Origin: Gammaproteobacteria bacterium
GTDB lineage: Bacteria > Pseudomonadota > Gammaproteobacteria > CAKMZV01
Direction: 5' to 3'
Assembly: GCA_965219665.1 (NCBI GenBank)
Contig: CBDCOD010000019.1
Span: forward strand, 30,070 to 94,069
Length of the DNA stretch: 64,000 nucleotides
Program-made: the position numbers and the translations under genes
The notes under the pieces: generated by a model
Told to the model about the DNA's origin: nothing
The model's input: only the letters and a program-made list of their open reading frames with translations
The model's database searches: none
Shown: piece by piece, positions 1 through 64,000 of the stretch
Position numbering within the stretch: position 1 is the first letter of the stretch
Layout: each line of letters opens with the position of its first letter

Positions 1-411
1 GGTCACAAGCTCTTCATAACGCGATAACATAAAAAATATACTGCCAAAAATATCCACATTCAAATGAACGTGCTCTTCATTTTTTACCATGCTTGGCTTG
101 CCATATAGAACGGGCACAGTCTGCTGAACCAGGTTAGCTACGATACCATCGTTGGCGGGGTTCCAATTGGTCAGGGGCATTACAGGCATAGACTCGGGCT
201 TTAGCCAATATTTTTCAGCTTTACAAAAAAAGCTGGCATCAAGTGTCAACACATCGATACTGCCGTCTGTACACGAAGGGGCCGTTATTTCAATGACGTA
301 ACCGTTATGGTACTCTACCTCGTACACTAAACCCAAAAAATCGCCTAGAATAATGTCCAATATATAGTGCTGCTCATTCAAGCATATGCTGGGTATTTTA
401 ACTATCAACAT
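1..411 (-). CDS. partial CDS: N-terminal 137 codons only; the gene continues beyond the window start. Hypothetical, possibly polysaccharide-modifying.
   Basis: Manual reverse-strand translation from the ATG at 411 reads MLIVKIPSICLNEQHYILD...NVDIFGSIFFMLSRYEELVT with no stop before position 1. Not in the ORF track because it is edge-truncated. Adjacent to a sugar-modification cluster. Confidence 0.4.
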   Translation of the reverse strand, partial: MLIVKIPSICLNEQHYILDIILGDFLGLVYEVEYHNGYVIEITAPSCTDGSIDVLTLDASFFCKAEKYWLKPESMPVMPLTNWNPANDGIVANLVQQTVPVLYGKPSMVKNEEHVHLNVDIFGSIFFMLSRYEELVT

Positions 412-457
412 AATCTGCCCATACGAACGACATTATTAAGACAGATTGACCTGCAAC

Positions 458-1183
458 CTAACTGGTCATACCACCATCAACAATAATTTGCTGCCCTGTA
501 ACCCAAAGATCAGAGGCATCATGGTAGGACTTTATAACACTGACCACTTGCTCAACCTCTCCAATACCTAAGGGATAAATTTCTTTAAAGTGCGCCACTA
601 ACTCTTCACTGTCAAAACTGCTTTTACTCAGGGGGGTGGGCACTGCCCCAGGAAGGATAGAATTAACGCTAACCTTAGGGGCCAGTTCCTTACTTAAAGC
701 ACGCATATAGCCATCTAAAGCCGCTTTAGAAGCAGAGTAAGCTCCTTTCCCTCTAAAACCTCTAATGGCACTAATACTAGAAATAAATAGAATATTAGAT
801 AGAGCGGAATGATTGACAGAGCGTTTCAGCAACGTACGAATTATTTCCACGACACAGTAAAAATTAACACGCATTAATTCATGTAAAGGTTCGGCATGAA
901 TAGATTTAGCAGGCAAGGTTTGATCCTGCCCTGCACAATGAACTAACTTACTGATCAGCGCATTATTAGATTTTAGAAAATAAGATAAAGTTTCTGCAAT
1001 GAACTGTGTATTGCTTAAATCACAGACAAAATATAGATGCTTTAGGCCTAACTCGCGCACTACCTCCTGTAATTTTGATTCGTTCCTACCGCTCAAAATC
1101 AACCAGTTATCATCTGCTAAGGCTCTTGCAGTTGCTAACCCTATACCAGAAGTGGCGCCCGTAATAAGCGTGTATGGTTGCAT
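458..1183 (-). CDS. short-chain dehydrogenase/reductase (SDR) family oxidoreductase
   Basis: N-terminal TGATSGIGLATA Rossmann motif and a YxxxK-type catalytic region (YSASKAAL). 241 aa. Confidence 0.8.
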   Translation of the reverse strand: MQPYTLITGATSGIGLATARALADDNWLILSGRNESKLQEVVRELGLKHLYFVCDLSNTQFIAETLSYFLKSNNALISKLVHCAGQDQTLPAKSIHAEPLHELMRVNFYCVVEIIRTLLKRSVNHSALSNILFISSISAIRGFRGKGAYSASKAALDGYMRALSKELAPKVSVNSILPGAVPTPLSKSSFDSEELVAHFKEIYPLGIGEVEQVVSVIKSYHDASDLWVTGQQIIVDGGMTS

Positions 1184-1398
1184 TATTTTTTTGATTGAAT
1201 CAACTGTTTAATGTCTGCAAGTGTTCGCATATTTTCCAAATCGCTGTTAAATAGTTGAACATCATAGTCTCTATCTATACAGTCTAGTAAAGATAATATA
1301 GCCAGCGAGTCCCAAGAATCAAATCCAGCCAACTGATCGGTATCGGCAACACTGTCTACTTCTAAAATATCTGCCATTTCAATATTTAATTTTTCCAT
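1183..1398 (-). CDS. acyl carrier protein
   Basis: 71 aa and acidic. DSWDSLAILSLL matches the DSL phosphopantetheine-attachment motif. Confidence 0.7.
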   Translation of the reverse strand: MEKLNIEMADILEVDSVADTDQLAGFDSWDSLAILSLLDCIDRDYDVQLFNSDLENMRTLADIKQLIQSKK

Positions 1399-2477
1399 GA
1401 TTTTTCTCCTGAGTATTCTATTACTTCACATGTTTGAAGATTCCCTAAGTCCCAAATCATCCCTCCCCAAGTTAACCCAACTCCAAAGCCTGCAAGCATT
1501 AACCTAATATTCTTTTTACCTTGCAACTCCTCCGGCAAGTTATGTGACAAATTAATTGGAATCGTCACAGAATTGGAATTGCCAAACCTTTCTACAATAT
1601 TATTAGGCACTTTACTCCTTGATACGCCTATTTTGTCTGCTAATTTTTCCAGCATAAATCTATTGGGCTGATGGAAAATATAAAAATCCACATCATCCTT
1701 AACTAGAGATGCAGTTTCTAAAATATCATTCACCATCTTAGGGACCTCTGATTGAACAAAAGCAAAAACTGATGCCCCTTCCATACTTAAATTGTCAAGA
1801 CTTCTGAAATTACCATCGCCTGTATCTTGTGCAATAGCCGTATTTTTCGTTGAGGGCATCCTAAAACCACCTGCCGGTATTTTTAGCGCCAAAGCGTCTT
1901 TCCCACGATTTTTGGTAAAAACTTGTATGGTATTAGCATCAGGATCATTCTCTATAATGGTCACCGCTCCTGCATCCCCAATAATAGGGTAACTATTGCG
2001 ATCTTGCTTATTGACCTTACGGCTCAAAGTATCTCCATTCAGTAAGGCGACACAATTAATACCCTCACTTTCTAATAACATAAATGCTTGCTGTAACCCC
2101 ACGATATATCCAGCACAACCATGGTTAATATCAAAGCATAAACAATCTTCTTTTAATCCGAGTTTCCCGTGCAAGATAGAACTGGTTGGAGGAAGAAAAT
2201 GGTCTGGTGTATGCGAGATAAAAATTAAAGCATCTACTCGTGACGCATCTAATTCACTATCTGATACAAGTTTATTAAATCCAAACTCACATAAATCTGA
2301 TGCTGTGATGCTGTCAGGGGCAATGCGATGTTCATCAAAACCCATAATTTCCTTGAGCTTTAATGATTTTTCTCTTGAAAAAGTATATTGATCCAATTCA
2401 TCTATGAATCTTGATACCTGGCTTGGAACCACCGCAACCAAATGCGTTATTTTTTTTCCACTGAATGACAGATACAT
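1386..2477 (-). CDS. 3-oxoacyl-ACP synthase III (KAS III/FabH-like)
   Basis: 363 aa. Thiolase-fold motifs: active Cys in HGCAGYIVGLQ, and C-terminal AGFGVGLTWGGMIW typical of FabH. Confidence 0.8.
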   Translation of the reverse strand: MYLSFSGKKITHLVAVVPSQVSRFIDELDQYTFSREKSLKLKEIMGFDEHRIAPDSITASDLCEFGFNKLVSDSELDASRVDALIFISHTPDHFLPPTSSILHGKLGLKEDCLCFDINHGCAGYIVGLQQAFMLLESEGINCVALLNGDTLSRKVNKQDRNSYPIIGDAGAVTIIENDPDANTIQVFTKNRGKDALALKIPAGGFRMPSTKNTAIAQDTGDGNFRSLDNLSMEGASVFAFVQSEVPKMVNDILETASLVKDDVDFYIFHQPNRFMLEKLADKIGVSRSKVPNNIVERFGNSNSVTIPINLSHNLPEELQGKKNIRLMLAGFGVGLTWGGMIWDLGNLQTCEVIEYSGEKSWKN

Positions 2478-2478
2478 T

Positions 2479-2709
2479 CTATTCCTTTATATATTTTTGT
2501 AGCATTGACTCAATGGCATCTATATTCATAAAATTCTCTGGAACAATATCCACGCCATCTATTGAGATATTAAATTCTTTATCTAAGCACGAAACTAATG
2601 AAATTAAATCAAATGAGTCCAACAATCCCTCCTCAATAAAGTTGTCATTTTTGCCAAAATCAAACTCAGGCCTAAGAGACTCTAAAATGCCTAATATCTT
2701 ATTTTTCAT
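2479..2709 (-). CDS. acyl carrier protein (second copy)
   Basis: 76 aa. GLLDSFDLISLV contains the DSxxL phosphopantetheinylation site. Confidence 0.7.
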   Translation of the reverse strand: MKNKILGILESLRPEFDFGKNDNFIEEGLLDSFDLISLVSCLDKEFNISIDGVDIVPENFMNIDAIESMLQKYIKE

Positions 2710-2747
2710 ACTATAATTTTTTTCTTAATTAATGACACACTCTAAAA

Positions 2748-3470
2748 CTACCTATCAGTCAAAACACGGTTTAATGTTTTGAAGAACGCCGTGTATACCC
2801 CTAAGGAATCTATGTTTTTTTTAAGACGTTCACGAAAAAAACCTTCCTTTAATGAGTGATAAGTATATACCACACTAGAAAACATTATATCCATTTTTTT
2901 TAATTCTCCAAAATGGCTAATTTGCACTAAATTCTCCTCGAATAATTGCTGACAATTCACAATAGATTGTGTCATGAGCCAACTAAAATTTCTCTGCTTA
3001 ATTATGAATTTTTTCTGAAAAAATACATTGCCTGTATCAACTGCTTGACCAGGTAAAATCTGGTGCAATGTAGCGCCATATTCTCGTTGATTATCACATA
3101 AGGCTGCAGCCACACATATTTCTGCAACTCCTCTATAGTCTTGCACCAGACCATTATGTATATTTATGAGCGGAGCCTTAATAGACGATAAGCACTGATC
3201 ACCAATAATGAATCGGTTATTGATAGAGAATAGAATATCTGCTTGCTTCTCACTCTGATAACGAACTAATACTTCGTCTACATCACGCCCAACAACCTCT
3301 AAAACATCTACTTCTAATTTTTTAAGAATAGGCAACGCACTATCTGCTAGTGGCACCAATACAAAACCAATCTTATAGCCACTGTTCTTTGAAAATTGTA
3401 CAGCCTTTGCCAGTAGGGAACCCGAACCAATAAATCCTAGTAAATTCCCCGTATCATGTACAGAACGCAT
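2748..3470 (-). CDS. formyltransferase-fold protein (putative N-acyl/formyl transferase for an amino sugar)
   Basis: INIHNGLVQDYRG matches the N-x-H-x-S/G-LLP-x-YRG formyl_trans_N signature. Sits between an ACP and an adenylating enzyme. Confidence 0.55.
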   Translation of the reverse strand: MRSVHDTGNLLGFIGSGSLLAKAVQFSKNSGYKIGFVLVPLADSALPILKKLEVDVLEVVGRDVDEVLVRYQSEKQADILFSINNRFIIGDQCLSSIKAPLINIHNGLVQDYRGVAEICVAAALCDNQREYGATLHQILPGQAVDTGNVFFQKKFIIKQRNFSWLMTQSIVNCQQLFEENLVQISHFGELKKMDIMFSSVVYTYHSLKEGFFRERLKKNIDSLGVYTAFFKTLNRVLTDR

Positions 3471-4972
3471 TAAATATAAAGCTCTTTTAAAGCCACTCTA
3501 TCAATTTTCCCATTATGATTAAGCGGCATTGTTTCAACCCGCTCAGATCTACTCGGGAGCATATATTTTGGCAATTGATTATGCAGTCCCAGCACAATAT
3601 CTTTGAATGCCTTATGCGCATTAGATTCATAAATCAGCACAATGTTTTTCTTTTCCGAATCATATAGAATGCACGCTTTATCAATGCCTTCCAGTGCTAA
3701 AACAGCTGCTTCAATTTCCCCAAGCTCAATACGGTAACCCATATGCTTGATTTGAAAATCCTTGCGCCCTTGGTACATCAGTTCACCCAACTCGTTATAG
3801 CACACCACATCACCTGTGCGATAAATTTGCTCAGGATAATGTGAGTTTAATGGATTTTGCGTAAAAGCCTGCTGAGTTTTCTCGGGATTGTTGTAATACC
3901 CCAGTGCCAACGAACTGCCCCTAACACAAAGCTCTCCTAAAACACCTGGCTTGGTTACTAACTGATCCTGCTCATCTAAAACAAGAATATCTGTGTTTCT
4001 ACAAGGATATCCAATTGGGAGTGCCTCCGAATGTAGATAATCGCGCTCTAAAATTATATAAGTACAATCAACAGTAATTTCTGTAGGACCATACAAATTT
4101 GAAAAAAGGGAATCCCTTAAATGTTTTTTCCAATACATATAAACTTTACTGGGCATCACCTCACCAGCAAATAAAACATGTGATAGCTTAGTAGGCTTTT
4201 TTTCAGAAAAAATATCCAATTTACAAATATTCGACATTATTGATGGAACCCAGAAAATGAATGTAACCTGCTTTTCTATAACGTATTCGATCAACTTAAC
4301 CGGAAACATGAATAATTTATCTGGTATCAAACAGAGTTTAGCTCCAGTAGCAAGCATTAAATAAATGTCTAGAACAGAATTATCGAATACAAATGGGGCC
4401 TGATTGCCTAGCACAAATTTTTCATGTACATGATAAGTTTCTGTTGCCCAATTTATGTAATCTATTACTGACCTATGTGCAACAACTACTCCCTTAGGAG
4501 AACCAGTGGACCCTGATGTGTTAATCAAATATGCTGGATCGGTGTCAATATTTCTATCAAAGTCAATCTCATCACTGCTAGAAGCATCAATATGCTCAAT
4601 ACATATCATTTTTTGACTGCTCGCATCATCCAACAAATATTGATATTTTTTTTCAGAAAAAATAAATACTGGATTAATATTATTCAGTATAGATATGATC
4701 CGAGCTTGAGGGTTAAAAGTATCTAAGGGAACATAAAATCCCCCTGCATATAACACGCCTAAAAATGCCTCTATCGCCTGTATAGATTTGGGCAAAAGCA
4801 CGGCAACAGGTTTGTTCCTTGTAAGCCCTTGTGATTTTAGGTAGCAACCGATTTGCTGCGCTTTTTGCCGTAAGGTCTTAAAGGTAACAGTACCATTTGG
4901 GTCTTCAACAGCAACTTTATCAGGAAAACGATGCGCTGTATCTTCTAAATATTCCAGTACATTTCTTTGCAT
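3470..4972 (-). CDS. AMP-dependent synthetase/ligase (adenylation enzyme, probably loads the adjacent ACP)
   Basis: 500 aa. NTSGSTGSPKGVVVAH AMP-binding P-loop and C-terminal YRTGD...GRKDFQIK motifs. Confidence 0.85.
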   Translation of the reverse strand: MQRNVLEYLEDTAHRFPDKVAVEDPNGTVTFKTLRQKAQQIGCYLKSQGLTRNKPVAVLLPKSIQAIEAFLGVLYAGGFYVPLDTFNPQARIISILNNINPVFIFSEKKYQYLLDDASSQKMICIEHIDASSSDEIDFDRNIDTDPAYLINTSGSTGSPKGVVVAHRSVIDYINWATETYHVHEKFVLGNQAPFVFDNSVLDIYLMLATGAKLCLIPDKLFMFPVKLIEYVIEKQVTFIFWVPSIMSNICKLDIFSEKKPTKLSHVLFAGEVMPSKVYMYWKKHLRDSLFSNLYGPTEITVDCTYIILERDYLHSEALPIGYPCRNTDILVLDEQDQLVTKPGVLGELCVRGSSLALGYYNNPEKTQQAFTQNPLNSHYPEQIYRTGDVVCYNELGELMYQGRKDFQIKHMGYRIELGEIEAAVLALEGIDKACILYDSEKKNIVLIYESNAHKAFKDIVLGLHNQLPKYMLPSRSERVETMPLNHNGKIDRVALKELYI

Positions 4973-4976
4973 TACT

Positions 4977-5807
4977 TTATATTTTTTTAACTATTTTTCG
5001 CAAAATAAAAAACGGCAACCACCATATTTTTTTCCACCTAAACACACGACATGCAGCGCAGTCAAGACTATCGCAAATCAGTATTTTAGGATTCTGAGAA
5101 ACTACCTGGTAGTCAATTTCATATGCTTTCCTCGCGTCTATCGATAACGTGTACGCTCCTCTCACCCAACCTATATTAAGCACTTCTTGCTTTATATATT
5201 CAGGATATAGGCGCCCGAATGTACTACTGCAACCTCCTGGATCCATCCGCGTAAACACCTTGTCTTTAACCTGAACCTTCAGAAAAAATCTATGCCAATA
5301 TTGGCGATATAACTTTAGATCTTGCTCTACCAGATGGGTTACAAAACCTGGATAGTCGGACATTCCCATCAGCAGGATTTTCCCCTTCATCGCAATCACA
5401 CGCCGTGCAAACTCATACGCTCCAGCGTTTTCATCAAGACCACTGACAATATGTTTCGCATTTGGGCCAATAGCAACAACTGAATTGGTGGGGTGTTGTG
5501 ATCGATAGGATTTTTTATCCTTTAGCATGGCATTAGCAAATGCCCCTGTATAAGCAGGTTGGGTGCCATCAAAAAACGGTAATTTACGATTTAAGACAGA
5601 AAATTTGGGCCGCGTAAAAGCCAACGCAACAAATGTTCCTCCTCCCTGAGCAAAATATTGCTTAAAAATATTCACATAGTCAGCACGTTTAAAGCCACTA
5701 ACTAAGCCAAATTTTTCTAGACTAAGATTGATTAACACCGTATCGTGAGGCTTGACATCAAGTGCAGCCAATTCAGAAAAAAAAGCATCTATATTAAAAG
5801 TATTCAA
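4977..5807 (-). CDS. AAC(3)-family N-acetyltransferase-like protein
   Basis: RSQHPTNSVVAIGP closely resembles the conserved RSxHPxxSxVAxGP block of aminoglycoside 3-N-acetyltransferases. 276 aa. Confidence 0.5.
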   Translation of the reverse strand: MNTFNIDAFFSELAALDVKPHDTVLINLSLEKFGLVSGFKRADYVNIFKQYFAQGGGTFVALAFTRPKFSVLNRKLPFFDGTQPAYTGAFANAMLKDKKSYRSQHPTNSVVAIGPNAKHIVSGLDENAGAYEFARRVIAMKGKILLMGMSDYPGFVTHLVEQDLKLYRQYWHRFFLKVQVKDKVFTRMDPGGCSSTFGRLYPEYIKQEVLNIGWVRGAYTLSIDARKAYEIDYQVVSQNPKILICDSLDCAACRVFRWKKIWWLPFFILRKIVKKI

Positions 5808-5903
5808 TGGTTGCTCCTCAAGCGGCTCACCTCACCTATCCTATTATTAATAATCAGCTATCTCTATACTAGCTAGTCTGGTATACACGCTTTATTGCTT
5901 AGT

Positions 5904-6971
5904 TTAATAGCCTAACGGTAATGAGATGGTTTTTTCATCACGCGCAGCGCGATAGGCGGCAATTAAGAGTTCAAGCGATTTTAATCCCTCTCTACCATCG
6001 GTTTCAGGCTCACATTCACCGCGTAATACTTCAATAACATTTTTGTAATATAGCGGATGGCCGAATCCGTAAACAGACGTGGTTTCATAGTTTGCCTGTA
6101 ATACCTCTTTGTCATAAGGCTGCTCATCTGCAAACTCCCAATGCTGAATATCATTAACAGCGACCCCACCTACACGCACAGTGCCTTTTTCACCCAGAAT
6201 GGTAATAGATCCCTCATAGTTTTTAGGATACGTTAGCATAGTAACATTCATTGAGCCTAAAGCACCGCTGCACCACTTAATATTAAGGACACAAGAATCC
6301 TCAGCCTCAATATCACGATCTAAGGTTGCTGCCATAGCCTGAATTTTTTCTACTGGTCCTATTAACCAATCAATTAAATCAATATAGTGACTTGCCTGAT
6401 TCATCAACGCGCCACCATCCAACTCCCAGGTTCCGCGCCAGTCAGCAGCATCGTAGTAGGCTTGAGGGCGTGTCCAAAATACATTTAAGTTCACCATAAA
6501 AATGCGCCCAAAACGCTCTTCTTCTATGGCGCGCTTTAATAACTGAAGTGTTGTATTCCTTCTGTTCTGCTTGACAACAAACAGGCGCACATTGTTCTGC
6601 TCACACGCTTTTACCATATCTACTCCATCTTGCCAGCGGGTAGCCATAGGCTTTTCACTAATGACATGCACACCTGCTGCTGCAATTTCAATCGCTTGTT
6701 CTGGATGCATCCCAGACGGAGTACAAATAGATACTACATCAAGATTTTCTGATTTAAGCATATCAGTTATAGTGGCATATCCTGTGATTTGCAGTTGTTC
6801 TGTAACAGACTGTAATGCTGCGGCATCACTGTCACAGACAGCCACCAAATCAAAATCCTTTGAGTGCGCTTCAATGGCATCAAAGTGATTCTTGGCAATA
6901 CGACCACACCCAACAATAGCAATACGAATTTTTCGATCTTTAATTATGGGATAGCGCATTAAAGCCTCCAA
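5904..6971 (-). CDS. Gfo/Idh/MocA-family NAD-dependent oxidoreductase (WbpB-like sugar dehydrogenase)
   Basis: RIAIVGCGRIAKNHF Rossmann motif at the N-terminus. 355 aa. Neighbours a nucleotide-sugar dehydrogenase. Confidence 0.8.
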   Translation of the reverse strand: MEALMRYPIIKDRKIRIAIVGCGRIAKNHFDAIEAHSKDFDLVAVCDSDAAALQSVTEQLQITGYATITDMLKSENLDVVSICTPSGMHPEQAIEIAAAGVHVISEKPMATRWQDGVDMVKACEQNNVRLFVVKQNRRNTTLQLLKRAIEEERFGRIFMVNLNVFWTRPQAYYDAADWRGTWELDGGALMNQASHYIDLIDWLIGPVEKIQAMAATLDRDIEAEDSCVLNIKWCSGALGSMNVTMLTYPKNYEGSITILGEKGTVRVGGVAVNDIQHWEFADEQPYDKEVLQANYETTSVYGFGHPLYYKNVIEVLRGECEPETDGREGLKSLELLIAAYRAARDEKTISLPLGY

Positions 6972-8227
6972 GTTGGGTTCTCAACAATATTTTTAACATC
7001 CATAATAATAGGGGCACCATGTGATATCTTTTCATAATCTGCCATCGTATATGCCTTAAACTGCCTATGCGCCACGGCAACAATAATAGCATCATATTTC
7101 TTATCTGATTGCATAGGGTCATCAATAATGCCATGCTTATACCACTTACTTTCTTCAGTCGTCTGCACCCAAGGATCATACACATCAACCTGCATACCAA
7201 ATTCTTTTAACTCTTCTATCACATCAACGACTTTCGTATTACGCATATCTGGGCAGTCTTCTTTGAAAGTAACCCCCAAAATTAAGATACTCGTAGCACT
7301 TTCGACCGCTTTTCCGGCCTTAGTCATACATTTAATTGTCTCACGGACAATATGCCTACTCATATCATTATTGATTTGCCGAGATGCCAAAATCAAGTTA
7401 GGCTTATAACCCAATTCTACTGCCTTAAATGTCAAATAATATGGATCAACCCCTATACAGTGCCCACCAACCAGACCTGGTAGCAGTTTAATAAAATTCC
7501 ATTTCGTACCTGCTGCCTCTAATACTTCATTCGTATCAATACCCATTTTCCCAAAAATGAGTGCTAGCTCATTTACTAAGGCAATATTGACATCGCGTTG
7601 AGTATTTTCAATCACTTTGGATGCCTCAGCCACTTTGATACTAGAAACCAAATGCGTCCCAGCCGTAATGATTTTTTTATACAGACTATCAACCTTTTGT
7701 GCTATTGCAGGAGTAGATCCAGAGGTTACCTTAACAATATTTTCAACCGTATATTTTTTATCACCAGGATTAACACGTTCTGGGGAATATCCACAGTGAA
7801 AATCTTGATTAAACTGCAAGCCTGATGCCTTCTCCAATTCAGGCACACATACCTCCTCTGTCACGCCAGGATAAACAGTAGATTCGTAAATCACTATATC
7901 CCCTGATTGCAACACTGAACCAACCGTTTGAGAGGACTGAATGAGCGGTGTTAAATTAGGCTTGTTCGAAGCATCTATAGGTGTAGGCACTGTTATAATA
8001 TAAATATTGCATACCTGTGCCTCTTCAATATCCGTACAATAATGTATATTGCTCTTTACCTCAGCCAGAACCGCATTCTCAATCTCCAAAGTGCGATCAT
8101 GACCATTCACTAATTCATCTACACGCTTCTGGTTTATATCAAAGCCTACTACTGGCATTTTTCGAGCGAAAGCCACTGCCAGTGGCAACCCTACATAACC
8201 TAAGCCGATCACACAAACCTTATCCAT
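6959..8227 (-). CDS. nucleotide-sugar dehydrogenase (UDP-GlcNAc/UDP-ManNAc 6-dehydrogenase, WbpA/WecC-like)
   Basis: VIGLGYVGLPLAVAF N-terminal NAD motif, the catalytic Cys region GGHCIGVDP, 422 aa. Confidence 0.8.
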   Translation of the reverse strand: MDKVCVIGLGYVGLPLAVAFARKMPVVGFDINQKRVDELVNGHDRTLEIENAVLAEVKSNIHYCTDIEEAQVCNIYIITVPTPIDASNKPNLTPLIQSSQTVGSVLQSGDIVIYESTVYPGVTEEVCVPELEKASGLQFNQDFHCGYSPERVNPGDKKYTVENIVKVTSGSTPAIAQKVDSLYKKIITAGTHLVSSIKVAEASKVIENTQRDVNIALVNELALIFGKMGIDTNEVLEAAGTKWNFIKLLPGLVGGHCIGVDPYYLTFKAVELGYKPNLILASRQINNDMSRHIVRETIKCMTKAGKAVESATSILILGVTFKEDCPDMRNTKVVDVIEELKEFGMQVDVYDPWVQTTEESKWYKHGIIDDPMQSDKKYDAIIVAVAHRQFKAYTMADYEKISHGAPIIMDVKNIVENPTWRL

Positions 8228-8294
8228 CCTGCCTCTCTATTTTATAGAGTATTGTCCTCACATTACCCAATATACTATGTATCATAGCCGCATT

Positions 8295-9140
8295 CTATAG
8301 CCCTGCAGCTATAACCGTATTCTCCATTAACTGAGCAATTGTCATGGGTCCCACTCCACCAGGGACCGGAGTAATCCATGCAGCACGCTGACATGCACTC
8401 TCAAAATCCACATCGCCATAAAATGTACCATCATCACTACGATGGATACCAACATCTACCACCACGGCGCCTTCACGAATCCAAGCGCCTTGAACCAAAT
8501 GACGTGCACCCGCTGCAACCACCAGCACCTCAGCACGTTCAACATGGGAACGCAAATCTTGCACTGTTTGTGTACAAACAGTAACCGTTGCCCCAGCATT
8601 AAGCATCTCTAATACCATTGGTCGCCCAACAATACGAGAAGCACCGATAATCAACACATCTTTGCCTTGCAAATTAATATCATAATAAGCCAACAAGTGC
8701 ATCACACCACGAGGAGTACAAGGAGACAACACAGCTTTATTTAATGCCAAACTCCCCATACTGTGTGGAACAAAGCCATCTACATCTTTGCTCACTTTAA
8801 TGCGCTCAATCACCCGATCAGAATTCATATGCGGCGGCAATGGCAATTGCACCAAAATGCCATGAACTTGCTCAGTCTCATTGAGCAAATCAATCAATTC
8901 TAACAGTTCACCTTCTGTCGTTTTTGCATTCAAATGATAGGCATGCGACTGGATGCCTATTTTTTCACAAGTGCGTTCTTTATTATTAACATAAACCCTA
9001 GAAGCGGCATCACCTCCAACTAGAATCACTGCCAGACCAGGTCTGCGCTTACCTTGATCTACCGCACGACTGATTTTTTCTTCTAAAATTTTTAATTTTT
9101 CATCACGCACCACAACGCCATCTAAAATTTTTGCACTCAT
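8295..9140 (-). CDS. folD: bifunctional methylenetetrahydrofolate dehydrogenase/cyclohydrolase
   Basis: 281 aa. ILVQLPLP and GKDVLIIGASRIVGRPM motifs are typical of FolD. Confidence 0.9.
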   Translation of the reverse strand: MSAKILDGVVVRDEKLKILEEKISRAVDQGKRRPGLAVILVGGDAASRVYVNNKERTCEKIGIQSHAYHLNAKTTEGELLELIDLLNETEQVHGILVQLPLPPHMNSDRVIERIKVSKDVDGFVPHSMGSLALNKAVLSPCTPRGVMHLLAYYDINLQGKDVLIIGASRIVGRPMVLEMLNAGATVTVCTQTVQDLRSHVERAEVLVVAAGARHLVQGAWIREGAVVVDVGIHRSDDGTFYGDVDFESACQRAAWITPVPGGVGPMTIAQLMENTVIAAGL

Positions 9141-9149
9141 ATTCCTTAG

Positions 9150-12023
9150 TTACACTCCTAATTTTTCAAGTTTGTACCCCTGAGCACTACACCGTTCTGC
9201 GCTCGCCATATTACTAATCACTGCTCTAGAACAATCTGCTGTCAAATACAGCTCCCCAGTACGCCTTAAATCATTAATAGAAACATCCAGAATGCGCTCC
9301 CTATAAAGCGAACGCCACTCCAAGTCATGGCCATGCAATGCACCAAAAAACGTACGGCTTGCTTCTGCAGCAGGCGTTAGAGGCGCATCCATTTTGGCAA
9401 TCGCACCCAAAATTGCCGCATCTAATTGTTTAGTGTCATGAGTTTGACTGACCAACCAGTCAATTGAATTATCAAAGTCCTGGAGTGTATCTTCCAAACG
9501 AGGATCGCGATAGGAGAAGAAACGGAAGCTAGCAGTGTCAGCACTATACTGCGCTCCCCCTCCATAAGCCCCTCCCTGCTCGCGGATAGCAGTGTGCAAG
9601 AACCCATTGCGTAAGAAATGCGATAAAACAACAAGTGCCGCTGCATCTGGGTGAGAAGCTGGAACTGCTGCGTGTGCCTGTCCGCAATAATGAACTTGTG
9701 TAGACATTGTCCAGACTACATTCTGTTGCTTGGGAGAAGACTGCTTAAATAGAGGATGCCCTGAGATAGATTGAGATTGAGGAACCACATGCTGTTGCAT
9801 AATATTGACGCCTTCCTCATCCCCTATTAGCAACCACAATGGCTTATCACATGCAAACTTACGGTATAGATTTTCTAATTGCTGCGCCAAAATTTCTGTT
9901 CCACTATTTTGCAAGCTATTATGCAGTTTAATTATCCGTTGGACTGCCTTCAGACCCGACCACTGATAATTAAATTGGGCATGAGCATTGAGCCCACTTG
10001 CTGCAGCATCCATAGCTAATAGATGCCCCTTCTGCGCTACACCTTGCTCACTTTGGTAGCGCAGCTGAGCAAACAACTCTCCTAACCGCTCATGCTCATC
10101 AAAATGTACTGTGGAACGCAAATCGCTAATATACTCAACCAATTTAGGCACATAACGATTAAGCGCCTTCCCTGAAAAGACTAAATAAGCATTATGTTTT
10201 TCCACATCCTCAGGGCGCATACCAATATGTGCATTCATGCTAATGCCACCCGTATAGCGCGCCAATGCAATTTGTGTCTGCTTGTAATCGCGCCCAGCAG
10301 AACCCAACTGAGCCGCCACATTGATAAGCCACGGCAATGTTTCTATTTCTTGAGCATTTAAGGATGGCATAGGCTGAATAGCGCGAATATATGACAACCC
10401 ATTCGTACGCACTGAAAAAACCTGAGCACTGTTAGCAATTGGCTGTACTTCCGTAATCGTGCGCTCAACATCTTTTACGTGGATTTTAGGCAATACTGAT
10501 ACATCTTCTTCTGCTTCTTGACGCATCTGCAGTTGCTGATTAAATTGCACTATATCCTGTTTCTGTTGCTTTTCCATCTGCTGCGAAACTTGTTGTAAGC
10601 GCTGCTGCTCCTTCGCGAGCATTTGTTTAGATTTTTTAAGGCTAGGCACTAACTGTAGTGATACCCTGTGCAAATTATTGAGTAGCCAACTTTGTACTAA
10701 TTTCGGAATAAAACGTGGATCTGTACACTCTTTGCGTAGCCTCTCTAGTGCCGCATCGATATCTACACGATCAACCACTGAACCACCATGAATTGCTGCA
10801 GTTAAGCCCGACAAAATAAGCCCTAAACCATAAGGGTACCCCCCTCCAGCTATTTCACGCTGCCCTAGCTCTAACTGGTGCATGACCCCTTCTACTAATG
10901 CTACATCTATACCACCCTCTACCACCTTCTCCAATTCTGATAGAACCAAGGCCTCCAAAGACTCTATATGTCCCGCTTCACAGCCTTCTAAGCCAACTGT
11001 AAACTGCATTTGTCTATGCTCATCTTCTAGCCCGCACAATGGTGACGGTGTCTGCCCTAAGTCACTGTTCTCTAAAGCCACACGTAACGGTGAGCCACCA
11101 TTATCTAATAGCACCCCACTTAACAGGTGGGCACGCAATACCTCATTAATATCCGCGCTCTCTCCCCACAACCAAGATATAACCAAATGTGTCCTCTGGG
11201 CGCTATCCTCCTCATCGAAGGCATACTCTCCTTGTGCAGATATTGGGGTAGTAATAGGTTTTTCTAAAGGCACTAACGGAACCGCCTCAGCCGGTTCAAA
11301 AGCCTTTAGAACCCGCTTTTCAAAAACTGCTTGTAGATTTGTAGGGGTTTCCGAACCAAAAGTTAGAAATATCGCATTAGACGGATGATAATGCTTTTTA
11401 TGGAAATCGACCAACTGTTGATAGGATAAATCTGGAATGGCTTCAGGCTCTCCTCCACTATTGTAATGATACGTCACAGTCGGGTATAAATAACTACACA
11501 ATTCGTGCCACAACACCCGTGCAGGAGTGCTCATCGCCCCTTTCATTTCATTAAATACGACTCCCTTATATACCAATTCTGATGCCGTATCGCCACTGGT
11601 AGCAAAGTCATAACGCCAACCTTCTTGCCTAAAATCTTGCTCAGATAATATAGGAAAGAATGCCGCATCCAAATACACATCTAATAAATTGTAAAAATCA
11701 GTACGATTACAACTGGCAAAAGGATATGCTGTCCAGTCACTGGCGGTGAAGGCATTCATAAAGGTATTCAGAGAACGCCGTGTCATCAGAAAGAATGGGT
11801 CACGCACTGGATAACGCTTGCTGCCACATAACACCGTGTGCTCTAAAATATGCGCAACACCGGTAGAATCAGTCGGTACCGTACGAAACGCTACCATAAA
11901 GACCTGCTCCTTACTATCGCAGGCAAAATGGTAATGCGAACAGCCTAACCGCTGATGCTTATAGTGCTGTAACTCAACACCGATTGCCTCAATTTCTTTC
12001 TTATCAACTAATGAAAAACTCAT
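9150..12023 (-). CDS. M16-family zinc metallopeptidase (PreP/pitrilysin-like, M16C)
   Basis: 957 aa. Inverted zinc motif HILEHTVLCGS (HxxEH) near the N-terminus. Confidence 0.8.
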   Translation of the reverse strand: MSFSLVDKKEIEAIGVELQHYKHQRLGCSHYHFACDSKEQVFMVAFRTVPTDSTGVAHILEHTVLCGSKRYPVRDPFFLMTRRSLNTFMNAFTASDWTAYPFASCNRTDFYNLLDVYLDAAFFPILSEQDFRQEGWRYDFATSGDTASELVYKGVVFNEMKGAMSTPARVLWHELCSYLYPTVTYHYNSGGEPEAIPDLSYQQLVDFHKKHYHPSNAIFLTFGSETPTNLQAVFEKRVLKAFEPAEAVPLVPLEKPITTPISAQGEYAFDEEDSAQRTHLVISWLWGESADINEVLRAHLLSGVLLDNGGSPLRVALENSDLGQTPSPLCGLEDEHRQMQFTVGLEGCEAGHIESLEALVLSELEKVVEGGIDVALVEGVMHQLELGQREIAGGGYPYGLGLILSGLTAAIHGGSVVDRVDIDAALERLRKECTDPRFIPKLVQSWLLNNLHRVSLQLVPSLKKSKQMLAKEQQRLQQVSQQMEKQQKQDIVQFNQQLQMRQEAEEDVSVLPKIHVKDVERTITEVQPIANSAQVFSVRTNGLSYIRAIQPMPSLNAQEIETLPWLINVAAQLGSAGRDYKQTQIALARYTGGISMNAHIGMRPEDVEKHNAYLVFSGKALNRYVPKLVEYISDLRSTVHFDEHERLGELFAQLRYQSEQGVAQKGHLLAMDAAASGLNAHAQFNYQWSGLKAVQRIIKLHNSLQNSGTEILAQQLENLYRKFACDKPLWLLIGDEEGVNIMQQHVVPQSQSISGHPLFKQSSPKQQNVVWTMSTQVHYCGQAHAAVPASHPDAAALVVLSHFLRNGFLHTAIREQGGAYGGGAQYSADTASFRFFSYRDPRLEDTLQDFDNSIDWLVSQTHDTKQLDAAILGAIAKMDAPLTPAAEASRTFFGALHGHDLEWRSLYRERILDVSINDLRRTGELYLTADCSRAVISNMASAERCSAQGYKLEKLGV

Positions 12024-12113
12024 TACAACCCTTACAATTTTTGACGATAAATCACAAAATTATCATTTTGTAGATTGTTACTTCTAATTTTAATTTTAGG
12101 AGGGCGAGCCTTC

Positions 12114-12797
12114 TTAAAACTGCCAGCCTTGATTTCTGAGTAGGCCCGCCAGTTTAGGCCAACGCGTGCGTTTTTCAGGAAAATGCGATAACTGAAAGAT
12201 TCTGGCACCGCTAAATTTCTTAATGGCTTCCATGTTATCCATCAACAGCTTAGACTCTCCTGCCGCATCGTTGACTATAACACTATGCAGTGCAATACCT
12301 TCCTGCTGCAAGACATTGAGTGCTAACAAAGCATGATTGATACACCCTAGCCTGTTACGCACAACCAAAACTGCAGGCAATTTTAAGCGCTTTGCCAAGT
12401 CGGCACATAATCCATCTTCTGCCATTGGTGAGTACACACCACCTGCCCCCTCAACCAGCAAGAAATCGTCCGCTGTAACACCTCGCAAAACCGCATCCTG
12501 TAACTGTGTAATCGTTATGGGAGTCCCTGCTCTACGAGCTGCCAAGTCAGGCGCAACTGCATCCTCAAAAGCAAAGGGAGTTACCATATCTGGATTATTG
12601 TCAGTACCACTTGCCTCTATGAGAGCCTGCGTATCTTCGCACATGAGCGTCTTATCTGCCTGAGAGAGGCAGCCTGATGCAACTGGCTTGCGTGGCACCA
12701 CCCTATATTTCTGCCCACGCAATAAGTGTGCTATAGCAGCAGCAACTTCCGTTTTTCCTACTTCAGTATCGGTCCCTGTAACAAACAAACCCTGCAT
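12114..12797 (-). CDS. bioD: dethiobiotin synthetase
   Basis: LFVTGTDTEVGKTEV P-loop and a BioD-like fold, 227 aa. Confidence 0.85.
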   Translation of the reverse strand: MQGLFVTGTDTEVGKTEVAAAIAHLLRGQKYRVVPRKPVASGCLSQADKTLMCEDTQALIEASGTDNNPDMVTPFAFEDAVAPDLAARRAGTPITITQLQDAVLRGVTADDFLLVEGAGGVYSPMAEDGLCADLAKRLKLPAVLVVRNRLGCINHALLALNVLQQEGIALHSVIVNDAAGESKLLMDNMEAIKKFSGARIFQLSHFPEKRTRWPKLAGLLRNQGWQF

Positions 12798-12818
12798 CAG
12801 GCAATAGAAAGTATAGCG

Positions 12819-13694
12819 TTAACCCAACAAAATACGCTGAATGTCAAAATAGCGACCTTGTATGCGCTGCACGATTTCACTAGGCAAAATGGGGCCTGGT
12901 GGCGTTTTATCCCAATCAAGTGTCTCTAAGTAGTCTCGTAGAATTTGCTTATCAAAACTTTCAGGCGACGTGCCCACCTGATAATGCTGCACATCCCAAA
13001 AGCGCGAAGAATCGGGTGTTAGTGCCTCATCCATAAGCACCAAATTATCATCCTCATCTAATCCAAATTCAAACTTAGTGTCTGCCATAATAATTCCACG
13101 CTCTAAAGCATACGCTGCCGCCCAGTCATATAACTGCACACTAATATCCCGTATTTGCTTAGCACGCCCCTCACCTAATATATCAACAGTCTGCTCAAAT
13201 GAAATATTTTCGTCATGATCACCCACTGCTGCTTTAGTGGATGGTGTATATAGGGTGTGGGGCAGTTGTTGCGCCTGCTGTAATCCTTGCGGCAATTCAA
13301 GCCCACAAACCGCGCCTGTTTTTTGATAATCCTTCCAACCCGATCCAATTAAATAACCACGAACAATTGCTTCTACAGGTAGTGGCTTTAAGCGCTGTAC
13401 GACCATTGCATGACGTCCTACACGTTCTACCTCACCAGCTGTCAGCACAGAACTTAAATCAAAGTCCGTTAATAGATGGTTAGGGACAATATGGCTTGAT
13501 TTAGCAAACCAAAATTTAGAAATATCGGTCAACACTATCCCTTTATCTGGGATAAGGTCGGGCAGCACTACATCAAAAGCTGAAACTCGGTCCGTGGACA
13601 CCATTAGCAATTTATCATCACCAACAGCATATATATCACGAACTTTCCCTTGGTTAATTAACGGAAGTGAGTCAATTTGGAATGGATTAGACAT
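12819..13694 (-). CDS. purC: phosphoribosylaminoimidazole-succinocarboxamide synthase (SAICAR synthetase)
   Basis: 291 aa. GKVRDIY...DRVSAFD motifs of PurC. Confidence 0.9.
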   Translation of the reverse strand: MSNPFQIDSLPLINQGKVRDIYAVGDDKLLMVSTDRVSAFDVVLPDLIPDKGIVLTDISKFWFAKSSHIVPNHLLTDFDLSSVLTAGEVERVGRHAMVVQRLKPLPVEAIVRGYLIGSGWKDYQKTGAVCGLELPQGLQQAQQLPHTLYTPSTKAAVGDHDENISFEQTVDILGEGRAKQIRDISVQLYDWAAAYALERGIIMADTKFEFGLDEDDNLVLMDEALTPDSSRFWDVQHYQVGTSPESFDKQILRDYLETLDWDKTPPGPILPSEIVQRIQGRYFDIQRILLG

Positions 13695-13945
13695 AGAAAT
13701 AATATAAAGATTAATAAGGCCAACACAAAGCTGCCATTATACTTCTTGGACCGCTCCTCTGCCAGTACGCTTCATCATGTAGTTAAGAACAACAGGAAGC
13801 CACCATCAACACGTCATACTCTGAAACGCACCTTTTCACTGATTGCCTCGAATGCGACATCTAGTGTCGCATTCGAACACTTGACCGCTTGATAATAACG
13901 AATAATTGTGCTAAAAATAGCATCCTTTTCAACTAACCGAACAAA

Positions 13946-14314
13946 ATGATTATGAGTAAGCACGACAACTACGAATTTTTATTGCGCCTTCAACAAGCCA
14001 TAAAAGCACATGAACCGATTAACCGTAAACAGTTAGCATACAAAATTGGCGTCTCTGAACGAACATTAAGTAGATGGTTAAAAGGGAATAACTGCCCCAA
14101 GCAGGATAATATTAAAGCGCTCGCATATGAATTGAACGTTTCTATGCAATGGCTGATATCTGGTGAAGCGCACGCACAGAACACTACGACTTATGCCGGC
14201 ATTAAAAATAATCCGTATAGCCAAGAATTAGTCAAGCTCCTGAATAATGTTTCTATAAAACATCGTGCCTTTTTGGTACAAGAGTTAGGTGCACTCTTAA
14301 AACAAACCATTTAA
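13946..14314 (+). CDS. XRE-family helix-turn-helix protein
   Basis: HTH segment LAYKIGVSERTLSRWLKGNN followed by the conserved ...VSMQWLISGEA tail. 122 aa. Confidence 0.6.
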   Translation: MIMSKHDNYEFLLRLQQAIKAHEPINRKQLAYKIGVSERTLSRWLKGNNCPKQDNIKALAYELNVSMQWLISGEAHAQNTTTYAGIKNNPYSQELVKLLNNVSIKHRAFLVQELGALLKQTI

Positions 14315-14346
14315 AAATCAACAACATCTCACTAAAGGTATTTAAT

Positions 14347-14739
14347 ATGAATAACTCTTATATCCGCTTCCTTCATTTCAGGCATACCCTATCACAACGA
14401 CTGCGACAACTGTGTTATGGGCACAATAACTCACTCATAAATGTGCCCTATCTTGCTAATCAGCTCAATGTTTCTGCATGCACGCTACACAGATGGCTAA
14501 ATGGAACATCTGTTCCCAGCAAAGATAACTTAGTGAGCATTTCCAAATATTTCAATGTCTCACTAGAATGGCTTATCAGCGGCAGTTTGAGCACTGAAGA
14601 AAACACACCCATTGTTTATGATGCAGAACTAGAGTTGCATAAATTATTTGCTAAGTTAAGTAGCAAAAAACAACGCGCCTTTTTGGACATATGTCGCAGC
14701 TTAGTTTGTTGGCTTAACATGCAAATTCACCAAAAATAA
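14347..14739 (+). CDS. XRE-family helix-turn-helix protein, paralog of the preceding gene
   Basis: LANQLNVSACTLHRWLNGTS and ...VSLEWLISGS parallel the upstream gene. 130 aa. Confidence 0.6.
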   Translation: MNNSYIRFLHFRHTLSQRLRQLCYGHNNSLINVPYLANQLNVSACTLHRWLNGTSVPSKDNLVSISKYFNVSLEWLISGSLSTEENTPIVYDAELELHKLFAKLSSKKQRAFLDICRSLVCWLNMQIHQK

Positions 14740-14765
14740 AACCATTTTTTGCGCTTAAAAAGCAT

Positions 14766-14800
14766 TATAAAAAAGAGGGCAGTGTAAAACACTGCCCTCT
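14766..14800 (-). terminator. rho-independent terminator downstream of aceA
   Basis: Perfect 10-bp inverted repeat GAGGGCAGTG-taaaa-CACTGCCCTC (14775-14799). It is followed on the minus strand by a T-run (plus-strand aaaaaa at 14768-14774). Confidence 0.7.
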
Positions 14801-14824
14801 ATCTACCTCAACTACTTTGACAAG

Positions 14825-16147
14825 CTAGCCTGCAAACTGTTGCTCCTCCGTTGAGCCAGTCAGAGCTGTTACCGATGATTGACCGCCCTGGATAACCGTT
14901 GTCATATCATCAAAATAGCCCGTTCCAACTTCTTGCTGGTGCGCTACAAAGGTGTATCCTTTATCTGCATCAGCAAATTCAGCTTCTTGAACCATCTCTA
15001 CATAGTGCTTCATGCCCTCACCTCGGCTATAGCTATAAGCCAATTTGAACATGTTATGCCACATATTATGGATACCTGCCAATGTAATGAATTGGAATCT
15101 ATAGCCCATATCACATAACTCATCTTGGAACTTCGCAATAGTCGCGTCAGAAAGGTTTTTCTTCCAATTAAAAGATGGTGAACAATTGTAAGCCAATAGT
15201 TTTTCAGGGAACTGAGCATGAATTGCCTCAGCAAACTGACGTGCTTCATCCAAATCAGGCTTGGCTGTCTCACACCATAGCACATCAGCATATGGCGCAT
15301 AGGCAAGACCACGTGCAATAGCTTGATCTATACCTGCACGTGTACGATAAAAGCCCTCTGCAGTGCGTTCACCCTCAACAAATGGAGCATCATAAGGATC
15401 ACAGTCAGACGTAATTAAGTCAGCGGCATTTGCGTCTGTGCGTGCTAGCAGTATGGTTGGCGTTCCTGCAACATCAGCTGCCAAGCGTGCTGCAATTAAC
15501 TTTTGAACCGCTTCCTGCGTCGGCACTAGCACTTTTCCACCCATATGACCGCACTTCTTAACAGAGGCCAGTTGATCCTCAAAGTGTACCCCTGCAGCAC
15601 CTGCTTTAATCATAGAGCGCATCAACTCGTAAGCATTCAGTACGCCACCGAAGCCAGCCTCAGCATCAGCAACAATAGGCAAAAAGTAGTCTATATAGCC
15701 ATCATTGCCGGGACCAATCCCTCGCTGACATTGAATTTGATCTGCTCGCTCAAAAGCATTATTAATACGCTCAATAACCGTAGGAACTGAATCTACAGGA
15801 TACAGTGACTGATCCGGATACATAGACATGCCCGAATTATTATCTGCAGCAACCTGCCATCCTGATAAGTAAATCGCTTCCATGCCTGCCTTAGCCTGCT
15901 GAACAGCCTGACCACCAGTTAGCGTACCTAATGCGTTGATATAGCCTTTTTTAGAATCGCCATTAATAGCATCCCATAGCCGTTCTGCACCTCGGCGGGC
16001 CAAACTATGTTCTACCTGAACAGTTCCGCGCAAGCGCACAACATCTTCTGCACTATAACCACGCTTAATGCCTTCCCACCGAGATTTTTCTGCCCATTCT
16101 TGCTCTAACTGAGCAATACTAATTTGACGGTTGTAACTTTTTTTCAT
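14825..16147 (-). CDS. aceA: isocitrate lyase
   Basis: 440 aa. KKCGHMGGK isocitrate lyase signature (K-K-C-G-H). Confidence 0.9.
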
Positions 16148-16189
16148 AAATCATAACTCCATAATTGAGATAAATATGCCTATCATTTT

Positions 16190-16410
16190 TAACGAATAAT
16201 GTTGCGGTGCAGCAAATGTAGTGCGCACCAAATATATTCCATTAGAAAATCCAAAAAACTGTAGTTAGTTTTTAGACCTTAATGAGACATCACTTAGAGT
16301 TTGTGACGAAAGTAACTTAGATGAGTAACCTAAGTAATGTATGAGGAATAACCTCATAAAATATGTATGTTGGTAGAACTCATTATATTGTTGCGGTGCA
16401 GCACCAGTCA
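16190..16410. promoter_or_regulatory. repeated 16-bp motif TTGTTGCGGTGCAGCA in the aceA upstream region (candidate operator or promoter elements)
   Basis: The motif occurs at about 16198-16215 and 16389-16404, about 190 bp apart, both upstream of aceA on the minus strand. The first copy is embedded in a GGTGC...GCACC inverted repeat. Confidence 0.3.
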
Positions 16411-16453
16411 AGTTTTTTTATAAAAATTATTCTACTCTCACTATCAGTAGAAT

Positions 16454-16942
16454 CTAAATCCCACGAAATAGACCGCAAGCATAGTGTTTCTCTACTTCAT
16501 CTGCACACCAATACATGCCTCCCATCGTTATATAGCAACCATAAGAAAGCGTTTGTACAATGCCTAATGCCATACCCAAATTAAACTCAGCATCACTTTT
16601 CCCCAATGCCCAGGGGCGCATTGCGCCGGTAAATACAACAGTTTTATCAGTTATTGTCAATGCTTTTGCGCTTTCTACCATCGTATCTGTACCGTGTATT
16701 ACAACAATTCTTTTTGCAGAATTATTCTCCACAGTTGTCCTGAGCAGTTGCCTATCCGCATCACTAAAATCCAGAGAATCTTTTAAGAACAATTTTTCAA
16801 TACAGATTGCATTTTGTATTCGGCAATTACGTGCTATTCGTGCAAAATGAGTGTCTCTAAATGCTAACGTACCTCGCAATGGATCATAGTCCTTATCAAA
16901 GGTTCCACCTGTTAGAATAATTGCTATTTCCCCCATATCCAA
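16454..16942 (-). CDS. asparaginase/glutaminase-family protein (N-terminal catalytic domain only)
   Basis: IILTGGT, VVIHGTDTM and VVFTGAMRP blocks match the asparaginase N-terminal-domain motifs. Only 162 aa, with no C-terminal domain. Confidence 0.5.
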   Translation of the reverse strand: MDMGEIAIILTGGTFDKDYDPLRGTLAFRDTHFARIARNCRIQNAICIEKLFLKDSLDFSDADRQLLRTTVENNSAKRIVVIHGTDTMVESAKALTITDKTVVFTGAMRPWALGKSDAEFNLGMALGIVQTLSYGCYITMGGMYWCADEVEKHYACGLFRGI

Positions 16943-16976
16943 AAACTCCTTTCAAAAAAACGCCTACGAGCACGTA

Positions 16977-18017
16977 TCAGGCAAACCCTTTAGGGTTTTG
17001 GCTTTGCCAACGCCATGCATCTTCACACATAGCCTGCAAACCTCGTTTTGCTGTCCAGCCTAATAGCTGGGTAGCACGCGTGGTATCAGCAAAACAGATG
17101 GCGGTATCGCCACTGCGTCTACCTACTACTTCAAAAGGAATTATCTTACCACTTGCCTGCTCAAAGGCACGCAGTACCTGTAAAACACTGTAGCCATGCC
17201 CGACACCAAGATTGCAAACAAGCGGCTGACCCGAAAAATCCTTTAGAGCATCCAATGCTGCACTATGCCCTTCAACCAAATCCATAACATGGATGTAATC
17301 GCGCACACCAGTGCCATCTAAAGTTTGATAATCATCGCCGTATATAGATAATTTACTACGCTGACCCATTGCCACTTGAGCGATAAACGGCATCAGGTTA
17401 TTGGGCGTTCCCTGCGGCATTTCACCTATTACGCCACTGGCATGTGCCCCAACTGGATTAAAGTATCGTAGCAGCGCTATTTGTAAGCTGTGGTCACTAC
17501 TTGACATATCCATCAAAATATCCTCAACCATCTTTTTAGACTGTCCATAAGGATTGATAGCTGAAGTAGGACAATCTTCGTGTAAAGGAGGTTCAACTGT
17601 CCCATACACGGTTGCTGATGAGCTAAATACTAAGCGCTTAATACCACATGCCTGCATAGCACGCAGCAGACTGATACTCCCTGCAACATTGTTGTCGTAA
17701 TACAATTCTGGCTTCTCTACCGACTCACCAACTGCTTTAAGCCCAGCAAAATGTACAACAGCCTCTGGCTTATGTATATGCATAATATCAATCAAACGCT
17801 GATAATCACGCACATCTGCATGATAAAAACTAATAGACTTCTGGGTTAAACTGCAAACACGCTTGAGTGAATCGCGGTAGCTATTGCACAAATTATCAAC
17901 TACAACTATGCGGTACCCTAATTCTAAAAAATGCAGTACAGCATGCGAACCAATATAGCCAGCGCCGCCAGTAATAAGTAGAGTAGATGAAGTAGTCATA
18001 ATACTAAGATTGTCCAA
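16977..18017 (-). CDS. galE: UDP-glucose 4-epimerase
   Basis: LLITGGAGYIGSH Rossmann motif, YGQSK catalytic YxxxK, 346 aa. Confidence 0.85.
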   Translation of the reverse strand: MDNLSIMTTSSTLLITGGAGYIGSHAVLHFLELGYRIVVVDNLCNSYRDSLKRVCSLTQKSISFYHADVRDYQRLIDIMHIHKPEAVVHFAGLKAVGESVEKPELYYDNNVAGSISLLRAMQACGIKRLVFSSSATVYGTVEPPLHEDCPTSAINPYGQSKKMVEDILMDMSSSDHSLQIALLRYFNPVGAHASGVIGEMPQGTPNNLMPFIAQVAMGQRSKLSIYGDDYQTLDGTGVRDYIHVMDLVEGHSAALDALKDFSGQPLVCNLGVGHGYSVLQVLRAFEQASGKIIPFEVVGRRSGDTAICFADTTRATQLLGWTAKRGLQAMCEDAWRWQSQNPKGFA

Positions 18018-19074
18018 TAGGGCGCAGCCATTGCGCCAAATTAAGTTGTCTCCCCTTCTTTATCAACATAAAAATCAAGCCGTTGTTTTGCGCTAGCTCC
18101 ACATTGTGTCCACTCACTGCAATCGTTTGGTTTTCGCTAATGCTCTCACCTTCTTTAACATATGATGCATCTACTCTTGCATAAAAGGCGATAAAGCCAT
18201 TACCATGGTTGGCCGCAATAGTTAGCCCCAAATTCGGTATCCACTGAATAGCTGTAACAATCCCTGAGGCGATGGCTCGCACCTCTGTAGGTTTATTCTG
18301 CTGAACGAGCCAAGCATTATCAAAGTATGCAATTTTAGTAGGAATACCCATGGCAGGCCAGTTAATCAGCCGCTTCCGGCTTTGCAGAGATTGATGAGTC
18401 AGTGGAGTACGCTGTTGATAGGCTTGTTTACTTGCCCTACGGACGCTTTTGCGCGCTTTGCTGCGCGAATAAGCTGCTATTTTTTGATTTTGAGCAATAG
18501 CTCGTTCTAACTGCTTAACTAAAGCAATTGCAGCTTTACGCTCCTTGCTAAGGGTTTTTTGACGTTCACTCAATGCACGCTGATGCGCTGCTAAATTTTC
18601 ACTTTCTTGACGCGCCTCTAAACTAATTGATTGGTATTGGCTACTTATTAGTTCAATAGCCTGAATATTCGCAATTTGCAAGCCACTGATGCTTTCAAAA
18701 TAATGACGATAACGCCTTCTACTATTAATTTCTGCTGCATAGCGCTCAGAACTTGCCAAGCTGGGAATCTGTTCATGAAAACTTTGACGATGAATGAAGC
18801 GTAATTGCTTAGCTAACTGATTTTTGTGCTGCATGAGATCTGCAGCCAACATCCGCTGTTTCTCTAAGGAATGTCTATGCTTCTTACGCAATTCTCTACG
18901 CTGTTCCTGCAATTCCTTAATCTCAACACGTAACTGAGCACTTTGTAGATCATTTGCCTTTAAACGCTCCTGCTGCACATCAAATTTTTTCTGTAGTGCA
19001 TCAATATTCTTGCTCTCCTCAGCATGGACTGCAGTGACCATACAAATCATCAACAAGACAGCAAATCGACTCAT
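18004..19074 (-). CDS. M23/LytM-domain peptidase with N-terminal coiled coil (EnvC-like murein hydrolase activator)
   Basis: Signal peptide, a long Q/E/R-rich coiled coil, and a C-terminal LytM-like block (GLTIAANHGNGF...). Confidence 0.7.
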   Translation of the reverse strand: MSRFAVLLMICMVTAVHAEESKNIDALQKKFDVQQERLKANDLQSAQLRVEIKELQEQRRELRKKHRHSLEKQRMLAADLMQHKNQLAKQLRFIHRQSFHEQIPSLASSERYAAEINSRRRYRHYFESISGLQIANIQAIELISSQYQSISLEARQESENLAAHQRALSERQKTLSKERKAAIALVKQLERAIAQNQKIAAYSRSKARKSVRRASKQAYQQRTPLTHQSLQSRKRLINWPAMGIPTKIAYFDNAWLVQQNKPTEVRAIASGIVTAIQWIPNLGLTIAANHGNGFIAFYARVDASYVKEGESISENQTIAVSGHNVELAQNNGLIFMLIKKGRQLNLAQWLRPIGQS

Positions 19075-20585
19075 GAGTACTCCAGCAAACTGCTGCCTGT
19101 CATTTCAGTAGGCTTAGAAATATTACATAACGCTAATAGTGTAGGCGCAACATCAATCAGGCTTCCACCATCTCGAAGGGTCACAGAATTTTCCCCAACA
19201 TAAACAAGTGGAACTAAGCTGGTTGTATGAGCAGTGTGCGCATCACCTGTTTGTGCATCAAACATCTGCTCAGCATTGCCATGGTCAGCGCAAATGAGCA
19301 AATCATCGGTTTGCTTCAGTGCCCCTAAAACCCTTCCAAGCGCTGCATCACAAGCCTCAATCGCTGCAATAGTTGCTGTTAAATCACCACTGTGTCCAAC
19401 CATATCAGGATTGGCAAAGTTAGCAATAAAAACCCCATACTGCCGACTTTTAATACAAGCTATCAAACAATCTGTCACTTCAGGCAAACTCATCTGAGGT
19501 TGTAAATCATACGTAGCCACTTTTGGAGAAGGAATGAGCTGACGCTCCTCTCCTTCAAAAGGCTGCTCTACCCCGCCATTTAAAAAGAATGTAACATGTG
19601 GGTATTTTTCAGTTTCTGCAATGCGTAGTTGCTTCATACCCGCCTTAGAGATACAGTGCCCCAGTGTATTAGTAATACGCTGAGGTGGGAATATAACCGG
19701 ATAAGGATACAGTTCATGATATTGTGTGAGAGTCACTGCGTAAATGGGCACTTGCTGGTGTCGTTCAAAACCCTTGAAATCGGGGGCAGCCAATGCGCTT
19801 ACTATCTCACGCATCCGATCAGAACGATAATTCATAAACAGCACCACATCACCCTCTTGCATCACTGCACCATCTCCAATAGCAGTCGCTTCAATAAATT
19901 CATCGCTTTCATCACGTGCATAGGCAGCGGCAACAGCTGCTTCAAAACTTCCAGTTTTATGGGCTGCCTGCGCATGCATAAACAAATTGTATGCCTGCTC
20001 AACACGCTCCCAGCGATTATCCCGATCCATCGCATAGTAACGCCCGATCACTGATGCCAGCTGTGCACCACTCTCCTGTAGCGCTTGCTCAAGTGCATCG
20101 GCACTATCCATGCTACTGCGTGGTGGGCAATCCCTTCCATCGGTTATAGCGTGTACGTAACAACGTGCAATCCCCATTTGGTGAACCGCTTTCAACGCCG
20201 CAAATATATGATTTTGATGGCTGTGCACGCCCCCAGTAGATAAGAGACCAATAATATGTACGGCGCGATTGTGCTGCAATGCCTGCTGCAATGCTTGTTG
20301 TAAAACAGCAGTTTTATTAAAATCACCTGTATCAATAGCACTGTTAATGCGGCTAAAATTTTGTCTGATGACACGCCCTGCACCAAGGTGCATATGCCCC
20401 ACCTCAGAATTACCCATCTGTCCTTCTGGCAATCCAACTGCCTCACCATGTGTTTTGATAAGCGTATGTGGATGCTGGGATAATAGTGAATCCCAATGAG
20501 GTGTCCGAGCTAACGCAATAGCGTTATGTGCTGTCACTGTACTGCAACCCCAACCATCTAAAATAACCAATCCACAAGTACGCAT
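19071..20585 (-). CDS. gpmI: 2,3-bisphosphoglycerate-independent phosphoglycerate mutase
   Basis: 504 aa. iPGM motifs (MGNSEVGH, GHSGD). Confidence 0.9.
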   Translation of the reverse strand: MRTCGLVILDGWGCSTVTAHNAIALARTPHWDSLLSQHPHTLIKTHGEAVGLPEGQMGNSEVGHMHLGAGRVIRQNFSRINSAIDTGDFNKTAVLQQALQQALQHNRAVHIIGLLSTGGVHSHQNHIFAALKAVHQMGIARCYVHAITDGRDCPPRSSMDSADALEQALQESGAQLASVIGRYYAMDRDNRWERVEQAYNLFMHAQAAHKTGSFEAAVAAAYARDESDEFIEATAIGDGAVMQEGDVVLFMNYRSDRMREIVSALAAPDFKGFERHQQVPIYAVTLTQYHELYPYPVIFPPQRITNTLGHCISKAGMKQLRIAETEKYPHVTFFLNGGVEQPFEGEERQLIPSPKVATYDLQPQMSLPEVTDCLIACIKSRQYGVFIANFANPDMVGHSGDLTATIAAIEACDAALGRVLGALKQTDDLLICADHGNAEQMFDAQTGDAHTAHTTSLVPLVYVGENSVTLRDGGSLIDVAPTLLALCNISKPTEMTGSSLLEYS

Positions 20586-21551
20586 TTATCCCTCGAATTC
20601 AAAACCCACATGACGGCTTAATAAGCCATTCAAAGCTTCCTTAAGTGTAACCCGCTCTGAGACAACGTTATACACAGCAGATAAAATTGGCAAATCCAGC
20701 TGGTGCTTTTGCTGAATCTGATAAGCAATACGAGCGGCACCTATTCCCTCTACAAGCACATTGGTCCCATCTTGATTATGCGCCAAACTCAAACCATACT
20801 GCCTATTGCGCGACAGGTTATCTGATGCAGTTAATACCAAGTCACCTAATCCTGCTAAACCAGTAAACGTTTGCTCCTTCGCACCTAAAGATTGTCCTAA
20901 CTGTCGAATTTCATGCAAACCTCGTGTAATCAAAGCAGTACGTGCATTCGCACCTAAACTGAGTCCGTCACTAGCTCCTGCTGCAATCGCTACGATGTTT
21001 TTACAGGCACCACACACTTCCACTCCAATAGTATCACGACTCATATAACATCTGAAGGAGTCATGGTGAAACAGTTGTTTCCAGTAGGCTAACTGTTCAG
21101 ACTGCCCAGCAATCACCAAAGCTGTTGGTTTCCCACTCATGACCTCTTGTGCAAAGGTTGGACCTGATAGAACATGTGGTGCAAATCCTGCTGCCTTAGC
21201 AAGACTACTAAGCAAATATCCACCCTCAGCAAAGCCCTTACACGCCCAAATAATATTCGTACAGTCACTGCTGTGCTTAATTTTTTCTAATATACGTTTA
21301 AAAAAAGAACTCGGTGTGGCTATGACCGCCCCACCTACCCCATCTAAAGCCTGTGCTAAATTCGTGGTAGCACTAACGCATATCGGCAGAGTATACTGTG
21401 GGAAAACATCCGTAGTACGTTGCTCATTAATACGATTGATTAAAGACTGATTTCTACCCCAAATCCTGACTTGATGCCCATTAACAGCAAGTTGCATTGC
21501 TAAAGCAGTGCCCCATGCTCCAGCACCCAATACAGCAATAGGCATGCTCAT
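20586..21551 (-). CDS. gpsA: NAD(P)H-dependent glycerol-3-phosphate dehydrogenase
   Basis: IAVLGAGAWGTALA Rossmann motif, 321 aa. Confidence 0.9.
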   Translation of the reverse strand: MSMPIAVLGAGAWGTALAMQLAVNGHQVRIWGRNQSLINRINEQRTTDVFPQYTLPICVSATTNLAQALDGVGGAVIATPSSFFKRILEKIKHSSDCTNIIWACKGFAEGGYLLSSLAKAAGFAPHVLSGPTFAQEVMSGKPTALVIAGQSEQLAYWKQLFHHDSFRCYMSRDTIGVEVCGACKNIVAIAAGASDGLSLGANARTALITRGLHEIRQLGQSLGAKEQTFTGLAGLGDLVLTASDNLSRNRQYGLSLAHNQDGTNVLVEGIGAARIAYQIQQKHQLDLPILSAVYNVVSERVTLKEALNGLLSRHVGFEFEG

Positions 21552-21554
21552 AAT

Positions 21555-22004
21555 TTATTGACGCTGTAAGTACAGTGCCTCAAAATTGATAGGATCAATC
21601 AATAAAGGAGGAAATCCTCCTTTAACTGCCATATCTGAAACACTTTGACGTAGATAAGGAAATAGTTGTGCAGGACAAAATATGCCTAAAACCCGATCTT
21701 GCTCTGCCTCATCAAAACCTTTCAGAGAAAAAAGTCCTGCTTGCTCTGCCTCAATAAGCATCAAAATATCATCGCTATCTGACTCGACTGAAACGGTTAG
21801 TGAAAGCACCACCTCATGCAAGTGCCCAACAGCGCTTGCCTCAACATTCAAATCATATCGTGTTTTTGGGTGAATCGTTGTTCCAAAAACATGAGGACTT
21901 TGCGGGGACGAGTGCGTAAAACTTTTAAGATAAATTTTCTGTATATTGATTGTTTTCTCTGCTTGGGAAGCATTAGTTGCGCGCTCTATAGAAGAATTCT
22001 TCAT
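21555..22004 (-). CDS. secB: protein-export chaperone SecB
   Basis: 149 aa. INIQKIYLKS...CPAQLFPYLRQ are SecB-like blocks. Sits beside gpsA and grxC as in many gammaproteobacteria. Confidence 0.85.
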   Translation of the reverse strand: MKNSSIERATNASQAEKTINIQKIYLKSFTHSSPQSPHVFGTTIHPKTRYDLNVEASAVGHLHEVVLSLTVSVESDSDDILMLIEAEQAGLFSLKGFDEAEQDRVLGIFCPAQLFPYLRQSVSDMAVKGGFPPLLIDPINFEALYLQRQ

Positions 22005-22020
22005 AGGTTCTGACTCTAAA

Positions 22021-22281
22021 TTATGCCTGTATTAGTGCATCCAAGCGCCCTGCTTCTTCCAGTGCACGCAACTCGCTAAAACCACCTACTAAGTGATCTC
22101 CTATGATAATTTGTGGCACAGTGGTTGCCCCATTAGTGCGCTGCTGCATTTGTGCCCAACCGACGTCATCACCATCAATTTGACGCTCCTCAAACGCAAC
22201 ATTTTTTTCCACCAATAACTGTTTTGCAGCAATACAAAAGGGACAAGTTGCCCATGTATATAATAGAATTTTTTTATGCAT
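22021..22281 (-). CDS. grxC: glutaredoxin 3
   Basis: CPFC active site in MHKKILLYTWATCPFC. The true start is probably the ATG at 22281, which has an AGGGAGAA Shine-Dalgarno (SD) ribosome-binding site; the ORF track extends it to 22359. Confidence 0.85.
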   Translation of the reverse strand: MHKKILLYTWATCPFCIAAKQLLVEKNVAFEERQIDGDDVGWAQMQQRTNGATTVPQIIIGDHLVGGFSELRALEEAGRLDALIQA

Positions 22282-22364
22282 AATTAATTCTCCCTGACCC
22301 CTGCCACCAAAGATAGATCTCAAAAGGAGTGCAGGTAGAGCATTGCGCAAAAAAAGCATGATAC

Positions 22365-22877
22365 TTAGTGTTTCTGCGCAGCATCCTTACTGCCCTTAGC
22401 AGACTTGGTTGCTTGTCGCGAATGTTTTTTTGTTGATTTGGTTGGTTTAACTTTGCTGACACCCTGCACTAGGGGAAAATTCTCTGCACGCCAAGAACCT
22501 AACCCCATCTGCAAATTATGGATATTTGTAAAGCCTGCCTTTTTCATAGCGGCACAAGCAGTCGAAGCACTATTACCACTATTACAGTACAGTAGATAGG
22601 ACGCATCTTTGTCCATAGTATCAAAACGTGATTTTAAAGCATCTAAGGCGTAATTTTTCGCTCCTGCAATGTGCCCCTGATCATAGGCACTATCTGCACG
22701 CACATCAATAATCTTCGCACCGTCATTAATCAGACGTACCGCTGCGGTAACATCAATGGTTTTATAGCCTTTAATCAGCGATGAAAAACCATATACAGTC
22801 ATAATTCCTGAGAACACAGTTGCAGCAGCAATAGGCCAATTTTCAACAAAAAATAACTGTAAATCTTGTGGTGTCAT
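22365..22877 (-). CDS. rhodanese-domain sulfurtransferase with Lys-rich C-terminal tail
   Basis: Rhodanese fold with catalytic Cys loop (YCNSGNSAS). 170 aa. Confidence 0.65.
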   Translation of the reverse strand: MTPQDLQLFFVENWPIAAATVFSGIMTVYGFSSLIKGYKTIDVTAAVRLINDGAKIIDVRADSAYDQGHIAGAKNYALDALKSRFDTMDKDASYLLYCNSGNSASTACAAMKKAGFTNIHNLQMGLGSWRAENFPLVQGVSKVKPTKSTKKHSRQATKSAKGSKDAAQKH

Positions 22878-23265
22878 AGTAAATCAAGGCATCCTATCCT
22901 AACTGTAAATACAAATTATTTAGTCGCAATGCACCTTAAAAAAAGCAAGCAACTTAATTTAACGTTCATATTTTACAGTCTTTTGCAGTTTGTTTTTCGT
23001 TTCTTCCTGCCTGATTCTTTTTACAGTCACCACCTAAATATATTAAAAATGAACGGGGCGCTATCGCTATGCGTGCAACTTAAGAACACGAGACAGCTGG
23101 TTTCCCGCCGAACATTGAAGCATGCTAATTTACTTCAAGTTAAAGTAGCAAAAAAGCGCGTGATAGGATAAAATGCGCCTCCCTTTCGGCAGCCCAACTC
23201 TTAACGGACTGTAGTTAATGCAGTTTTATCGTTACAAAGTTGTAGATTTTTTCGGAGATGTAGTT

Positions 23266-23574
23266 ATGTATGCAGTTATTAAAAGCGGCGGTAAGCAGTA
23301 TCGTGTTCAAGAGGGCGATGCGTTAAATGTTGAATTATTGGATGTAGAAATCGGTTCAACAGTGCAGTTTAATGAAGTCTTGGCTGTAGGTGGTGAAAAG
23401 ACCCAAATCGGCACACCCTCAGTAAAAGGAGCAGTGGTAGCTGCTGAAGTGCTCGCGCACAAGCGTGATAAAAAAATTACGGTACTCAAGTTTCGTCGTC
23501 GTAAGGACTCCATGACTAAACAAGGGCATCGCCAAGATTACACGCGCATTAAAATTCAATCGATTACTGCTTAA
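23266..23574 (+). CDS. rplU: 50S ribosomal protein L21
   Basis: MYAVIKSGGKQY start, with a GGAG SD 8 nt upstream of the ATG at 23266. The ORF track starts earlier at 23218. Confidence 0.9.
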   Translation: MYAVIKSGGKQYRVQEGDALNVELLDVEIGSTVQFNEVLAVGGEKTQIGTPSVKGAVVAAEVLAHKRDKKITVLKFRRRKDSMTKQGHRQDYTRIKIQSITA

Positions 23575-23592
23575 TCTTTAAGAGGTAAAATT

Positions 23593-23850
23593 ATGGCACA
23601 TAAAAAAGCAGCTGGTAGTACACGGAATGGACGCGACTCTAATGCTCAGCGTTTAGGCGTTAAACGTTTTGGCGGACAAAAAGTTAAAGCAGGTAACATA
23701 CTAGTACGCCAACGCGGCACTAAAATGCACCCAAGTGATAATGTTATGCGTGGTAAGGATGATACATTATTTGCCACAGCAGATGGTATCGTATCCTTTG
23801 CAAAAAAAGGGCCTCATATGCGCACCTTTGTAAGCGTTATCCCTGCTTAA
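23593..23850 (+). CDS. rpmA: 50S ribosomal protein L27
   Basis: [16 protein letters not shown]... is the canonical L27 N-terminus. 85 aa. Confidence 0.95.
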
Positions 23851-24043
23851 TCGCAGCTCTCCAATCAAACACATAATAACTCAGTCACGAGTTTTGTTCT
23901 CGGCTGTGTTTTTGCTCATTTTTAGGTTTTTTGCTCCTTGAAAGCCGCTATTCAAAAATGCTACAATACCTTGTCTTTACGATCGTTAATAGCATAAAGC
24001 CCGTAGCACAACAATTTTACATACTAATGAGGTTAACTACATT

Positions 24044-24667
24044 ATGAACATGCCGACAAACACCCTGCTGACTCTGTACTCAAATCCAACTTGCGTTGAT
24101 AGTCACCGTGTGCGCTTTTTGTCTGCCGAAAAAGAAAATTTAGTAGAAATCGTAGATGCTTTTCCTCACGATCCACCAGAAAACTTATTAAAAATCAACC
24201 CCTACGGCAATCTACCTACTCTAACTGACCGTGATGTGACCTTACGTAGTGCAGTCGTCATGCTGGAGTATTTGGACGAGCGTTTCCCCAGCCCTACTCT
24301 AATGCCTATTGACCCTATTGGGCGTGCCAAAGTACGCATGATGCTCGGAACTATCCAAGAAGAGTGGCATCCCTCGTTTAATATCCTCAATGATCTCAAC
24401 AGTACGGATGAAGAAAAGGATGCAGCGCGCACTGCTATTCGTGCACTATTGCTGCAGCTAAAGCCTTCTTTCGAAATGTACAAATACTGCATGACTGACC
24501 ACTTCACTATGATTGATATTTCTTTGACTCCGTTACTATGGCGCCTCAAGCATTGTGGCATTAAAGAAGATGATCTGGGGGGGGCATTCAACAACTACTG
24601 TAACAGACTGTTTAAGCGAAAAGCTTTCCTGGCAAGTTTATCCCTCTTTGAGAGGAAAATGCGCTAA
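24044..24667 (+). CDS. sspA: stringent starvation protein A (GST-like)
   Basis: 207 aa GST-fold protein directly upstream of sspB. Confidence 0.8.
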   Translation: MNMPTNTLLTLYSNPTCVDSHRVRFLSAEKENLVEIVDAFPHDPPENLLKINPYGNLPTLTDRDVTLRSAVVMLEYLDERFPSPTLMPIDPIGRAKVRMMLGTIQEEWHPSFNILNDLNSTDEEKDAARTAIRALLLQLKPSFEMYKYCMTDHFTMIDISLTPLLWRLKHCGIKEDDLGGAFNNYCNRLFKRKAFLASLSLFERKMR

Positions 24668-24866
24668 TCCCATGGCACTTTATTAGTAGGGCTGTGGATA
24701 TTATTTTGGAATAATCCAGCTTATTTTCTTTAATATAGCACTTTCATTTTACGAAAAAAATTGTTTTTTTCCACACCTTTACAAAAAAAAGATTGTTAGA
24801 ATAACAGCTCACAATGCAGGATGTACTATGCACCTGCGATGATCTCTGTTCCCCACAAGGAAAAAT

Positions 24867-25364
24867 ATGGGACAACAAGACCTGAGTAATACCAGAGTTA
24901 ATCTGGAAACACAAAAGCCCTTCTTAATTCGTGCCATCTACGATTGGATGATAACTTACCAGTACACGCCTCAGATTCAAATTTGCCCGCTAATTTCTGG
25001 CTGCATTTTGCCTGATTATCTGCTAATTAGATCAGAAATTATCTTGTCTATCTCTCCCAAAGCAATCACGAATCTACTCGTTACTGACGATGCTATTTCC
25101 TTTAAGGCGATATTTAGAGGAATGCCCTTTGCTGTTAAGTTACCACTAACCTCTGTAGCAGCCATTGTTGCCTTAGAAGAAGAAGTAGGTTATCTATTTG
25201 ATATTGATCAACATCTGCCTTTGCAATGGGAAGACCCCGACTACAGTAAAGCACTCGGTCCGCAAAACGACATAGAATACCCCCCTGAAAAGACGCATGA
25301 GTCAGCGACTGAATCCTCTAAATTGCGCCGCCTCTGGCCTTTCAGTCTCAAACTAGAAAATTAG
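24867..25364 (+). CDS. sspB: stringent starvation protein B (ClpXP adaptor)
   Basis: FLIRAIYDWMI...TPQIQI matches the SspB N-terminus (PYLLRAFYEW-like). 165 aa with an acidic C-terminus. Confidence 0.8.
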   Translation: MGQQDLSNTRVNLETQKPFLIRAIYDWMITYQYTPQIQICPLISGCILPDYLLIRSEIILSISPKAITNLLVTDDAISFKAIFRGMPFAVKLPLTSVAAIVALEEEVGYLFDIDQHLPLQWEDPDYSKALGPQNDIEYPPEKTHESATESSKLRRLWPFSLKLEN

Positions 25365-25367
25365 AAC

Positions 25368-26513
25368 ATGCCCCTTAGCGTACTCATCGCAGGATGTGGT
25401 CGATTAGGTAGTTTACTTGCCTTAAAACTGAATAACCAATTCCACTGCATTGGTCTGCGCCGCCAAATAGCCTATTTACCTCATGGAGTAGAAGGCATTG
25501 GGGCTGATTTGTGCCACGCAGATTCACTCCCTAACATTCCCAGTGTTGACCATGTCATTTACTGCCCCGCAGACAGAAAATGTGCTCCCAAAGCACTCTA
25601 TGCTCAAGGGCTCAAAAACCTCTTAAATGCTTTTACTGAAAAGCCTAAAAAATTATGGCTTATATCGAGCACAAGTGTTTATGAGGAAAATGAGGGAGCA
25701 CCTATTGATGAATACAGTGCGACCAATCCTGCATCGCCTTTATTAGATATGGAAAAAATTGGCTTGGATAGTGGTATCAACACAACTATATTGCGCCCAA
25801 GTGGAATATATGGATGGCAATACAGTCACATTTATAGATGGCTCGCTAATGGTACTTACCCCCTACCGCCCCAACATTACTGTAACCGCATTCATATTGA
25901 GGATGTTGCCGCTGCCATCACACACCTTATGCAGTATCCTGAATGCAATACGCTCTATAACCTATCAGATAATAGCCCATGCACAATACAGGCACTCATG
26001 CAACATGCTGCCGCTACACTCCATATACCTAGTCCAGTTAGCTCATCTAATAGTGCAACACTTCACGGTAAGCGCGCCAATAGCACAAAGCTACTACAAA
26101 CAGGCTTTGCACTCTTGCACCCAGACTGCCTCACTGGCTATACACCTCTCTTAGAGGGCTGGCATAGCCTCAGTCAGGTGAGTACTTTCCGCAAAAGTAT
26201 TTATGATGCATGCTGCGCCATACCTGCTGGTAAGGTAGTATCTTATCAGCAATTGGCGCGCGCAGTTGGTAGGCCAAAGGCTGCTCGCGCAGTTGGTCAG
26301 GCGATGGCGAACAACCCGTGTCCTCCCCATGTTCCTTGCCATAGAGTAGTTAATGCGCGCTTTCAATTGTATGGCTTTTCGCAATCTACAGACAATACCG
26401 CGTTACGTACAAAATATAACCGGCTAACTGATGAAGGTGTAGTGATTAAATTTGAACAGCATTTAGCCAATGCAGTGGTTCCTCCTGAAAATCGATGGTC
26501 TTTTTTCACCTAA
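25368..26513 (+). CDS. fusion protein: NAD-dependent epimerase/dehydratase-like Rossmann domain plus a C-terminal MGMT-family (Ogt/ATL-like) DNA-binding domain with an active-site Cys
   Basis: N-terminus VLIAGCGRLGSLLA. C-terminus ...AIPAGKVVSYQQLARAVGRPKAARAVGQAMANNPCPPHVPCHRVVN, i.e. the PCHRV alkyltransferase motif. Confidence 0.6.
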   Translation: MPLSVLIAGCGRLGSLLALKLNNQFHCIGLRRQIAYLPHGVEGIGADLCHADSLPNIPSVDHVIYCPADRKCAPKALYAQGLKNLLNAFTEKPKKLWLISSTSVYEENEGAPIDEYSATNPASPLLDMEKIGLDSGINTTILRPSGIYGWQYSHIYRWLANGTYPLPPQHYCNRIHIEDVAAAITHLMQYPECNTLYNLSDNSPCTIQALMQHAAATLHIPSPVSSSNSATLHGKRANSTKLLQTGFALLHPDCLTGYTPLLEGWHSLSQVSTFRKSIYDACCAIPAGKVVSYQQLARAVGRPKAARAVGQAMANNPCPPHVPCHRVVNARFQLYGFSQSTDNTALRTKYNRLTDEGVVIKFEQHLANAVVPPENRWSFFT

Positions 26514-26663
26514 CTTCCTTTATAATTATTTAAGAATACCTAGGGCTAATAAGGCTAAAATACATGAATAACCTAAACTGTCATTTAGTAAGGTTATCTA
26601 AAAATCGGCATAAACGAACTATCCTGAACAGCGACACTATCACATTATTATGGAGGCAACAGT

Positions 26664-28628
26664 ATGAATAATGTCCAATCAACTTTAGTAGAACTTCGTC
26701 GCTTTGAACCCACGAATACCTTCAAAGCGCAGGCAAACATAACCGCAGAGAAACTGCAAGCTCTATATGATAAAGCAGAAGCAGATTATGAAGGCTTTTG
26801 GGGGGATTTGGCCTGTGAGGAACTCACATGGAACACCCCTTTCACTCAAACCTTAGATAGCAGCAACACACCCTATTTTAGCTGGTTTTCTGATGGCAAA
26901 ATCAATGTATCTGCTAACTGTATTGACCGCCATTTGGCAACACGGGGCGACCAAACTGCTATTATCTTTGAAAATGAAGCTGGTGAATCTACAACCTACA
27001 CATTCAAGGAGTTGCACCGCGCTGTTAGTCGATTTGCTAACGTGCTCAAAGCGCAAAATGTGCAGAAAGGAGATCGAGTTATTATTTATATGCCAATGAC
27101 AGCACATGCTGTTTTTGCTATGCAAGCTTGTGCACGTATCGGCGCAACGCATTCAGTTGTTTTCGGCGGATTCTCTTCAGAAGCATTAAAAGATCGTATC
27201 ATTGATGCAGAGGCAAAGGTGATTGTGACCGCCGATGGCAGTTTGAGAGGAGGGCGTCCTGTGCTATTAAAAAACACTGTAGATGCTGCTATTAGTGATG
27301 GAGCAGACTGTGTTGAAACTGTTATTGTCCTCAAAAATTACGGCAATGATGTTGATATGGTTGCATCACGTGATATTTGGTGGCATGAAGCAGAAAATGG
27401 TGTTTCTGATGACTGCGCTCCCGTTCCTGTTGCGGCAGACCACCCGCTTTTTGTACTATACACTTCTGGCTCTACTGGGAAACCTAAAGGCGTGCAACAC
27501 TCCAGTGCAGGCTATTTGCTCAATACAATCATAACTATGAAGTGGGTAATGGATATCAAGCCTGATAGTGATGTTTTTTGGTGTACGGCAGATGTTGGCT
27601 GGATTACTGGACATTCCTATGTATGTTACGGTCCATTAGCCTGCGGAGCAACCATTATGATTTATGAAGGCGGTCCTATGGCACCTGACGCTGGCCGCTT
27701 CTGGAAAATATGCCAAGAACGTAATGTCAGCATTTTCTATACTGCCCCTACCGCTATCCGTGCATTGATGAAAGCAGGCGATGCGTTCCCTCAAAAATAT
27801 GATTTGTCTAAAATCCGCTTATTAGGAACCGTTGGTGAGCCCATTAATCCTGAAGCCTGGATGTGGTATCACCGTGTTATTGGTAACGAACAATGCCCTA
27901 TTGTAGATACTTGGTGGCAAACTGAAACCGGTGCGAATATGATTGCACCAATACCTGGCGTAGTGGCAACCAAGCCTGGATCATGTACACGTCCCCTACC
28001 AGGCATTGCGATGGCTGTAGTAGATGAAACTGGCGAGCCCATACAGGAACCTAACAGCGGCGGTGCACTGGTCATCACCAAACCTTGGCCATCTATGCTA
28101 CGTACCGTATTTAACAATGATGAGCGCTACATAGACGCTTACTGGTCGCTATTTAATAACCGTTATTACGTAGCTGGAGACAACGCTCGTTTTGATGAAG
28201 ATGGCTACTTTTGGATTATGGGACGCATGGATGATGTACTCAACGTCTCAGGGCATCGTTTAGGAACTATGGAAATTGAGTCCGCCCTCGTAAGCCATGA
28301 TCGCATAGCTGAGGCTGCTGTTATTGGCCGCCCACACGATGTAAAAGGTGAATCAGTATTAGCATTTGTTATTCCTATCGGTGACCGCCCTCAAGGAGAC
28401 GGAGCAGAGCAGTTGGCAAAGGAGTTGCGTGACGTCATTACTAAGGAAATAGGCGCACTGGCAAAACCAGACGAAATCCGCTTTGTTGATAATTTACCTA
28501 AGACACGCTCTGGAAAAATCATGCGCCGCTTGCTCAAAGTCATTGGCAAAGGCGAAGAAGTGACGCAGGACACCTCTTCTCTTGAAAACCCCGATATTCT
28601 TAAACAAATGCAGGACTCTGGCTATTAG
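26664..28628 (+). CDS. acs: acetyl-CoA synthetase
   Basis: 654 aa. YTSGSTGKPKG AMP-binding motif and Acs-like architecture. Confidence 0.95.
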   Translation: MNNVQSTLVELRRFEPTNTFKAQANITAEKLQALYDKAEADYEGFWGDLACEELTWNTPFTQTLDSSNTPYFSWFSDGKINVSANCIDRHLATRGDQTAIIFENEAGESTTYTFKELHRAVSRFANVLKAQNVQKGDRVIIYMPMTAHAVFAMQACARIGATHSVVFGGFSSEALKDRIIDAEAKVIVTADGSLRGGRPVLLKNTVDAAISDGADCVETVIVLKNYGNDVDMVASRDIWWHEAENGVSDDCAPVPVAADHPLFVLYTSGSTGKPKGVQHSSAGYLLNTIITMKWVMDIKPDSDVFWCTADVGWITGHSYVCYGPLACGATIMIYEGGPMAPDAGRFWKICQERNVSIFYTAPTAIRALMKAGDAFPQKYDLSKIRLLGTVGEPINPEAWMWYHRVIGNEQCPIVDTWWQTETGANMIAPIPGVVATKPGSCTRPLPGIAMAVVDETGEPIQEPNSGGALVITKPWPSMLRTVFNNDERYIDAYWSLFNNRYYVAGDNARFDEDGYFWIMGRMDDVLNVSGHRLGTMEIESALVSHDRIAEAAVIGRPHDVKGESVLAFVIPIGDRPQGDGAEQLAKELRDVITKEIGALAKPDEIRFVDNLPKTRSGKIMRRLLKVIGKGEEVTQDTSSLENPDILKQMQDSGY

Positions 28629-28693
28629 CCGTGTACAGGAGAGGCATCCCCCCCGCCTCACTACTTAGACATTATTTAGAAGGACGTTCTGCA

Positions 28694-31288
28694 CTAAAAA
28701 AGTTTGCGGCGCAAACTCTGTGCCTCTTCCTCACTTTGCGGCACATCAATAGCGGGCTCTAACTGCCTAACTTCTTGCTGAGGCAAGTTTGTACTACGAA
28801 AGATTTCAAAGGTAACATCTTTTGAACGTATGCCTTGGCCCGCAAGCAAGCCATTCTTTTTATTGATTTGCGCCGATACAATATTACTGGGCTTAGCTGG
28901 AAGTATCTCTGCTTCATCTTGCAATGCACTACGCATATAATCAATCCAAATAGGCAACGCCACACGACTACCTGATTCCTTATTGCCCAATGGAGCAGGC
29001 AAATCCTTACCAACCCAAACTGTTGCGATAGTCTGACTGTTAAATCCAGCAAACCATGCATCTACCTGATCATTCGTCGTGCCTGTTTTACCTGCAAGAT
29101 CTTTACGCCGCAATACACGTGCTTTACGCCCTGTTCCAACCTGAATAACATCATGCATGATATCACGCATAATGTACATGACATCTTCATCTAATACTCG
29201 TTTTGCTGTACCTTGGGTCCCCTCCGCACAAAGGGTACAAACCTCTAACCCTTTGTATTCATAAACACTATTACCTTCAGAATCTTCTATTCTTGCCACT
29301 AAATAGGGCTCTATCTGATAGCCCCCATTTGCAAAAACAGCATAACCTAAAGTAATATCCAGCGGCGACATGGGAACAGTACCCAATGCAATAGATAAGT
29401 CATTATGCTCCCTGAAAGTGGATTTTTTGTATCCAAATTTCTCCAGAAAATCAATTGTATAGCGTACACCAACCTGGTTCATTAAGCGCACAGACACCAC
29501 ATTGCGCGACTTAATCAATCCCTCCCTCAAGCGCGTAGGACCATAGTGACGACCTGAATAATTTGACGGCTGCCATAAGCTACCTGTTACACTATTTTCA
29601 AAGGTGACTGGCGCATCATTAATGACATGGGCAGCACTGTAACCTCGCGACAACGCTGCGGTATAAACAAAAGGCTTGAATATGGAACCAGGCTGGCGGT
29701 TTGCCTGCACAGCACGATTATATTTATAGTCACGAAAGCTGTATCCACCAATTAAAGCATCAATTTTTCCATTTTGCACGCGCATACTCACCAAAGCAGC
29801 CTGTGCTATCGGCGCAGTGTTTAAGCGATATTGCCCCTCATTCTGCTCTAAATAGATGACTGATCCAATAGGCAAAACGTGCTCTATACTCACCTCATTA
29901 CTCTCTTTCTCTATCAGCTGCCTTTGGTATTCAACCACGTTAACTAAAGTGCTAACCAACTCAACATGTGTCCCATCCGTTGATACGACGGCGATGAGCG
30001 TAGAGGCCTGTCCAAGAACTACAGTAACTGTTGTGTACTGTGGCTCATCGACCACACCGGGTAATGCCTCTCCCTCTACTAAAGACTCTACCGCTGGATA
30101 CGTGCTTAAGTCAGCACTCAGTGCCCAGTCTACACTTTCTTTAGGCAATCTAAGCATCGCAATTTGATTGCCTTCTACAGCTAATGCTACACCATTCTCA
30201 CTGTTATCAACAATAACGGCTCGCTTCAAATGCTCCACTCTTTTCACTGTTTGAATAGCTTGCTTGAGTAATTGCTCATCCCAATCGCCCGTGTTACCGA
30301 ATGAAAAAATCTTGGCAGGTCCTGGATACGGCTGCCTTCGATTATAGTTGAGCAGCTGTTTCTGCACGACAGTAGCCGCCGCGCTCTGGCGTGTCGAGCT
30401 AATTGTAGTAAACAGTTTATAGCCGCCTATATAAGCATCTTCTCCCAATATCTCCCTAGCCTTGATACGTGCCATTTCTGCTGCATGCCCTGCATCCACC
30501 TCAATATCCGCACCATGCAGTGAGGCATGCACAGATGTAGTTAACGCCTTATCATGCTCCCGCTTATCAATTAGCCCTTCGTTAAGCAAGAGTTTAAGGA
30601 TATGATTTCGACGCTGTTTAGCGCGCGATGGGTTGATAATAGGATTATAGGCTGAAGGTGCTTTGGGCAACCCAGCCAACATAGCTGCTTCCGCAATAGT
30701 GAGCTCTTTCGCTGACTTACCATAATAGGTCTGTGCTGCTGTCTCAAAACCATACGATCGATAACCCAGAAAAATCTTATTCATATAAAGCGTCAGAATT
30801 TCTTCTTTAGTCAATAGCTGCTCTAATCGCAGTGCAATAGCAATTTCACGTACCTTACGTAAATAACTTTTTTCTCTAGATAGAAAGTAATTGCGCGCTA
30901 GCTGCATAGTCAAAGTACTTGCACCTTGTGATTTTTTCCCCGTACGCACCAAAGCTACAACTGCACGCGTTAAGCTTCGCAAATCCACACCAAAGTGTTC
31001 AAAAAATCTTTTGTCCTCTGCAACCAGCAAAGCATCTTTTAAGTGCTGTGGAATCTCTTCATACGAGAGCAAATAGCGCCTAGTTGCACCTACCTCGCTC
31101 ATTAGTTTTCCATCCGCAGTATATATGCGCAATGGCACGCTCAAATCAATTTTTTTAATACTAGCAACATCTGGCAAACTAGGTTTTATTTCCGCATAAT
31201 AGTACCAAGTCGCACTGCCAAGAACCAGCACAGCTCCTGCAATACCTATCTGCACAAATAGACGAAAATATTTAAAAAAATGAGACAT
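28694..31288 (-). CDS. mrcA: penicillin-binding protein 1A (bifunctional glycosyltransferase/transpeptidase)
   Basis: 864 aa. N-terminal TM segment, the glycosyltransferase motif EDKRFFEHFG, and transpeptidase SxxK/KTG motifs. Confidence 0.9.
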   Translation of the reverse strand: MSHFFKYFRLFVQIGIAGAVLVLGSATWYYYAEIKPSLPDVASIKKIDLSVPLRIYTADGKLMSEVGATRRYLLSYEEIPQHLKDALLVAEDKRFFEHFGVDLRSLTRAVVALVRTGKKSQGASTLTMQLARNYFLSREKSYLRKVREIAIALRLEQLLTKEEILTLYMNKIFLGYRSYGFETAAQTYYGKSAKELTIAEAAMLAGLPKAPSAYNPIINPSRAKQRRNHILKLLLNEGLIDKREHDKALTTSVHASLHGADIEVDAGHAAEMARIKAREILGEDAYIGGYKLFTTISSTRQSAAATVVQKQLLNYNRRQPYPGPAKIFSFGNTGDWDEQLLKQAIQTVKRVEHLKRAVIVDNSENGVALAVEGNQIAMLRLPKESVDWALSADLSTYPAVESLVEGEALPGVVDEPQYTTVTVVLGQASTLIAVVSTDGTHVELVSTLVNVVEYQRQLIEKESNEVSIEHVLPIGSVIYLEQNEGQYRLNTAPIAQAALVSMRVQNGKIDALIGGYSFRDYKYNRAVQANRQPGSIFKPFVYTAALSRGYSAAHVINDAPVTFENSVTGSLWQPSNYSGRHYGPTRLREGLIKSRNVVSVRLMNQVGVRYTIDFLEKFGYKKSTFREHNDLSIALGTVPMSPLDITLGYAVFANGGYQIEPYLVARIEDSEGNSVYEYKGLEVCTLCAEGTQGTAKRVLDEDVMYIMRDIMHDVIQVGTGRKARVLRRKDLAGKTGTTNDQVDAWFAGFNSQTIATVWVGKDLPAPLGNKESGSRVALPIWIDYMRSALQDEAEILPAKPSNIVSAQINKKNGLLAGQGIRSKDVTFEIFRSTNLPQQEVRQLEPAIDVPQSEEEAQSLRRKLF

Positions 31289-31641
31289 GATCTTTCAGTT
31301 ACAATCTGTAGTCATTGTACGGCATTGGCAACTATATTTTCTGACCCCTTTAACATGAACAGTCATATACGCTCATTCACCAATAAATATTAAGAATGCC
31401 ACTGGTAAAACCCTGCATTTGTATCTACACGGAAAACGAAAAATGAAACGCATAACCATCATAGGAACGTACTCCCAATTTATCAAAGCAGGTTCTCCTA
31501 AAGCAAAATTGCACGAGGCAACCACAGGGCAAATATTAGAAGAAACAGACCGCTCTGCTTATAATGCAGAAATACATAGTAATGGTCATGCCAGTCAGCG
31601 CATTGTAAAGACGCTACTACAGCAACCTTGCTAACCTATCA

Positions 31642-32808
31642 GTGAATAGTATCATGGCAAAAAAAATAGTTTTTATTACGCCACATTACGTAAATCAGAA
31701 GCGCCGCACAGGGTTTTACTGGCTTGCCGATGGCTATCATCAATTGGGCTGGGAGGTGCTTTTCTTTACAGCACCTTTTAGCTTTATATCTATACTCAAT
31801 CGCGATAACCGCTTACAGTACGGTTTGTGGGAAAATCGTAATAAATGGACCGAATATAAACCTTCATTTTTCTCTTACATCCACTTTTCTTGGCTGCATA
31901 AAGTAGACTTATCACAGTCTCCACTCAAAAAATTGGGGCAATGGATCAACCCTCTATTATCCTGGCTAGTCGACAGAACACCTCTCTCATTTGGCGCAAG
32001 TCATGCTTTCATTGCCTCAGCAGATATTATCGTATATGAAAGTGCCCCTCCTTTAGAATGGGCTAAACATATCCGAAAAATAAATCCAAACGCACAATTT
32101 GTCTATAGGGTATCAGATGATTTAGATATACTGCGTGTACATCAGGACACCAAAGCATTTGAGCGGCACAACCTCCATTTATTTAACTATATCAGTTGTC
32201 CCTGCCAGGCGATTTATGCCAAATTGCAGCGCTTTAATCAGCAGGCTTGCATCTACTTAGACTACCATGGGATTAACAAAATTTATTTTTCACAAAAAAC
32301 CGTCAATCCTTTCGCAAACTCACAGTATAAAAAACACGCTGTTTTTGTTGGTATTAGTCATATAGACTATCACTTTCTACGCCATGCCCCCTCTGTTTTT
32401 CCTGATTGGTCTTTTCACTATATTGGCCCCTTAGAGGAAAACATAAGCAGCGAGAATGTTACGCTGCATGGTGAAATCCCTTTTGAGGAGACCATTCCCT
32501 TCATTCAGCACGCACATATTGGACTACAGGCATGCCAATATGCACCAGGGGCTGAAACACTAACCGATAGCCTCAAAGTGCTGCAATATACCCACTGTGG
32601 TTTAGCGATTGTCGCCCCCGATTTTTTGCAAACCAGCCGCCCTAATACGTTCTATTACCAGCAAGGTTCTGAGGTCAGCATACAAAAGGCGTTACAACAA
32701 GCAGGAACTTATTCAAAAGAGCAAGACACGACAGACTACCAAATTCAATCTTGGGAAGAATTGGCTAAAAAAATAACAAAGTGCTTAGACGCTCAATATC
32801 AGCAATGA
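31642..32808 (+). CDS. hypothetical protein, possible GT-B glycosyltransferase
   Basis: N-terminus KIVFITPHYVNQKRRTGFYWLADGY...GWEV resembles GT4-type starts. Weak. Confidence 0.3.
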   Translation: MNSIMAKKIVFITPHYVNQKRRTGFYWLADGYHQLGWEVLFFTAPFSFISILNRDNRLQYGLWENRNKWTEYKPSFFSYIHFSWLHKVDLSQSPLKKLGQWINPLLSWLVDRTPLSFGASHAFIASADIIVYESAPPLEWAKHIRKINPNAQFVYRVSDDLDILRVHQDTKAFERHNLHLFNYISCPCQAIYAKLQRFNQQACIYLDYHGINKIYFSQKTVNPFANSQYKKHAVFVGISHIDYHFLRHAPSVFPDWSFHYIGPLEENISSENVTLHGEIPFEETIPFIQHAHIGLQACQYAPGAETLTDSLKVLQYTHCGLAIVAPDFLQTSRPNTFYYQQGSEVSIQKALQQAGTYSKEQDTTDYQIQSWEELAKKITKCLDAQYQQ

Positions 32809-32822
32809 GCACGGAAACACCT

Positions 32823-33758
32823 TTAAGAAGGCAGTGATTCCCAAGGGTTTATCTTACCTAGAATTTCATACAGCCTTACATAACTCCGGTAGCGATCAGG
32901 GTCAATATAACCGTCTGCAACCGCCTTTTGAATAGCACACTTAGGCTCGTTCTTATGCTTACAATCACGAAATTGACAGTGCCCCAAATACGGCTCAAAC
33001 TCATCCCAGTACCCATCTAAATGCTCAGGCACATCAATATCCACCTCACGCACACCTGGGGCATCAACTACACTACCCGATGAGCTAGGGAACGGATGTA
33101 GAATGGTATGCGTTGTTGTATGCACTCCGTAGCCAGAATAGTCTGAAAGCTGCTTAGTCTTCAGGTGCAATCCTGGAATGAGCGCGTTACTTAAACTAGA
33201 TTTTCCAACACCTGATAACCCAACCAACAAAACGGTACTATTCTTTAGCATAACACGTAAGGCATCAACGCTGGCAGCACAATGGATACTACCTACCCAG
33301 CAATCCACAGCAGTTCCAGAAAAACGCTGTTTGATAGCTTGGCTCCACTCCTCAAAGCAAGCCAAGTCTGATTTATTTAGTAGCAGCACCGGGGTTATAT
33401 TTTGCAATTTCGCCGCTAATATCCATGTATCAATAAAATCCATAGAGGCTTTAGGAGCACAAGTAATGACAATACCGAGAATATCTATATTCGCAGCCAC
33501 CACCCTATTTTCACGCTTATGACGCAATCTGGCCACAACATTCTGACGCGCCATAATGTGGCGAATAACACCTGATTCTGCACGAACGAAATCCCCTGCA
33601 ATAGGACGTAATGATGCAGGATGTTTCAAAATTACTGCTTTAGGGACATCTAATGCCTGAACCGCCTCCAAAGGTTGGCACAAGGCATCTAAGCCAAAAT
33701 GAGCAAGCACCTTATGGGTTGCTCCATCTGTTAAATAACTATTATGCGATTTGGTCAA
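32823..33758 (-). CDS. rsgA: ribosome small-subunit-dependent GTPase A
   Basis: GLSGVGKSSLSNAL P-loop and C-terminal zinc finger CQFRDCKHKNEPKC. Confidence 0.9.
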   Translation of the reverse strand: MTKSHNSYLTDGATHKVLAHFGLDALCQPLEAVQALDVPKAVILKHPASLRPIAGDFVRAESGVIRHIMARQNVVARLRHKRENRVVAANIDILGIVITCAPKASMDFIDTWILAAKLQNITPVLLLNKSDLACFEEWSQAIKQRFSGTAVDCWVGSIHCAASVDALRVMLKNSTVLLVGLSGVGKSSLSNALIPGLHLKTKQLSDYSGYGVHTTTHTILHPFPSSSGSVVDAPGVREVDIDVPEHLDGYWDEFEPYLGHCQFRDCKHKNEPKCAIQKAVADGYIDPDRYRSYVRLYEILGKINPWESLPS

Positions 33759-34098
33759 TTTTTGCAGCTAAGATAAGATCATTTATGCTGAGACTTTGGA
33801 TGCTATGTGTTGTGTATTCAACACGCAAGCAACTATACTCCAAAGTCATTTTGGGATGGTGGTTATACTGTTCTGCTAGCAATACGACACGTTGAAGCAA
33901 AGCACACAGCTCAATATATGGCTGATAAAATGTACGCTCTATAGAGCGATACGTTAATGATACCTGCCAGTTCGGAATCTGCTGCATGAGCCCATCTATT
34001 AATGGAATATTGAGTACACTATCCCCCTTACATACAGGACGCACCTGCTGCGCCAACAACGGCATATTAATTAAGTCAATTTTATTGATACCTCTCAT
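33742..34098 (-). CDS. phhB: pterin-4-alpha-carbinolamine dehydratase
   Basis: 118 aa. EQYNHHPKMTLEY matches the PCD [E]-x-H-H-P signature. Confidence 0.7.
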   Translation of the reverse strand: MRGINKIDLINMPLLAQQVRPVCKGDSVLNIPLIDGLMQQIPNWQVSLTYRSIERTFYQPYIELCALLQRVVLLAEQYNHHPKMTLEYSCLRVEYTTHSIQSLSINDLILAAKIDQIA

Positions 34099-34116
34099 TA
34101 TTTTTATTGTAGCGTA

Positions 34117-36309
34117 CTATTGACTAAATCCTTGAGAGCGATCAAACAAAATTTGTCCCGCCTCTTTATGCCCCACTGATATTAAGCCCTTGAAAACCAA
34201 CTCAATACGAAATTCGCTGGGTCTCTCATCCAAACTGGTCTCTTCTAAACTGCCTAAACGACTATCCACAAAAAAATTCAATTGCCAGCAACAGTCATCA
34301 TAACTAAAACCAAGCAGTAAATCATTTAAGCGACTTCCGTCAATACTATAATTTACTAAATGAGAGAAACGCCAGTTAGCATCAAGTGCCACGCTGCTAC
34401 CAAAAGCAAGAAAGCGGAACAAATTATTAGACTCCACATTACCCTCACGCAAGAAATTTAGACGTGCCGCACTGTTACGTTTTTCCACTAAAATATTTGC
34501 ACTGAAAAAATTGACTGTCTGCAAATCATCACTCCATTGTGCAGCGGTATCTATATTCCAAATATTTTGTCTATATACAATCTCAGTAAATATATCTTCA
34601 AAAGGCTGGTTATTAGAACGGGTAACCGTTGGGGTTGTTATATCGAAATTTCTACCAATACTGGCACGAATGTAGCTTTGGGAGGGCAGGTGAATGGCTT
34701 CTTGATTAAGCGCAAGCACAAAACGATTAGCATCACCCATCCGATCTTCACCATTAAAAACTAAAGGGTCATATAGTTGCTGTAATACAGTAATCGTTCT
34801 GTTACTAGCATCAAAACTAGGCAAGTGATCTTGGCGAACAAAAGGCACATAAATATAGTGGACTGTTGGAATCAGTGTGGTCTGAAAATCTCCACGCAGC
34901 CAGCTAGGAGTATTCTCAATATAGAAATCAACTCCCGTATGCATGTAAGCATTAGCAAAACTAAATGTTGTGTCCCCATCACTATTTTCTCTCAGCAGCT
35001 GATAGTGATTATAGCGACCACCTGCTTCGGTTTCTATGCGGTAACTACTTTTAGTATAATGCCAGCGCCAATAAGGATTCAGCACAAAACGCTGCCCTTC
35101 AGCGCGCTCTGTCTGCACTGTATCAGGATTGACAAACTGTGCGTATTGACCCCTGAATGTAAAAGTAGAACGGCCTTCTCTATCAATATATTGTGTATGA
35201 TCAACTTGAGGCAAACGTTGAAATGAGTCTAATTGTGGATTACTAAGAGACAAATTATCTCTAACCGATAACCGTGTACGAAATGCAGGTTGAGTGAATG
35301 TTAAGTATGCAAAACGCTCAAATGAACCTGATGGTCTATCTTCAAAAACATTAGGGGCGTTGTCATGAAAATTTCTCGGCGTATAGCGTGCAAAACGCGT
35401 ATTAAATGTGAGTGCTTTCGTAAAATTAGTTTGATGCCTAATAAAAAAACGACTGAAATCTCTTGATTGGTTATTGGTGCTATTTAATATCGGATCATCT
35501 TGCAAAACAGAAGCCCGAATAACACCTTTTGAAGAAGCAGTAAGATAACGTCCTTCTCCAGACAACAACGTACCACGATTATCTAACCATGTTGCATATA
35601 GCGTCGCATCATAATTAGGAGCCAAGTTAAAGTAAGCACCTTGATGATAGAAGGCAGCCTGCTCATTGTTACTATTTGCAGGCGTATAAGTACCAAAGGT
35701 AGGCAATAACAACCCTGAAGTCCGCTTGAGGCTAAAATGCAGGTATGGGGTGTAGAAAAATGGTACCTGCTGGAACCACAATGTAGCATCCCACGCAGTA
35801 ACACGCTCCTCTTCACGGTTATAACGCAACTTAGAAGCAGCCGCATGCCAAGCAACTGTCTCGCGCCTCCCAGGACATACGGTAATATAGGATGGTTCAA
35901 CAACTGCATGAGTGTCCTCATAACTGGCCTCATCCGACCAAATACGGTAGCGTCCCTGCTGCAAAAAAACATTATTTAAGGCATGAAAGCGACCTGTTCG
36001 AGGGGTAAATTGGAGACTATCCGATGCTATATCCATTTCAGGGTGATTCACTGATACACTACCTTGTGCTGTATAGCCTACCTTTTGACCACCCAAAAGC
36101 ACTTGACTCTGTATGCTAATATTTTCAGGCCTGGAAGTTAGCGGAGGACATAGCGCAAATAAACCCTCCTTAAGATCCACCTTTGACTCAGCTAAAGCAG
36201 TCAAAGTTAGGCTACAAAGCATATATGATATTAAAATGAAGCGAATTTTTTTACACACCAAAATAGTACACGAATAGTTTGACCGGAGATAGACTGTAGT
36301 AGTTGACAT
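34117..36309 (-). CDS. lptD: LPS-assembly outer-membrane protein LptD
   Basis: 730 aa beta-barrel-type protein with a signal peptide. Conserved synteny with the amgK/murU pair. Confidence 0.8.
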   Translation of the reverse strand: MSTTTVYLRSNYSCTILVCKKIRFILISYMLCSLTLTALAESKVDLKEGLFALCPPLTSRPENISIQSQVLLGGQKVGYTAQGSVSVNHPEMDIASDSLQFTPRTGRFHALNNVFLQQGRYRIWSDEASYEDTHAVVEPSYITVCPGRRETVAWHAAASKLRYNREEERVTAWDATLWFQQVPFFYTPYLHFSLKRTSGLLLPTFGTYTPANSNNEQAAFYHQGAYFNLAPNYDATLYATWLDNRGTLLSGEGRYLTASSKGVIRASVLQDDPILNSTNNQSRDFSRFFIRHQTNFTKALTFNTRFARYTPRNFHDNAPNVFEDRPSGSFERFAYLTFTQPAFRTRLSVRDNLSLSNPQLDSFQRLPQVDHTQYIDREGRSTFTFRGQYAQFVNPDTVQTERAEGQRFVLNPYWRWHYTKSSYRIETEAGGRYNHYQLLRENSDGDTTFSFANAYMHTGVDFYIENTPSWLRGDFQTTLIPTVHYIYVPFVRQDHLPSFDASNRTITVLQQLYDPLVFNGEDRMGDANRFVLALNQEAIHLPSQSYIRASIGRNFDITTPTVTRSNNQPFEDIFTEIVYRQNIWNIDTAAQWSDDLQTVNFFSANILVEKRNSAARLNFLREGNVESNNLFRFLAFGSSVALDANWRFSHLVNYSIDGSRLNDLLLGFSYDDCCWQLNFFVDSRLGSLEETSLDERPSEFRIELVFKGLISVGHKEAGQILFDRSQGFSQ

Positions 36310-36314
36310 AGTGC

Positions 36315-37298
36315 ATGAATAAGCAAGACGACATTTTACGAGATAAGCTGCTAAGAGATAGGCAATTACACAACTGGCTATTATCTATTGGTGTACCCGA
36401 ACACATGCAACCAATAGCCGGTGATGCAAGTAATCGCCGCTTTTTTCGTGTTAAATGGGGCAACAGCACTGCTATTGCTGTTGATGCCCCGCCACCATTA
36501 GAAAATATTCAAGCCTTCATTGACCGCAGCACTCTATTTGCAAAAGGACAACTTCTGCGCTCCCCCGCATGTTACCAAGCTCATACTGAAAAAGGATTTG
36601 CGCTGATTGAAGACTTTGGAAACATCATGCTTTTAGAGAAGCTGCAACAAGATGAAAAATTCCTATATCATTGCATTGATGCACTGATTGAATTACAGTC
36701 TTTTACAGCAGATACAGCCACCCCCCTTTATACACCAGCACTCCTCCAAGAAGAAATGCAGCTATTTAACATGTGGCTTATTGATACGCATCTGGGCATG
36801 AATATTCCTGAGAACTTAGATTTTTCAGCACTACAAAATCGTATACTACAGGAAATTAGTACACAAAATACATGCTTAGTACATCGGGATTTTCATTCTC
36901 GCAATCTTATGCACTGTCAAAACTTCTTTGGAGTGATAGACTTTCAGGATGCTTGTATAGGAAGCCATTTTTACGATTTAGCGTCGCTATTACGCGATGC
37001 TTATGCTCAAGTAAGCGCTATAGAGCCCTATTTGCAGTATTACCATGAACACAGCACTTTAACACACAACAATCTATCCACAAGCATAGAACAATTTAAC
37101 TGGATAAATATACAGCGACAGCTCAAAGTTGCTGGTATCTTTGCACGCCTGCACTGGCGTGACGGCAAAGCAAACTACTTACCCTATCTACCGCGTGTAT
37201 TGACTTACCTATCAGATTCTTTACACATGGTTGGCGAGCATACATGGCAACACTGGATAACGCAAATCAAGCACGCCCTTATAGCACAAGAGAACTAA
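36315..37298 (+). CDS. amgK: aminoglycoside-phosphotransferase-fold kinase (AmgK-like MurNAc/GlcNAc anomeric kinase)
   Basis: VHRDFHSRNLM Brenner motif. Divergent from lptD and followed by a nucleotidyltransferase, as in the Pseudomonas amgK-murU locus. Confidence 0.65.
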   Translation: MNKQDDILRDKLLRDRQLHNWLLSIGVPEHMQPIAGDASNRRFFRVKWGNSTAIAVDAPPPLENIQAFIDRSTLFAKGQLLRSPACYQAHTEKGFALIEDFGNIMLLEKLQQDEKFLYHCIDALIELQSFTADTATPLYTPALLQEEMQLFNMWLIDTHLGMNIPENLDFSALQNRILQEISTQNTCLVHRDFHSRNLMHCQNFFGVIDFQDACIGSHFYDLASLLRDAYAQVSAIEPYLQYYHEHSTLTHNNLSTSIEQFNWINIQRQLKVAGIFARLHWRDGKANYLPYLPRVLTYLSDSLHMVGEHTWQHWITQIKHALIAQEN

Positions 37299-37997
37299 AT
37301 GCACGCAATCATTTTATCAGCAGGACGTGGTGAACGTCTCAGGCCACTAACGGACGACACACCCAAACCTCTTATGTCTGTAGGTAATACGACGTTGATT
37401 GAAAGACATATAACTGCTTTAGCTAAGGCAGGATTCAGACAAATAGTCATCAACGTACATTGGTTGGCGCACAAAATCATGAACTACCTTGGTGATGGCT
37501 CATCCTATGGCATTGACATTATATACTCGCGTGAAAGTGAAATGTTAGGTAGCGGTGGTGGCATTAAACAAGCATTACCTTACCTGACTACAACGCCTTT
37601 TTTTGTTGTCAACGCTGATATTTGGATACAAGAAGATTTCGGCTTTGTAGCACATCATCTACAAAACTGTCAGGAAAATTCTCAACAATTAGGGCATCTT
37701 TTTTTGGTAGATAATCCACCACATAACCCATCAGGAGATTTTTTGCTGCATGACGGTTTAGTGCATGATGGCAAACAAAATGGACTGCGTCATACCTTTA
37801 GCGGCATGAGCATCTTATCACCCCAACTATTTGCCCTAAGCGCTGCCGATAACACACAATTTTCATTAGCGTCCCTATTACGTCAAGCAATGACTACTCA
37901 GCAAATCAGTGGGCAACTGCTTCGTATGCGTTGGTTGGATGTCGGTACAAAGGAGCGTTTAGATCTTTGTAGGAGCTGGATGCAATCAGATAGTTAA
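37299..37997 (+). CDS. murU: N-acetylmuramate alpha-1-phosphate uridylyltransferase (MurU-like nucleotidyltransferase)
   Basis: MHAIILSAGRGERLRPLTDDTPKPL sugar-nucleotidyltransferase N-terminal motif, 232 aa. Confidence 0.7.
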   Translation: MHAIILSAGRGERLRPLTDDTPKPLMSVGNTTLIERHITALAKAGFRQIVINVHWLAHKIMNYLGDGSSYGIDIIYSRESEMLGSGGGIKQALPYLTTTPFFVVNADIWIQEDFGFVAHHLQNCQENSQQLGHLFLVDNPPHNPSGDFLLHDGLVHDGKQNGLRHTFSGMSILSPQLFALSAADNTQFSLASLLRQAMTTQQISGQLLRMRWLDVGTKERLDLCRSWMQSDS

Positions 37998-38012
37998 TGT
38001 TTCGTATCTGTC

Positions 38013-38492
38013 CTACCCGTTTAGTGCCGTTGCGCTAACTAAAATCCCATCCTCATCAGCAGCAATCCAGTGGTTCGGGTGTATATGTGCCCCTAAAAAA
38101 TGTAGCGGTATATTAATCTGACCCTCTGAGCGCTTTACACTCTTGGTCGGGTTCGTATTAAGCGCCATCACACCGATAGGCATTGTGCCAATCACCGCAC
38201 TATCTCTAATACAACCAAAAATAACAACACCCTCCCAGCCATTATCAACCGCCAACTGTGCAATGTTATCGCCCAATAAAGCGCAGCGCAGGGAGCCACC
38301 CCCATCAACAACTAAAACACGTCCGTCCCCATTTTGTCCCAGAGTATCCCGAACCAGCGTATTGTCCTCAAAAAGTTTTAGCGTCACGATATAACCAGAA
38401 AATTGACGATTTTGACCAAAATGGCACAAGGCTGGCGTTAAAACCTGTACTTGGTCACTATGGGCATCATATAAATCAGCTGTTGTATGCAT
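38013..38492 (-). CDS. rraA: RraA-family protein (ribonuclease E inhibitor / 4-hydroxy-4-methyl-2-oxoglutarate aldolase family)
   Basis: RraA/MenG-like fold. The start is probably at MHTTADLYDAH (38492); the ORF track extends it to 38543. Confidence 0.7.
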   Translation of the reverse strand: MHTTADLYDAHSDQVQVLTPALCHFGQNRQFSGYIVTLKLFEDNTLVRDTLGQNGDGRVLVVDGGGSLRCALLGDNIAQLAVDNGWEGVVIFGCIRDSAVIGTMPIGVMALNTNPTKSVKRSEGQINIPLHFLGAHIHPNHWIAADEDGILVSATALNG

Positions 38493-38493
38493 A

Positions 38494-40401
38494 TTAATTA
38501 GATTGGGTTGGCTGTAAATCGGTGCTTGTTTGTGACTCTGCATTAACCCGTGGATTACTGAGTATATACTCTATATAATCCTGGAAATTAGTGTAAGGTA
38601 AGTCATAATTTTGTAGCGTATAATCAGGCACCTTAGGCTTCAAATCCTCTTCAGCAATCACTCTAAACCCACCACTTAAAAACAGTGGCTTGCCTACAAA
38701 AATCCGACCAGAAAAAGGCACGGTTATATGTGATATGCGAACACGACTATTACTGGTAAAGCCAAAATGGGCGGTAGCAACAAGATTTTGTCGATTTAAC
38801 TGCTCATAGAAATTAAAAGCAACAGATCCTTCTGGCACACTAATAGAGAAGTCTTCTTGATAGTACGCACGCCCAAATGATACCCGCACTATCATCACTT
38901 GCTTTTCAGCATCATAACGCGGGCGCCCATCCAATTCCAACGGCAGAATAAGCGTATTCCCCAATATCTCTTGTACAACATCCTTCACCAATACGTAACG
39001 CCCTTGAATAGCCACATCATTAAATGATTTGGCTCCGTCCCTCAAGGCCGCGATGCGGCGATTCCGTTCATCAACTTGCTCTCGATACTGCCGCAGCACT
39101 TGATCAACAGCATCTAAATATTGACCAGACATACGCCTAATGAATGTAGACTTACTTTCAAAAGGACTTTTCTGAAAAATTTTCGCTGGAGGTAGCAATG
39201 GTTTGGAAACAAAGGGGATGTCATTGCGCTGATTAAGTTTGGCGATACCCTCAGATACTTTGGCTTGGATATCGTCCCAGGGCATATAGCTGTATCCTGT
39301 AGCAGACCAAACCTGCACAGCACTATTATTCCCAGCTATAGCAAATAACCAGTTTCTATTATTAGCAAAAGCTAGTGTATTAGGACGTAGTAAACTGGCA
39401 GTTAAAACCCGAAGTAATTTGCCCTCCGTGCTCCAAACACGAAGAGTATTGTCTAAACCACCAGAAAATAACCACCTACCGTTTGACGACACAGTCAGTC
39501 CAGTAACGTTATCAGTATGCCCTTTAAAACGATGGATAACCGATCCCGTATTAACACTCCAAGCAAATATCAAATTATCATTTCCTGCAGAGAATATTTT
39601 TTGAGAATCTGCGCTGAACTCTAAGGCATTAATAGGTGCACTTTGGCCAATCAAACTGGCTTGCAAAGTATATAAGCGCGTATCCCATACTTGAATGGTA
39701 TTCTTTTGCTCACCTGTGATGCCAGCTGAAGCAAGCATGCGTCCATTGGGCGAAAATGCAAGCGCTTTAACATCCGAAACATCATCAACATTAAATAGCA
39801 GGCTACCTGTACGCGCATCCCAAATAAATAATGTTTTATTCGTATCCGCCACAGCAAGTCTTGTTCCCTTAGGAGAAAAACGCATGGTGCTAACGCCACC
39901 ATGTCCACGTAGAGTATACAGCAGTGCTTTCGCCCCCAAGTCAAATAAATCAACGGTACCATCAGTATAAGCAACAGCAGCAGATTGTCCTTCTGCTGTG
40001 ATTGCAACCGCACTCACTTGCCGATCCAAAGGTACAGAATGAATTACCTCAAAACTGTCCAAACTCCATAAAATTAGACTAGTGCCAGCCCCCACCATCC
40101 ATTTTCCATCTTGAGAAACCGCTATGCGCACAACAGACTCCCCAGAAGCAGAGAGCTCAATTTGGGGATTAGTAGTGCGCCGCCACGCCTGACTAAAACG
40201 TTCAACTGTCCATTGCTTCGCTGAGATACCTTCTACTTCAAAACGATGCAAATATGCTTGTTCATCATTAATTTCTACAGAAGCATCTACTGCTATATGT
40301 TCATCAGGAGACGAAGAACAGCCTATAAGTACTGCAAACAGCGATAGGCCCAAAACGCGTAAAGTTTTTCTGTAATGTAAAGCAACGGATATGTAACGCA
40401 T
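38494..40401 (-). CDS. WD40-repeat lipoprotein with a C-terminal domain of unknown function
   Basis: Lipobox LIGCSS, then multiple WD-like repeats. 635 aa. Confidence 0.55.
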   Translation of the reverse strand: MRYISVALHYRKTLRVLGLSLFAVLIGCSSSPDEHIAVDASVEINDEQAYLHRFEVEGISAKQWTVERFSQAWRRTTNPQIELSASGESVVRIAVSQDGKWMVGAGTSLILWSLDSFEVIHSVPLDRQVSAVAITAEGQSAAVAYTDGTVDLFDLGAKALLYTLRGHGGVSTMRFSPKGTRLAVADTNKTLFIWDARTGSLLFNVDDVSDVKALAFSPNGRMLASAGITGEQKNTIQVWDTRLYTLQASLIGQSAPINALEFSADSQKIFSAGNDNLIFAWSVNTGSVIHRFKGHTDNVTGLTVSSNGRWLFSGGLDNTLRVWSTEGKLLRVLTASLLRPNTLAFANNRNWLFAIAGNNSAVQVWSATGYSYMPWDDIQAKVSEGIAKLNQRNDIPFVSKPLLPPAKIFQKSPFESKSTFIRRMSGQYLDAVDQVLRQYREQVDERNRRIAALRDGAKSFNDVAIQGRYVLVKDVVQEILGNTLILPLELDGRPRYDAEKQVMIVRVSFGRAYYQEDFSISVPEGSVAFNFYEQLNRQNLVATAHFGFTSNSRVRISHITVPFSGRIFVGKPLFLSGGFRVIAEEDLKPKVPDYTLQNYDLPYTNFQDYIEYILSNPRVNAESQTSTDLQPTQSN

Positions 40402-40624
40402 GGTTTGCTCTTATTGATTTTGATATGAAATCCACATACTAAGGCGTAGTTAATTGCTAAATTATATGGTTTTGAGTCAAAAAATACTATTCTATTTATT
40501 AGAGAATATTACAACAGTGTCTTTTTTCTTTAATAAAAAACACAAACAACGCATGCAAATAGGTATAATCAATTGTTGGACAACCATTCAAAAAGAGTTG
40601 TCCTAAACATTAAACTAAGAGGCT

Positions 40625-41107
40625 TTGAGCATGCTAAAAAAAATTTATTTAATCATATTAGGGGCATTATTTGTAGTCGGCTTCCAAACCCAAGTTTGGG
40701 CTGAAGGCTACGGAAAACAGAAGGTAGTCTATCACATCAACTACGATAACCCTAAAAAACAACGGGGCGCGTTGCGAAATATCCAAAACCATATTAATGC
40801 AGTCGGTGCTGACAACTTAGATTTGAAAGTTGTCTTACATGGCAATGGCTTATCATTACTACTGAAACCGGAAGCACTTGCACGAGTCAAAAAAGCTAAA
40901 CACGCCAACGCAGGCACTCTAGAATCTGCTATTGATACCCTAAGGCACCAAGGAGTATCATTTAGTGTGTGCAACAACACACTTCGTGGTCGTAAAATCG
41001 ACTTAGAACGTGATTTGTATGAAGTAACGGAAGCGGACAGAGTACCCAGTGGGGTAGCAGAATTGGCAAAACTACAAGCCCAAGGATACGTATACATCAA
41101 GCCCTAA
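40625..41107 (+). CDS. secreted DsrE/DsrF-like (YchN-fold) protein
   Basis: Signal peptide, then KVVYHINYDNP...KVVLHGNGL...FSVCNN pattern reminiscent of the DsrE family. Confidence 0.4.
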   Translation: MSMLKKIYLIILGALFVVGFQTQVWAEGYGKQKVVYHINYDNPKKQRGALRNIQNHINAVGADNLDLKVVLHGNGLSLLLKPEALARVKKAKHANAGTLESAIDTLRHQGVSFSVCNNTLRGRKIDLERDLYEVTEADRVPSGVAELAKLQAQGYVYIKP

Positions 41108-41185
41108 GCAAGCGCCATCAAAGTTGCCGCTGCTAACCAATTGGCTGCTATTTACGACTGAATATCCTGCCATCAAAGCAATTGG

Positions 41186-42367
41186 ATGATTATTGCAGAT
41201 GATGCCATAATCGGCTTAGACGATTTTTTTTTCAATGAAAAAATCACTTACTACCCATTCAGTGCAATTGATAACGCCCTACTTCGAGCCTCACAGGCTG
41301 ATACACTACTGGTGCGCTCACGCACAAAAATAGATGCTAAGCTACTAAAAGGCACCTCAATCAACTTTATTGGGAGCACCGTTGCAGGACTAGATCACAT
41401 TGATCAGACATGCTTGCAAGACATTCAACTGGCTTGTGCAGCAGGTTGTAACGCACAAAGCGTTGCCGAATACGTCATCACTAACATACTAGACTACGCT
41501 GTACAGCATGGCAAATGCTTGCGCACGCTCACATTGGGTATAGTTGGTGTAGGTGCTGTGGGCAGTCACGTTGCTCAGGCTGCCAATACACTGGGCATAC
41601 AAACACTACTCTGTGACCCCCCACGGGCAGAAACAGAGACCTTCAATCAGTTCTGTGACTTATCAACCTGTCTGCAAGCAGACATTGTGAGTCTGCACAC
41701 CCCTCTGAACAGTGCAGGCAAACACGCAACATACCACCTATTAAATCAGGATAATCTAAAAACGAGCTCTGCCAAAATGCTGATTCAGGCTGCACGAGGC
41801 AACGTGGTAGACGAAGCCGCATTACTGCAAAAATCCTGGCAGTATCTGGCAATAGACTGCTGGGAAAGTGAACCACATGTCTATGCACAACTGGCAATGA
41901 AATCTACTATTGCAACCCCACATATTGCTGGACACTCTTTTGAAGGAAAGTGGCAAGGAACTGCACATGTAGCAAAACACTGGCACGCCTATAAAAACAT
42001 CCCCTATACGCCCCCTCAAATACCGCTAAACCAATCCACGCTATCTATAGATATTAGCACCTTTGACAGCATAGAAGCTGCTCTATTGGCTGTTATGCAA
42101 CAGGTGTATAATCCTAAGAACGATGATTTCCGCTCAAATACAGCAGACCTTGCTACAAGTTTTGAGCACAAGCGCGCCACCTACCCTCAGCGCCTACAAT
42201 GGTGTAATGCATTTATTCAGTTGCACAACATCAATCAGGTGCCATGGGGAACCACCCTACAAAAACACTTAAATAAATTAGGATTTAAAAGTCAGGTGCA
42301 GTCTTCATTTTCGCAACAACTTAACCGAACAACTGGCAGCAAAATCACTATGAAAGGAGGCTGCTAA
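41186..42367 (+). CDS. pdxB: erythronate-4-phosphate dehydrogenase
   Basis: LLVRSRTKIDAKLL...FIGSTVAGLDHID and GIVGVGAVGS are D-2-hydroxyacid dehydrogenase blocks matching PdxB. 393 aa. Confidence 0.75.
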   Translation: MIIADDAIIGLDDFFFNEKITYYPFSAIDNALLRASQADTLLVRSRTKIDAKLLKGTSINFIGSTVAGLDHIDQTCLQDIQLACAAGCNAQSVAEYVITNILDYAVQHGKCLRTLTLGIVGVGAVGSHVAQAANTLGIQTLLCDPPRAETETFNQFCDLSTCLQADIVSLHTPLNSAGKHATYHLLNQDNLKTSSAKMLIQAARGNVVDEAALLQKSWQYLAIDCWESEPHVYAQLAMKSTIATPHIAGHSFEGKWQGTAHVAKHWHAYKNIPYTPPQIPLNQSTLSIDISTFDSIEAALLAVMQQVYNPKNDDFRSNTADLATSFEHKRATYPQRLQWCNAFIQLHNINQVPWGTTLQKHLNKLGFKSQVQSSFSQQLNRTTGSKITMKGGC

Positions 42368-42600
42368 AGCAACGCACACCAAGCACGCTGTATATAAAAA
42401 AACACCCAATGCGCAACACCGGCTGCGCGTAACCGCAGCGCTCAGATTTGCCAAAAAATTATTTTTAACATTGCTCCGATAAAACAACATGCTTGACAGC
42501 CAAATTAAAAACAGAGAAAATGAACTGCCTCATTTTTTAGCAAACAAAATTAAGGTTTTATGCGCACTAAATATTACGTAGCAAGATGGAATAAAAATTC

Positions 42601-43692
42601 ATGAGTACTTTACAAAAAACACCACTGCACCATTTGCATGTACAAGCAGGTGCCAAAATGGGCGCTTTCGCTGGTTTTGACATGCCCCTCTTCTATCCTG
42701 AGGGCGTTGTAAAAGAACACCTACATTGCAGAGCTGAAGTTGGACTCTTTGACATTTCGCATATGTGCCATATTGACATAACCGGCAAGCAAGCCGCAGC
42801 ACTCATCGAGCGCTGCTGTCCAATACCTGCAAGCACACAAGAAATAGGGCGTTCTCGCTATACCTTCCTGTTAAATGAACAAGGGGGGCTGCATGATGAT
42901 TTAATCGTAACCCGCTTAGGTGAAGAACACTTTTTAATTGTAGCAAACGCCGCCTGCGCTCAAGCGGACTTGGCACATATTCAGCAGCAACAAAAAAGCT
43001 TTACAGACGCTACCATCACCGTCAAGCCCTGTGGATTTATAGCCGTCCAAGGTCCTAAAGCAGAAACCGTATTAGAACGATTAGGCATTTCGGTTTCCGA
43101 TATGGACTTTATGTCTATGAAGCCTATGGAAAACGCTGGATGGTATATTGCACGCTCAGGCTACACAGGCGAAGATGGCTTTGAAGTCGCAGCCCCTTCT
43201 GATGAAATAGCCGCTTTTGCAGAAAAATTATTACAAGAGCCTGAAGTGAAGTGGATAGGCTTAGGCGCTCGCGATACACTGCGCTTAGAGGCCGCCTTAC
43301 CCTTATACGGACAAGACTTAGGGCAAGATATAACCGCACATGAGGCGGGCTTACTCTGGGCTATTCCTAAAGAACTGCGCACTGCAGATGCTAACTATAT
43401 CGGCGCAGCCGCTATTAGCCAAAGCATTGCAGAGGGACGCAAGCGCAAACGAGCAGGCTTCGTGGTAGATGGCCGCGTTCCGGTTCGTTCAGGTGATTTA
43501 ATCGATGCCTCAGGCACTATAATTGGTAAGGTTACCTCAGGTAGCGTTGGCAGCACCTTAGGTAAGCCAATGGTTTTGGCTCAGGTATCAGCAGATTTTG
43601 AGGGGGAAGAGGCATGGGTAGAAGTACGCTCTAAAAAAGTGCGCTTACAAGCCCATGCACTGCCTTTTGTAAAACATAACTATAAACGTTAG
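42601..43692 (+). CDS. gcvT: glycine cleavage system aminomethyltransferase T
   Basis: 363 aa, GcvT-like. First gene of a gcvT-H-P cluster. Confidence 0.9.
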   Translation: MSTLQKTPLHHLHVQAGAKMGAFAGFDMPLFYPEGVVKEHLHCRAEVGLFDISHMCHIDITGKQAAALIERCCPIPASTQEIGRSRYTFLLNEQGGLHDDLIVTRLGEEHFLIVANAACAQADLAHIQQQQKSFTDATITVKPCGFIAVQGPKAETVLERLGISVSDMDFMSMKPMENAGWYIARSGYTGEDGFEVAAPSDEIAAFAEKLLQEPEVKWIGLGARDTLRLEAALPLYGQDLGQDITAHEAGLLWAIPKELRTADANYIGAAAISQSIAEGRKRKRAGFVVDGRVPVRSGDLIDASGTIIGKVTSGSVGSTLGKPMVLAQVSADFEGEEAWVEVRSKKVRLQAHALPFVKHNYKR

Positions 43693-43697
43693 GAGTT

Positions 43698-44066
43698 GTG
43701 ATGACAATGTACTATACCGAAACACACGAGTGGGTTGAAAAAAATGGAGACGAGCTAACCGTTGGTTTAGCACGTTTTGCCTTGGAGCAATTAGGGGACT
43801 TAGTCTATATTGAACTGCCCGAAGAAGGCACCGAATTTGAAACAGGCGATGAATGCGCAACCGTAGAGTCGGTTAAGGCTGCATCAGAAGTTTACGCACC
43901 TGTTTGTGGTGTGATAACAGCCGTCAATACCGCTTTAGCAGATGAGCCTGCCAGTGGTTCTTCTGAGGATGAGAAAAGCGCTTGGTTGTTTAAAATGACC
44001 CTTGCTGATGCAAGCGAGTTGGACAATCTACTCAGTGCGGAAGCTTACCAAGCGCAATTAGATTGA
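43698..44066 (+). CDS. gcvH: glycine cleavage system H protein
   Basis: Lipoyl-lysine motif ESVKAAS, 122 aa. Confidence 0.9.
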   Translation: MMTMYYTETHEWVEKNGDELTVGLARFALEQLGDLVYIELPEEGTEFETGDECATVESVKAASEVYAPVCGVITAVNTALADEPASGSSEDEKSAWLFKMTLADASELDNLLSAEAYQAQLD

Positions 44067-44191
44067 TTGACACGGCTCCTATCCGCAGCAAGCCCTGCTT
44101 GCACCACCTAAAATCAGGAATTTTTACCCTTTAATGCTGGCTCGGCACCCTTCAAAAGCTGCCGAGTCTATGCCCATTTTTATTAAAAAAC

Positions 44192-46993
44192 TTGTTTGAT
44201 ATGAATACATTGCCCTCTTTTACACATCGTCATATTGGTCCAAACCAAAAAGAACAACAGCACATGCTGAACGCTCTTGGACTTGATAATATAAAGCAAT
44301 TAATTGATCAAACCATACCTGCGTCTATTCGCCTCAATCGAGACCTTAATCTACCGGAAGGCATTTCAGAAGCGGAAGCATTGGCAGAGCTACGCGCTAT
44401 AATGACACAGAACAATCCCAGCAACTGCTTGATTGGGCAAGGTTACCACCCCTGTGAAACCCCCTCTGTGCTTTTACGCAATCTATTCGAAAACGCAGGC
44501 TGGTACACCGCTTATACGCCGTATCAACCTGAAATTTCACAAGGTCGTCTGGAGCTGCTATTCCACTTTCAAACCCTTATCACTGAACTGACTGGACTGC
44601 CCATCAGCAATGCCTCACTCTTAGATGAAGGAACCGCCATTGCAGAGGCTGTTGGCATGGCATATCGCCAAGCGCGCAGCAAAAAAAGCAAAGTAGTCAT
44701 CGCCAATAGCCTACACCCCCAGTCGTTAGATGTGCTACAAACCCGCGCCAGCACCATTGGCTTTAATCTAAGTACAGACCCAATAGATGACAACACCTGC
44801 GCTTGTGTTATCCAATACCCTGATACCTCAGGCATATTTGGCGATCATACGCAACTCATTGCGCAAGCAAAGGCAGCAGGCGCAACAGTCATCATGGTAA
44901 CAGACCCACTTGCGCTTGTACTCACACAAGCACCCGCTGCTTTAGGAGCAGATATTGCAGTCGGCTCTATACAGCGCTTTGGCGTACCCATGGGCAATGG
45001 GGGGCCGCATGCTGCCTACATCGCCACAACAGAAGATTTTGTACGCATCATGCCCGGTCGCGTGATTGGTGAAAGCATTGATAAACAAGGGAATAAAGCC
45101 TATCGCTTAGCCCTGCAAACGCGTGAACAACACATTCGCCGTGAAAAAGCCACCTCTAATATCTGTACCGCACAAGCGCTATTAGCGAATATGGCAACCG
45201 CCTACGCTATATGGCACGGTAGCGAAGGTCTGCATGAAATAGCACACCGCATCCATACCCAAGCGCTACGCTTTAGAGCAGCCCTACAAGAAAAAGGCTT
45301 TACGGTCTCCACCGGTATGCTGTTTGACACCGTTTCCGTTACAGTACCCAATCAAGCAATCCAATGGCAACAACGCTGCCAAGGTGAAGGATTCCTTATA
45401 CGCCTTATTGATAATAACACCATAGCCCTATCCTTTAATGAGTCCATTACCGAAGAGGACTTAGCAAAAATAGCACAAGTATTTGATGTAACCTGCGCTA
45501 CAGAAGCAACAGCCGAACTCCCTAGCACACGTGATATAAAACGCTTTCTCACCCAACCAGTTTTCCAAGACTATCATTCTGAAACAGAAATGATGCGCTA
45601 CTTGAAACTATTAGAAAACAGAGATTTGGCGTTAAATCGGGCGATGATCCCATTAGGCTCTTGCACCATGAAACTCAATGCAGCAGCTGAAATGCGCCCT
45701 GTATCATGGAGGCATGTGGCAGCCTGTCATCCCTTTGCCCCCCTTTCGCACAACTTAGGCTATCAAAAAATGATAGAAGACCTCGATACTTGGCTCAGCG
45801 AAATCACGGGATTTGCAACCGTCAACATCCAGCCCAATGCAGGGTCTCAAGGCGAATACTCTGGTCTCTTAGCAATTAAGCGCTACCAAGAATCTATCGG
45901 AGAAGGGCATCGTAACATCTGTCTCATCCCCACTTCAGCACACGGCACCAACCCAGCTTCCGCACAAATGGCCGGCTATAAAGTTGTTGCGGTTAAATGC
46001 ATAGACCCCAGTGGTGACATAGACCTTGACCACCTAAAAGCACAATTAGACAAGCACGCAAGCAACGTTGCCGCCATCATGATAACTTACCCCTCCACAC
46101 ATGGTGTTTTTGAGGAAAGCATTGCTGATATATGTGATCTCGTCCATGAAGCGGGCGGACAAGTCTATTTAGATGGTGCGAATATGAACGCCTTAGTAGG
46201 CTTATGCCGCCTGCAAGACTTTGGTGCAGACTGCTGCCACTTAAACCTACACAAAACGTTCTGCATTCCACACGGTGGCGGCGGTCCAGGCATCGGTCCT
46301 GTTGGCTTAGCCGCCCACTTAGCACCCTTTGGACCAGGCCACAAAGAATTAGGTAGTGAGCACCCCGTTGCTTCAGCACCTCATGGCTCTGCATCCATAC
46401 TACCTATACCGTGGATGTACATTCGCTTGCTCGGCTCTGCAGGGCTGCGCCACAGCAGTGAAGTGGCTATCCTCAGCGCTAACTACATCGCCAAACGCCT
46501 GCACGATCACTTCCCTGTTTTATTCACAGGCACAAAAGGACGTGTTGCGCACGAATGTATTTTAGACCCTCGCCGATACAAAGCCGTTGGTGTAAGCGGT
46601 GAAGATATCGCCAAGCGTCTCATGGACTACGGATTCCATGCACCGACCATGTCATGGCCCGTCATTGGCACACTCATGGTAGAGCCAACCGAATCCGAGC
46701 CCTTCTCTGAAGTGGAACGCTTTATTGATGCCATGATTGGCATCCGCGCAGAAATCGCACGCATTGAACAAGGTGAATGGAGCCAAGAAGATAATCCCAT
46801 TGTGAATGCGCCACACACTATGTCTATGGTCTTTGACGACACATGGGAGCACCCATACTCGCGCAAAACAGCTGCATTCCCCTTACCAGATCAAGATCAA
46901 AACAAATACTGGCCAACCGTTGCGCGTGTGGATAATACGCATGGCGACTTGAACTTAGTATGCTCCTGCCCTCCTATGATAGAAGCAGAGTAG
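44192..46993 (+). CDS. gcvP: glycine dehydrogenase (decarboxylating), P protein
   Basis: 933 aa, single-chain GcvP. Confidence 0.95.
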
Positions 46994-47009
46994 GCATACC
47001 TATATCCCC

Positions 47010-47045
47010 CTGCTGCACTGTATTCCCATAAATCCAGTGCAGCAG
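47010..47045 (+). terminator. stem-loop downstream of gcvP, at the core/island junction
   Basis: Perfect 11-bp inverted repeat CTGCTGCACTG ... CAGTGCAGCAG with a 14-nt loop. It lacks a clear T-tract, so it may be a terminator or processing hairpin. Confidence 0.4.
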
Positions 47046-47076
47046 ACACCATGCTGAATACTATTTAAGGAACACC

Positions 47077-47484
47077 ATGCAGGCACGAGGCAGCTGTTTT
47101 TGCGGTAAAGTCCAGTACCAAATAACCGAACATATCGGCATATTTCAATACTGCCACTGCTCACGTTGCCGCAAATTCACGGGCAGCGCACACTCAGCCA
47201 ATCTCATGGTCAACCCACAGCAGTTTGCTTGGCTTAAGGGTGAGCAATACGTAAAACGCCATATACCAACAGAAACCAAACACTTCACTACCTGCTTCTG
47301 TACCGAATGTGGCAGCTCTCTTCCTTGGCTAGCGAAAACAGAAAAAGTCATCGTTATCCCTATGGGCACATTAGACGATAGCATAGACATAATCCCCACT
47401 CAGAATATTTTTTGGGCATCTAAAGCCTGCTGGTACACTGGAACGAATCAACTCCCTAAGCACGACACCCTCCCCACCAAATAA
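47077..47484 (+). CDS. GFA-family (glutathione-dependent formaldehyde-activating / CENP-V-like) Cys-rich protein
   Basis: CFCGKV...CHCSRC...CFCTECG zinc-binding Cys pattern. 135 aa. Confidence 0.55.
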   Translation: MQARGSCFCGKVQYQITEHIGIFQYCHCSRCRKFTGSAHSANLMVNPQQFAWLKGEQYVKRHIPTETKHFTTCFCTECGSSLPWLAKTEKVIVIPMGTLDDSIDIIPTQNIFWASKACWYTGTNQLPKHDTLPTK

Positions 47485-47525
47485 CAGCCTAAACCAAACT
47501 AACTGCCTATAGTCCCCTCATGCAC

Positions 47526-48662
47526 TTAACCTGAGCAGGTCAACTGCACACTACTCTGTATGCTGTAACCCATATCTATCTTACAAATACGGTAATAACG
47601 CGCTATAGACTCCCCTAATATATCCGTTAAGCGCTTATTGATTTTTGACACCACTTCAGATATACGGGGGGATAATTCGTGCTGATCACCTTCACCTACC
47701 CCCCATGTCTTCTTTACATCCTGAAAACGCCCTGCACTAGTAAGTGGCCTTAATAATTTAAGGAACAACGCTGTATCAAAAGCAGTCCAACTGACCCGCT
47801 CATTCACCTCAGTCTTACATAACAACAACTGATAAAAAGCAGCCTGTAGTGGCGGTAACTCCAGTGTTGTACCACCATGCAACATAAAGGACGCTTTCCC
47901 CCTCTCCCAATGAATGCTGGGGGGGTGCTGCATTTGTCTTATATAGCTTTTAATTTCCCCAAAACGCGTAATACGCTGTAAAAACGCTTGCGATAAATTA
48001 TCACGCGCTGACAAAATCGGCAAACTAATCAGTGAAACACGCGCCTCTTTAGCATCTAACGCTTCACCGCTGGCTGTCACAACGGTCTCTTCTCTTGGAT
48101 AATAAAAATCAGAGCACTCATACTGCTTATCAACCAAAACATGCGACAACACATCCTGTGGACGCGCATAAATAGACATTAAATAGCCCAGATAAAAGCT
48201 CATCGTTTTGCGCCCCCCTGCAAGTGAGGCATGCAAAATGCTATCGGTATCAGCCGTAAATTTTTGCACTAAACTGGCAAGCAAATCAGCACATAACACA
48301 CTGTTCTCCACACTATTAACATCCTCAATAATACCATCTGTTGACATAATAGAATGAATCTTAAGCCAATCTTTAGGCATATCCTTTAGCCCAAAATCGG
48401 CACAAAATCGGCGCAAAACACCCCCTTGATCCAGCACACCCAATCGCTGCACACCCACCAGTGTGGTTACCACATGGATCTCAGTTGGTATAAAAGCAGG
48501 CTCTTGCTTAACTAAAGCATACAGTGTCTCCGTAATAACAGATGGACTAACACCTGCCACACACAATAAAATTTTCCGTTCAGTATTCATTTTTAGTACT
48601 GGTTTGCATTCGTATTTACAGCTGGTATTACAGCCCTTTTTATTATCCTGCATTATCGTCAT
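47526..48662 (-). CDS. CARF-domain protein (Csx1/Cas_NE0113-like), C-terminal domain unassigned
   Basis: ILLCVAGVSPSVITETLYAL is the hallmark CARF N-terminal motif, and ASLAGGRKTMSF is the second CARF motif. No obvious R-x4-6-H HEPN motif in the C-terminal ~150 aa. The true start may be the internal Met at 48590. Confidence 0.7.
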   Translation of the reverse strand: MTIMQDNKKGCNTSCKYECKPVLKMNTERKILLCVAGVSPSVITETLYALVKQEPAFIPTEIHVVTTLVGVQRLGVLDQGGVLRRFCADFGLKDMPKDWLKIHSIMSTDGIIEDVNSVENSVLCADLLASLVQKFTADTDSILHASLAGGRKTMSFYLGYLMSIYARPQDVLSHVLVDKQYECSDFYYPREETVVTASGEALDAKEARVSLISLPILSARDNLSQAFLQRITRFGEIKSYIRQMQHPPSIHWERGKASFMLHGGTTLELPPLQAAFYQLLLCKTEVNERVSWTAFDTALFLKLLRPLTSAGRFQDVKKTWGVGEGDQHELSPRISEVVSKINKRLTDILGESIARYYRICKIDMGYSIQSSVQLTCSG

Positions 48663-48896
48663 TCATTACGACAGCAGCAACGTAATTGCAATAACACGTA
48701 TTATCTAAACTATTGCCCCTTCACACCAGCTTTTCAAATAACCACAACATTTCCATCTATTTTGACAACATTGTCCTTTTTTTACAGCAAACTTGCGCTT
48801 ATTGAACTTGCTTCGATGCTCAAGTATAGTGCCGCCCAAGTTTGAGCAGAATACAACTTGCTTCATTTATAAAAAGCCACAACGGAGAAACTCATA

Positions 48897-49682
48897 ATGT
48901 CACAGAAAACCATGTTGCAAAAATTTATACAAAAAAACCTTCACCTAAAAAGATATGCGGCACTCACTATGCTCGCTGGAGCTTTCTTGCTTTCTGGCTG
49001 TGCTGCCATAAAAACCGCAATTGAACACAGTGACTTGGAGGTGCAAACCAAAATGTCTAGCACCATCTTTTTAGAGATAAGTGATACGCTAGAAAAAACC
49101 ATATACGTTGACATCCGCAACACCAGTGACAAGCCCATCAATGTATCTCCAGCCATCCAAACGGCGCTTCAGAAAAAAGGCTACACAATCGTTACTAAAC
49201 CCAAAGATGCCTTTTACTTCTTACAGGGCAACATCTTATATGTCGGCGAAAAAAGCCCCTCTGCACTACAAGACCAAATGGCAGCAGGCTATGGTGCTAA
49301 TGGTGCAGGCGTTGCAACGGGAGCTGCAGTCGGAATTCTGGCGTCTAGATCTGGAAACCGTGGAGAAGCTGCTGTAGCAGGCGCGGTCGTTGGCGGCGCT
49401 ATTGAAGTCATCTCTGGCTCGCTGGTAGAAAACGTAACCTACTCCATGCTAACCGATATTCAAATATCAGAGCGCTCATCCGAAATAGTTGCTCAGACTC
49501 AAGAAAGCAATTTAAAGCAAGGCGAATCCTCCAGCGTGAAGCAAAGCAGTAGTAGGCAAACCAATCGCAAAAAGTACCAAACGCGCATTCTATCCAGTGC
49601 TAACCAAGTCAACTTAGACTGGGAGGCAGCAAGACCCGCTTTAGAAGAAGGCTTAGCAAAATCCATATCAGGTATTTTCTAA
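48897..49682 (+). CDS. traT: TraT complement-resistance / surface-exclusion outer-membrane lipoprotein homolog
   Basis: Lipobox LLSGC, then AIKTAIEHSDLEVQTKMSSTIFLE... and ...KYQTRILSSANQVNLDWEAARPALEEGLAKSISGIF. These parallel F-plasmid TraT nearly block for block ([24 protein letters not shown]... [37 protein letters not shown]). GGAG SD 7 nt upstream. Confidence 0.85.
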   Translation: MSQKTMLQKFIQKNLHLKRYAALTMLAGAFLLSGCAAIKTAIEHSDLEVQTKMSSTIFLEISDTLEKTIYVDIRNTSDKPINVSPAIQTALQKKGYTIVTKPKDAFYFLQGNILYVGEKSPSALQDQMAAGYGANGAGVATGAAVGILASRSGNRGEAAVAGAVVGGAIEVISGSLVENVTYSMLTDIQISERSSEIVAQTQESNLKQGESSSVKQSSSRQTNRKKYQTRILSSANQVNLDWEAARPALEEGLAKSISGIF

Positions 49683-49850
49683 GCCCTATTACGCGATAGC
49701 TTCCAGCGTGTGGTGCTGCTTAAACCTCAAGTTGCACCACACTTTATAAAAGAATACCAACCAAGAGCCATAAGAGGACGATATGACCACACAAAAGTTA
49801 CCACAGCCGCAGGCGATCGGTAACCAACAGCATACAAAAGGAGATATATT

Positions 49851-50621
49851 ATGTCAGAAACACTATTTTTCATTATTTTTATTACACTCTGCATTGTCCT
49901 TGCAATAAAAACCAAAAGCCTGCCCTCAGCAGAGGAGCGGCACAAAATGCGCTTGCAGAAAAACCAGCAAAGACGATTAAGCCATGCTGGCAAAATCAGA
50001 AAAGCAAGAAGAAGCGGCTCAAGCCGTGGAGGAGGGTTAAACCATGTCGGGCTTGGCATGGCAGCGGGTGCAGCAGGATTGGCAGCATACAGCACCCTAT
50101 CCAACAGCGATGATGCTATCGCTTCATCAAACACCTCTACAGCCTTTGATGATAGTTCCTCAAACATCACCAGTTTTGACATAAACCCTGCAAATGGACT
50201 GCCCATGGTGGATGGAATAGGTAGCATAGATATTGGAGGCAATACCTATGGCACCGACTCCGATACCTTTGATGATAGTTCCTCAAACACCACCAGTTTT
50301 GACATAAACCCTGCAAGTGGACTGCCCATGGTGGATGGAATAGGTAGCATAGATATTGGAGGCAATACCTATGGCACCGACTCCGATACCTTTGATGATA
50401 GTTCCTCAAACACCACCAGTTTTGACATAAACCCTGCAAGTGGACTGCCCATGGTGGATGGAATAGGTAGCATAGATATTGGAGGCAATACCTATGGCAC
50501 CGACTCCGATACCTTTGATCATAGTTTCTCATCCTTTGATGACAGCTTTTCATCCTTCGATGACAGCTTTTCATCCTTCGATGACAGCTTTTCATCGTCC
50601 TCTTTTGACGATGATTGGTAA
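49851..50621 (+). CDS. membrane-anchored acidic repeat protein (3 x 41-aa repeats plus SFDDSFSS mini-repeats)
   Basis: N-terminal TM helix, then three near-identical 41-aa units (DDSSSNTTSFDINPASGLPMVDGIGSIDIGGNTYGTDSDTF) and a C-terminal (SFDDSFSS)x3. Confidence 0.55.
   Translation: MSETLFFIIFITLCIVLAIKTKSLPSAEERHKMRLQKNQQRRLSHAGKIRKARRSGSSRGGGLNHVGLGMAAGAAGLAAYSTLSNSDDAIASSNTSTAFDDSSSNITSFDINPANGLPMVDGIGSIDIGGNTYGTDSDTFDDSSSNTTSFDINPASGLPMVDGIGSIDIGGNTYGTDSDTFDDSSSNTTSFDINPASGLPMVDGIGSIDIGGNTYGTDSDTFDHSFSSFDDSFSSFDDSFSSFDDSFSSSSFDDDW
50145..50513 (+). repeat. 3 x 123-bp near-perfect tandem direct repeat (coding), followed by 3 x 24-bp mini-repeats
   Basis: TTTGATGATAGTTCC... recurs at 50145, 50268, 50391 and 50514, a period of 123 bp with 1-2 mismatches per unit. 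Confidence 0.9.
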
Positions 50622-50688
50622 GTTACTTCAAAAAAACCACACTTTTAACCTTAATTTAACGCAAACATCAACCACTATAGGACAAATT

Positions 50689-50997
50689 ATGAATAATCAA
50701 ACTAAAACATCAACAGCGAACTCTACAACACAAGAAACAATAACCGTTCCCCCAAGCAACAATGCATTACCTGCAATTGGAGTAACCGGATTATGTACAG
50801 GGTTGACGCTCGGCATAATGATTATGATCATAGGGCTACAGAATTTCCAAGTCAGTTTACTTGCAGGCTTACCGAGCCTTTTATACGGCGCATTAATTTG
50901 TATCATAGCCATTGCATGGAATGCGCTCTTAAGTGGCTTTGCCACTATGGTTCAAGCGCAAGTGGACATCCGAAACGCCACTGTTTCAAAAAAATAA
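50689..50997 (+). CDS. small membrane protein (about 103 aa, two predicted TM helices)
   Basis: MNNQTKTS... then hydrophobic GVTGLCTGLTLGIMIMIIGL and LPSLLYGALICIIAIAW. The ORF track's longer frame (50479..) overlaps the upstream gene, so an internal start was chosen. Confidence 0.35.
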   Translation: MNNQTKTSTANSTTQETITVPPSNNALPAIGVTGLCTGLTLGIMIMIIGLQNFQVSLLAGLPSLLYGALICIIAIAWNALLSGFATMVQAQVDIRNATVSKK

Positions 50998-51074
50998 ATA
51001 GCACAAGCAAAAAAATTCCAAGTAGAAAAAAAAATAGGCTATCATATAAAAAAATAAATAAAATGTGCTCTACT

Positions 51075-51368
51075 ATGAAAACAATACTCACCACCAGACA
51101 CCCTGCCACTGTGCAATGGCTTGCCCGTCAAGGCATTGCAGCAGAACAGGTCGATCATGTATCGTCTGACAGCATTACCCACCCGGTAAAACTCATTGGC
51201 AATGTCCCTCCAGCCATTGCCGCACAAGTATGCCAGCAAGGTGGCGAGTATTGGCACATTGACCTTGATTTACCTCAAACCATACGCGGCAAAGAACTCA
51301 GCGTTTCAGACTTAGAACAATATAAGGCTAAAATAATCCGCTATCACATTGAACAAATCACCTCTTAA
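51075..51368 (+). CDS. small hypothetical protein immediately upstream of cmr1 (candidate CRISPR accessory, Csx16-like?)
   Basis: About 97 aa starting MKTILTTRHPATVQWLARQG. Positioned as the first gene of the cmr cluster after an A-rich promoter-like region (51000-51060). Family assignment not verifiable from sequence alone. Confidence 0.35.
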   Translation: MKTILTTRHPATVQWLARQGIAAEQVDHVSSDSITHPVKLIGNVPPAIAAQVCQQGGEYWHIDLDLPQTIRGKELSVSDLEQYKAKIIRYHIEQITS

Positions 51369-51382
51369 ACGGCACCAAAACT

Positions 51383-52510
51383 ATGGAATTTATCAATCCT
51401 TTTGCAAACAACACGCTAACGGCAACCTATCAAATCAACACCCCCATGTTTTTAGGCGGTGCCGATGGCTGTGCAGATACCATAACCCCCCAATCTTTTA
51501 AGGGGCTCATGCGCTTTTGGTGGCGCGCATGGCAGTGGCAACATGCCAAGGGCAGCGACGATTCAGAAAAACTGGCTGACCTACACCACAAAGAAGCCCT
51601 ACTCTTTGGCTCCAGCGCACCAAAACCAAACACAAAAGACAAAAAGGAACTCTACGGTCAAGGTGCCTTTACTCCATAATCATTCGCCACGAGGAGCTCG
51701 AAAAACTGACCAACTGAGAACACGCAGAGTAAATTCAAATACCTTGCCTACGGCAATGCAATCGTTCAAAAAAGCAAATCCCGAAAAGGATACATCAAGA
51801 ACGCACAAAAGAACATACGAATCAAAAAAATGCACTTTTAAGCAGTTCAAGCTTACTTTAATAGACACAAGTACAGTTGACAGCTGAAGCATCAAGGCTA
51901 TGATGACGTAACCATAGACGCAACAACTTGACAACGACTTACTTAGACCTAATTGGAACTGGTAGGTAGTCTGGGCAGTCGCAAATCACGCAAAGGTTTC
52001 GGCAGTTCTATTCAGAAATAAGATGATTTTCTCTCACCCGCAGGTAATATCAAGAAAAAGTACTAAATGCACTTCTCAATGCCTACAACCAGATATGACA
52101 TGCGCGCTCCGTATCACTGCATTTTCCAAACTAATAAAATACGTAGCTGGCAGGCAGTGACAAAAAAAAACGACTCAACTGCATTGCTCCGCTTCCTGAC
52201 AAGGTCATTACCTGAAAGAGCTAGAACAAATGAGTGGTGCCTTTCCTCAGGCAACCGCCAAAAAGAAGGCATGAAAAATAAACGTCAACTGCTTGGTCTT
52301 AACGATTAAAGACATTAACGATAAACGATCGTCATAGCGCGCCCGTCTTTTTCCACATTCCATCAACAACAGTTCAAGACCCAAATATACGTTACTTCTT
52401 ATGCCATCAAACATGTACTTCACCCAGCACCTGCGCTCTTTGAGAAAACAACCATAGATGAAAAGAAGGGGCTGGCTGCCGTCAAGAACTATGTAAACAA
52501 TATAGCTCAA
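51383..52510 (+). pseudogene. cmr1: cmr1 remnant (type III-B RAMP Cmr1), disrupted by multiple stops and frameshifts
   Basis: The first 98 codons (51383-51679) carry the Cmr1 RAMP motif ITPQSFKGLMRFWWRAWQ, then terminate. The remaining ~830 bp before cmr2 carries only short ORFs in several frames (51543-51887, 52067-52309). Stops at 51677, 51707 and 51843 lie in the original frame. Confidence 0.6.
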
Positions 52511-52528
52511 ACCACGCAAAATTAAAAC

Positions 52529-54493
52529 ATGACAAAAAAATACTTTCACCTCACCATCGGCCCCGTGCAAGGGTTTATAGCCAGCGCGCGCCGTACCCGC
52601 GATTTATGGGCAGGATCCTTCATCCTCTCCACGCTATCTGCCGTTGCCATGCGCTCCGCTATCGCTCAAGAGAGCACAACAATCATTTTCCCCGCTGCTG
52701 ATAAGGGCTCTCTGCAATGGTTGGAACCCTCTAATACCCAACCTGAACGATTCCCTAACTACCCCAACCGCTTTATGGCAGAAGTGCCAGCAGACTTTAA
52801 CCCCCAAGCCGTAGTTACAGACATCAACGCAGCGTGGCAATCAATCGCCAATGCAGTCTGGACAGCAGACTTTCAAAACGCCAACGCAGAAACCAAAGCA
52901 ATCTGGGATAGACAAGTTGCACATTACTGGGAAATAAGTTGGGTGCTGACAGATGACCGAAAAGACACCAGTGCCTTAGATCGGCGCAAAAACTGGCGCA
53001 GCCACATCCCCCCTGCAGAACCCGGTAATAAATGTATGCTCATGGACAGCTTACAAGAGCTCTCCGGCAGCCTACAGGCAAGCACTATAGAACGACAAAC
53101 ATTCTGGAAAAAACAAGCACAAGTAAGCAAGAGATTAGATATAAGCGCCAAAGAACATTTAAGTGCCATTGCCTACATCAAACGCCGCCTAATCATTGCT
53201 CTTAAAGAAGGTATCCAGGCAGAATTAACAGGATGGCAATTAAACCTCAAAATAAATCCAAGTGATGCCAACGAAGACGACATTCGCTCTCAAGCACCCT
53301 CCACCGCTCACATTGCCGCCGTCGATTGGCTAAAAGCCATTAAAAACAAAATGCAAGATGATCAAACAGCCGAAGAAAAAATCAAAACCAACATCCGTAG
53401 ATTGATCGAATCCATTGAAGGCATACCCCAAACCAATCATTTACTCAAAAGCGAAAGCAATTCGACTCTCATTAAAGACAACAGAAAAAATTCTAACTTT
53501 AATAATCTTAGTTACTGTGAAGCCAGTCTGTTTTATCCACACCTTATCAATTCCCGCTTAGACTTGGAACTCACACCCGACAACGAGCGAAAGCTGCTCG
53601 ACAACCTCAACGCACTATGCGAGCGCGTAGACAAAAAGCCCACTGCCTTTTATGCAATACTGTGCATGGATGGCGACAGCTTTGGGCAATTCCTGAGCAA
53701 CTCACAAAACCACGCCAAAATCAGCAAAGGGCTAAATGCATTCACTAAAGAAGTGCCGAAAATAGTAAAACAACATACAGGCTTCACCCTCTATGCCGGC
53801 GGTGAAGATGTGCTTGCCATGCTCCCCATTAGCCAAGCCATTGCTTGCGCCCATAAGCTGCAACAAGAATTTACTGCAATTTTTCAAAGTAAGCTGAATA
53901 AGGGCGGAGAGAACGTACTGCCCACCATCAGCGCCGGCATCGTCTTTAGCCACCTCAAAATGCCGCTGATGCAAAGCATAAGCCGCGCCCATGAGGTCTT
54001 AGACGACATTGCCAAAGAACAAACCGGGCGTAATGCCATCGCCTGTGAAATCAACAAACCCTCTGGTCGTACCGCACAATGGGCAATGCCTTGGGACAAG
54101 GCAGCCGATGACGATGATAACAGCGCTATGATGATTAGCACTATTAGCGAGACATTAAAAGAGAAAAATCAAGCCGATGCCTCTTTTTCTACCAAATTCC
54201 TCTATCACTTTCGCAATAGTTATCACTTATTCAAAGATAAGAACAGCCATGAGGCAATAAGCAAAGATCTGCTCACTGCCTTAGTGATCAGCAACCTACA
54301 ACAAAGCAAAGGGCGCGCTGCTGAACTCAGCGCAGCAGAACAAAAACTTGCCAAACAAATCATCGATCAATCCTGGATTTATAAATCAGATAGCAAAGGG
54401 CAGCCCATACAAAGCGACCAAATAAGTGATGCCTTCGTAATGCTCGCCCGCTTCTTAGCCACTGATGGCATAGACGGAGGGAACCGCACATGA
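52529..54493 (+). CDS. cmr2: Cmr2/Cas10 lacking the HD nuclease domain, with a cyclase palm domain carrying GGED
   Basis: N-terminus LTIGPVQGFIASARRTRDLWAGSFILSTLS is the conserved Cmr2 D1 block. Palm motifs ILCMDGDSFGQF (about 53666-53690) and YAGGEDVLAML (GGED at 53801-53812). 654 aa, consistent with Cmr2 minus the ~215-aa HD domain. Confidence 0.85.
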   Translation: MTKKYFHLTIGPVQGFIASARRTRDLWAGSFILSTLSAVAMRSAIAQESTTIIFPAADKGSLQWLEPSNTQPERFPNYPNRFMAEVPADFNPQAVVTDINAAWQSIANAVWTADFQNANAETKAIWDRQVAHYWEISWVLTDDRKDTSALDRRKNWRSHIPPAEPGNKCMLMDSLQELSGSLQASTIERQTFWKKQAQVSKRLDISAKEHLSAIAYIKRRLIIALKEGIQAELTGWQLNLKINPSDANEDDIRSQAPSTAHIAAVDWLKAIKNKMQDDQTAEEKIKTNIRRLIESIEGIPQTNHLLKSESNSTLIKDNRKNSNFNNLSYCEASLFYPHLINSRLDLELTPDNERKLLDNLNALCERVDKKPTAFYAILCMDGDSFGQFLSNSQNHAKISKGLNAFTKEVPKIVKQHTGFTLYAGGEDVLAMLPISQAIACAHKLQQEFTAIFQSKLNKGGENVLPTISAGIVFSHLKMPLMQSISRAHEVLDDIAKEQTGRNAIACEINKPSGRTAQWAMPWDKAADDDDNSAMMISTISETLKEKNQADASFSTKFLYHFRNSYHLFKDKNSHEAISKDLLTALVISNLQQSKGRAAELSAAEQKLAKQIIDQSWIYKSDSKGQPIQSDQISDAFVMLARFLATDGIDGGNRT

Positions 54494-55572
54494 ACAACAC
54501 CATGCAAACCACCCACATCACCCTCACCCCCAACGACAGCCTGTTCTTTCGTGAATCCCGCCCTATGGAATCAGTCGGCGGCGCTATCCTAGAAAGCCAG
54601 TTTCCACCCAACCCCCAAACCCTTATTGGCGCCCTAAAAGGCTATGTTGGCGAGCAATATGGTGTGGACTTTAAAACCGTTCGCGAAAACACTAAAAAGG
54701 GCAAGCCCTATACAAAAGAGGGCTTCACCATGGACTTTGGTGACAGCAACGCAGACCTCTCCATAACCGATATGGCACTACGCCATCAAGACACGGGCAT
54801 AGGCACAGACTACTACCCTGCCCCTCTCTTTGTGGCTTACAGCGAAACCGATAAGCAATATGCTCTCATTCAACCCAGTGCGCAATCAACTGAATGCGAT
54901 TTAGGCAACGTACACTTACCCACCCTCCCTAAAGAGAAGACGGGCTATAAACCCTTAGAAAACGCTTGGCTGAGTAGTAAAGACTACACCAATGTCCTTC
55001 AAGGCAAACTGCCCACGAGCCACCTTAAAAAAAGCGCCATCCTTAAGGATGAGTTTCATCTTGGCATCAGCATTGACAAAGAGAGCAACACCGCAGAAGA
55101 CCACAAACTCTATCAAAGCATGCACACCCGCCTCAAGCAAGGCATGCAGCTGCATCTCACGCTCCGACACCGTAAAGACATACAAATCAACAACGGAACC
55201 ATCCGCTTAGGCGCAGAAGGAAGAAGTGCCCAACTCACAATCATCGAATCGCCCGAAAGCATCACCTCCACCCCTAAAAATAACAAAATAAGCCTAATCT
55301 TAACCACCCCCGCACTGTTCAAAAACACAGACGCACTGCATGAAGCAATAGCGCAATACGGCACCCTGATCAGCGCCTGCTTAGGCAAAACCACCCGAAT
55401 GGGCGGCTGGAATTTAGCCCAAAATCAACCACGAGAAGCCATCTCAGCCATTCCCGCTGGCAGCACGTGGTTCGTTGAGGCAAGCCCTAACGCATGCCCC
55501 CCTGCCGCCATTGGCGAGCAAACAACTAAAGGCTTTGGCATCGTCCGTTGCGGCACCTGGCAGCACCTATAA
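54490..55572 (+). CDS. cmr3: Cmr3
   Basis: N-terminus LTPNDSLFFRESRPM...SQFPPNPQTLIGALKG is typical of Cmr3. C-terminal G-rich loop TTKGFGIVRCG. ATGA overlap with cmr2. Confidence 0.8.
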   Translation: MNNTMQTTHITLTPNDSLFFRESRPMESVGGAILESQFPPNPQTLIGALKGYVGEQYGVDFKTVRENTKKGKPYTKEGFTMDFGDSNADLSITDMALRHQDTGIGTDYYPAPLFVAYSETDKQYALIQPSAQSTECDLGNVHLPTLPKEKTGYKPLENAWLSSKDYTNVLQGKLPTSHLKKSAILKDEFHLGISIDKESNTAEDHKLYQSMHTRLKQGMQLHLTLRHRKDIQINNGTIRLGAEGRSAQLTIIESPESITSTPKNNKISLILTTPALFKNTDALHEAIAQYGTLISACLGKTTRMGGWNLAQNQPREAISAIPAGSTWFVEASPNACPPAAIGEQTTKGFGIVRCGTWQHL

Positions 55573-55597
55573 ACACCCCAAAATTGAGGAATATAAT

Positions 55598-56443
55598 ATG
55601 AAAAACACCATACTTGGACTACACGCACAAACCGCCATCCACGCAGGATCAGGGCAATCATTGGATGTCATCGACCTCCCCATTCAGCGCGAAGCCCACT
55701 CAGGCTACCCCGTTATCTTTGGTTCATCGCTCAAAGGCGCCCTGCGCGCCCATGCTGACCACAACAACGCTGAACACCTCAGCACCATCTACGGTTCAGA
55801 AAATGCGGAACACGCCAGCGCCATCCGCATCAGCGATGCCAAGCTCATCGCCCTGCCGGTGCGCTCACTCACCACCCACTTTCGCCTTGTAACCTGCCCA
55901 CACCTCTTAGAACGCCTCAACCGCGACCTCGCCCAAATTGGCAAGAATACATTAGAAATACCCAGCGTTAAAAATGAAACTGAGATTCGCACCGCTGATC
56001 AAAAAGATCAAACAAACCTATTCTTAGAGGAGTACCGCTACACCGTACGCACCTGTGGGAAACTACCGCACTGGCAACAACAAATAGCGGAACTCACCGG
56101 ACAAAACAGCGAACAGTTAGCAAACCTATCCGTCATCTCCAATGACCAGTTTGCTCACATCTGCCAAACCGCCACTGCCATTGCCCCACACATTGCCATT
56201 GACAATAAAAACAAAACCGTCAAAGGCGGCGCACTCTGGTTTGAAGAAACCCTACCCCCCGAAACGCTCCTCTACAGCCTCATCAGCGCGGTTGATGCTC
56301 GACATAAAGACACAACATTAAAAGCGACTGAAGTGCTTAACGCATTCAAGCAGCCTCTAACAGAAAGCTATCTCCAAGTCGGCGGCAACGAAACCGTGGG
56401 CATGGGTTGGTGCAAGGCGACGGTAACTGGAGGTGCACAATGA
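55598..56443 (+). CDS. cmr4: Cmr4 (backbone RAMP, target-RNA cleaving subunit)
   Basis: MKNTILGLHAQTAIHAGSGQSLDVIDLPIQRE...IFGSSLKGALRAHA are the RAMP G-rich and catalytic-loop motifs. The start was chosen at the ATG at 55598, which has a GAGGA SD; the ORF track begins at 55475. Confidence 0.9.
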   Translation: MKNTILGLHAQTAIHAGSGQSLDVIDLPIQREAHSGYPVIFGSSLKGALRAHADHNNAEHLSTIYGSENAEHASAIRISDAKLIALPVRSLTTHFRLVTCPHLLERLNRDLAQIGKNTLEIPSVKNETEIRTADQKDQTNLFLEEYRYTVRTCGKLPHWQQQIAELTGQNSEQLANLSVISNDQFAHICQTATAIAPHIAIDNKNKTVKGGALWFEETLPPETLLYSLISAVDARHKDTTLKATEVLNAFKQPLTESYLQVGGNETVGMGWCKATVTGGAQ

Positions 56444-56838
56444 GTAATACGATTACACCCCAAACCATTGAGCAACAGCGCGCAGCGTTTGCATACCAAT
56501 TAGTCACAGCTCATAAAAAGAACGATCGACTCAAAGCCTACGCCCGTAACCTACCAGGCATGATACTCACCAACGGCTTTGGGCAAGCCATGGCGTTTTG
56601 CCTATCTAAAAGCGGCAAGAATAACAGCAATGAAGAACAAGCCTATACAGCCCTGCAACAAGGCATCTTTGAATGGCTTGGGGCTGAACCGCAAAAACTG
56701 CTTAATGGTGGCTCAGACATCGTTGCCGCCATTACTGAACTTGACCAACACCGATATCAACTCGCCACTGCCGAAGCCCTTGCTCTATGCAAATGGATCA
56801 AGCAACTCGCCACCGCTCTCATTGAAGATACAGACTAA
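56440..56838 (+). CDS. cmr5: Cmr5 (small alpha-helical subunit)
   Basis: About 132-aa helical protein between cmr4 and cmr6. ATGA overlap with the cmr4 stop. Confidence 0.7.
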   Translation: MSNTITPQTIEQQRAAFAYQLVTAHKKNDRLKAYARNLPGMILTNGFGQAMAFCLSKSGKNNSNEEQAYTALQQGIFEWLGAEPQKLLNGGSDIVAAITELDQHRYQLATAEALALCKWIKQLATALIEDTD

Positions 56839-56867
56839 AAACACCGACTAACCCAACTTCTAAGAAA

Positions 56868-58126
56868 ATGCCCATGTCAAACCCATCAATGTTGCCACTA
56901 CACAAATCTTGTAAAGACGCAGCCAAGCAATTAGATTCACACCTTGGTCTCTCAGGTTCACACCTTGGTCTCTACTTTGATAAATACTTCTCCTACTCCC
57001 GCTCTCCAAATAATAACATTGAAGCCGCACCTGAAAACAAAAAAGAATTTCTAAAAAAATTCAACAAAGCTAACATCCCACCATCGCTTGAAAATGCCAA
57101 CATCAATCAAGTACGACTCATCCAAAAATTAAACGGCACATTCAAAGCCTTCAAAACCACCTCCTCCTTTGTAACCGGCATGGGGCAAGATCACCCCTTA
57201 GAAAATGGCTTTGCTTTTCACCCCACCTACGGCACCCCCTACCTCCCCGGCAGCAGTGTCAAAGGCATGCTGCGCCACTTCTTTACCCACCACTACCAAT
57301 GGGGAAATGAAGATAAAGCAACATTCCTCAACCAAGTATTCGGCAGCGATAATCCCAAGCAACCCGCCATAGGAAACTACCTGTTTTTTGATGCCCTCCC
57401 TACCGAGACCGTCACAATGCACACCGAAATCATGACCCCGCACTACGGCGATTGGTACGCAAAAGGAGGCGACAAAACAGAAAATACAAAAAACGACACA
57501 TCATCCCAGGCGATTGGCACGAACCAATCCCTATCCAATTCCTTGCTGTCAAAAACGCCACCTTCCTCTTTGCCATCGCCCCGCGCAATGGCACAACCGA
57601 GCAGCCTGACTACCTCTCCTTTCTCTTTAAAGGACTCGACTGCATCCTCATGCACCTTGGCGCTGGTGCCAAAACTGCCACCGGCTTCGGTTATATGGCT
57701 TTTAATGAAGAACAAACTGAAAAATCAGAAGAAAATGCGCTAACCCCCGAAGAAAAGAAAGAGCGCGAGCGAAAAATTGAAGAGCAGAAGCAAAAAGAGA
57801 TTAAAGAGAATGCATGGAAAGAAACTAAAGCAAAAGAACAGGCAGAAGCAGCAAAGCGAGCAGCATTTGACAGCACCCTATCTACAACAGATAAATGGTT
57901 TTTAGAGAAAAACTATGCAGAATGCTCTCCAGATGGCGATGCCCTGGTTTTCAAAATAACCAAGCCCAACAAGGCACTCAAAGACCCTGACTTATCCTCA
58001 AATTTTGAGTTAAAGAAGGCGGTCATTGAAGTCATACAGGTGCATAAAGAAAAACCCTATTCCCACACCTTCTGGGACAAAACAATACGCAAAAAGGTCA
58101 ACGATTCACTCAAAAAAATGAAATAA
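56868..58126 (+). pseudogene. cmr6: cmr6 with an internal frameshift (two overlapping reading frames, 56868-57743 and 57452-58126); it carries an unusual ~170-aa charged C-terminal extension
   Basis: Frame A has the RAMP block YGTPYLPGSSVKGMLRHFF. Frame B has the C-terminal G-rich loop HLGAGAKTATGFGYMAF. The frames switch between 57447 and 57517, where a 9-bp direct repeat GGCGATTGG flanks a 62-bp segment. Confidence 0.75.
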
Positions 58127-58191
58127 TCCTGAACACATAAAAGCAATACGCCATAATGCTTATGCTCAATGCACACAGCTATTAACCAACT

Positions 58192-59127
58192 ATGAACTTA
58201 GAACTTATGCAACTAATAGAACAATTCGGCTTTAGCCTCTTCGTCTTCGCTTTAATCACCCTTCTGCTCATCTACCTCCTGATGGGCATAAAAATCGTAC
58301 CGCAAGCACAGCAATGGGTTATTGAGCGATTAGGCTCCTACAATCGCACCTTAGACGGTGGGCTCAACTACATCATACCCATCGTTGACTCTACACGCGC
58401 CAAATACCAAACACAAGAACAAGTCATTGACATTCCCTCGCAGCGCGTTATCACCCGTGATAACGTTTCCATCTCTATTGATGGACTCGTATTCATCCGC
58501 ATCACCAACGCCAAACAAGCCATCTATGGCGTATTAGACATGCGACACGCCATCTCACAATTGGCACAAACCACGCTCCGCTCCGAAATTGGCAAAATGG
58601 ACTTAGACGACTCCCTCTCCTCACGCGACCACCTTAACGCCGCACTCCTCACCGCATTAGATAATGCTGCAGGTGGCTGGGGTGTCAAAGTAACGCGTGT
58701 AGAAATATCTGACATTGACGTACCCAGCGAAGTCAAAACAGCCATGGAACTGCAACTGCGCGCCGAGCGCGAACGCCGCGCCACTGTTACCAAAGCCGAA
58801 GGCGATAAAAACGCCGCCATTGCTCAAGCCGAAGGCGAGCGGCAACGTGCCTTTAAAGAAGCTGAAGCTATTGAGCGCACGGCAGACGCTAAACAATATG
58901 AGCAAATTCAACTTGCCGAAGGACAAAAGCAAGCGATGGAACTCATCAACCTGGCAATGGAAAACAACCCCCAAGCTGCCGATTTTTTACTTGCAAAAGA
59001 CCGCATCAAAGCCTTCAATGACCTTGCCAAAAACACCAGTCAAGACAAAGTTATCGTACCGTACGAAGCCAGTGCCCTCGTTGGCGCACTCTCAATTATC
59101 ACTGAGAACCTTACTAATAAAAAATGA
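58192..59127 (+). CDS. SPFH/band-7 (stomatin/paraslipin-like) membrane protein
   Basis: N-terminal TM helix, then KIVPQAQQWVIERLGSYNRTLDGGLNYIIP, the canonical SPFH start. C-terminal Ala/Glu-rich coiled coil. 311 aa. Confidence 0.85.
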   Translation: MNLELMQLIEQFGFSLFVFALITLLLIYLLMGIKIVPQAQQWVIERLGSYNRTLDGGLNYIIPIVDSTRAKYQTQEQVIDIPSQRVITRDNVSISIDGLVFIRITNAKQAIYGVLDMRHAISQLAQTTLRSEIGKMDLDDSLSSRDHLNAALLTALDNAAGGWGVKVTRVEISDIDVPSEVKTAMELQLRAERERRATVTKAEGDKNAAIAQAEGERQRAFKEAEAIERTADAKQYEQIQLAEGQKQAMELINLAMENNPQAADFLLAKDRIKAFNDLAKNTSQDKVIVPYEASALVGALSIITENLTNKK

Positions 59128-59555
59128 CCACTCTACTCATCCCAGCTATACCCGCGTGGTATCTCATCATCATCGGCATAGCCATTGTTGGTGTTGAACT
59201 GTTTTTCATGAACCTATTCGTCATACTCTGGTTTGGACTGGCAGCCATATTCATTGGTGCCCTCAACTTATTTTTACCCTTTTCTCACGGCGAATATCAA
59301 CTACTACTCATTGCACTAATCGGCAGCACTGCCCTGTTCATGTATCATAAAAAATACAAACCATCACGCACCAAAAATAAACACTTAGACTCCTATACTA
59401 CAGGTGGAACAGGTAGCGTAATCACCACTAATCAAGGCATTAAAATCAATTATCAGGGAACGCTCTGGAGCATTGCCCCACCAGCCCCCACCAACCTAAA
59501 AGACGGCGACAACGTCATCATCAAAGAAATCAAGTCCAATCAAGTCGTTTTATGA
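59124..59555 (+). CDS. NfeD-like short-form membrane protein (partner of SPFH proteins)
   Basis: Three hydrophobic helices, then a C-terminal OB-fold-like region (GTGSVITTNQGIKINYQGTLWSIAP...GDNVIIKEI), as in YuaF/YbbJ. ATGA overlap with the SPFH gene. Confidence 0.7.
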   Translation: MTTLLIPAIPAWYLIIIGIAIVGVELFFMNLFVILWFGLAAIFIGALNLFLPFSHGEYQLLLIALIGSTALFMYHKKYKPSRTKNKHLDSYTTGGTGSVITTNQGIKINYQGTLWSIAPPAPTNLKDGDNVIIKEIKSNQVVL

Positions 59556-60589
59556 TTCTCATATCACTGATTGGACCACAAATTCTCCCCAATATTTTTG
59601 CGCTCCGACACTACGGCAATGAAATCAGCAAGCACTTCATACTCTGCGATAAAAACCCTAAAAATCTGGCAGCTGCCCAATTGCTTAAAGATTTTTGTGA
59701 ACCAAGCGGCATGCCAACCATCGTCATAACAGCCAACCTCAAACAAGCCCACAGTTGCTACAACGTTTGCTGCCAAATCATTGAAGACAACCGTGCCGTG
59801 CAAACCATTCTCAATGCCACCTGTTCGCTCAAAACTGCCGCTCTTGGTGCTTTCATGGCAATGCAACAGCACAATCAGCGCACCATCTATGTTGACGGGC
59901 AAAGAATCCAACGCGTCCACCACTCAGAGGATCACAACACCATCGCCCCTATTAAAGCCCGCATCAGTATTGCAGACTACCTACAAGCATACGGCTTTAG
60001 CATCACACCCTCTACCCAAGACCACACCATAGGGGAAAAATTTGGCAACTACCTCTTCGACGACAACTTGCTCAGAATATGGATGAGGGATAGTAAATAC
60101 ACCCCCCACGAACGGATTGCAAAATGGCTCAGAAGCAACAACATACTCGCAGGCAACCGCACGATAAAACCTGAAAAACGGGCATGGTATTCTGGCACCT
60201 GGTTTGAGCAATGGGTCTATGTCACACTGAAAAAACACTTTGCAAAAAATCCTGCTGTATCCGACATTTGTAGCAGCTTTAAGGTGAAAAAACATGCAGA
60301 AAATGAAATAGACGTTGCCTTTGTTCATAATAACATCCTGCACCTGATTGAATGCAAAGCAGGAAAGCCCGAAAAACAAAGCCAAGAAGGCCTGCGCTTC
60401 TCCAGCGTTGCTGAAACCATTGGTGGCACCTACACCAAATGCGCCGTACTATTTTTGCGCCCAACAAAAGACACCATAAAAGAACGCGCCAGCGACACCA
60501 CCAACTTACACTACATTGACAACATTGAAAACACAACCGACTTATGCACCAAAGTAGATCAATGGCTTGAAAAATCAAATTTCTCATGA
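59552..60589 (+). CDS. CARF + PD-(D/E)xK nuclease (Can2/Card1-like cOA-activated nuclease)
   Basis: N-terminus MILISLIGPQILPNIFAL is the CARF strand-1 motif. The C-terminus has E...IDVAFVHNNILHLIECKAGK at 60311-60360, i.e. D...E-C-K. 345 aa. ATGA overlaps on both sides. Confidence 0.7.
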   Translation: MILISLIGPQILPNIFALRHYGNEISKHFILCDKNPKNLAAAQLLKDFCEPSGMPTIVITANLKQAHSCYNVCCQIIEDNRAVQTILNATCSLKTAALGAFMAMQQHNQRTIYVDGQRIQRVHHSEDHNTIAPIKARISIADYLQAYGFSITPSTQDHTIGEKFGNYLFDDNLLRIWMRDSKYTPHERIAKWLRSNNILAGNRTIKPEKRAWYSGTWFEQWVYVTLKKHFAKNPAVSDICSSFKVKKHAENEIDVAFVHNNILHLIECKAGKPEKQSQEGLRFSSVAETIGGTYTKCAVLFLRPTKDTIKERASDTTNLHYIDNIENTTDLCTKVDQWLEKSNFS

Positions 60590-61452
60590 ACCCCAAAAAC
60601 AACCCGGCACAAAACTTTAAGCTAAAAAATGCACTCACTAGCACCTTTGGCAGTCTGGACCTAACAACCATAGGAATCGCCATACTCCTATTAGCACTTA
60701 TTGGCTGGAGCGCAGACAGCCTACTCAACACCCTCACCTTTAGCATAGCTTCCCCCTTAACGCACCTTAGCATAGCAGCACTATCACTCGCTGCCTTATC
60801 CCTTCTTATAAAAATACTGCATAAAAAAGCACAAGGCATAGGCAACAACCTCCTCATTGAAGCCACCCAAAACAAACCCAAACGCTTAGATGCCCAAAAC
60901 CTTATTTTTATCGTATCGCCTGCAAGGCACTTTGCCGATATAGATAAAAAACTACAATGCCCAGATACACAAAAAAACCTACAAGAATTGATAGAAGAAG
61001 AATCCACAGAAACGAAACCGACTACACAACCCAAAAAAAAATACCAATGGTATATGCCCTATAGCACCATCAAAGAACATCAGCCCAAAAACATCTATCC
61101 CATCTTTACTTCAGGCGAATATGGCAGCAGTAAACAAAAAGAGACTTTCTTAAATCTCTTTAGAGGCATATTCCCCGACAAAACCATTCATGATGCAGAT
61201 TATCAAACCCTACAATCCACCGATTTGACTGAGCTATCCAAAGCCTACGACAAGATAGAACAAAAAGTTCTCAACGACGACAAATACCGCCCCAACCAAA
61301 TTCTCGTTGATGTAACAGGCGGTCAAGCCTCCATGAGCGCCATGCTCGCTGTCAACTCCACCATTGATGATGCCATCATCAGCTACGTGGACACCAATGA
61401 CTATAAAATTCACTACTTTGACTTTCGCAGCCACAACCCATCAGAAGAATGA
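60586..61452 (+). CDS. two-TM membrane protein with a C-terminal CARF domain (Cam1-like membrane effector)
   Basis: Hydrophobic helices at about aa 27-48 and 58-80. The C-terminal ~180 aa has the CARF-like motifs LIFIVSPA and ILVDVTGGQASMSAM at 61301-61340 (D-x-T-G-G-x-x-x-M). 288 aa. Confidence 0.55.
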   Translation: MNPKNNPAQNFKLKNALTSTFGSLDLTTIGIAILLLALIGWSADSLLNTLTFSIASPLTHLSIAALSLAALSLLIKILHKKAQGIGNNLLIEATQNKPKRLDAQNLIFIVSPARHFADIDKKLQCPDTQKNLQELIEEESTETKPTTQPKKKYQWYMPYSTIKEHQPKNIYPIFTSGEYGSSKQKETFLNLFRGIFPDKTIHDADYQTLQSTDLTELSKAYDKIEQKVLNDDKYRPNQILVDVTGGQASMSAMLAVNSTIDDAIISYVDTNDYKIHYFDFRSHNPSEE

Positions 61453-62297
61453 ATGCCTTCCTCCCGCTATTCAAAATCCAAATAACCCTTACAGCCCTAT
61501 CCTCTATTACATTTCGCACTCCCCATCACAACATCATTTTAGATGCCTTCCTACGCTCACTCCTCAGCCAAGAGCAAAAAAAACAATACGCCACCACGCT
61601 TATCATCAGCCCCCAAACACCAATCCAAGCCATCACATACGGCAACGCCTACACCTTTAACATCACAGCCATTAACAATGCCCTTCTGCTTAGCCGGCTA
61701 CTATTCCAACTCAAATCCTTACCATTCTCTGCCCGTATTCGAGACACAACAGCCCCGCTACGCCACAACCTCAAATTCCACCAAGCCACCTGTATGCACA
61801 CAGGTCATAAAGCCAACAGCATTAAAGACCTCACCCCAATCCAAGCCATAGACCTTGAAAACAGAGCATTAGAACTCGCCTCGCATAGCCAGCTCCCCAT
61901 AACCCTAAACTTAGCACGCCTCAAAAAAAGCCACCTTAAAAAAACCAGCAACACCGAACAAAACTTCGCCCAAAACAGCACCGAACTAACCGCTGAACTC
62001 CTATTAGAGCGCATCAACACCACCATAAGCCACCTACACCGTGCGCTCAACATAAATGCCACACCGCAGCCCCCTCTTCCTACAGCCACCACAACAACGC
62101 AATACTGCAAATGGATAAACCTACCCTACTTTGACAAAAACAAGCAGGAAAAAACATGCGGCGGACTCAACGCACAACTCACGCTAAGACCGCAAAACTG
62201 GTCATTGGACCACTACCGCCAACTGGCACTGATTGAACACGTAGGCATTGGACAACGCCGCACATCTGGTTTTGGCACGCTCACCATCAACGCATGA
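61449..62297 (+). CDS. cas6: Cas6-like RAMP endoribonuclease (standalone)
   Basis: C-terminal glycine-rich loop HVGIGQRRTSGFGTL (G-h-G-x5-G-h-G) typical of Cas6. 282 aa. ATGA overlaps with its neighbours. Confidence 0.55.
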   Translation: MNAFLPLFKIQITLTALSSITFRTPHHNIILDAFLRSLLSQEQKKQYATTLIISPQTPIQAITYGNAYTFNITAINNALLLSRLLFQLKSLPFSARIRDTTAPLRHNLKFHQATCMHTGHKANSIKDLTPIQAIDLENRALELASHSQLPITLNLARLKKSHLKKTSNTEQNFAQNSTELTAELLLERINTTISHLHRALNINATPQPPLPTATTTTQYCKWINLPYFDKNKQEKTCGGLNAQLTLRPQNWSLDHYRQLALIEHVGIGQRRTSGFGTLTINA

Positions 62298-64000
62298 AAA
62301 TTCCCCTACCGAAACTACCTTCCCAGCAAGCCCTCAGCGTTGACCTCCAGTTTATACAGCCCCAAAATCTTCCACTCTACCATGAACCTGTTATTCAAAA
62401 TGCACTCAAGGCACTCACCCGCCAACTGCTCCCCTCAAACACCTCCACCCCTTTTACCCTCATCTGCCCCGAAAGCGCCCGCACCCACTATCCTGCAAAC
62501 ACCTCCTACTACTTTTGCATAATCAGCCTCAGCATAGACTCCATACAACCCCTCTGGCAGCAACTCATCATCAAACTGCGCCAACTCCCGATAGAATCAA
62601 CGCCCTTTATCAAAAACTGCACCCTCATATCGCTACGAAACCTCTTAGACGGCACGCCCGTATCCAATGCCCAATCCTTAACCCAATACACCTTTGACTT
62701 AGCACTATCGCAAGCAACAGACTGGCGCAACACACAAACCACAACCCTTAATTGGCGCTGGATTAGCCCTGCCCATACCCCTATCGGCAACACCTTATGC
62801 CGCGATAAAACCGAGCTATCTGCCAAACACCTCTGTGAACAAATCGCACACAGCCTATACGATCTCATCCAGCACAATAACAGCACCGAAACAAACCACT
62901 TATTTCATCTATGGACTCAATCCCAGTACAAGCATATAGCAATACATAAAGCCGATCTATATTGGATAGACACCCCTTATCACCCAAATCAAACCAATTT
63001 CTCTGGCATATCAGGTAACTTTACATTTAGCCTGTCTGAAGAGGCCCCCACCAAATTATTAGCCCTCATCATCTACGCTCAGAATATTGGCATTGGCCTT
63101 AATTACCAAAAAGGATTTGGCAAATACCGCCTCTCAAGCCCAAACGATACGTACTTCTCCACACTATCCAACCACTGCATGCCCATCACGCGCTGTGAAT
63201 CATTGCTCAAGCACTTTACGCACCCCCAAATGATTGAACGCGCCATTGCAGAATTAGAGCAAAAACCCAACATCGACAAGCTCAGCGACAAAACCCATGC
63301 CCAAATACAATCTGCCATTGGTCAAGTTCGCAAACAAGATTACACCCCTCCTAATTTATTTGGGTTCACCACGCCTAAAAAAGACGGCACCGACCGCCTA
63401 CTCGCTGTCGCTCCCCTATATGATCGCATCCTACAAAAAGCCTGTGCCATCGCACTCACACCCACCTTAGAAGCTATCATGAGCCAAGCCTCCTTCGGCT
63501 ACCGCAAAGGACTATCACGCCAGCAAGTCCGCTATGCTATTCAGCAATACTACAGGCAAGGCTACAAGTGGGTCTTGGAATCCGACATTGATGATTTCTT
63601 TGACTCCATTAACCGCACGCTACTCATCAATCGCCTTGCCAGTTTTTTTGGCCCTGACCCACTATGGAACCTCATGGAACAATGGCTCAACAGACCCATA
63701 ATCTATCAAGGGCACACTATCCAACGTCCCGATGGCATACCACAAGGCTCACCTCTCAGCCCACTACTAGCAAACTTTATTCTGGACGACTTTGACTCTG
63801 ACCTTGAAGCCTATGGTTTCAAACTCATTCGCTTTGCTGACGACTTTGTTATTCTCTGCCGCTCTAAATCTGAAGCCATAGAAGCACGCAGTGCCGTAAC
63901 GAAACATCTCAAAGAAATCAATCTCAAACTCAATCCAGAAAAAACCCACATTAGCGAAATAGACCACGGGTTCCGCTTTTTAGGTTACCTTTTCCACGAA
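62294..64000 (+). CDS. Cas6-reverse transcriptase fusion (N-terminal part of a Cas6-RT-Cas1 protein), truncated by the window end
   Basis: Manual translation finds no stop from the ATG at 62294 to 64000. The N-terminal ~330 aa end in a second Cas6 G-rich loop, NIGIGLNYQKGFGKYRL. After that come RT motifs: RLLAVAPLYDRILQ, QGSPLSPLLANFIL and the catalytic box FADDFVIL. Absent from the ORF track because it is edge-truncated. Confidence 0.8.
   Translation, partial: MKIPLPKLPSQQALSVDLQFIQPQNLPLYHEPVIQNALKALTRQLLPSNTSTPFTLICPESARTHYPANTSYYFCIISLSIDSIQPLWQQLIIKLRQLPIESTPFIKNCTLISLRNLLDGTPVSNAQSLTQYTFDLALSQATDWRNTQTTTLNWRWISPAHTPIGNTLCRDKTELSAKHLCEQIAHSLYDLIQHNNSTETNHLFHLWTQSQYKHIAIHKADLYWIDTPYHPNQTNFSGISGNFTFSLSEEAPTKLLALIIYAQNIGIGLNYQKGFGKYRLSSPNDTYFSTLSNHCMPITRCESLLKHFTHPQMIERAIAELEQKPNIDKLSDKTHAQIQSAIGQVRKQDYTPPNLFGFTTPKKDGTDRLLAVAPLYDRILQKACAIALTPTLEAIMSQASFGYRKGLSRQQVRYAIQQYYRQGYKWVLESDIDDFFDSINRTLLINRLASFFGPDPLWNLMEQWLNRPIIYQGHTIQRPDGIPQGSPLSPLLANFILDDFDSDLEAYGFKLIRFADDFVILCRSKSEAIEARSAVTKHLKEINLKLNPEKTHISEIDHGFRFLGYLFHE

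Follow-up and report, generated by a model that had tools for sequence, protein, structure and literature searches.

Enzymes of two described kinds meet in the locus analysed here. In the viosamine island of Pseudomonas syringae, a KASIII, an ACP, a ketoreductase (KR) and an N-acyltransferase (NAT) give rise to an N-(3-hydroxybutanoyl) sugar (PMC3927599). For the product of the Wbp route, Veith et al. (2020) proposed that VimE removes the 2-N-acetyl group and that VimA then adds serine or glycine (PMC7468200). Our locus lies at the left edge of the window (the whole stretch of DNA that was analysed, 64 kb) and, in our best model, combines Wbp/Vim-type logic, that is, a sugar core and a deacetylase, with an acyl module of the viosamine-island type. 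A third likeness is to LgrA, which contains the closest solved adenylation (A) domain: its initiation module has the order F-A-PCP, whereas the formyltransferase (FT), the A domain and the first carrier protein (PCP1) of the window are separate proteins.

The locus consists of ten genes downstream of folD, all on the minus strand, whose ORFs overlap or nearly abut (Table 1). Every gene named in a preliminary description of this DNA is present at these positions and on this strand; the tenth, the VimE-like gene (1–411), had been missed. HMM annotation of each ORF recovered all the families listed there, with the ligase re-assigned to the amino-acid A domains. The region is best explained as the promoter-proximal stretch of a gene cluster for a surface polysaccharide, with three functional layers.

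Table 1. Genes of the locus, listed from folD towards the left edge of the window
Predicted product	Position	Strand	Size and features
WbpA/TviB-like UDP-GlcNAc 6-dehydrogenase	6959–8227	-	422 aa; first in the locus; folD lies 67 bp upstream
WlbA/WbpB-type UDP-GlcNAcA 3-dehydrogenase	5904–6971	-	355 aa; Gfo/Idh/MocA domains
AAC(3)-fold (PF02522) N-acyltransferase, proposed terminal transferase	4977–5807	-	276 aa; Antibiotic_NAT
Stand-alone NRPS-type amino-acid adenylation enzyme, DltA-like architecture	3470–4972	-	500 aa; TIGR01733
Stand-alone formyltransferase, proposed N-capping enzyme	2748–3470	-	240 aa; Formyl_trans_N
PCP1, DltC-like peptidyl carrier protein	2479–2709	-	76 aa; PP-binding, DltC model match
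KASIII (FabH-like) condensing enzyme	1386–2477	-	363 aa; ACP_syn_III and its C-terminal domain
ACP2, second acyl carrier protein	1183–1398	-	71 aa; weak ACP model matches
FabG-like SDR ketoreductase	458–1183	-	241 aa; adh_short and KR domains
DUF7033/VimE-like sugar N-deacetylase, N-terminal 137 aa	1–411	-	Cut by the window's left edge

Predicted synthesis of a 2,3-diamino-uronic sugar

The 6-dehydrogenase contains the N-terminal, central and C-terminal UDPG_MGDP_dh domains of Pfam and scores 518.6 bits against NCBIfam TviB (cut-off 592) and 396.6 bits against TIGR03026. It shares 53–69% identity with the dehydrogenases that lie beside WbpB, WbpD and WbpE in loci L050, L056, L062 and L066. The adjacent Gfo/Idh/MocA enzyme matches PDB entries 3q2i (552 bits) and 3q2k (518 bits), which we take to be WlbA UDP-GlcNAcA 3-dehydrogenases, and is 66% identical to a gene within the WbpB-WbpA-WbpD-WbpE block of L050. 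These matches bear out the 2,3-diamino-uronic-type sugar suggested earlier and, at the level of sequence, support the assignment of the region as a nucleotide-sugar locus for such a sugar. In sister loci, WbpB-WbpA-WbpD-WbpE-Wzx lies immediately upstream of the same AAC3-like gene. No homologue of WbpE, WbpD or Wzx was found anywhere in the 64-kb window, so that the acceptor sugar of this organism has to be deduced from its relatives.

At the other end of the locus, an ORF opened by an ATG at 411 extends past the window edge. This fragment is 28% identical to the DUF7033 protein of L050 (tblastn, E = 9e-13) and scores 26.8 bits against Pfam DUF7033, marginally below the cut-off of 27. Its full-length L050 homologue scores 175 bits against NCBIfam VimE, a UDP-2,3-diacetamido-2,3-dideoxy-glucuronate deacetylase. 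Because this ORF leaves the window, the locus is truncated here.

The AAC(3)-fold protein as the likely final transferase

The AAC(3)-fold protein matches Antibiotic_NAT with 64 bits and reaches only 41 bits against the AAC_3 equivalog model, far below the cut-off of 270. Its AlphaFold model (pLDDT 86.5) resembles AAC(3)-IVa and FrbF (Foldseek TM 0.65–0.76), and a search of 5.8e9 database proteins yielded just 22 homologues. Genomic context points to a partner of the deacetylase: among 17 metagenome loci with at least 40% identity, the VimE-like gene follows the AAC3-like gene in all 13 that reach downstream, and the pair also occurs in seven loci that have no carrier cassette (L066–L070, L072 and L076). 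In the collinear locus L047, its slot is taken by a VioB-like hexapeptide NAT. PF02522 proteins elsewhere adjoin a simple KASIII-ACP-SDR trio (L088) or an FT-A-thioesterase set (L009). Rather than the simple acetyltransferase it had been called, the protein is most likely the final transferase, moving the acyl group from a carrier protein to the sugar amine.

An amino-acid A domain and a putative N-capping enzyme

The adenylating enzyme had been described as an AMP-ligase that loads an acyl group, and a role as fatty-acyl ligase can be rejected. It scores 358 bits against TIGR01733 (amino-acid adenylation), exceeding the cut-off of 317, and 329 bits against the DltA model, for which the cut-off is 476. 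The A domains of LgrA are its best solved relatives (223 bits), and the residues Asp235 and Lys517 are retained. The enzyme is thus an A domain of the NRPS type for amino acids, and the acyl group should be amino-acid-derived rather than a plain hydroxy fatty acyl; the earlier idea of a carrier-dependent acylation module tied to the sugar genes stands, with this change to its product. The specificity code, DNLFLALVDK, recurs in 15 other loci, where overall identity falls to as low as 38%. The substrate is probably a small neutral amino acid, presumably Ala or Gly, an assignment made from the canonical specificity codes and not with a predictor. In PCP1, the phosphopantetheine serine motif LLDSFD is invariant across 21 homologues.

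The predicted structure of the formyltransferase (pLDDT 95.4) is most similar to ArnA, WbkC and Fmt. Its catalytic triad, Asn103, His105 and Asp145, corresponds in the alignment to Asn102, His104 and Asp140 of ArnA and does not vary among 36 homologues. Of the 42 genome loci with this formyltransferase gene, 41 have an A-domain gene (A or A-PCP) next to it, among them Nocardia and Streptomyces loci, in which no glycosyltransferase was seen (only L023 was annotated). One protein, P0003, is a natural FT-PCP fusion, and L004 encodes a bona fide sugar N-formyltransferase, with an N_formyltrans_C domain, on top of the cassette formyltransferase. This gene position has several alternative occupants: the window-type FT, an FT of 292 aa that is canonical-like, RimI-like GNATs of two kinds, and a protein of 261 aa without a Pfam match. 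The A code remains DNLFLALVDK across most of these variants. The kept triad, the A-domain adjacency, the PCP fusion and the replacement by GNATs or other FTs lead us to propose an N-capping role for the formyltransferase, with the carrier-bound amino acid as its substrate. Judging from the varied occupants of the slot, small acyl groups are interchangeable as caps. The same four observations make the earlier reading of this protein as an acyl-ACP-dependent N-acyltransferase, for which V. cholerae RfbN had served as precedent on the premise of a formyltransferase fold, unlikely; RfbN is probably LuxE/LuxC-like.

Condensing enzyme, second carrier protein and ketoreductase

The equivalents of Cys112, His244 and Asn274 are invariant in every cassette copy of KASIII, and by this triad it is a true condensing enzyme. 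Its best solved relative is an uncharacterised Burkholderia KASIII (4efi). Its pocket residues, Leu142 and Ile, Val or Ala at position 157, are smaller than those of the simple KASIII-ACP-KR trio type (Tyr142, Phe157). In L058/59 the pocket changes together with the A code, whereas L052/53 combine a different code (DISYFGFVIK) with the same pocket as their relatives; co-variation of code and pocket is thus inconsistent. Some KASIII-like enzymes accept ACP-bound acyl groups, and by analogy we infer that aminoacyl-PCP may prime this KASIII. The ACP2 gene always lies between those for KASIII and the SDR; the protein gives weak HMM matches (E about 6e-4), with the serine of its WDSL motif invariant in 16 homologues. 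The SDR, present after ACP2 in all cassettes, matches FabG models with ~118 bits.

Distribution of the cassette

About 20 loci of other organisms (roughly a dozen distinct arrangements) carry the cassette with its gene order unchanged, so the arrangement is not due to chance. A, cap, PCP, KASIII, ACP and SDR stay together throughout, accompanied by one dedicated NAT each. The flanks carry glycosyltransferases, Wzx, Wzy, DegT or flagellin genes, and the flagellin islands L001 and L005 each contain one DegT aminotransferase and one NAT. The full cassette was seen in glycan loci only, some of them polysaccharide clusters and the others flagellin glycosylation islands; in none of the loci found was the context that of a lipid or siderophore pathway, the setting that would have overturned the preliminary reading. 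It is a rare, mobile carrier-protein enzyme set. The literature searched held no description of it, and text searches for names of 4-acylamido-3-hydroxyacyl substituents returned nothing relevant.

Proposed pathway and alternatives

The protein identities, catalytic motifs, conserved synteny and modularity described above can be joined in a linear scheme, for which we consider the case evenly balanced: an N-formylated, amino-acid-derived hydroxyacyl group would be built on carrier proteins and attached to the diamino sugar acid. The WbpA-like and WlbA/WbpB enzymes would carry out the first steps of the Wbp/Wlb route, which leads from UDP-GlcNAc to UDP-2,3-diamino-2,3-dideoxy-glucuronic acid, with the aminotransferase and 3-N-acetyltransferase expected farther downstream, beyond the window. 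The VimE-like deacetylase would remove an N-acetyl group of UDP-GlcNAc3NAcA, by analogy at C-2, and free an amine. The acyl-donor cassette would operate as a dissociated NRPS/PKS-like line: the A domain would charge PCP1 with the small neutral amino acid, probably Ala or Gly. The amine of this residue would receive a formyl cap from the formyltransferase, with N10-formyl-tetrahydrofolate as the formate donor, a step equivalent to that of the F domain in LgrA's F-A-PCP module. KASIII may then take the capped acyl as primer and condense it with malonyl-ACP2, capping thus preceding condensation, and the SDR would reduce the 3-keto group. The predicted product is a 4-formamido-3-hydroxyacyl-ACP (pentanoyl from Ala, butanoyl from Gly), with which the AAC(3)-fold enzyme would re-acylate the freed sugar amine, N-2 or possibly N-3. 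The formyl cap would block ring closure of the gamma-amino thioester, which could otherwise give a lactam or tetramate.

The two halves of the cassette might instead work in parallel, with N-formyl-aminoacyl-S-PCP1 and 3-hydroxybutanoyl-S-ACP2 as two donors for two amines (for example, N-3 and N-2) or two sugars. 3-Hydroxybutanoyl is a common N-acyl group, which counts towards such use. Parallel use is possible because each half occurs alone: KASIII-ACP-KR with a NAT in the P. syringae island (PMC3927599) and L088, and FT-A with a PF02522 NAT in L009. N-formyl-L-alanyl is itself a known O-antigen substituent, carried by GlcNAc3N-uronamide in V. anguillarum O2 (PMC10059132). However, each cassette has a single dedicated NAT, not two, and the one DegT and one NAT of L001/L005 suggest one amine to acylate. 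Moreover, the A/cap/PCP and KASIII/ACP/SDR sub-modules are never split among the cassette loci, and the KASIII pocket of the extended type differs systematically from that of the simple trio. We regard parallel use as unlikely, while giving it some weight. One NAT would suffice if the FT-fold protein (or GNAT) joined 3-hydroxybutanoyl from ACP2 to the amine of aminoacyl-S-PCP1 and the product were passed to the sugar, the alternative closest to the idea in the preliminary description. N-(3-hydroxybutanoyl)-alanyl groups occur on amino sugars of several O-antigens, and GNAT-fold enzymes can use acyl-ACP donors. Against this, the invariant Asn-His-Asp triad is typical of folate-dependent formyl transfer, and we know of no formyltransferase-fold enzyme that uses acyl-ACP. 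At least five small-acyl transferases, unrelated or distantly related to one another, occupy the capping slot in one locus or another, among them the canonical-like FT and RimI-like acetyltransferases; such diversity makes a specialised enzyme docking two carrier proteins unlikely. In actinomycete loci, most of which show no KASIII (one weak match, in L034), the same FT family is likewise paired with A-PCP, and we consider such a joining reaction improbable.

Slightly more doubtful still is an action of the formyltransferase on the UDP-amino sugar itself, with A/PCP and KASIII/ACP/SDR serving other decorations. Its closest structural matches do include the sugar N-formyltransferases ArnA, WbkC, WlaRD and QdtF. 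The second, bona fide sugar enzyme of L004, the FT-PCP fusion P0003 and the A-PCP neighbours in those actinomycete loci that showed no glycosyltransferase (L023 alone being annotated) argue otherwise, and a GNAT in this slot would pointlessly re-acetylate a freshly deacetylated sugar. That the carrier genes belong to lipid, siderophore or Dlt-type D-alanylation pathways and neighbour the sugar genes by chance is very improbable and already contradicted. The A domain and PCP1 do resemble DltA and DltC, and KASIII, ACP and FabG are families of fatty-acid synthesis. Yet the restriction of the full cassette to glycan loci, the sub-threshold DltA score, the absence of a DltB/DltD-type gene among the families annotated in cassette loci and the translational coupling of the cassette genes with the AAC3-like and VimE-like genes all contradict such a coincidence. 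If the linear scheme is correct, a kind of decoration without description in the literature searched, an amino-acid-primed hydroxyacyl group on a sugar, would be made by this locus.

Organization of the gene cluster

On the minus strand, the interval from folD (8295–9140) to the left edge of the window is taken up by ten open reading frames (ORFs) in head-to-tail order, whose families were assigned by profile searches (see table). Because several ORFs share one to a few bases with the next, the genes are best viewed as one operon. The gene inventory that the preliminary description had given for 458–8227 was borne out by these searches, with changes needed in details only. At 36–41%, the G+C content over the ten ORFs lies below the 43–45% of the housekeeping genes to the right (folD, M16 peptidase, bioD, purC and isocitrate lyase), as is typical of exchangeable glycan loci. 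No ops/JUMPStart element was found near the cluster, and promoter-like sites in the region showed no enrichment over shuffles; terminator-like sites were enriched about twofold, none of them interpretable.

Nine kilobases from the cluster, among the housekeeping genes for isocitrate lyase, M23 peptidase, gpmI and gpsA, lies a gene for a 346-aa NAD-dependent epimerase/dehydratase (16977–18017), the product of which could be a UDP-sugar 4-epimerase for surface glycans. A type III-B (Cmr) CRISPR–Cas region (47526–62297) overlaps a stretch of strong positive AT skew and negative GC skew.

Features of the cluster and of the CRISPR–Cas region, with positions in the window
Feature	Position	Strand	Evidence or context
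UDP-GlcNAc 6-dehydrogenase, WbpA/TviB type	6959–8227	-	TviB model 518.6 bits, TIGR03026 396.6 bits
Gfo/Idh/MocA oxidoreductase	5904–6971	-	552 and 518 bits to PDB 3q2i and 3q2k
PF02522 (AAC(3)-like) protein	4977–5807	-	Pfam 64 bits
Adenylating enzyme (A), 500 aa	3470–4972	-	TIGR01733 358 bits
Formyl_trans_N protein (FT), 240 aa	2748–3470	-	Pfam 33 bits
DltC-like carrier protein (PCP1)	2479–2709	-	PP-binding
KASIII	1386–2477	-	both KASIII domains
Second small carrier protein (ACP2), 71 aa	1183–1398	-	weak ACP matches
FabG-like SDR	458–1183	-	FabG models about 118 bits
VimE-like ORF, first 137 residues, leaves the window	1–411	-	DUF7033 homology
Cas_NE0113/Csx1-like protein	47526–48662	-	type III-B region
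Cas10/Cmr2	52529–54493		type III-B region
Cmr3	54490–55572		type III-B region
RAMP protein	56868–57743		type III-B region
SPFH/Band 7 protein	58192–59127		type III-B region
Card1-like CARF endonuclease	59552–60589		type III-B region
Two ORFs without family match	60586–62297		type III-B region

The sugar core

The WbpA step (TviB and TIGR03026 models) and the WbpB/WlbA step of the Wbp/Wlb route are both present in the window. The structures matched by the latter, PDB 3q2i and 3q2k, are presumably WlbA UDP-GlcNAcA 3-dehydrogenases of the diacetamido-mannuronic acid pathway. Tblastn with the proteins of the homologous locus L050 detected no WbpD or WbpE homologue in the 64-kb window, and Wzx is likewise absent from it; the locus continues past the left edge. 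WbpD and WbpE are both present in all sister loci. Copies of the window proteins occur, according to cluster listings, on contigs of 132 kb and 1.56 Mb from metagenome-assembled genomes (MAGs); the metagenome scan for the window locus returned nothing closer than 68% identity, and the window's organism is not among the genomes in the scan of 185,579 species genomes. By analogy with the known pathway, the acceptor would be an amine of a diamino uronic acid, at N-2 or N-3.

Further downstream, two sister loci, L058 (12649–15880) and L052 (14017–15460), also contain a HisH/HisF-like pair and an amidotransferase resembling asparagine synthase; the same polysaccharide may thus be modified with uronamide or acetamidino groups.

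The proposed acyl-donor cassette is tied to glycan loci

The full set of FT, A, PCP, KASIII, ACP and SDR genes recurs at 33–59% identity in the genomes of Sphingomonas parva, Silanimonas and Roseateles. Among metagenome homologues, L001 and L005 are flagellin glycosylation islands, where the cassette is accompanied by fliC/fliD/fliS, a GT41-TPR transferase, DegT, a hexapeptide transferase, a methyltransferase and rpoN; L004, L046, L047 and L048 belong to polysaccharide synthesis and include glycosyltransferases, an initiating transferase and Wzx. The sugar and acyl genes do belong together, as had been supposed: when related loci were examined for a link of the ACP, KAS and ligase genes to lipid or siderophore synthesis, every full cassette seen lay in a glycan locus. 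The cassette is conserved and mobile, and its association is with glycans. No paper describing it was found in the literature searched.

An amino-acid adenylation enzyme and its probable carrier protein

The adenylating enzyme had been described as an AMP-ligase. It is not a fatty-acyl ligase, as it passes the amino-acid-adenylation model TIGR01733 (358 bits versus a cut-off of 317); among solved structures, the A domains of the linear gramicidin synthetase LgrA match it best. When the enzyme was aligned to the GrsA core, the textbook code DAWTIAAICK was recovered for GrsA itself as a control, and the window enzyme gave the specificity code DNLFLALVDK, with the α-amine-binding Asp235 and Lys517 kept. 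This code is similar to that for Ser, with Phe and Ala in place of the two hydroxyl-binding residues, and also to that for Gly. Ala or Gly is therefore the probable substrate. The code itself was not described in the literature searched. Both carrier proteins retain their phosphopantetheine serine motif, LLDSFD of PCP1 in 21 sequences and WDSL of ACP2 in 16.

Dlt-type D-alanylation does not account for the pair of adenylating enzyme and DltC-like carrier. DltA models scored 329 and 312 bits on the window enzyme, against cut-offs of 476 and 560, and no DltB (MBOAT) or DltD-type gene occurs among the families annotated in the cassette loci; the combination of a DltA above cut-off with DltB and DltD was thus not found.

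The formyltransferase occupies an exchangeable, probable N-capping slot

FT is a stand-alone formyltransferase-fold protein. Its AlphaFold model (pLDDT 95.4) matches ArnA, WbkC and Fmt, at an identity to solved formyltransferases of only 15–20%. Asn103, His105 and Asp145, which align to the catalytic residues of ArnA, are invariant in 36 of 36 aligned homologues. Members of the family are rare. When 185,579 species genomes were scanned for its pattern, 42 loci were obtained, and in 41 of these tblastn with the window proteins located an A-domain gene next to FT. This pairing with an A or A-PCP gene extends to loci of Nocardia, Streptomyces and Kitasatospora, which mostly show no KASIII (one weak match, L034); no glycosyltransferase was seen in L023, the sole actinomycete locus annotated.

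In the actinomycete loci (L010–L041 and L043, from Nocardia, Streptomyces, Kitasatospora and Rhodococcus), the FT family member follows the A-PCP gene. L023, examined over 6864–12088, also holds a P450-like fragment, a luciferase-like monooxygenase and a ComB-like phosphatase. Such loci probably encode a natural-product pathway of small size that involves a formylated amino acid. The N-terminal 420 residues of the Nocardia A-PCP ORF gave no family or structure match; in this high-GC DNA, the ORF may have been called too long at that end. The Logan assemblies also contain a 312-aa protein (P0003), a putative natural fusion of FT to a DltC-like carrier with the C-terminal motif ...GLLDSFDLISL....

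The position of FT is filled differently in related loci. A 265–270-aa GNAT lies between A and PCP in L052, L056, L060 and L062, and a RimI-like 195-aa GNAT is placed after the SDR in L054; the slot holds a more canonical 292-aa formyltransferase without match to the window FT in L050, and a 261-aa protein without Pfam match in L058. Through most of these swaps the DNLFLALVDK code remains constant, down to 38% overall A-domain identity. In L047, FT is only 46% identical to that of the window, while its neighbours are 61–79% identical. Given these swapped occupants, the constant A code and the diverged L047 FT, the slot looks like a hot spot for exchange, and its occupant seems to be an unspecialized enzyme that caps the amine of a carrier-bound amino acid with a small acyl group (formyl or acetyl). 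The preliminary description had cast the formyltransferase-fold protein as an acyl-ACP N-acyltransferase; the A/A-PCP pairing, the putative PCP fusion and the exchangeable slot point to an N-cap instead.

A viosamine-type trio with an altered primer pocket

The window contains the trio known from viosamine-type acylation: a KASIII with a Cys-His-Asn triad, an ACP with its serine and an SDR ketoreductase. Cys112, His244 and Asn274 (Escherichia coli FabH numbering) are present in every KASIII copy examined. An acyltransferase-type role resembling that of CerJ or ChlB6 was considered for KASIII and is not favoured, as this decarboxylating triad is intact. The primer pocket carries Leu142 and Ile, Val or Ala at 157 in the extended cassettes, and Tyr142 and Phe157 in the simple trio type. 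In L058/59, both the A code (DGVFCALVIK) and the pocket (Thr87, Ala157) are changed. The code is also changed in L052/53, with the pocket unchanged, and the evidence that the pocket may offer for a swap of primer is therefore mixed and weak.

A probable AAC(3)-fold transferase is paired with a VimE-like, putative deacetylase

The AlphaFold model of the AAC(3)-like protein (pLDDT 86.5) adopts the full AAC(3)/FrbF fold (Foldseek TM 0.65–0.76, 16–24% identity). Against the curated AAC_3 equivalog it scored 41.4 bits, far below the cut-off of 270. A search of 5.8 billion proteins returned only 22 homologues, all environmental and of 48–72% identity except for one 99%-identical copy. The invariant His158 lies in the region of the catalytic His154 of AAC(3)-IVa, and we infer that it is its counterpart. 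Cys193, Cys245, Cys250 and Cys253 are invariant in 19 of 19 subfamily members (alignment A2), the last three forming a CxxxxCxxC motif near the C-terminus; judged from the alignment, this suggests a structural metal site.

Every recovered context shows the same order: Wzx, AAC(3)-like protein, A, cap, PCP, KASIII, ACP, SDR and DUF7033/VimE-like protein, a block that usually follows WbpB, WbpA, WbpD and WbpE (L050–L062). An FT of the window type was seen together with the AAC(3)-like protein in no locus other than that of the window, including its near-identical MAG copies. In L047, which is collinear (A 69%, KASIII 79% and SDR 67% identical to those of the window), a VioB-like hexapeptide transferase lies exactly in the slot of the AAC(3)-fold gene.

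PF02522 proteins also accompany partial versions of the cassette. In L088 (1260–4400), next to a Wzx flippase, a longer member of 331 aa is followed by KASIII, ACP and SDR, an arrangement that recurs in five more loci (L084, L086, L091, L095 and L098); these are trios of the viosamine-island type whose transferase has the AAC(3) fold and not the hexapeptide fold. A Pontixanthobacter MAG (L009, 7108–13846) shows a GT4 glycosyltransferase, two uncharacterized ORFs, a cassette-type FT, a 103-aa ORF, A, a 4HBT thioesterase and a PF02522 protein; KASIII is missing from this interval, which is possibly a minimal N-formyl-aminoacyl decoration module.

Seven loci (L066–L070, L072 and L076) keep the order WbpA-WbpB-WbpD-WbpE-Wzx-AAC3-VimE-like without the carrier cassette, their AAC(3)-like proteins being 40–44% identical to that of the window (26% in L076). 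This implies a simpler deacetylate-and-re-acylate step, with a donor that is presumably CoA-bound. The slot swap in L047, the PF02522 genes beside trios and beside the FT–A set, and the cassette-free pairs together point to the AAC(3)-like protein as the probable terminal N-acyltransferase, and not the simple acetyltransferase for which it had been taken. From the cassette-free loci it also follows that transferase and deacetylase are the core pair on the Wbp pathway, to which the cassette would be an optional donor supplier.

The visible 137 residues of the VimE-like ORF match an L050 protein (tblastn E 9e-13) and score 26.8 bits to Pfam DUF7033, just below the cut-off of 27. The full-length L050 homologue aligns over its whole length to NCBIfam VimE with 175 bits (cut-off 440). 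We considered whether this enzyme removes the formyl or acetyl cap and rejected the idea, since AAC(3)-like/VimE-like pairs occur without any cassette.

Proposed mechanism and alternatives

We propose that a small amino acid would be loaded on PCP1 and N-formylated there, in the manner of the LgrA F-A-PCP initiation module. KASIII would take the formylated aminoacyl primer instead of acetyl-CoA and condense it with malonyl-ACP2, and reduction by the SDR would yield 4-formamido-3-hydroxyacyl-ACP2. The VimE-like deacetylase would free an amine, onto which the AAC(3)-fold enzyme would then move the acyl group. Because A, PCP and cap are added to the KASIII/ACP/ketoreductase trio while a single transferase is kept, this primer swap is the most economical reading of the cassette. 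An uncapped γ-amino thioester would cyclise, and capping therefore makes chemical sense. No 4-acylamido-3-hydroxyacyl glycan substituent was found in the literature searched, and we know of no glycan with the predicted group.

A viable alternative is that the cassette makes two separate donors in parallel, N-formylaminoacyl and 3-hydroxybutanoyl. Both sub-modules exist alone elsewhere, and N-formyl-L-alanyl is known on a GlcNAc3N-uronamide of Vibrio anguillarum O2 (PMC10059132), but two transferases would be needed and each cassette shows one. If the cap enzyme instead coupled the two halves into a dipeptide-like N-(3-hydroxybutanoyl)-aminoacyl group, neither the intact formyl-transfer triad nor the polyphyletic occupants of the cap slot would be expected, and both argue against this reading. 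The notion that FT is an ordinary sugar N-formyltransferase is contradicted by its apparent fusion to a PCP in P0003, by its actinomycete contexts and by L004, which has a genuine sugar N-formyltransferase besides the cassette FT.

The feature is real, conserved and more specific than a hydroxyacyl group in place of acetate. We consider it probable that a Wbp-type diamino uronic acid is N-acylated from a carrier-bound donor and that the AAC(3)-fold protein is the transferase. For the linear chemistry, in which the capped aminoacyl group primes KASIII, we see slightly short of an even chance. The complete reading is a tentative one, rather more apt to fail than to hold: a dissociated NRPS–PKS hybrid that places an N-capped γ-amino-β-hydroxyacyl (statine-like) unit on the 2-amino group of a 2,3-diamino-uronic acid, by means of an AAC(3)-fold carrier-protein-dependent N-acyltransferase and a VimE-type deacetylase.

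Comparison with known systems

On this reading, the locus joins re-acylation of the Wbp/Vim kind to an acyl module like that of the viosamine island, with formylation in trans as a further step. With the Wbp/Vim system of Porphyromonas gingivalis and Tannerella forsythia it shares the WbpA/WbpB sugar core (and, in sister loci, WbpE and WbpD); in our model, it would also share the removal of an N-acetyl group by a VimE-type deacetylase and re-acylation of the freed amine with an amino-acid-containing group. According to the Wbp/Vim proposal, the Wbp product first loses its 2-N-acetyl to VimE and then receives serine or glycine from VimA (PMC7468200). In contrast, VimA (FemAB/GNAT-like) is not among the ten genes of the window, an AAC(3)-fold transferase presumably taking its role, and A, FT, PCP, KASIII, ACP and the ketoreductase would assemble the donor on carrier proteins. 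The amine is capped in our model and hence unusable as a protein-linking amine; moreover, the cassette loci carry Wzx, Wzy and Wza–c genes, without T9SS genes.

The modified viosamine of Pseudomonas syringae flagellin owes its N-(3-hydroxybutanoyl) group to a dedicated KASIII, an ACP, a ketoreductase and a single N-acyltransferase (PMC3927599). The same logic underlies the viosamine island of P. syringae pv. tabaci (vioS, acp, vioR and vioB) and orfB–E of Pseudomonas aeruginosa PAK (PMC3927599), and some relatives of the cassette lie in flagellin glycosylation islands. The window differs by the added A domain, PCP and N-capping enzyme, by its altered KASIII pocket and by an N-acyltransferase of AAC(3) fold, with no hexapeptide (VioB-type) protein in the region. 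The proposed acceptor is a Wbp-type uronic acid rather than viosamine.

Like the F-A-PCP module of LgrA, the window combines a formyltransferase-fold catalyst with its triad, an amino-acid A domain and a carrier protein. Here, however, they are three separate ORFs without a condensation domain, and the downstream partner is KASIII rather than an NRPS module. The transferase shares the AAC(3)/FrbF (PF02522) fold over its full length but lies in a glycan locus, and its proposed donor is a carrier-bound acyl group, not acetyl-CoA.

Statine-type units of NRPS–PKS hybrid modules arise from an aminoacyl thioester and one malonyl unit, followed by ketoreduction, and in the transfer of AHBA to butirosin an N-acyl protecting group keeps the γ-amino thioester from cyclising. 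The chemistry predicted for the window would, by analogy, match both, although its parts are discrete, its KASIII is not a modular KS and the predicted product decorates a polysaccharide rather than a peptide or aminoglycoside. The tetronate module of Vibrio cholerae O1 (WbeK–O) consists of an ACP, an acyl ligase, an Fe-alcohol dehydrogenase, the LuxE/LuxC-like RfbN and a hexapeptide transferase. A Pfam search found neither the Fe-alcohol dehydrogenase nor the LuxC/E family among the ten genes of the window. The fold of RfbN, which the preliminary description took to be that of a formyltransferase, is not given in the tetronate papers of the literature searched.

Implications for glycan acylation

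N-acyl groups diversify bacterial surface glycans and thereby determine serotype, phage receptor specificity and immune recognition, and the genes behind most unusual glycan acyl groups are unknown. The locus represents a modular toolkit in which an acyl-donor module is combined with an interchangeable N-cap and an interchangeable transferase of hexapeptide or AAC(3) fold, a deacetylase being added where the acetyl group inherited from UDP-GlcNAc must be replaced. The predicted product of the cassette is testable: if the linear model is true, the substituent would be new to glycan chemistry, and exact masses are predicted for flagellin glycans and capsules. A free-standing enzyme that formylates a carrier-bound amino acid, as predicted here from sequence, could be useful for NRPS engineering. 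Should the statine-like reading be true, the substituent would form a class of its own among the N-acyl groups of glycans, the formyltransferase would correspond to an NRPS formylation domain that acts in trans, and the AAC(3) fold would have a native role other than resistance. The finding suggests that relatives of the AAC(3) enzymes known from clinical resistance have a physiological function.

Follow-up and report, generated by a model that had tools for sequence, protein, structure and literature searches.

Does the right-hand end of this DNA encode a working CRISPR-Cas island that was recently inserted next to core metabolic genes, or an older and damaged system? A sequence-only reading of the window, by which we mean the whole 64-kb stretch of DNA analyzed, had described the part from 47.5 kb onward as a type III-B island placed right after gcvP. 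Based on a gene map built with Pfam, NCBIfam, and PADLOC, and on a comparison of the window strain with two sister strains (L009/L023 and L020; three strains in all) that are 97-99.6% identical to the window, we conclude, with a probability of about 0.78, that the 47.5-64 kb region represents a CRISPR-Cas locus on the chromosome of a Thiomicrospira-group gammaproteobacterium, of type III-B (Cmr) and of the Cas6-RT-Cas1 kind, in which two core-complex genes are broken. Its genes, and the gene preceding them, are:

47077-47484, + strand: GFA-family gene, not a cas gene (Pfam PF04828, E = 5e-26; same place in sister strain L009)
47526-48590, - strand: CARF5/Cas_NE0113 protein, 354 aa (PF09623, E = 2e-30; TIGR02584; PADLOC CARF5--CARF, E = 3.6e-78)
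48897-49682, + strand: TraT-type outer-membrane lipoprotein of the surface exclusion/complement resistance family (PF05818, E = 8e-73)
49851-50621, + strand: membrane-anchored repeat protein (in-frame 3.2 x 123 bp, then 3.2 x 21 bp; Tandem Repeats Finder)
50689-50997, + strand: 102-aa hydrophobic protein (ORF conserved and called in L020)
51075-51368, + strand: Csx16, small ring nuclease degrading cA4 (PF09652, E = 2e-23; TIGR02620)
51383-52522, + strand: cmr1 pseudogene (TIGR01894 N-terminal fragment, three-frame translation, tblastn)
52529-54493, + strand: cmr2/cas10 (PF12469, PF22335; TIGR02577, 154 bits against a cut-off of 79.4)
54490-55572, + strand: cmr3 (PF09700, E = 7e-51)
55595-56443, + strand: cmr4, backbone RAMP subunit (RAMPs, E = 2e-22; 45% identical to L004 Cmr4)
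56440-56838, + strand: cmr5 (PF09701, E = 3e-29)
56868-58126, + strand: cmr6, disrupted (TIGR01898 split over two ORFs)
58192-59127, + strand: SPFH/Band 7 (paraslipin-type) membrane protein (PF01145, E = 9e-38)
59124-59555, + strand: NfeD-like small membrane protein, the usual SPFH partner (55-57% identical to the gene after SPFH in L021 and L022)
59552-60589, + strand: Can2/Card1-type effector, CARF4 plus PD-ExK nuclease (PF23400, PF09002; PADLOC CARF4--CARF_PDDEXK, E = 4e-45)
60586-61452, + strand: predicted membrane CARF effector, N-terminal helices plus C-terminal CARF (PADLOC 'TM+CARF', E = 5e-20)
61449-62297, + strand: stand-alone Cas6 (similarity to the Cas6 domain of Cas6-RT-Cas1 in related loci)
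62294-64000 (window end), + strand: 5' part of cas6-RT-cas1, 569 of 950 codons (RVT_1, E = 3e-39; FADD motif)

The map bears out the gene content that had been read from the sequence, i.e. a type III-B system with a cmr1 remnant, an HD-less Cas10, and both Cas6 and Cas6-RT-Cas1, together with three CARF proteins (CARF5/NE0113, CARF4+PD-ExK, and TM+CARF). The left boundary is marked by the GFA-family gene, which separates gcvP from the first cas-associated gene, and ATGA overlaps of start and stop codons, seven in number, join the genes into operons. As in the canonical Cmr complex (e.g. P. furiosus Cmr1-6), the order is cmr1-2-3-4-5-6 and all six families are recognizable (Pfam, NCBIfam), whereas the HD-less GGED Cas10, the decayed cmr1, the frameshifted cmr6, and a C-terminal extension of ~140 aa in Cmr6 set this locus apart. 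Relatives of its cas proteins are only 35-47% identical.

The plasmid-like cargo reported previously at the left end was recovered as the TraT-type gene, whose product shares ~44% identity with the TraT proteins of conjugative plasmids. The repeat protein that follows varies in length with repeat copy number (256 aa here against 208 aa in L009 and 277 aa in L020), and its Pfam TraS match spans its repeats only. Its 123-bp coding repeat (50143-50531, 3.2 copies, 98% matches; Tandem Repeats Finder) had been taken for the sole tandem repeat of the region; the repeat itself is real, but it is not the only one, as a second array (21 bp x 3.2, 50529-50596; Tandem Repeats Finder) and a 21-bp duplication in cmr6 (~56937-56978) are also present. 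No Pfam family matched the 102-aa hydrophobic protein. Csx16 is 100% identical across all three strains and scores above the cut-offs of both families (PF09652, 82.5 bits against 25; TIGR02620, 68.7 against 46.35); Csx16 is reported to act on cA4 (PMC12409355).

The CARF5/NE0113 protein (TIGR02584, 163.9 bits; cut-off 80.65) has, beside its CARF domain, a C-terminal domain of ~130 aa without a family assignment and is predicted to sense cyclic oligoadenylate. The Can2/Card1-type protein combines an N-terminal CARF domain with a C-terminal PD-(D/E)xK nuclease, the layout of the cA4-activated Can2/Card1 nucleases; a D...ECK motif is visible in its translation, and it matches Can2 (7bdv, 2.8e-15), VC1899 (1xmx), and Card1 (6wxw) in sequence, although it is divergent and the matches lie mainly in the nuclease domain. 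The membrane CARF protein belongs to a small family (62 representatives at E < 1e-3) and had no match in the PDB at the sequence level. Its AlphaFold2 model (pLDDT 83) has helices at residues 7-86 and an alpha/beta domain at residues 90-283, and the best PDB fold matches are to the CARF domain of Cam1 (8t65/8t66; TM-score 0.66-0.71). Cam1 (PMC10808066) likewise has N-terminal membrane helices and a C-terminal CARF domain and resides in a type III locus; the protein here shares 12-14% sequence identity with it and is longer (288 aa against ~206). By likeness of the model, we propose a Cam1-like, cA4-binding and membrane-depolarizing role.

In an intact version of this locus, Cas6 would cut the array transcript into crRNAs, and the Cmr1-6 complex loaded with crRNA would bind a matching foreign transcript. 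The HD-less Cas10 would then use its GGED palm to make a cyclic oligoadenylate, most likely cA4 judging from the accessory set; we propose cA4 because of the characterized members of the accessory families, and some Can2-family and CARF5 proteins respond also to cA6 (PMC12825302). The messenger would activate the Can2/Card1 nuclease, the Cam1-like membrane CARF protein (membrane depolarization), and the CARF5 protein, after which Csx16 would break down cA4 and reset the response. Cas6-RT-Cas1, together with a Cas2 encoded outside the window, would take up spacers from RNA and DNA.

The adaptation protein itself could be identified beyond the window end. The part of Cas6-RT-Cas1 within the window is 100% identical to a 950-aa protein (P0243; RVT_1 and Cas1) that aligns over its full length with the structurally solved Thiomicrospira Cas6-RT-Cas1 (PDB 7KFT; E = 1e-284), confirming the Cas1 fusion that had been suggested for this gene; the gene is predicted to end near 65146. 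Cas6, reverse-transcriptase (with its FADD motif), and Cas1 domains thus reside in one polypeptide that can be aligned end to end with 7KFT, as in the Thiomicrospira Cas6-RT-Cas1/Cas2 system (PMC8102632) and the type III-B RT-Cas1 of Marinomonas mediterranea and Vibrio, and in all of these loci the adaptation gene lies alongside a type III effector module. No other Cas6-RT-Cas1 in 5.8 billion clusters exceeds 48% identity to this protein, and the locus differs from known RT-Cas1 loci by an extra stand-alone cas6 directly upstream and by the loss of the fusion gene in the sister strains. The stand-alone Cas6 is 28-36% identical over ~280 aa to related Cas6 domains (E down to 3e-28), and weak matches to TIGR01877 and to the PADLOC Cas6 models fall on the G-rich loop. 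That the 47.5-64 kb region contains no CRISPR array had already been stated, and the statement extends to the entire 64-kb window, in which Tandem Repeats Finder, Rfam, a direct-repeat search, and a search with the conserved 3' half of the repeat from related loci found none. Because homologous loci (38-47% identical) have a 982-aa Cas6-RT-Cas1 followed by Cas2 and an array of 35-nt repeats, which matches the published 35-bp repeat, and because cas2 adjoins the fusion in L007, it is plausible that cas2 and the array of the window genome lie past 64 kb, with cas2 expected beyond 65.1 kb.

The effector module is where the idea of a working island falters; the earlier description overlooked the extent of cmr1 decay, the cmr6 frameshift, and the mosaic, strain-variable nature of the locus. 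The cmr1 remnant, correctly recognized as such, is a heavily decayed pseudogene: its N-terminal fragment (51383-51679) is open for ~98 codons, after which stops and frameshifts occur in every frame; TIGR01894 covers just the N-terminal part, tblastn with the intact L009 Cmr1 as the query agrees, and in a nucleotide alignment with L009 the gene is 69-85% identical with ~40 indels while the flanks are 99% identical. Cmr2/Cas10 lacks the HD domain, as had been noted, and by alignment to P. furiosus Cmr2 the motif of its cyclase palm reads GGED rather than GGDD; all three strains share GGED, L004 has GGDD, and GGED has been seen in Cas10s of effector-bearing loci (PMC12409355, PMC11229360). Whereas cmr3, cmr4, and cmr5 are present as described, cmr6, which had been counted as intact, is not: alignment to the intact 411-aa L020 gene places a 4-nt deletion at ~57498 that shifts frame 0 to frame 2, so that positions 3-132 and 126-194 of TIGR01898 fall in two frames. 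The Cmr complex, as characterized from P. furiosus, needs Cmr1 and Cmr6. Because cmr1 is decayed and cmr6 frameshifted, the effector complex and its signaling are probably non-functional in the window strain.

The sister strains have the opposite defect. Both carry intact cmr1 (351 and 354 aa in L009/L023 and L020, respectively) and intact cmr6 (417 aa in L009/L023 and 411 aa in L020), and both have lost Cas6-RT-Cas1 at a common breakpoint 45 nt into the gene (window position 62338), beyond which L020 has an integrase. Moreover, the alleles of cmr1, cmr2, cmr5, and cmr6 are mosaic among the three strains. Because the sister strains keep cmr1 and cmr6 yet lost Cas6-RT-Cas1, we conclude that the locus is undergoing erosion and reshuffling within the population.

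An additional observation concerns an SPFH/NfeD-like pair inside the operon, between cmr6 and card1, that was absent from the earlier description. The closest relatives of the SPFH protein are 60-83% identical and track Thiomicrospira-group taxonomy, and in related species (L021, L022) the orthologues have no cas neighbors and the pair is housekeeping. The NfeD-like protein has no Pfam match of its own, and the L021 copy shows a faint PF01957 match. The pair has the same order as the bacterial paraslipin/QmcA-NfeD (YbbK-YbbJ type) pair, with 79-83% and 55-57% identity, but differs from it in lying within an operon in which the ATGA overlaps continue into card1, the TM-CARF gene, cas6, and cas6-RT. 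Coupled in this way in translation to card1, the Cam1-like CARF gene, and cas6, the pair might hold the membrane CARF effector in a membrane microdomain, either as its scaffold or to restrain it. It is a long shot that the pair serves the type III response as a recruited, functional component and is not simply a passenger; if true, CRISPR systems would gain their first accessory module of the SPFH type, and the hypothesis is cheap to test for work on membrane CARF effectors.

How, then, did the locus come by its unusual composition? The C-rich and G-poor coding strand of the cmr genes, exemplified earlier by a run at 54508-54534, is real: the median third-position C is 0.39 in the island and 0.24 in + strand core genes (Mann-Whitney p = 1.8e-5), and third-position GC skew is -0.57 and -0.215, respectively (p = 2e-4). 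The case that it makes for horizontal acquisition is weak. Because the island composition exaggerates a strand bias that runs across the whole window, and because the SPFH/NfeD pair shares it, composition is not proof of recent transfer. Specifically, the + strand is C-rich throughout regardless of gene orientation, with G exceeding C on the coding strand of - strand genes including NE0113, and the pair, while following host taxonomy, has a C3 of 0.41 against 0.18-0.20 in its L021 and L022 orthologues. Both observations favor the view that resident DNA, and not foreign DNA, was shaped by a local, strand-specific regime of mutation or selection, a view that we regard as possible but doubtful: the shift is large and extends to GC3 in addition to skew, it ends abruptly at the L020 breakpoint, past which the integrase has a C3 of 0.12, and a related donor could have supplied the SPFH/NfeD pair along with the cas genes.

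We consider it unlikely that the locus is an intact, working type III-B island, gained recently by horizontal transfer and placed directly behind gcvP. Such an origin would fit the third-position composition, significantly off that of + strand core genes, the plasmid-type TraT gene, a right end that varies between strains and carries the L020 integrase, the low identity of the cas proteins to their relatives, and the SPFH orthologues without cas neighbors. It is at odds not only with the defects in cmr1 and cmr6 but also with the comparison of related strains, which had been suggested for delimiting an insertion and gave the same gcvP-GFA-NE0113 junction in all three strains and no empty site (more distant relatives being compared around SPFH only). 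In addition, no tRNA, integrase, or direct repeats bound the island within the window, the strand bias has the same sign window-wide with gcvP intermediate, and the best relatives of gcvP outside the species are at most 63% identical and mostly from Rhizobiales, so that the supposed core flank may itself not be native. Finally, it is improbable that the locus is intact and that its defects in cmr1 and cmr6 stem from errors of assembly or sequencing (e.g. a mixed-strain consensus), even though the window is probably from a metagenome-assembled contig and the damage falls where the locus varies most between strains, because the cmr1 differences are too localized for random error (32 substitutions and 2 gaps against L009 in the 8.7-kb flank; ~40 indels and 15-31% mismatches in the ~0.9-kb 3' part of cmr1), while the 4-nt gap in cmr6 lies in a locally divergent patch with several substitutions and not in a homopolymer run, and the remaining long ORFs across the 64 kb are all open.

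The locus enlarges the catalogue of these systems by a divergent Cas6-RT-Cas1, whose identity to known ones does not exceed 48%, and by a complete set of accessory proteins of the cA4 type, namely Csx16, Can2/Card1, the Cam1-like protein, and the CARF5 protein. The defects are complementary, with a broken effector and an intact RT-Cas1 in the window strain and an intact effector and a deleted RT-Cas1 in its sisters, and the three near-identical strains are thereby a natural snapshot of type III loss and reshuffling.

Based on an ORF listing and profile searches, including PADLOC naming of the CARF proteins, the genes from the gcv operon to the end of the window were assigned as follows.

Genes of the island and its left flank (window positions)
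42601-46993, gcvT, gcvH and gcvP, upstream of the island
47077-47484, GFA-family gene, after gcvP
47526-48590, minus strand, CARF5/Cas_NE0113 protein
48897-49682, TraT
49851-50621, membrane-anchored repeat protein
50689-50997, 102-aa hydrophobic protein
51075-51368, Csx16
51383 to ~52522, cmr1 remnant
52529-54493, cmr2/cas10, HD-less
54490-55572, cmr3
55595-56443, cmr4
56440-56838, cmr5
56868-58126, cmr6
58192-59127, SPFH/Band 7 gene
59124-59555, NfeD-like partner of the SPFH gene
59552-60589, Can2/Card1-type CARF-nuclease (card1)
60586-61452, TM plus CARF protein (TM-CARF)
61449-62297, stand-alone Cas6
62294 to window end, start of the Cas6-RT-Cas1 gene

The cmr genes belong to the known type III-B Cmr family. 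The cmr1 frame shuts after ~98 codons and stops occur throughout all three frames as far as cmr2, so that the gene is a remnant as the sequence-only reading had proposed; Cmr1 homology at 51.5-52.5 kb persists only as fragments spread across frames. That reading had also listed cmr3-6, and all four genes were found, but cmr6 is frameshifted, its TIGR01898 match being divided between two frames (positions 3-132 and 126-194). The split is due to a 4-nt gap at ~57498 that lies in a short patch with several substitutions and is no homopolymer slip. Among ENA metagenome assemblies we identified two near-identical sister strains, L009/L023 and L020, in which both genes are intact (cmr1, 351 and 354 aa; cmr6, 417 and 411 aa). 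Because long open genes fill the rest of the 64 kb and only 2 gaps were present relative to L009 over 8.7 kb, we regard both defects as real, and it is improbable that they represent an assembly artefact. Compared with the sister strains, 51.5-52.5 kb is 69-85% identical with ~40 indels, while both flanks are 98-100% identical. Because the synonymous divergence of the flanking genes is just 0.5-4%, the 3' part of cmr1 is far too diverged for decay in place since the strains split; rather, it resembles an allele of greater age that was dead already, set within a recombination mosaic. At the C-terminus, Cmr6 is extended by ~140 aa beyond the GFG loop (57700-58126); this extension consists of a Lys/Glu-rich helix and a small domain, matches no Pfam family and is conserved in part in a Thiomicrospira MAG locus (L004).

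Besides cmr1, the mosaic among the strains takes in cmr2, cmr5 and the cmr6 5' half. The central part of cmr2 matches between the window and L020 but not L009, which has a long (KND)n expansion there; in cmr1 and cmr5, L009 agrees with L020 and not with the window. This mosaic points to recombination with diverged alleles. Divergent alleles occupy 51500-54000 and 56500-57500, the strains being 98-100% identical elsewhere, and the grouping of the three strains changes between the cmr1 3' part, the cmr2 middle, cmr5 and the cmr6 5' half. Per-gene pN/pS among the strains rests on too few differences for interpretation. The (Lys-Asn-Asp)n run in L009 Cmr2 (10620-12830) stems from a 9-nt tandem expansion, and this protein also has a duplicated segment near the C-terminus, giving 736 aa vs 652-654 aa in the other strains.

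The strains also differ at the right end of the locus. A protein search identified a 950-aa protein (P0243) that shares 100% identity with the 567 residues that the window encodes, contains RVT_1 and Cas1 domains, and can be aligned over its full length with the solved Thiomicrospira Cas6-RT-Cas1 (7KFT, E = 1e-284), a described family and structure (PMC8102632). The Cas1 part of the fusion, suggested earlier in parentheses, is thereby confirmed and, because P0243 has 950 aa, the predicted gene end is near 65,146. No other relative anywhere exceeds 48% identity, and genome and metagenome scans with Cas6-RT returned relatives at 38-47% only. Both sister strains part from the window at exactly 62338, 45 nt into cas6-RT-cas1, with unrelated DNA beyond. 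Because these 45 nt are retained, they show that the ancestor of the sister strains had the gene. Because the protein collection searched, including the 67.5-kb L020 contig and the 1.56-Mb genome, contains no second protein >48% identical to the RT fusion, RT-Cas1 is truly missing from these strains. Beyond the breakpoint, L020 (14147-20936) has genes for a phage-type integrase, a NucS_C-domain protein and an AAA_13/SMC-like protein (at least 872 aa), and its 6.8 kb downstream lack an array; with these genes, a further mobile or defence element may have taken the place of RT-Cas1. In foreign Cas6-RT-Cas1 proteins, the Cas6 domains share 28-36% identity with the stand-alone Cas6 (61449-62297), which is more distant from the Cas6 domain of its own neighbour (62294-63150; 26% over 125 aa, E = 0.03).

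As stated in the earlier reading, the window lacks an array: no part of the 64 kb was recognised as a spacer-repeat array by Tandem Repeats Finder, by Rfam, or by searches for direct repeats and for related repeats, and the conserved 3' half of the repeat of related arrays (AGCCGAAAGGCTGTTAAGAC, at most 3 mismatches) had 0 matches in the window. In related loci, a 976-983-aa Cas6-RT-Cas1 fusion is followed by cas2 and then by an array whose 35-nt repeats end in AGCCGAAAGGCTGTTAAGAC. Because the fusion precedes cas2 and the array in these relatives, an array likely lies just past the window end, perhaps with repeats of ~35 nt and ends like ...GTTAAGAC. The 123-bp coding repeat, previously taken for the only tandem repeat, is present (50143-50531), but it is adjoined by a 21-bp coding repeat (50529-50596), and the window also contains three short two-copy tandem repeats and a 21-bp in-frame duplication near the cmr6 start. 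Between the near-identical strains, the TraT-adjoining repeat protein shifts in length by gain or loss of 123-bp and 21-bp units (256 aa at 49851-50621 in the window; 208 aa in L009, 8161-8787; 277 aa in L020, 1702-2535), which suggests a fast-evolving surface or exclusion protein. A TraS label for this protein was rejected, as the match spans low-complexity repeats only.

The SPFH/NfeD pair starts 65 nt after cmr6 and separates it from card1 (58192-59555). Five ATGA start/stop overlaps join SPFH/NfeD, NfeD/card1, card1/TM-CARF, TM-CARF/cas6 and cas6/cas6-RT. The pair is near-invariant over the three strains (SPFH, 9 synonymous and 2 non-synonymous differences), and its closest relatives (60-83%) follow the taxonomy of Thiomicrospira, Galenea and Thiomicrorhabdus. 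In two related genomes (L021 and L022), the orthologues have a housekeeping context without cas neighbours and an ordinary codon composition, and their SPFH flanks share no synteny with the window. The pair is ruled out as a recurrent partner of Cas6-RT-Cas1 by its absence from all 18 related loci fetched. In the literature searched, including a survey of type III accessory genes (PMC6546367), neither SPFH nor NfeD was reported from a CRISPR locus. The simplest reading is that this is a housekeeping pair around or beside which cas modules assembled; a functional link to the adjacent membrane CARF effector is improbable.

The cmr genes had been described as C-rich and G-poor, and this bias is real in degree. 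Median third-position C (C3) is 0.39 in plus strand genes of the island vs 0.24 in plus strand core genes (p = 1.8e-5), and their third-position skew is -0.57 vs -0.215 (p = 2e-4); in cas6 and cas6-RT, G makes up only 13-14.5%, while homologues elsewhere are far less skewed. The step from composition to horizontal acquisition is weakened, however, because the plus strand is C-rich over the entire window irrespective of gene orientation, with gcvP intermediate; because the SPFH/NfeD pair has an island-like C3 of 0.41 as against 0.18-0.20 in its orthologues; and because the relatives of gcvP (44192-46993) are distant, the best outside the species being 60-63% identical, none >63%, and mostly from Rhizobiales (Alphaproteobacteria). 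The window-wide C excess is consistent with a strong replication-strand bias, and the gcvTHP operon may itself have been laterally acquired. Third positions have G > C in minus strand genes and C > G in plus strand genes, and cumulative GC skew falls monotonically over 1-64000; GC content rises from ~41 kb. In contrast to gcvP, SPFH has 60-83% relatives in the Thiomicrospira group. We found no genome without the locus, and no tRNA or integrase in the window. Nevertheless, because this CRISPR locus includes TraT and varies at its right end, it is likely to have been transferred at some point in the past. A plasmid origin was rejected, the 16.5-kb island having no megablast match to 72,556 plasmids; TraT is the only part of it with plasmid relatives, and TM-CARF has no plasmid homologue.

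The three CARF proteins anticipated from the sequence were recovered as a CARF5, a CARF4-PDDEXK and a TM-CARF protein. The card1 product matched the solved Can2, VC1899 and Card1 structures and is covered by the described Can2/Card1 family. An AlphaFold2 model of TM-CARF built from 53 homologues (pLDDT 83) had its closest PDB folds in the Cam1 CARF domain (8t65/8t66), with Crn1 ring nucleases and Can2 ranking lower; Cam1-like membrane CARF effectors have already been described (PMC10808066; also the Cap1 preprint), as has the Csx16 ring nuclease family (PMC12409355). The single-sequence AlphaFold2 model of the CARF5 protein was unusable (pLDDT 39.5), and a winged-helix C-terminal domain is only an impression from the sequence pattern. 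On a JGI metagenome contig (L012), an NE0113/CARF5 homologue with an in-frame stop (451-1143; region 13413-14561, reverse strand) lies beside a Cas6-RT-Cas1 locus and is possibly another decaying accessory gene. A 635-aa WD40 beta-propeller protein is encoded among the upstream core genes (38494-40401, minus strand). In agreement with the HD-less cmr2 proposed earlier, the Cmr2 start coincides in alignment with that of an HD-deleted P. furiosus Cmr2 construct. Where P. furiosus Cmr2 has GGDD, the window Cmr2 has GGED, which is common to all three strains of the species, while the L004 relative has GGDD; GGED is among the palm variants of effector-bearing loci and was judged likely active (PMC11229360).

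Every component of the locus belongs to a described family, and the locus itself is sequence-divergent. It is unusual in that cmr1 and cmr6 are eroded, the sister strains have reciprocally lost RT-Cas1, an SPFH/NfeD pair is embedded in it, a stand-alone cas6 is present in addition, and Cmr6 is extended at its C-terminus. By reference to P. furiosus Cmr, a complex lacking Cmr1 and Cmr6 should be severely impaired in capturing targets, and without these two subunits cyclic-oligoadenylate signalling should also be lost.

What the first reader, a model, noticed from the sequence alone, without database searches (positions are those of the whole stretch)
52529..54493. Cas10/Cmr2 without HD domain, with GGED instead of GGDD in the cyclase palm
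The protein starts directly at the conserved IGPVQGFI...RDLWAGS block that follows the HD domain in full-length Cmr2, so it has no ssDNase. Immunity would then rest on Cmr4 RNA cleavage plus cOA signalling, consistent with the three CARF proteins nearby. The second palm motif reads GGED (53801-53812) rather than the canonical GGDD. Whether the D-to-E change preserves cOA synthesis decides whether the downstream CARF effectors can ever be activated.
Basis: partly seen in the sequence, partly recalled or inferred. Interest (0 to 1): 0.6.

Follow-up and report, generated by a model that had tools for sequence, protein, structure and literature searches.

The report
HD-less Cas10 with GGED cyclase motif
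This is a genuine type III-B CRISPR Cas10/Cmr2 that naturally has no HD nuclease and carries a rare but recurrent, already documented GGED version of the cyclase motif; in this genome, broken cmr1 and cmr6 genes threaten the system more than the D-to-E change does.

Summary
ORF 52529-54493 (654 aa) is Cas10/Cmr2 (Pfam palm2 E 6e-36, TIGR02577 E 6e-45). It has no HD domain.

Neither feature is unusual in kind. All ~270 relatives listed from the two searches are 449-729 aa with no room for an HD domain; Pfam, precomputed for 120 of them, finds none. Published surveys put an HD domain in only 39% of Cas10s.

GGED aligns residue for residue with P. furiosus GGDD and sits on the predicted beta-hairpin tip. 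It occurs in 6 of 150 family representatives, each of which has a GGDD protein as its closest relative. It also occurs in 27 Cas10 genes across many phyla, some in complete cmr operons or next to CARF genes. The Cas10 of the solved DtCmr complex (PDB 9arw) has it, and Hoikkala et al. 2024 list it.

All four strain variants keep GGED, and cas10 dN/dS is 0.30. The cyclase is therefore probably active.

In this window cmr1 is a pseudogene with 12 in-frame stops and cmr6 carries a frameshift. Both genes are intact in a sister locus. No CRISPR array lies in the window.

This is an ordinary, divergent member of a known kind.

The parts
52529..54493 (+). cas10/cmr2, 654 aa, naturally HD-less large subunit of a type III-B (Cmr) complex
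   Evidence: Pfam Cmr2_N plus Cas10-Cmr2_palm2, TIGR02577. PADLOC Cas10 E 9e-72. AF2 model matches Cmr2 structures 3ung, 3w2v and 9arw at E ~1e-20 to 1e-21.
53798..53809 (+). GGED (aa 424-427), the palm-2 hairpin motif in place of GGDD
   Evidence: alignment to P. furiosus GGDD. (hairpin between strands 419-424 and 427-432).
53669..53677 (+). D381-G382-D383 (in MDGDSFG), the conserved Asp-containing motif on the first palm-2 strand; retained
   Evidence: Invariant D381, G382 and D383 in the family alignment. MDGDxxG in the representatives. Aligns to P. furiosus MDGDDMG.
52766..52768 (+). N80 in PNRF, equivalent to P. furiosus N300 at the acceptor-ATP site (Asp in SAM-AMP synthases)
   Evidence: Alignment to P. 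furiosus LPNK; the residue numbering is my own count. Role of N300/D70 taken from PMC10600005. PNRF is conserved in 129 of 150 representatives.
51383..52525 (+). cmr1 pseudogene. The first 97 codons are intact. The rest has 12 in-frame stops and only 27% aa identity to the intact sister allele.
   Evidence: TIGR01894 hit on the 98-aa fragment. tblastn and frame analysis. Intact 354-aa Cmr1 in L001.
54490..55572 (+). cmr3 (360 aa), intact
   Evidence: Pfam Cas_Cmr3 E 7e-51.
55595..56443 (+). cmr4 (282 aa), intact RNA-cleaving backbone subunit
   Evidence: TIGR02580 E 1e-64.
56440..56838 (+). cmr5 (132 aa), intact
   Evidence: Pfam Cas_Cmr5 E 3e-29.
56868..58126 (+). cmr6 split by a frame switch at about 57497-57500. 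The lesion is a net 1-nt loss in an A-rich variable stretch. It could be real or an assembly error.
   Evidence: Two ORFs hit TIGR01898 positions 3-132 and 126-194. tblastn finds frames 3 and 2. Sequence comparison with the intact 411-aa Cmr6 of L001.
51075..51368 (+). csx16 (Cas_VVA1548), 97 aa
   Evidence: Pfam E 4e-24. PADLOC Csx16 E 3e-26.
47526..48662 (-). CARF protein of the NE0113/CARF5 family
   Evidence: Pfam Cas_NE0113 E 2e-30, TIGR02584 E 5e-48. PADLOC CARF5 E 4e-78.
58192..59127 (+). SPFH/Band-7 membrane scaffold protein inside the accessory-gene chain
   Evidence: Pfam Band_7 E 9e-38. 4-nt overlap with the next gene.
59124..59555 (+). small membrane protein, NfeD-like by architecture only
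   Evidence: Hydrophobic N-terminal part read from the translation. No Pfam or PADLOC hit.
59552..60589 (+). Card1/Can2-like CARF + PD-(D/E)xK nuclease effector (345 aa)
   Evidence: Pfam Card1_endonuc E 1e-12 and CARF_Card1 E 3e-8. PADLOC CARF4-PDDEXK E 4e-45.
60586..61452 (+). transmembrane CARF protein (288 aa)
   Evidence: PADLOC TM+CARF E 5e-20. Weak TIGR02710 hit.
61449..62297 (+). possible Cas6-like RAMP (282 aa); weak evidence
   Evidence: TIGR01877 E 0.005 and PADLOC Cas6 E 9e-4. C-terminal glycine-rich 'GFG' loop.
62294..64000 (+). Cas6-like N-terminus + reverse transcriptase (RT-Cas1 type adaptation gene); runs off the window
   Evidence: Open frame of at least 568 codons. RVT_1 E 3e-39. 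PADLOC Cas1_IIIb E 3e-59.

Best explanation
The ORF is a genuine, full-length Cas10/Cmr2 of the naturally HD-less Cmr2 family. One relative examined (L063) also carries RT, Cas1 and Cas2 genes.

In an intact system the expected mechanism is as follows (inferred from the family, not tested here). A Cmr1-6/crRNA complex binds complementary RNA and Cmr4 cuts it. Target binding switches on the Cas10 palm domains. These polymerise ATP into cyclic oligoadenylate, which activates the Card1/Can2-like CARF nuclease, the TM-CARF protein and the NE0113-type CARF protein. There is no DNase arm.

GGED is a conservative variant of the palm-2 metal-binding hairpin and most likely leaves the cyclase active. 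The Glu keeps the carboxylate. The other conserved motifs checked, D381/D383 and the acceptor-site Asn80, are intact.

In this particular genome signalling is probably limited by other things. cmr1 is a pseudogene, cmr6 has a frameshift, and no CRISPR array lies within the 64 kb. The locus looks like a recently damaged copy of a system that is intact in a sister strain.
For: Identity and architecture.

HD-less as a family trait: the 120 nearest 90%-clusters carry only the Cmr2_N and palm2 Pfam domains at 591-702 aa. The 150 best 50%-cluster representatives are 449-729 aa, median 650. Published figure: 39% of Cas10s have an HD domain. B. fragilis and V. metoecus Cas10 are working HD-less precedents.

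GGED is tolerated:
(a) 6 of 150 family representatives are GGED and each has a GGDD protein as nearest neighbour, so the change arose several times.
(b) 27 Cas10 genes reading YAGGED were found in species genomes across Bacteroidota, Ignavibacteria, Clostridia, Bacillota, Chloroflexi, Rubrobacter, Thermoproteota, Verrucomicrobia, Methylococcaceae and deltaproteobacteria.
(c) L003, L034 and L054 each show six ORFs in cmr1-6 order and of matching sizes around the GGED Cas10. Pfam hits pooled over all 27 loci include Cmr3 in 15 ORFs, Cmr5 in 9 and RAMPs in 34. Cas_APE2256 CARF genes lie directly after cmr3 in L007, L024 and L036.
(d) The Cas10 of PDB 9arw (DtCmr complex) reads YAGGEDFL.
(e) Hoikkala et al. 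list GGED among motif variants in loci with known effectors.
(f) All four ≥90%-identical strain variants keep GGED. cas10 dN/dS between the window and L001 is 0.30, with 32 of 60 changes nonsynonymous against a neutral expectation of 79% (p = 8e-6).
(g) The related GGDEF cyclases work with Glu at the same motif position; WspR's active-site loop is GGEEF.

cOA rather than SAM-AMP: N80 matches P. furiosus N300, whereas SAM-AMP synthases have Asp there. The neighbouring effectors are CARF proteins.

Damage in this strain. Intact sister locus. Cmr1 and Cmr6 are needed for target capture in P. furiosus.
Against: No GGED Cas10 has been shown here to make cOA. I could not find a paper on DtCmr, so its activity is unknown to me.

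The protein is an outlier. It is 37% identical to relatives that are 53% identical to each other, and it departs from 49 of 185 columns that are ≥90% conserved in those relatives, against a median of 4 for other members. That could reflect relaxed constraint.

cas10 itself is split in two in another strain's 1.56 Mb contig.

The cmr6 frameshift is a single-base lesion in an A-rich stretch and may be an assembly error.

A CRISPR array may lie just beyond the window, downstream of the RT gene, or elsewhere in the genome.
Confidence: 0.63

Rival explanations
1. GGED is one symptom of a cyclase that is losing or has lost function. The whole island is decaying, and the Cas10 is an inactive or weakened relic, so the CARF effectors are never triggered.
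For: cmr1 is a pseudogene and cmr6 is frameshifted in the window. cas10 is split in another strain. The protein departs from 49 of 185 family-conserved columns, including F8L, G76P, W250D, D331E/G332A and Y448F. Only the query among the 120 nearest 90%-clusters is GGED. No CRISPR array is in the window.
Against: The sister locus L001 has every cmr gene intact together with the same GGED. cas10 dN/dS is 0.30, significantly below neutral. D381/D383 and N80 are kept. GGED recurs in intact operons with CARF effectors and in a solved complex. Many of the 49 deviations are conservative and fit a long, poorly sampled branch; the host's GcvP is also only 63% identical to its nearest non-self relative.
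Confidence: 0.17
2. The system in this genome is fully functional. The cmr6 frameshift is a sequencing or assembly error, Cmr1 is dispensable in this lineage, and crRNAs come from an array outside the window.
For: The cmr6 lesion amounts to one missing base in an A/C-rich stretch. All other island genes are intact and tightly coupled. An open Cas6-RT-(Cas1) reading frame follows. The rest of the window is densely packed with ORFs of at least 100 codons that hit housekeeping families.
Against: cmr1 has 12 in-frame stops of three kinds spread over 850 nt, which a homopolymer error cannot explain. The sister strain keeps a full-length Cmr1. [quoted passage not shown]
Confidence: 0.12
3. The D-to-E change retunes the enzyme rather than preserving or killing it. 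Possible effects are a different metal preference, a slower rate or a different product.
For: The longer Glu side chain must shift metal geometry (inference). Cas10 enzymes are known to vary in product, for example SAM-AMP in B. fragilis through acceptor-site changes. The loop before PNRF is altered here (P73E, Q75F, G76P).
Against: There is no positive evidence. GGED lineages are scattered among GGDD relatives and pair with ordinary CARF effectors. The acceptor-site Asn is the ATP type.
Confidence: 0.08

Closest known systems
HD-less type III-B Cas10/Cmr2 of Vibrio metoecus and Bacteroides fragilis
   Same: No HD nuclease. Immunity depends on the cyclase and is carried out through ancillary effectors (PMC10600005). 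The gene sits in a cmr1-6 operon.
   Different: B. fragilis has the two Asp residues D328/D329 and an acidic acceptor site (D70), and it makes SAM-AMP for a CorA effector. The window protein has GGED, Asn at the acceptor site and CARF effectors. Sequence relationship to these proteins was not measured here.
Cas10/Cmr2 of the 'DtCmr' type III-B complex (PDB 9arw, 9z7q, 9z7v, 9z7x)
   Same: It is the best PDB match to the family profile (E 2.5e-51). It is HD-less (612 aa) and carries GGED in the same hairpin, with a PNRF Asn.
   Different: Foldseek reports 20% identity. It belongs to the 'GGEDFL' group related to Clostridium and Ignavibacteria Cas10s. I could not find its biochemistry in the held papers.
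Pyrococcus furiosus Cmr2 (PDB 3w2v, 3w2w, 4w8y)
   Same: Same palm1-D2-palm2-D4 fold (Foldseek E ~5e-21, TM 0.64-0.70). The motifs align.
   Different: P. furiosus Cmr2 has an N-terminal HD domain of about 200 aa and canonical GGDD. Identity is about 18%.
GGDEF diguanylate cyclases with a GGEEF active-site loop (e.g. WspR)
   Same: Same palm hairpin chemistry. Glu at the third motif position is compatible with catalysis (PMC2270323). The query gives weak DGC hits.
   Different: These enzymes have a different substrate (GTP), product and regulation. This is an analogy, not membership.
RT-Cas1-associated type III-B loci (e.g. Methylotuvimicrobium sp. KM2, L063)
   Same: cmr1-cas10(HD-less)-cmr3-4-5-6 operon with RT, Cas1, Cas2 and Cas6 nearby. 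37% identity to the query.
   Different: L063 has GGDD and no SPFH/NfeD-like or Card1-like genes in the 10 kb flanks.

Membership tests
Cas10/Cmr2 (type III-B large subunit) | N-terminal Cmr2_N/palm-1 region with the GPVQ.F...R...DLWAGS block | tested here: met
   Pfam PF12469 aa 6-107, E 1e-20. Aligns to P. furiosus Cmr2 residues just after the HD domain.
Cas10/Cmr2 (type III-B large subunit) | Second palm domain with the GGDD-type hairpin | tested here: met
   PF22335 aa 374-505, E 6e-36. The hairpin is present with GGED in place of GGDD.
Cas10/Cmr2 (type III-B large subunit) | Encoded in an operon with cmr3, cmr4, cmr5 and cmr6 (and cmr1) | tested here: met
   cmr1 and cmr6 are damaged in the window and intact in L001.
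Cas10/Cmr2 (type III-B large subunit) | Overall fold matches solved Cmr2 structures | tested here: met
   AF2 model pTM 0.86. Foldseek E 4e-21 to 1e-20 against 3ung, 3w2v and 9arw.
HD-nuclease-bearing Cas10 | N-terminal HD domain | tested here: not met
   No HD hit in Pfam or NCBIfam. The protein starts at the post-HD block, and a stop codon lies one codon upstream of the ATG. All family relatives are equally short.
Catalytically competent Cas10 nucleotide cyclase | Two acidic residues in the palm-2 hairpin (GGDD) | tested here: inconclusive
   Both positions are acidic (E426, D427), but the first is Glu rather than Asp. The variant recurs in intact systems. Activity is untested.
Catalytically competent Cas10 nucleotide cyclase | Conserved Asp residues on the first palm-2 strand (DxD) | tested here: met
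   D381 and D383 are invariant in the family and present here.
Catalytically competent Cas10 nucleotide cyclase | Target-RNA-dependent synthesis of cOA | not testable with these tools
   Needs a reconstituted complex and an ATP assay.
SAM-AMP-synthesising Cas10 | Acidic residue at the acceptor-site position equivalent to P. furiosus N300 (B. fragilis D70), and a CorA effector | tested here: not met
   The query has N80 in PNRF (role from PMC10600005). No CorA-type hit was found in the island, and the effectors are CARF proteins.
Functional type III-B interference module in this genome | All six cmr genes intact | tested here: not met
   cmr1 has 12 internal stops. cmr6 switches frame at about 57497.
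Functional type III-B interference module in this genome | A CRISPR array to supply crRNA | tested here: inconclusive
   No array in the 64 kb. One could lie beyond the RT gene at the window edge or elsewhere in the genome.

The most novel reading that the evidence does not exclude
In this lineage the Cas10(GGED)-Cmr3-Cmr4-Cmr5(-Cmr6) core still senses RNA and signals without Cmr1. It would signal to a membrane-centred effector set in which an SPFH/NfeD-like pair, translationally coupled to a Card1-like nuclease and a TM-CARF protein, forms part of the response. That would be a Cmr1-independent, HD-less type III-B system with an SPFH scaffold as a new accessory module.
Probability: 0.1. Interest if true: 0.55.

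Novelty: new member of a known kind. Interest (0 to 1): 0.2.

Why it matters
The two flagged features are HD-lessness and GGED. HD-lessness is common and documented for Cas10. GGED is rare but recurrent and also documented. They therefore do not open a new question.

The useful outcomes are practical.

1. GGED should be treated as a probable active-site variant when annotating type III loci. It makes up about 4% of representatives in this Cmr2 family and has arisen independently several times.

2. For this genome, the functional call should rest on the cmr1 and cmr6 lesions and the missing array, not on the motif.

3. The sister locus L001 offers an intact gene set in which E426D could be tested directly.

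Tried and rejected
- A hidden upstream HD exon. Rejected: the upstream 1.1 kb is a cmr1 remnant in the same frame, ending in TAA one codon before the cas10 ATG.
- A CRISPR array in the window. TRF and direct-repeat searches found none. There were also no tRNA or Rfam hits.
- Finding the source organism. A genome-contig scan with Cas10 peptides found nothing. The nearest non-self GcvP is only 63% identical and the named hits are Rhizobiales, so the host is an unnamed, poorly sampled lineage. A strain of it gave a 1.56 Mb contig.
- Fetching the other strains' loci (P0001, P0124, P0121, P0125, window Cmr4 and the NfeD-like protein). They are not on record. Only L001/L062 was retrievable.
- Identifying the DtCmr (9arw) paper, to learn whether a GGED Cas10 has measured activity. 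It is not in the held library.
- The supplements of Hoikkala et al. hold no per-locus motif table as text.
- Hypermutation (a deaminase-like bias) as the cause of the cmr1 divergence. Rejected: all 12 substitution classes are represented, with no transition bias.
- A SAM-AMP synthase reading. Rejected on the acceptor-site Asn and the CARF effectors.
- A literature link between SPFH proteins and type III CRISPR. None of the papers listed held both terms.
Full report
**1. What is at the coordinates**

ORF 52529-54493 on the + strand encodes 654 aa. Pfam finds Cmr2_N (aa 6-107, E 1e-20) and the Cas10/Cmr2 second palm domain (aa 374-505, E 6e-36). NCBIfam TIGR02577 (type III-B Cas10/Cmr2) scores E 6e-45, and PADLOC Cas10 scores E 9e-72.

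An AlphaFold2 model built on a 45-sequence alignment has mean pLDDT 81.9 and pTM 0.86. It matches solved Cmr2 chains (3ung, 3w2v, 9arw, 3x1l) at Foldseek E 4e-21 to 2e-20. The protein is Cas10/Cmr2 beyond reasonable doubt.

**2. No HD domain**

No HD family is hit. Residues 7-56 align to residues 29-79 of the P. furiosus 'Cmr2dHD' construct, the part that starts right after the HD domain.

The ATG is preceded, one codon upstream, by an in-frame TAA (52523-52525). The upstream 1.1 kb is the remnant of cmr1. In sister locus L001, an intact cmr1 ends 6 nt before cas10. A missed HD exon is therefore excluded.

HD-lessness is the family's native state:
- The 120 nearest 90%-clusters are 591-702 aa and carry only Cmr2_N and palm2.
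- The 150 best 50%-cluster representatives from an exhaustive profile search are 449-729 aa, median 650. That search found 8544 hits at E ≤ 0.001.
- Hoikkala, Graham and White (PMC11229360) report a recognisable HD domain in only 39% of 1113 type III loci.
- HD-less Cas10s of V. metoecus and B. fragilis give cyclase-dependent immunity (PMC10600005).

**3. GGED**

The motif is aa 424-427, nt 53798-53809 (GGC GGT GAA GAT).

phmmer aligns 'lyaGGEDvlamlp' to P. furiosus 'iYAGGDDVLAILP', and the upstream 'MDGDSFG' to 'MDGDDMG'. In the model, strands 419-424 and 427-432 flank the motif, so it sits on the hairpin tip. It is the true palm-2 motif with the first Asp replaced by Glu.

The change is a single third-position difference (GAA against GAT/GAC). 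D381 and D383 are invariant in the family and present here.

Asn80 in 'PNRF' aligns to the Asn of P. furiosus 'LPNK'. By my count of the Cmr2dHD numbering this is N300, the residue next to the acceptor ATP. In the SAM-AMP synthase of B. fragilis that position is Asp70. The query therefore has the ATP-type acceptor site.

**4. How unusual GGED is, and whether it is tolerated**

Frequency:
- Among the 120 nearest 90%-clusters, only the query is GGED; 118 are GGDD and 1 is GGGD.
- Among the 150 best 50%-cluster representatives, 143 are GGDD and 6 are GGED, including the query.
- Each GGED representative has a GGDD protein as its closest relative, so the change has arisen several times.

A pattern scan of one genome per 185,579 species for YAGGED-x-(L/F)-A found 60 sites. 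A family HMM recognises 27 of them as Cas10 genes. They come from Bacteroidota, Ignavibacteria, Clostridia, Bacillota, Chloroflexi, Rubrobacter, Thermoproteota, Verrucomicrobia, Methylococcaceae and deltaproteobacteria.

Their neighbours include 34 RAMP, 15 Cmr3, 9 Cmr5, 5 Cas_APE2256 (CARF) and 2 Card1-CARF ORFs. L003, L034 and L054 each show six ORFs in cmr1-6 order and of matching sizes around the GGED Cas10. L007, L024 and L036 have a CARF gene directly after cmr3.

The best PDB match to the family profile is 9arw chain A, 'guideless DtCmr Type III CRISPR complex'. It is a 612-aa HD-less Cmr2 and itself reads YAGGEDFL. [quoted passage not shown] In the related GGDEF cyclases, Glu at the same motif position is compatible with activity; WspR's active-site loop is GGEEF (PMC2270323).

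**5. Selection in this lineage**

The 90% cluster holds four strain variants, and all of them read GGED.

Against sister locus L001 (ENA ERZ25072490, 97.5-99% nucleotide identity over the island), cas10 has Sd 27.5, Nd 32.5 and dN/dS 0.30. The neutral expectation is that 79% of changes are nonsynonymous; 32 of 60 were observed (p = 8e-6). The other cmr genes give 0.15-0.44 and gcvP gives 0.03.

The protein is nonetheless an outlier. It is 37% identical to relatives that are 53% identical to one another. It departs from 49 of 185 columns that are ≥90% conserved in those relatives, against a median of 4 for other members.

The host is also isolated, with its nearest non-self GcvP at 63% identity. 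A long, poorly sampled branch could therefore explain the divergence as well as relaxed constraint could.

**6.

*cmr1 (51383-52525).* The first 97 codons match L001. The remainder shares only 27% aa identity with L001's intact 354-aa Cmr1. That remainder still aligns in the same frame at the recognisable motifs and contains 12 in-frame stops: 8 TAA, 3 TGA and 1 TAG. This cannot be a homopolymer artefact.

*cmr6.* It is read in frame 3 up to 57497 and in frame 2 from 57500. The two ORFs cover TIGR01898 positions 3-132 and 126-194, and L001 has one 411-aa ORF. The lesion amounts to one missing base in an A-rich variable stretch, so an assembly error cannot be excluded.

[quoted passage not shown] In another strain, cas10 itself is split into 149-aa and 481-aa pieces. 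No CRISPR array, tRNA or Rfam element is in the 64 kb.

The rest of the window is densely packed with ORFs of at least 100 codons that hit housekeeping families. The damage is therefore local to the island.

**7. The locus**

The island runs in this order:
- CARF5/NE0113 protein (47526-48662, minus strand)
- TraT lipoprotein and a repeat-rich TraS-like ORF
- csx16
- cmr1 (pseudogene)
- cas10
- cmr3, cmr4, cmr5
- cmr6 (frameshifted)
- SPFH
- small NfeD-like membrane protein
- Card1/Can2-like CARF nuclease
- TM-CARF protein
- weak Cas6-like ORF
- Cas6-like-RT(-Cas1) ORF that runs off the window

. From the SPFH gene to the RT gene, every junction is a 4-nt ATGA overlap. L001 has an integrase where the window has the RT gene. 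Two relatives examined have plain cmr1-6 operons without the SPFH pair. One is Methylotuvimicrobium L063, which also carries RT, Cas1 and Cas2. The other is a 2.7 Mb genome, seen on contigs L064 and L065.

**8. Verdict**

The Cas10 is an ordinary though divergent member of the HD-less Cmr2 family. GGED is a documented and recurrent variant that most probably keeps the cyclase active. The system would signal through cOA to CARF effectors.

Whether it can do so in this genome depends mainly on the cmr1 and cmr6 lesions and on a crRNA source, not on the D-to-E change. Steps shown here are identity, architecture, motif homology, recurrence, selection and the lesions. Steps inferred are catalytic competence, cOA as the product and the functional consequence of the lesions.

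Noticed in passing
51383-52525: The cmr1 pseudogene is a mosaic. Codons 1-97 are about 97% identical to the sister strain's gene. The rest is only 27% identical at the protein level, carries 12 in-frame stops, and still aligns in the same frame at three anchor motifs. The flanking genes are 97-99% identical. This looks like import of a divergent, dead allele by recombination (or repair in the sister strain). The origin is unexplained.
   Followed up: partly
56868-58126 (frame switch about 57497-57500): cmr6 is split by a net single-base loss in an A-rich variable stretch. The N-terminal half also has much higher dS (0.21) against L001 than its neighbours (0.005-0.04), another sign of mosaic recombination.
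   Followed up: partly
58192-59555: An SPFH/Band-7 gene and a small NfeD-like membrane protein lie between cmr6 and the Card1-like CARF nuclease. They are joined to the downstream CARF, TM-CARF, Cas6-like and RT genes by 4-nt ATGA overlaps. The arrangement is conserved in L001 and absent from two related Cas10 loci. None of the papers listed by the search held both SPFH and 'type III CRISPR'.
   Followed up: partly
62294-64000 (runs off the window): An open frame of at least 568 codons has a Cas6-like N-terminal part and a reverse transcriptase (PADLOC Cas1_IIIb model E 3e-59). It is probably a Cas6-RT-Cas1 adaptation fusion. The sister locus L001 has a phage-type integrase at this position instead.
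   Followed up: partly
48897-50621: A TraT-like lipoprotein is followed by a TraS-like ORF that contains a 123-nt repeat (3.2 copies, 98% identical) and a 21-nt repeat (3.2 copies). These are conjugative-element surface/entry-exclusion genes at the edge of the CRISPR island.
   Followed up: no
whole window; 42601-46993 for gcvT/H/P: The host is poorly sampled. The nearest non-self GcvP is 63% identical, and the named hits are Rhizobiales. A strain with identical GcvP has a 1.56 Mb contig, which hints at a small genome. Window GC is 43.6% and the island is 45.8%.
   Followed up: partly
L007, L024, L036 (genome-contig loci); PDB 9arw: A distinct 'YAGGEDFLAF' group of HD-less Cmr2 is found in Ignavibacteria, Bacteroidia and Clostridium. 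In these loci a Cas_APE2256 CARF gene follows cmr3 directly. The solved DtCmr Cas10 belongs to this group (E 5e-87 to L024).
   Followed up: partly

Follow-up and report, generated by a model that had tools for sequence, protein, structure and literature searches.

The solved structures of Cmr6, which come from P. furiosus (4W8V and 3X1L), A. fulgidus (9L7C) and the S. islandicus Cmr-beta complex (6S6B), share a RAMP core with motifs of the form PHYGxWY and PGDWxxPxPIxFL and a G-rich loop, GxGAKTxxGxG, and their chains end 3-10 residues past this loop. The Cmr6/Cmr1 end of the Cmr complex holds the 3′ end of the crRNA.

The cmr6 gene described here lies in a window of 64 kb, the whole stretch of DNA that was analysed, and its product resembles the solved proteins in its RAMP core, in both motifs and in the G-rich loop. 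In contrast to them, its reading frame is broken, and its product carries a C-terminal extension of 144 aa that is absent from every solved Cmr6. The break is most probably a real loss-of-function mutation, an ordinary small indel in a loop of a gene whose Cmr module is already in decay, with an estimated probability of roughly 0.65. The tail is the sole modestly novel element of what is otherwise an ordinary damaged gene.

Identity and reading frames of the split cmr6

The window's cmr6 has no uninterrupted reading frame. As the first-pass annotation had proposed, the gene is split into two overlapping frames, ORF A (56868-57743, 291 aa) and ORF B (57452-58126, 224 aa), and the frame changes between 57500 and 57503, a position that lies, again as proposed, between two G-D-W codon triplets. 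The coordinates of the gene, its internal features and its neighbours are collected in Table 1.

Table 1. Features of the cmr6 gene and of the surrounding Cmr module, in window coordinates.
Feature	Coordinates	Strand	Remarks
csx16-like gene	50793-51368		
cmr1 pseudogene	51383-52520 (3′ end approximate)	+	In the operon of cmr6
cas10/cmr2	52529-54493	+	Intact; Pfam Cmr2_N and Cas10 palm2
cmr3	54490-55572	+	Intact; Pfam Cas_Cmr3
cmr4	55595-56443	+	Intact; Pfam RAMPs
cmr5	56437-56838	+	Intact; Pfam Cas_Cmr5; upstream of cmr6
cmr6	56868-58126	+	Last gene of cmr1-cas10-cmr3-cmr4-cmr5-cmr6
cmr6, native frame-A part	56868-57500	+	Frame-A ORF continues out of frame to 57743
Cmr6 motif 1, MTPHYGDWYAKGG	57432-57470	+	Contains 9-mer copy 1 (57447-57455)
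Variable loop between the motifs	57471-57505	+	Allele-specific patch, diverges from L001 and L003
A6 run; heptamer A_AAA_AAC	57488-57493; 57488-57494	+	Heptamer in register with frame A
Likely frame-error site, within CACATCATCC	57499-57504	+	2 nt more than in the P0123 allele, 4 nt fewer than in L001/L003
cmr6, native frame-B part	57503-58126	+	Mechanical frame-B ORF from TTG at 57452
Cmr6 motif 2, PGDWHEPIPIQFL	57506-57544	+	Contains 9-mer copy 2 (57509-57517)
G-rich loop, GAGAKTATGFG	57659-57691	+	Canonical Cmr6 RAMP domain ends here
K/E-rich part of the extension	57704-57868	+	Predicted single long alpha-helix
Small C-terminal domain of the extension	57869-58123	+	About 85 aa
SPFH gene	58192-59127		
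NfeD-like gene	59124-59555		
Card1 gene	59552-60589		
Membrane protein gene	60586-61452		Faint CARF match
cas6-like gene	61449-62297		

The gene is a type III-B cmr6 of a bacterial Cmr6 subfamily, and profile matches and gene order both bear out this identity, which had been assigned from the sequence at the outset. In particular, ORF A matches positions 3-132 of the TIGR01898 Cmr6 profile with 72 bits and ORF B matches positions 126-194 with 41.7 bits; a reconstruction of the protein that retains the loop between the motifs reaches 111.7 bits on this NCBIfam model, above its cutoff of 51.1, and is aligned to 4W8V by phmmer with E = 2e-22. Both TIGR01898 and the Pfam RAMPs profile stop at the G-rich loop, where G263, K265, T266, G269 and G271 are invariant across 100 homologues, as the pattern GxGxKTxxGxG describes. 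The fold was assessed on the AF2 model of P0122, an intact relative from the P0002 cluster that is about 88% identical and served as a stand-in; the model has the RAMP fold, and its best Foldseek matches are Cmr6 chains (6s6b_I, 9l7c_I and 4w8v_A, with E values from 3e-9 to 1e-8). Further, the Pfam matches of the neighbouring genes place cmr6 after cmr5, and the same order is found in the loci L001, L003, L004, L006 and L008.

Public sequences already contain the divided gene. ORF A is 100% identical to a 291-aa protein (P0003), while ORF B is identical or nearly identical to the C-terminal parts of P0002, P0121, P0122 and P0123; the deposited assembly holds the gene as P0003 (291 aa) and P0124 (143 aa) on a contig of 95,730 nt. 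Independent translation of ORF B was considered and rejected, as the AAGGAGG string at 57463-57469 has no frame-B start codon at a useful distance, and no credible start or ribosome binding site was found for a separate ORF B product. Searches beyond these proteins yielded little: representative-genome contigs, in a set that excludes the source species, returned one spurious low-complexity match from a Bacteroidota MAG when scanned with the reconstructed Cmr6, and exact patterns of the allele-specific loop and of its conserved flank each had 0 matches in JGI metagenome contigs.

The repeated G-D-W codons and the site of the frame change

Two copies of GGCGATTGG, separated by 62 nt from start to start, read as G-D-W in frame A and in frame B, respectively, and deletion of 57447-57508 does produce a single ORF of 398 aa; the first-pass annotation was accurate on both counts. 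It had gone on to suggest that a 62-bp insertion or duplication between 9-bp direct repeats had broken a gene that originally read ...TPHY-GDWHEPIPIQ..., an explanation that now retains practically no probability. The restoration of a single ORF, which speaks in its favour, is arithmetic only, and the insertion is refuted because homologue alignments show the segment between the repeats to be native Cmr6 sequence. In these alignments, named beforehand as the refuting test, the first motif (MTPHxGxWY) has invariant M184, T185, H187, W191 and Y192 and nearly invariant P186, G189 and G195, and the second (PxDWHxPxP) has invariant P210, D212, H214 and P216 and nearly invariant W213 and P218, across 100 homologues. 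The segment that would have to be removed includes W191, Y192 and G195 together with the loop that follows, and in most of the 115 homologues in which both motifs could be located, 17-26 aa separate them.

The structures and the closest relatives argue in the same direction. Both motifs are present in solved Cmr6, the first as PHYGPYY or PHYGDYY and the second as PGDWYDPIPIFFL or PGDWHSPNPIFFL, so that P. furiosus and others read PHYGPYYQSG...PGDWYDPIPIFFL, and the segment between them is found in every solved Cmr6 that was matched. Moreover, the intact genes of L001 and L003 do not carry a single repeat copy; each has both copies of GGCGATTGG, in frame and 66 nt apart. The deletion product also scores 12 bits lower on TIGR01898 than the reconstruction that keeps the loop (99.3 versus 111.7 bits).

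Direct repeats of this kind are common in the window, where 53-56 pairs of at least 9 bp occur at spacings of 10-100 bp, compared to about 26 in Markov-1 simulations. The motif 1 triplet is GDW or GKW in 80 of the 115 homologues and the motif 2 triplet is ADW or GDW in all 115; under the genome's codon usage, the chance that two G-D-W sites use identical codons is about 0.15. Judged by these counts, the occurrence of the repeat is no more than chance and protein conservation predict. Both G-D-W motifs happen to read GGC-GAT-TGG, and the resulting 9-bp 'direct repeat' is unconnected with the frameshift. More generally, a protein motif that occurs twice can leave in the DNA what looks like a direct repeat around an insert.

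The frame error itself can be placed by comparing alleles of the loop between the motifs. This loop is the divergent part of the gene: its 100-column block is 83-84% identical to L001 and L003, compared to 99-100% in the adjacent blocks, with a net deficit of 4 nt in the window, and the corresponding region of the P0122 model is unstructured (pLDDT about 59). The window's loop allele is shared by P0123, a cluster mate encoded on a different ENA contig of 51,959 nt, which reads ...GGDKTENTKNDTIPGDWHEPIPIQ..., that is, ...KTENTKNDT|IPGDW.... P0123 equals the window's frame A through K-N-D-T, whose last codon is ACA at 57498-57500, and equals its frame B from I-P-G-D-W, whose first codon is ATC at 57503-57505; it therefore joins the two frames in such a way that the window has 2 nt in excess within CACATCATCC. 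The spacing between the G-D-W sites is 62 nt in the window, 66 nt in L001 and L003, and 60 nt in the P0123 allele, the last value, as well as the exact indel and its direction, being derived from the protein sequence of P0123 only. An excess of 2 nt is equivalent to the loss of 1 nt from a hypothetical 63-nt form that reads D-T-I-I-P.

The frame error would most likely fall at about 57499-57504, in CACATCATCC and beyond the A6 run, as far as these allele comparisons indicate. According to the proposed mechanism, a small indel in the variable loop between two conserved Cmr6 motifs (MTPHYGDWYAKGG and PGDWHxPxPIxFL) would break the cmr6 frame. Closely related alleles can thus place a frame error within a few bases even where no reads are at hand.

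Origin of the frame change

The A6 run upstream of this site had been offered as the place of a 1-nt sequencing error. The run exists, although it occupies 57488-57493 rather than 57487-57494, the AAAAAAC heptamer extending to 57494. If an A7 tract had been read as A6, the corrected gene would read ...TKKRHIIPGDW..., in frame and with a spacing of 63 nt; homopolymers are the commonest site of error in long-read data, and L001 contains one such error. The indel is not located in the homopolymer, however, as the comparison with P0123 puts it in CACATCATCC, 3′ of the run: the same allele reads AAA-AAC-GAC-ACN as K-N-D-T, which leaves the run and the two codons after it in the native frame. The window also has no other homopolymer indel over 8 kb of comparison with its relatives, and a miscall in the run is accordingly disfavoured, with only a very slim chance of being correct.

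The same run could in principle serve a programmed or tolerated -1 ribosomal frameshift, or transcriptional slippage, that would yield a full-length Cmr6 reading ...TKN-RHIIPGDW.... The heptamer A_AAA_AAC is a canonical X_XXY_YYZ sequence in the right register for frame A, the shift needed is -1, the product's motif spacing of 21 aa is inside the range of the family, and a Shine-Dalgarno-like AAGGAGG lies 18 nt upstream of the heptamer. In these respects, namely a heptamer in register and an SD-like string before it, the window resembles frameshifting of the dnaX type, which uses A_AAA_AAG, an upstream SD and a downstream hairpin. It differs from dnaX in other respects. The heptamer is abundant by chance, occurring 44 times in the window; no stimulatory structure is evident, as the fold of 57495-57580 has a free energy of -13 kcal/mol that is not significant (z = -1.38, with 15 of 200 shuffles folding as well); and the SD-like string merely encodes a conserved K-G-G, is present in intact relatives, and is farther from the heptamer than in dnaX, where the distance between the SD and the slippery site is roughly 10 nt. 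Efficient transcriptional slippage needs a run longer than six A residues. The arrangement is also not conserved: intact relatives have no A-run here, P0001, P0002, P0121, P0122 and the distant homologues are single ORFs, and none of 124 homologues or cluster members is split, apart from the gene's own fragments P0003 and P0124 and the 5′-truncated P0123. P0123 itself reads straight through the loop, with frame A native beyond the heptamer. Recoding is very unlikely.

The alternative that deserves more weight, while still unlikely, is an assembly or sequencing artefact in which the true gene is in frame and the consensus contains either an error of 1-2 nt or a chimera of the 60-nt and 66-nt loop alleles. 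No other 35 nt of the gene vary as much as those that contain the error, and it is in such patches that metagenome assemblers are most error-prone; related ENA assemblies contain several strains that differ in their loop allele; and the window's loop agrees with the P0123 allele on its 5′ side and, in CATCATCCCA, with the 3′ side of the L003 loop. Errors of this class are found in assemblies of the population, as shown by the 1-nt homopolymer gap near the 3′ end of L001, a contig with 3x coverage. Against an artefact, the site is not homopolymeric, sequencing errors rarely amount to 2 nt, the difference from the closest allele, and the window is otherwise clean. In particular, L001 and L003, both from ENA metagenome assemblies, are 97.5-98% identical to the window over the cmr3-cas6 block and have intact cmr6 genes of 417 and 411 aa, respectively; a three-way alignment across 54300-62338 contains indels of 24, 6, 3, 6, 21, 3 and 3 nt, and the only two whose lengths are not multiples of three are the window's 4-nt gap in the cmr6 loop and the gap in L001. 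The large ORFs between 1 and 50 kb of the window are long, closely packed and apparently intact, and the window's GcvP is 100% identical to that of a relative, while its best match with an organism name is 63% identical (Rhizobiales).

A genuine cmr6 mutation is considered most likely because cmr1 of the same operon is a heavily decayed pseudogene. Its codons 1-97 are nearly identical to the L003 allele, with 2 amino-acid differences; past codon 97 the frame switches several times and meets at least 6 in-frame stops, and alignment to L001 and L003, where the intact gene encodes 351-354 aa, requires 59-66 gap openings. This decay far exceeds sequencing error, and a real loss of cmr6 next to it would therefore be unsurprising. 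The start of P0123 is an internal Met (MHTEIM), which suggests a second, independent disruption of cmr6 farther upstream in a sister strain. The locus as a whole is a mosaic of alleles, a pattern that points to recombination and not to simple clonal decay. Because cmr1 is dead, the module should be flagged as probably non-functional; if decay is occurring, it is recent or partial, as cas10, cmr3-5, card1 and the cas6-like gene are intact. In an annotation, a single cmr6 pseudogene should replace the two fragments, or they should carry a warning of a possible assembly error.

The C-terminal extension and comparison with known systems

The tail that follows the G-rich loop, which had been put at about 170 aa, is 144 aa long, and it consists of a K/E-rich stretch and a small terminal domain. 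The description of the tail as K/E-rich and coiled-coil-like holds in part: the enrichment is confined to the first 55 or so residues, where 34 of 57 are E, K, R or Q and 5 are large hydrophobics, and this stretch probably looks more like a single alpha-helix than like a coiled coil. The AF2 model of P0122 predicts a single helix over residues 290-348, with a pLDDT above 90 over its first 30 or so residues, and the fold alignments of this model to Cmr6 chains cover the core only, at most about 270 columns. The terminal domain has no match to a known fold. It is found in a handful of sequences, which form 4 clusters at 50% identity, and it is duplicated in P0006 and P0076.

Whether such a tail is atypical depends on the reference. 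Compared to the archaeal and solved Cmr6, which lack it, the first-pass annotation was right to call it so; within the clade the label does not apply: past the G-rich loop, 114 of the 120 best homologues continue for 75-150 aa, and the median tail over the 120 is 113 aa. The extension is an inherited trait of the clade and is unrelated to the frameshift. Genes for extension-bearing Cmr6 are located in standard cmr operons with varied accessory genes, including RT-Cas1, SAVED, Card1 and Csx16. A link between the extension and the adjacent SPFH and NfeD genes was rejected because L004, L006 and L008 have the extension and lack those neighbours. A literature search on Cmr6 extensions, on SPFH/NfeD in type III loci and on cmr pseudogenes found nothing relevant.

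It is tentatively proposed, with some doubt, that the helix of about 55 K/E-rich residues and the terminal domain could form a tether that extends from the Cmr6/Cmr1 end and recruits or positions a partner. If this were true, many bacterial type III-B effectors would have an architectural element that is present in no solved structure, and the window's terminal domain would be a rare variant of the arm with a novel fold. Regardless of its role, a helical C-terminal arm of about 110-145 aa characterises a large bacterial clade of Cmr6, and none of the solved Cmr complexes has it.

The closest described counterparts of the window's protein are the Cmr6 proteins with extended tails from Gammaproteobacteria and relatives, for example those annotated as Cmr6 in Pasteurella skyensis, Methylomonas sp. 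DH-1, and Thiotrichaceae and Methylococcales MAGs. They belong to the same subfamily, with cores that are 33-45% identical to that of the window and the same operon layout, and all have a charged helical linker and a small terminal domain, 75-150 aa past the G-rich loop; most of them (67 of 116) share one tail family that differs from that of the window's Cmr6. At the level of the locus, the window resembles decaying CRISPR-Cas loci: a small indel interrupts one effector subunit, the neighbouring cmr1 is degraded, and no CRISPR array was found in the 64-kb window, nor in L001 or L003. It departs from such loci in that most of the module is intact and nearly identical to functional-looking relatives, with a cas10/cmr2-cmr5 block that is syntenic with L001 and L003.

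Mosaic divergence and the decay of cmr1

The type III-B (Cmr) module contains short patches that are 70-85% identical to relatives inside surroundings that are 99-100% identical, with frequent indels of 3n nucleotides inside the patches (see the table). Such a mosaic suggests either recombination shuffling alleles or diversifying loops in this population. The cmr1 pseudogene shows a sharp transition. Its codons 1-97 are nearly identical to those of L003, a closely related metagenomic locus, with 2 amino-acid differences; identity to relatives then drops abruptly from about position 51676, beyond which the sequence contains 6 or more stops and numerous short indels. Despite this decay, the flanks of cmr1 are 99-100% identical to relatives. 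Because the boundary of identity loss is sharp, these data suggest that recombination brought together a fresh cmr1 5′ end and a 3′ part that was old and dead.

Features of the module and its upstream neighbours (window coordinates)
Feature	Position	Strand	Remarks
Cas_NE0113 / Csm6-type CARF ring-nuclease gene	47526-48662	-	upstream of module
traT-like gene	48897-49682		adjoins Cas_NE0113 / Csm6-type gene
Tandem-repeat ORF	49851-50621		built of 123-nt and 21-nt repeats
cmr1	51383-52520		heavily decayed pseudogene
cas10	52529-54493		cyclase motif from residue 424 onwards
Divergent patch, cas10	53207-53579
Divergent patch, cmr5	56373-56570
cmr6 duplication	56937-56977		N-terminal, 21-nt, in-frame tandem; SHLGLSG-SHLGL
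Divergent patches, cmr6	57297-57326; 57471-57505
SPFH/Band-7 gene and 143-aa gene in NfeD position	58192-59555		between cmr6 and card1, inside module
288-aa protein gene	60586-61452

Length variation in cmr6 and the repeat ORF

The cmr6 duplication includes a 17-bp repeat, TTCACACCTTGGTCTCT, at 56936 and 56957. The extra copy is present in the window and in L001, the second near-identical locus, and missing from L003 and from two Cmr6 proteins of close relatives (P0002 and P0122). It is a genuine duplication polymorphism, in contrast to the two identical Gly-Asp-Trp codon triplets that the first-pass annotation had read as a direct repeat in the same gene. Further, L001, a contig of 3x coverage, carries a 1-nt deletion in an A-run at its positions 11180-11190 (window 58050), altering the last ~25 residues of its Cmr6 (P0001) as compared to P0002, P0121, P0122 and the window; this deletion is probably a sequencing error of that assembly. 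The upstream tandem-repeat ORF also differs in copy number among the window, L001 and L003, and its protein consists of repeated ...DSSSNTTSFDINPASGLPMVDGIGSIDIGGNTYGTDSDTF... units, followed by SFDDSFS repeats.

Accessory genes and effectors

The locus has at least two cOA-responsive effectors, the Cas_NE0113 / Csm6-type protein and Card1. The 288-aa protein may be a membrane-bound CARF effector: its N-terminal half is hydrophobic and apparently membrane-spanning, and its sole family match is a faint one to the CRISPR-associated CARF family TIGR02710 (27.8 bits, under cutoff). The SPFH gene and its NfeD-position partner, so labelled from position alone and matching no Pfam or NCBIfam family, are kept together in L001 and L003 and absent from more distant Cmr loci; a search of the accessible literature found no mention of SPFH/NfeD together with type III CRISPR.

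Cas10 and the source of guides

No CRISPR array was found within the 64-kb window or beside the module in L001 and L003, and neither cas1 nor cas2 accompanies the module in window 1-64000, L001 or L003. Without a local array, the module would depend on one elsewhere in the genome. Cas10 has no HD motif in residues 1-120. In L001, cas10 contains a long 9-nt microsatellite, repeated AGAACGACA, that encodes (KND)n and accounts for a protein length of 736 aa versus 652-654 aa. At the cyclase motif, the window, L001, L003 and the more distant locus L004 have GGED in place of GGDD; two other distant Cmr loci, L006 and L008, have GGDD.
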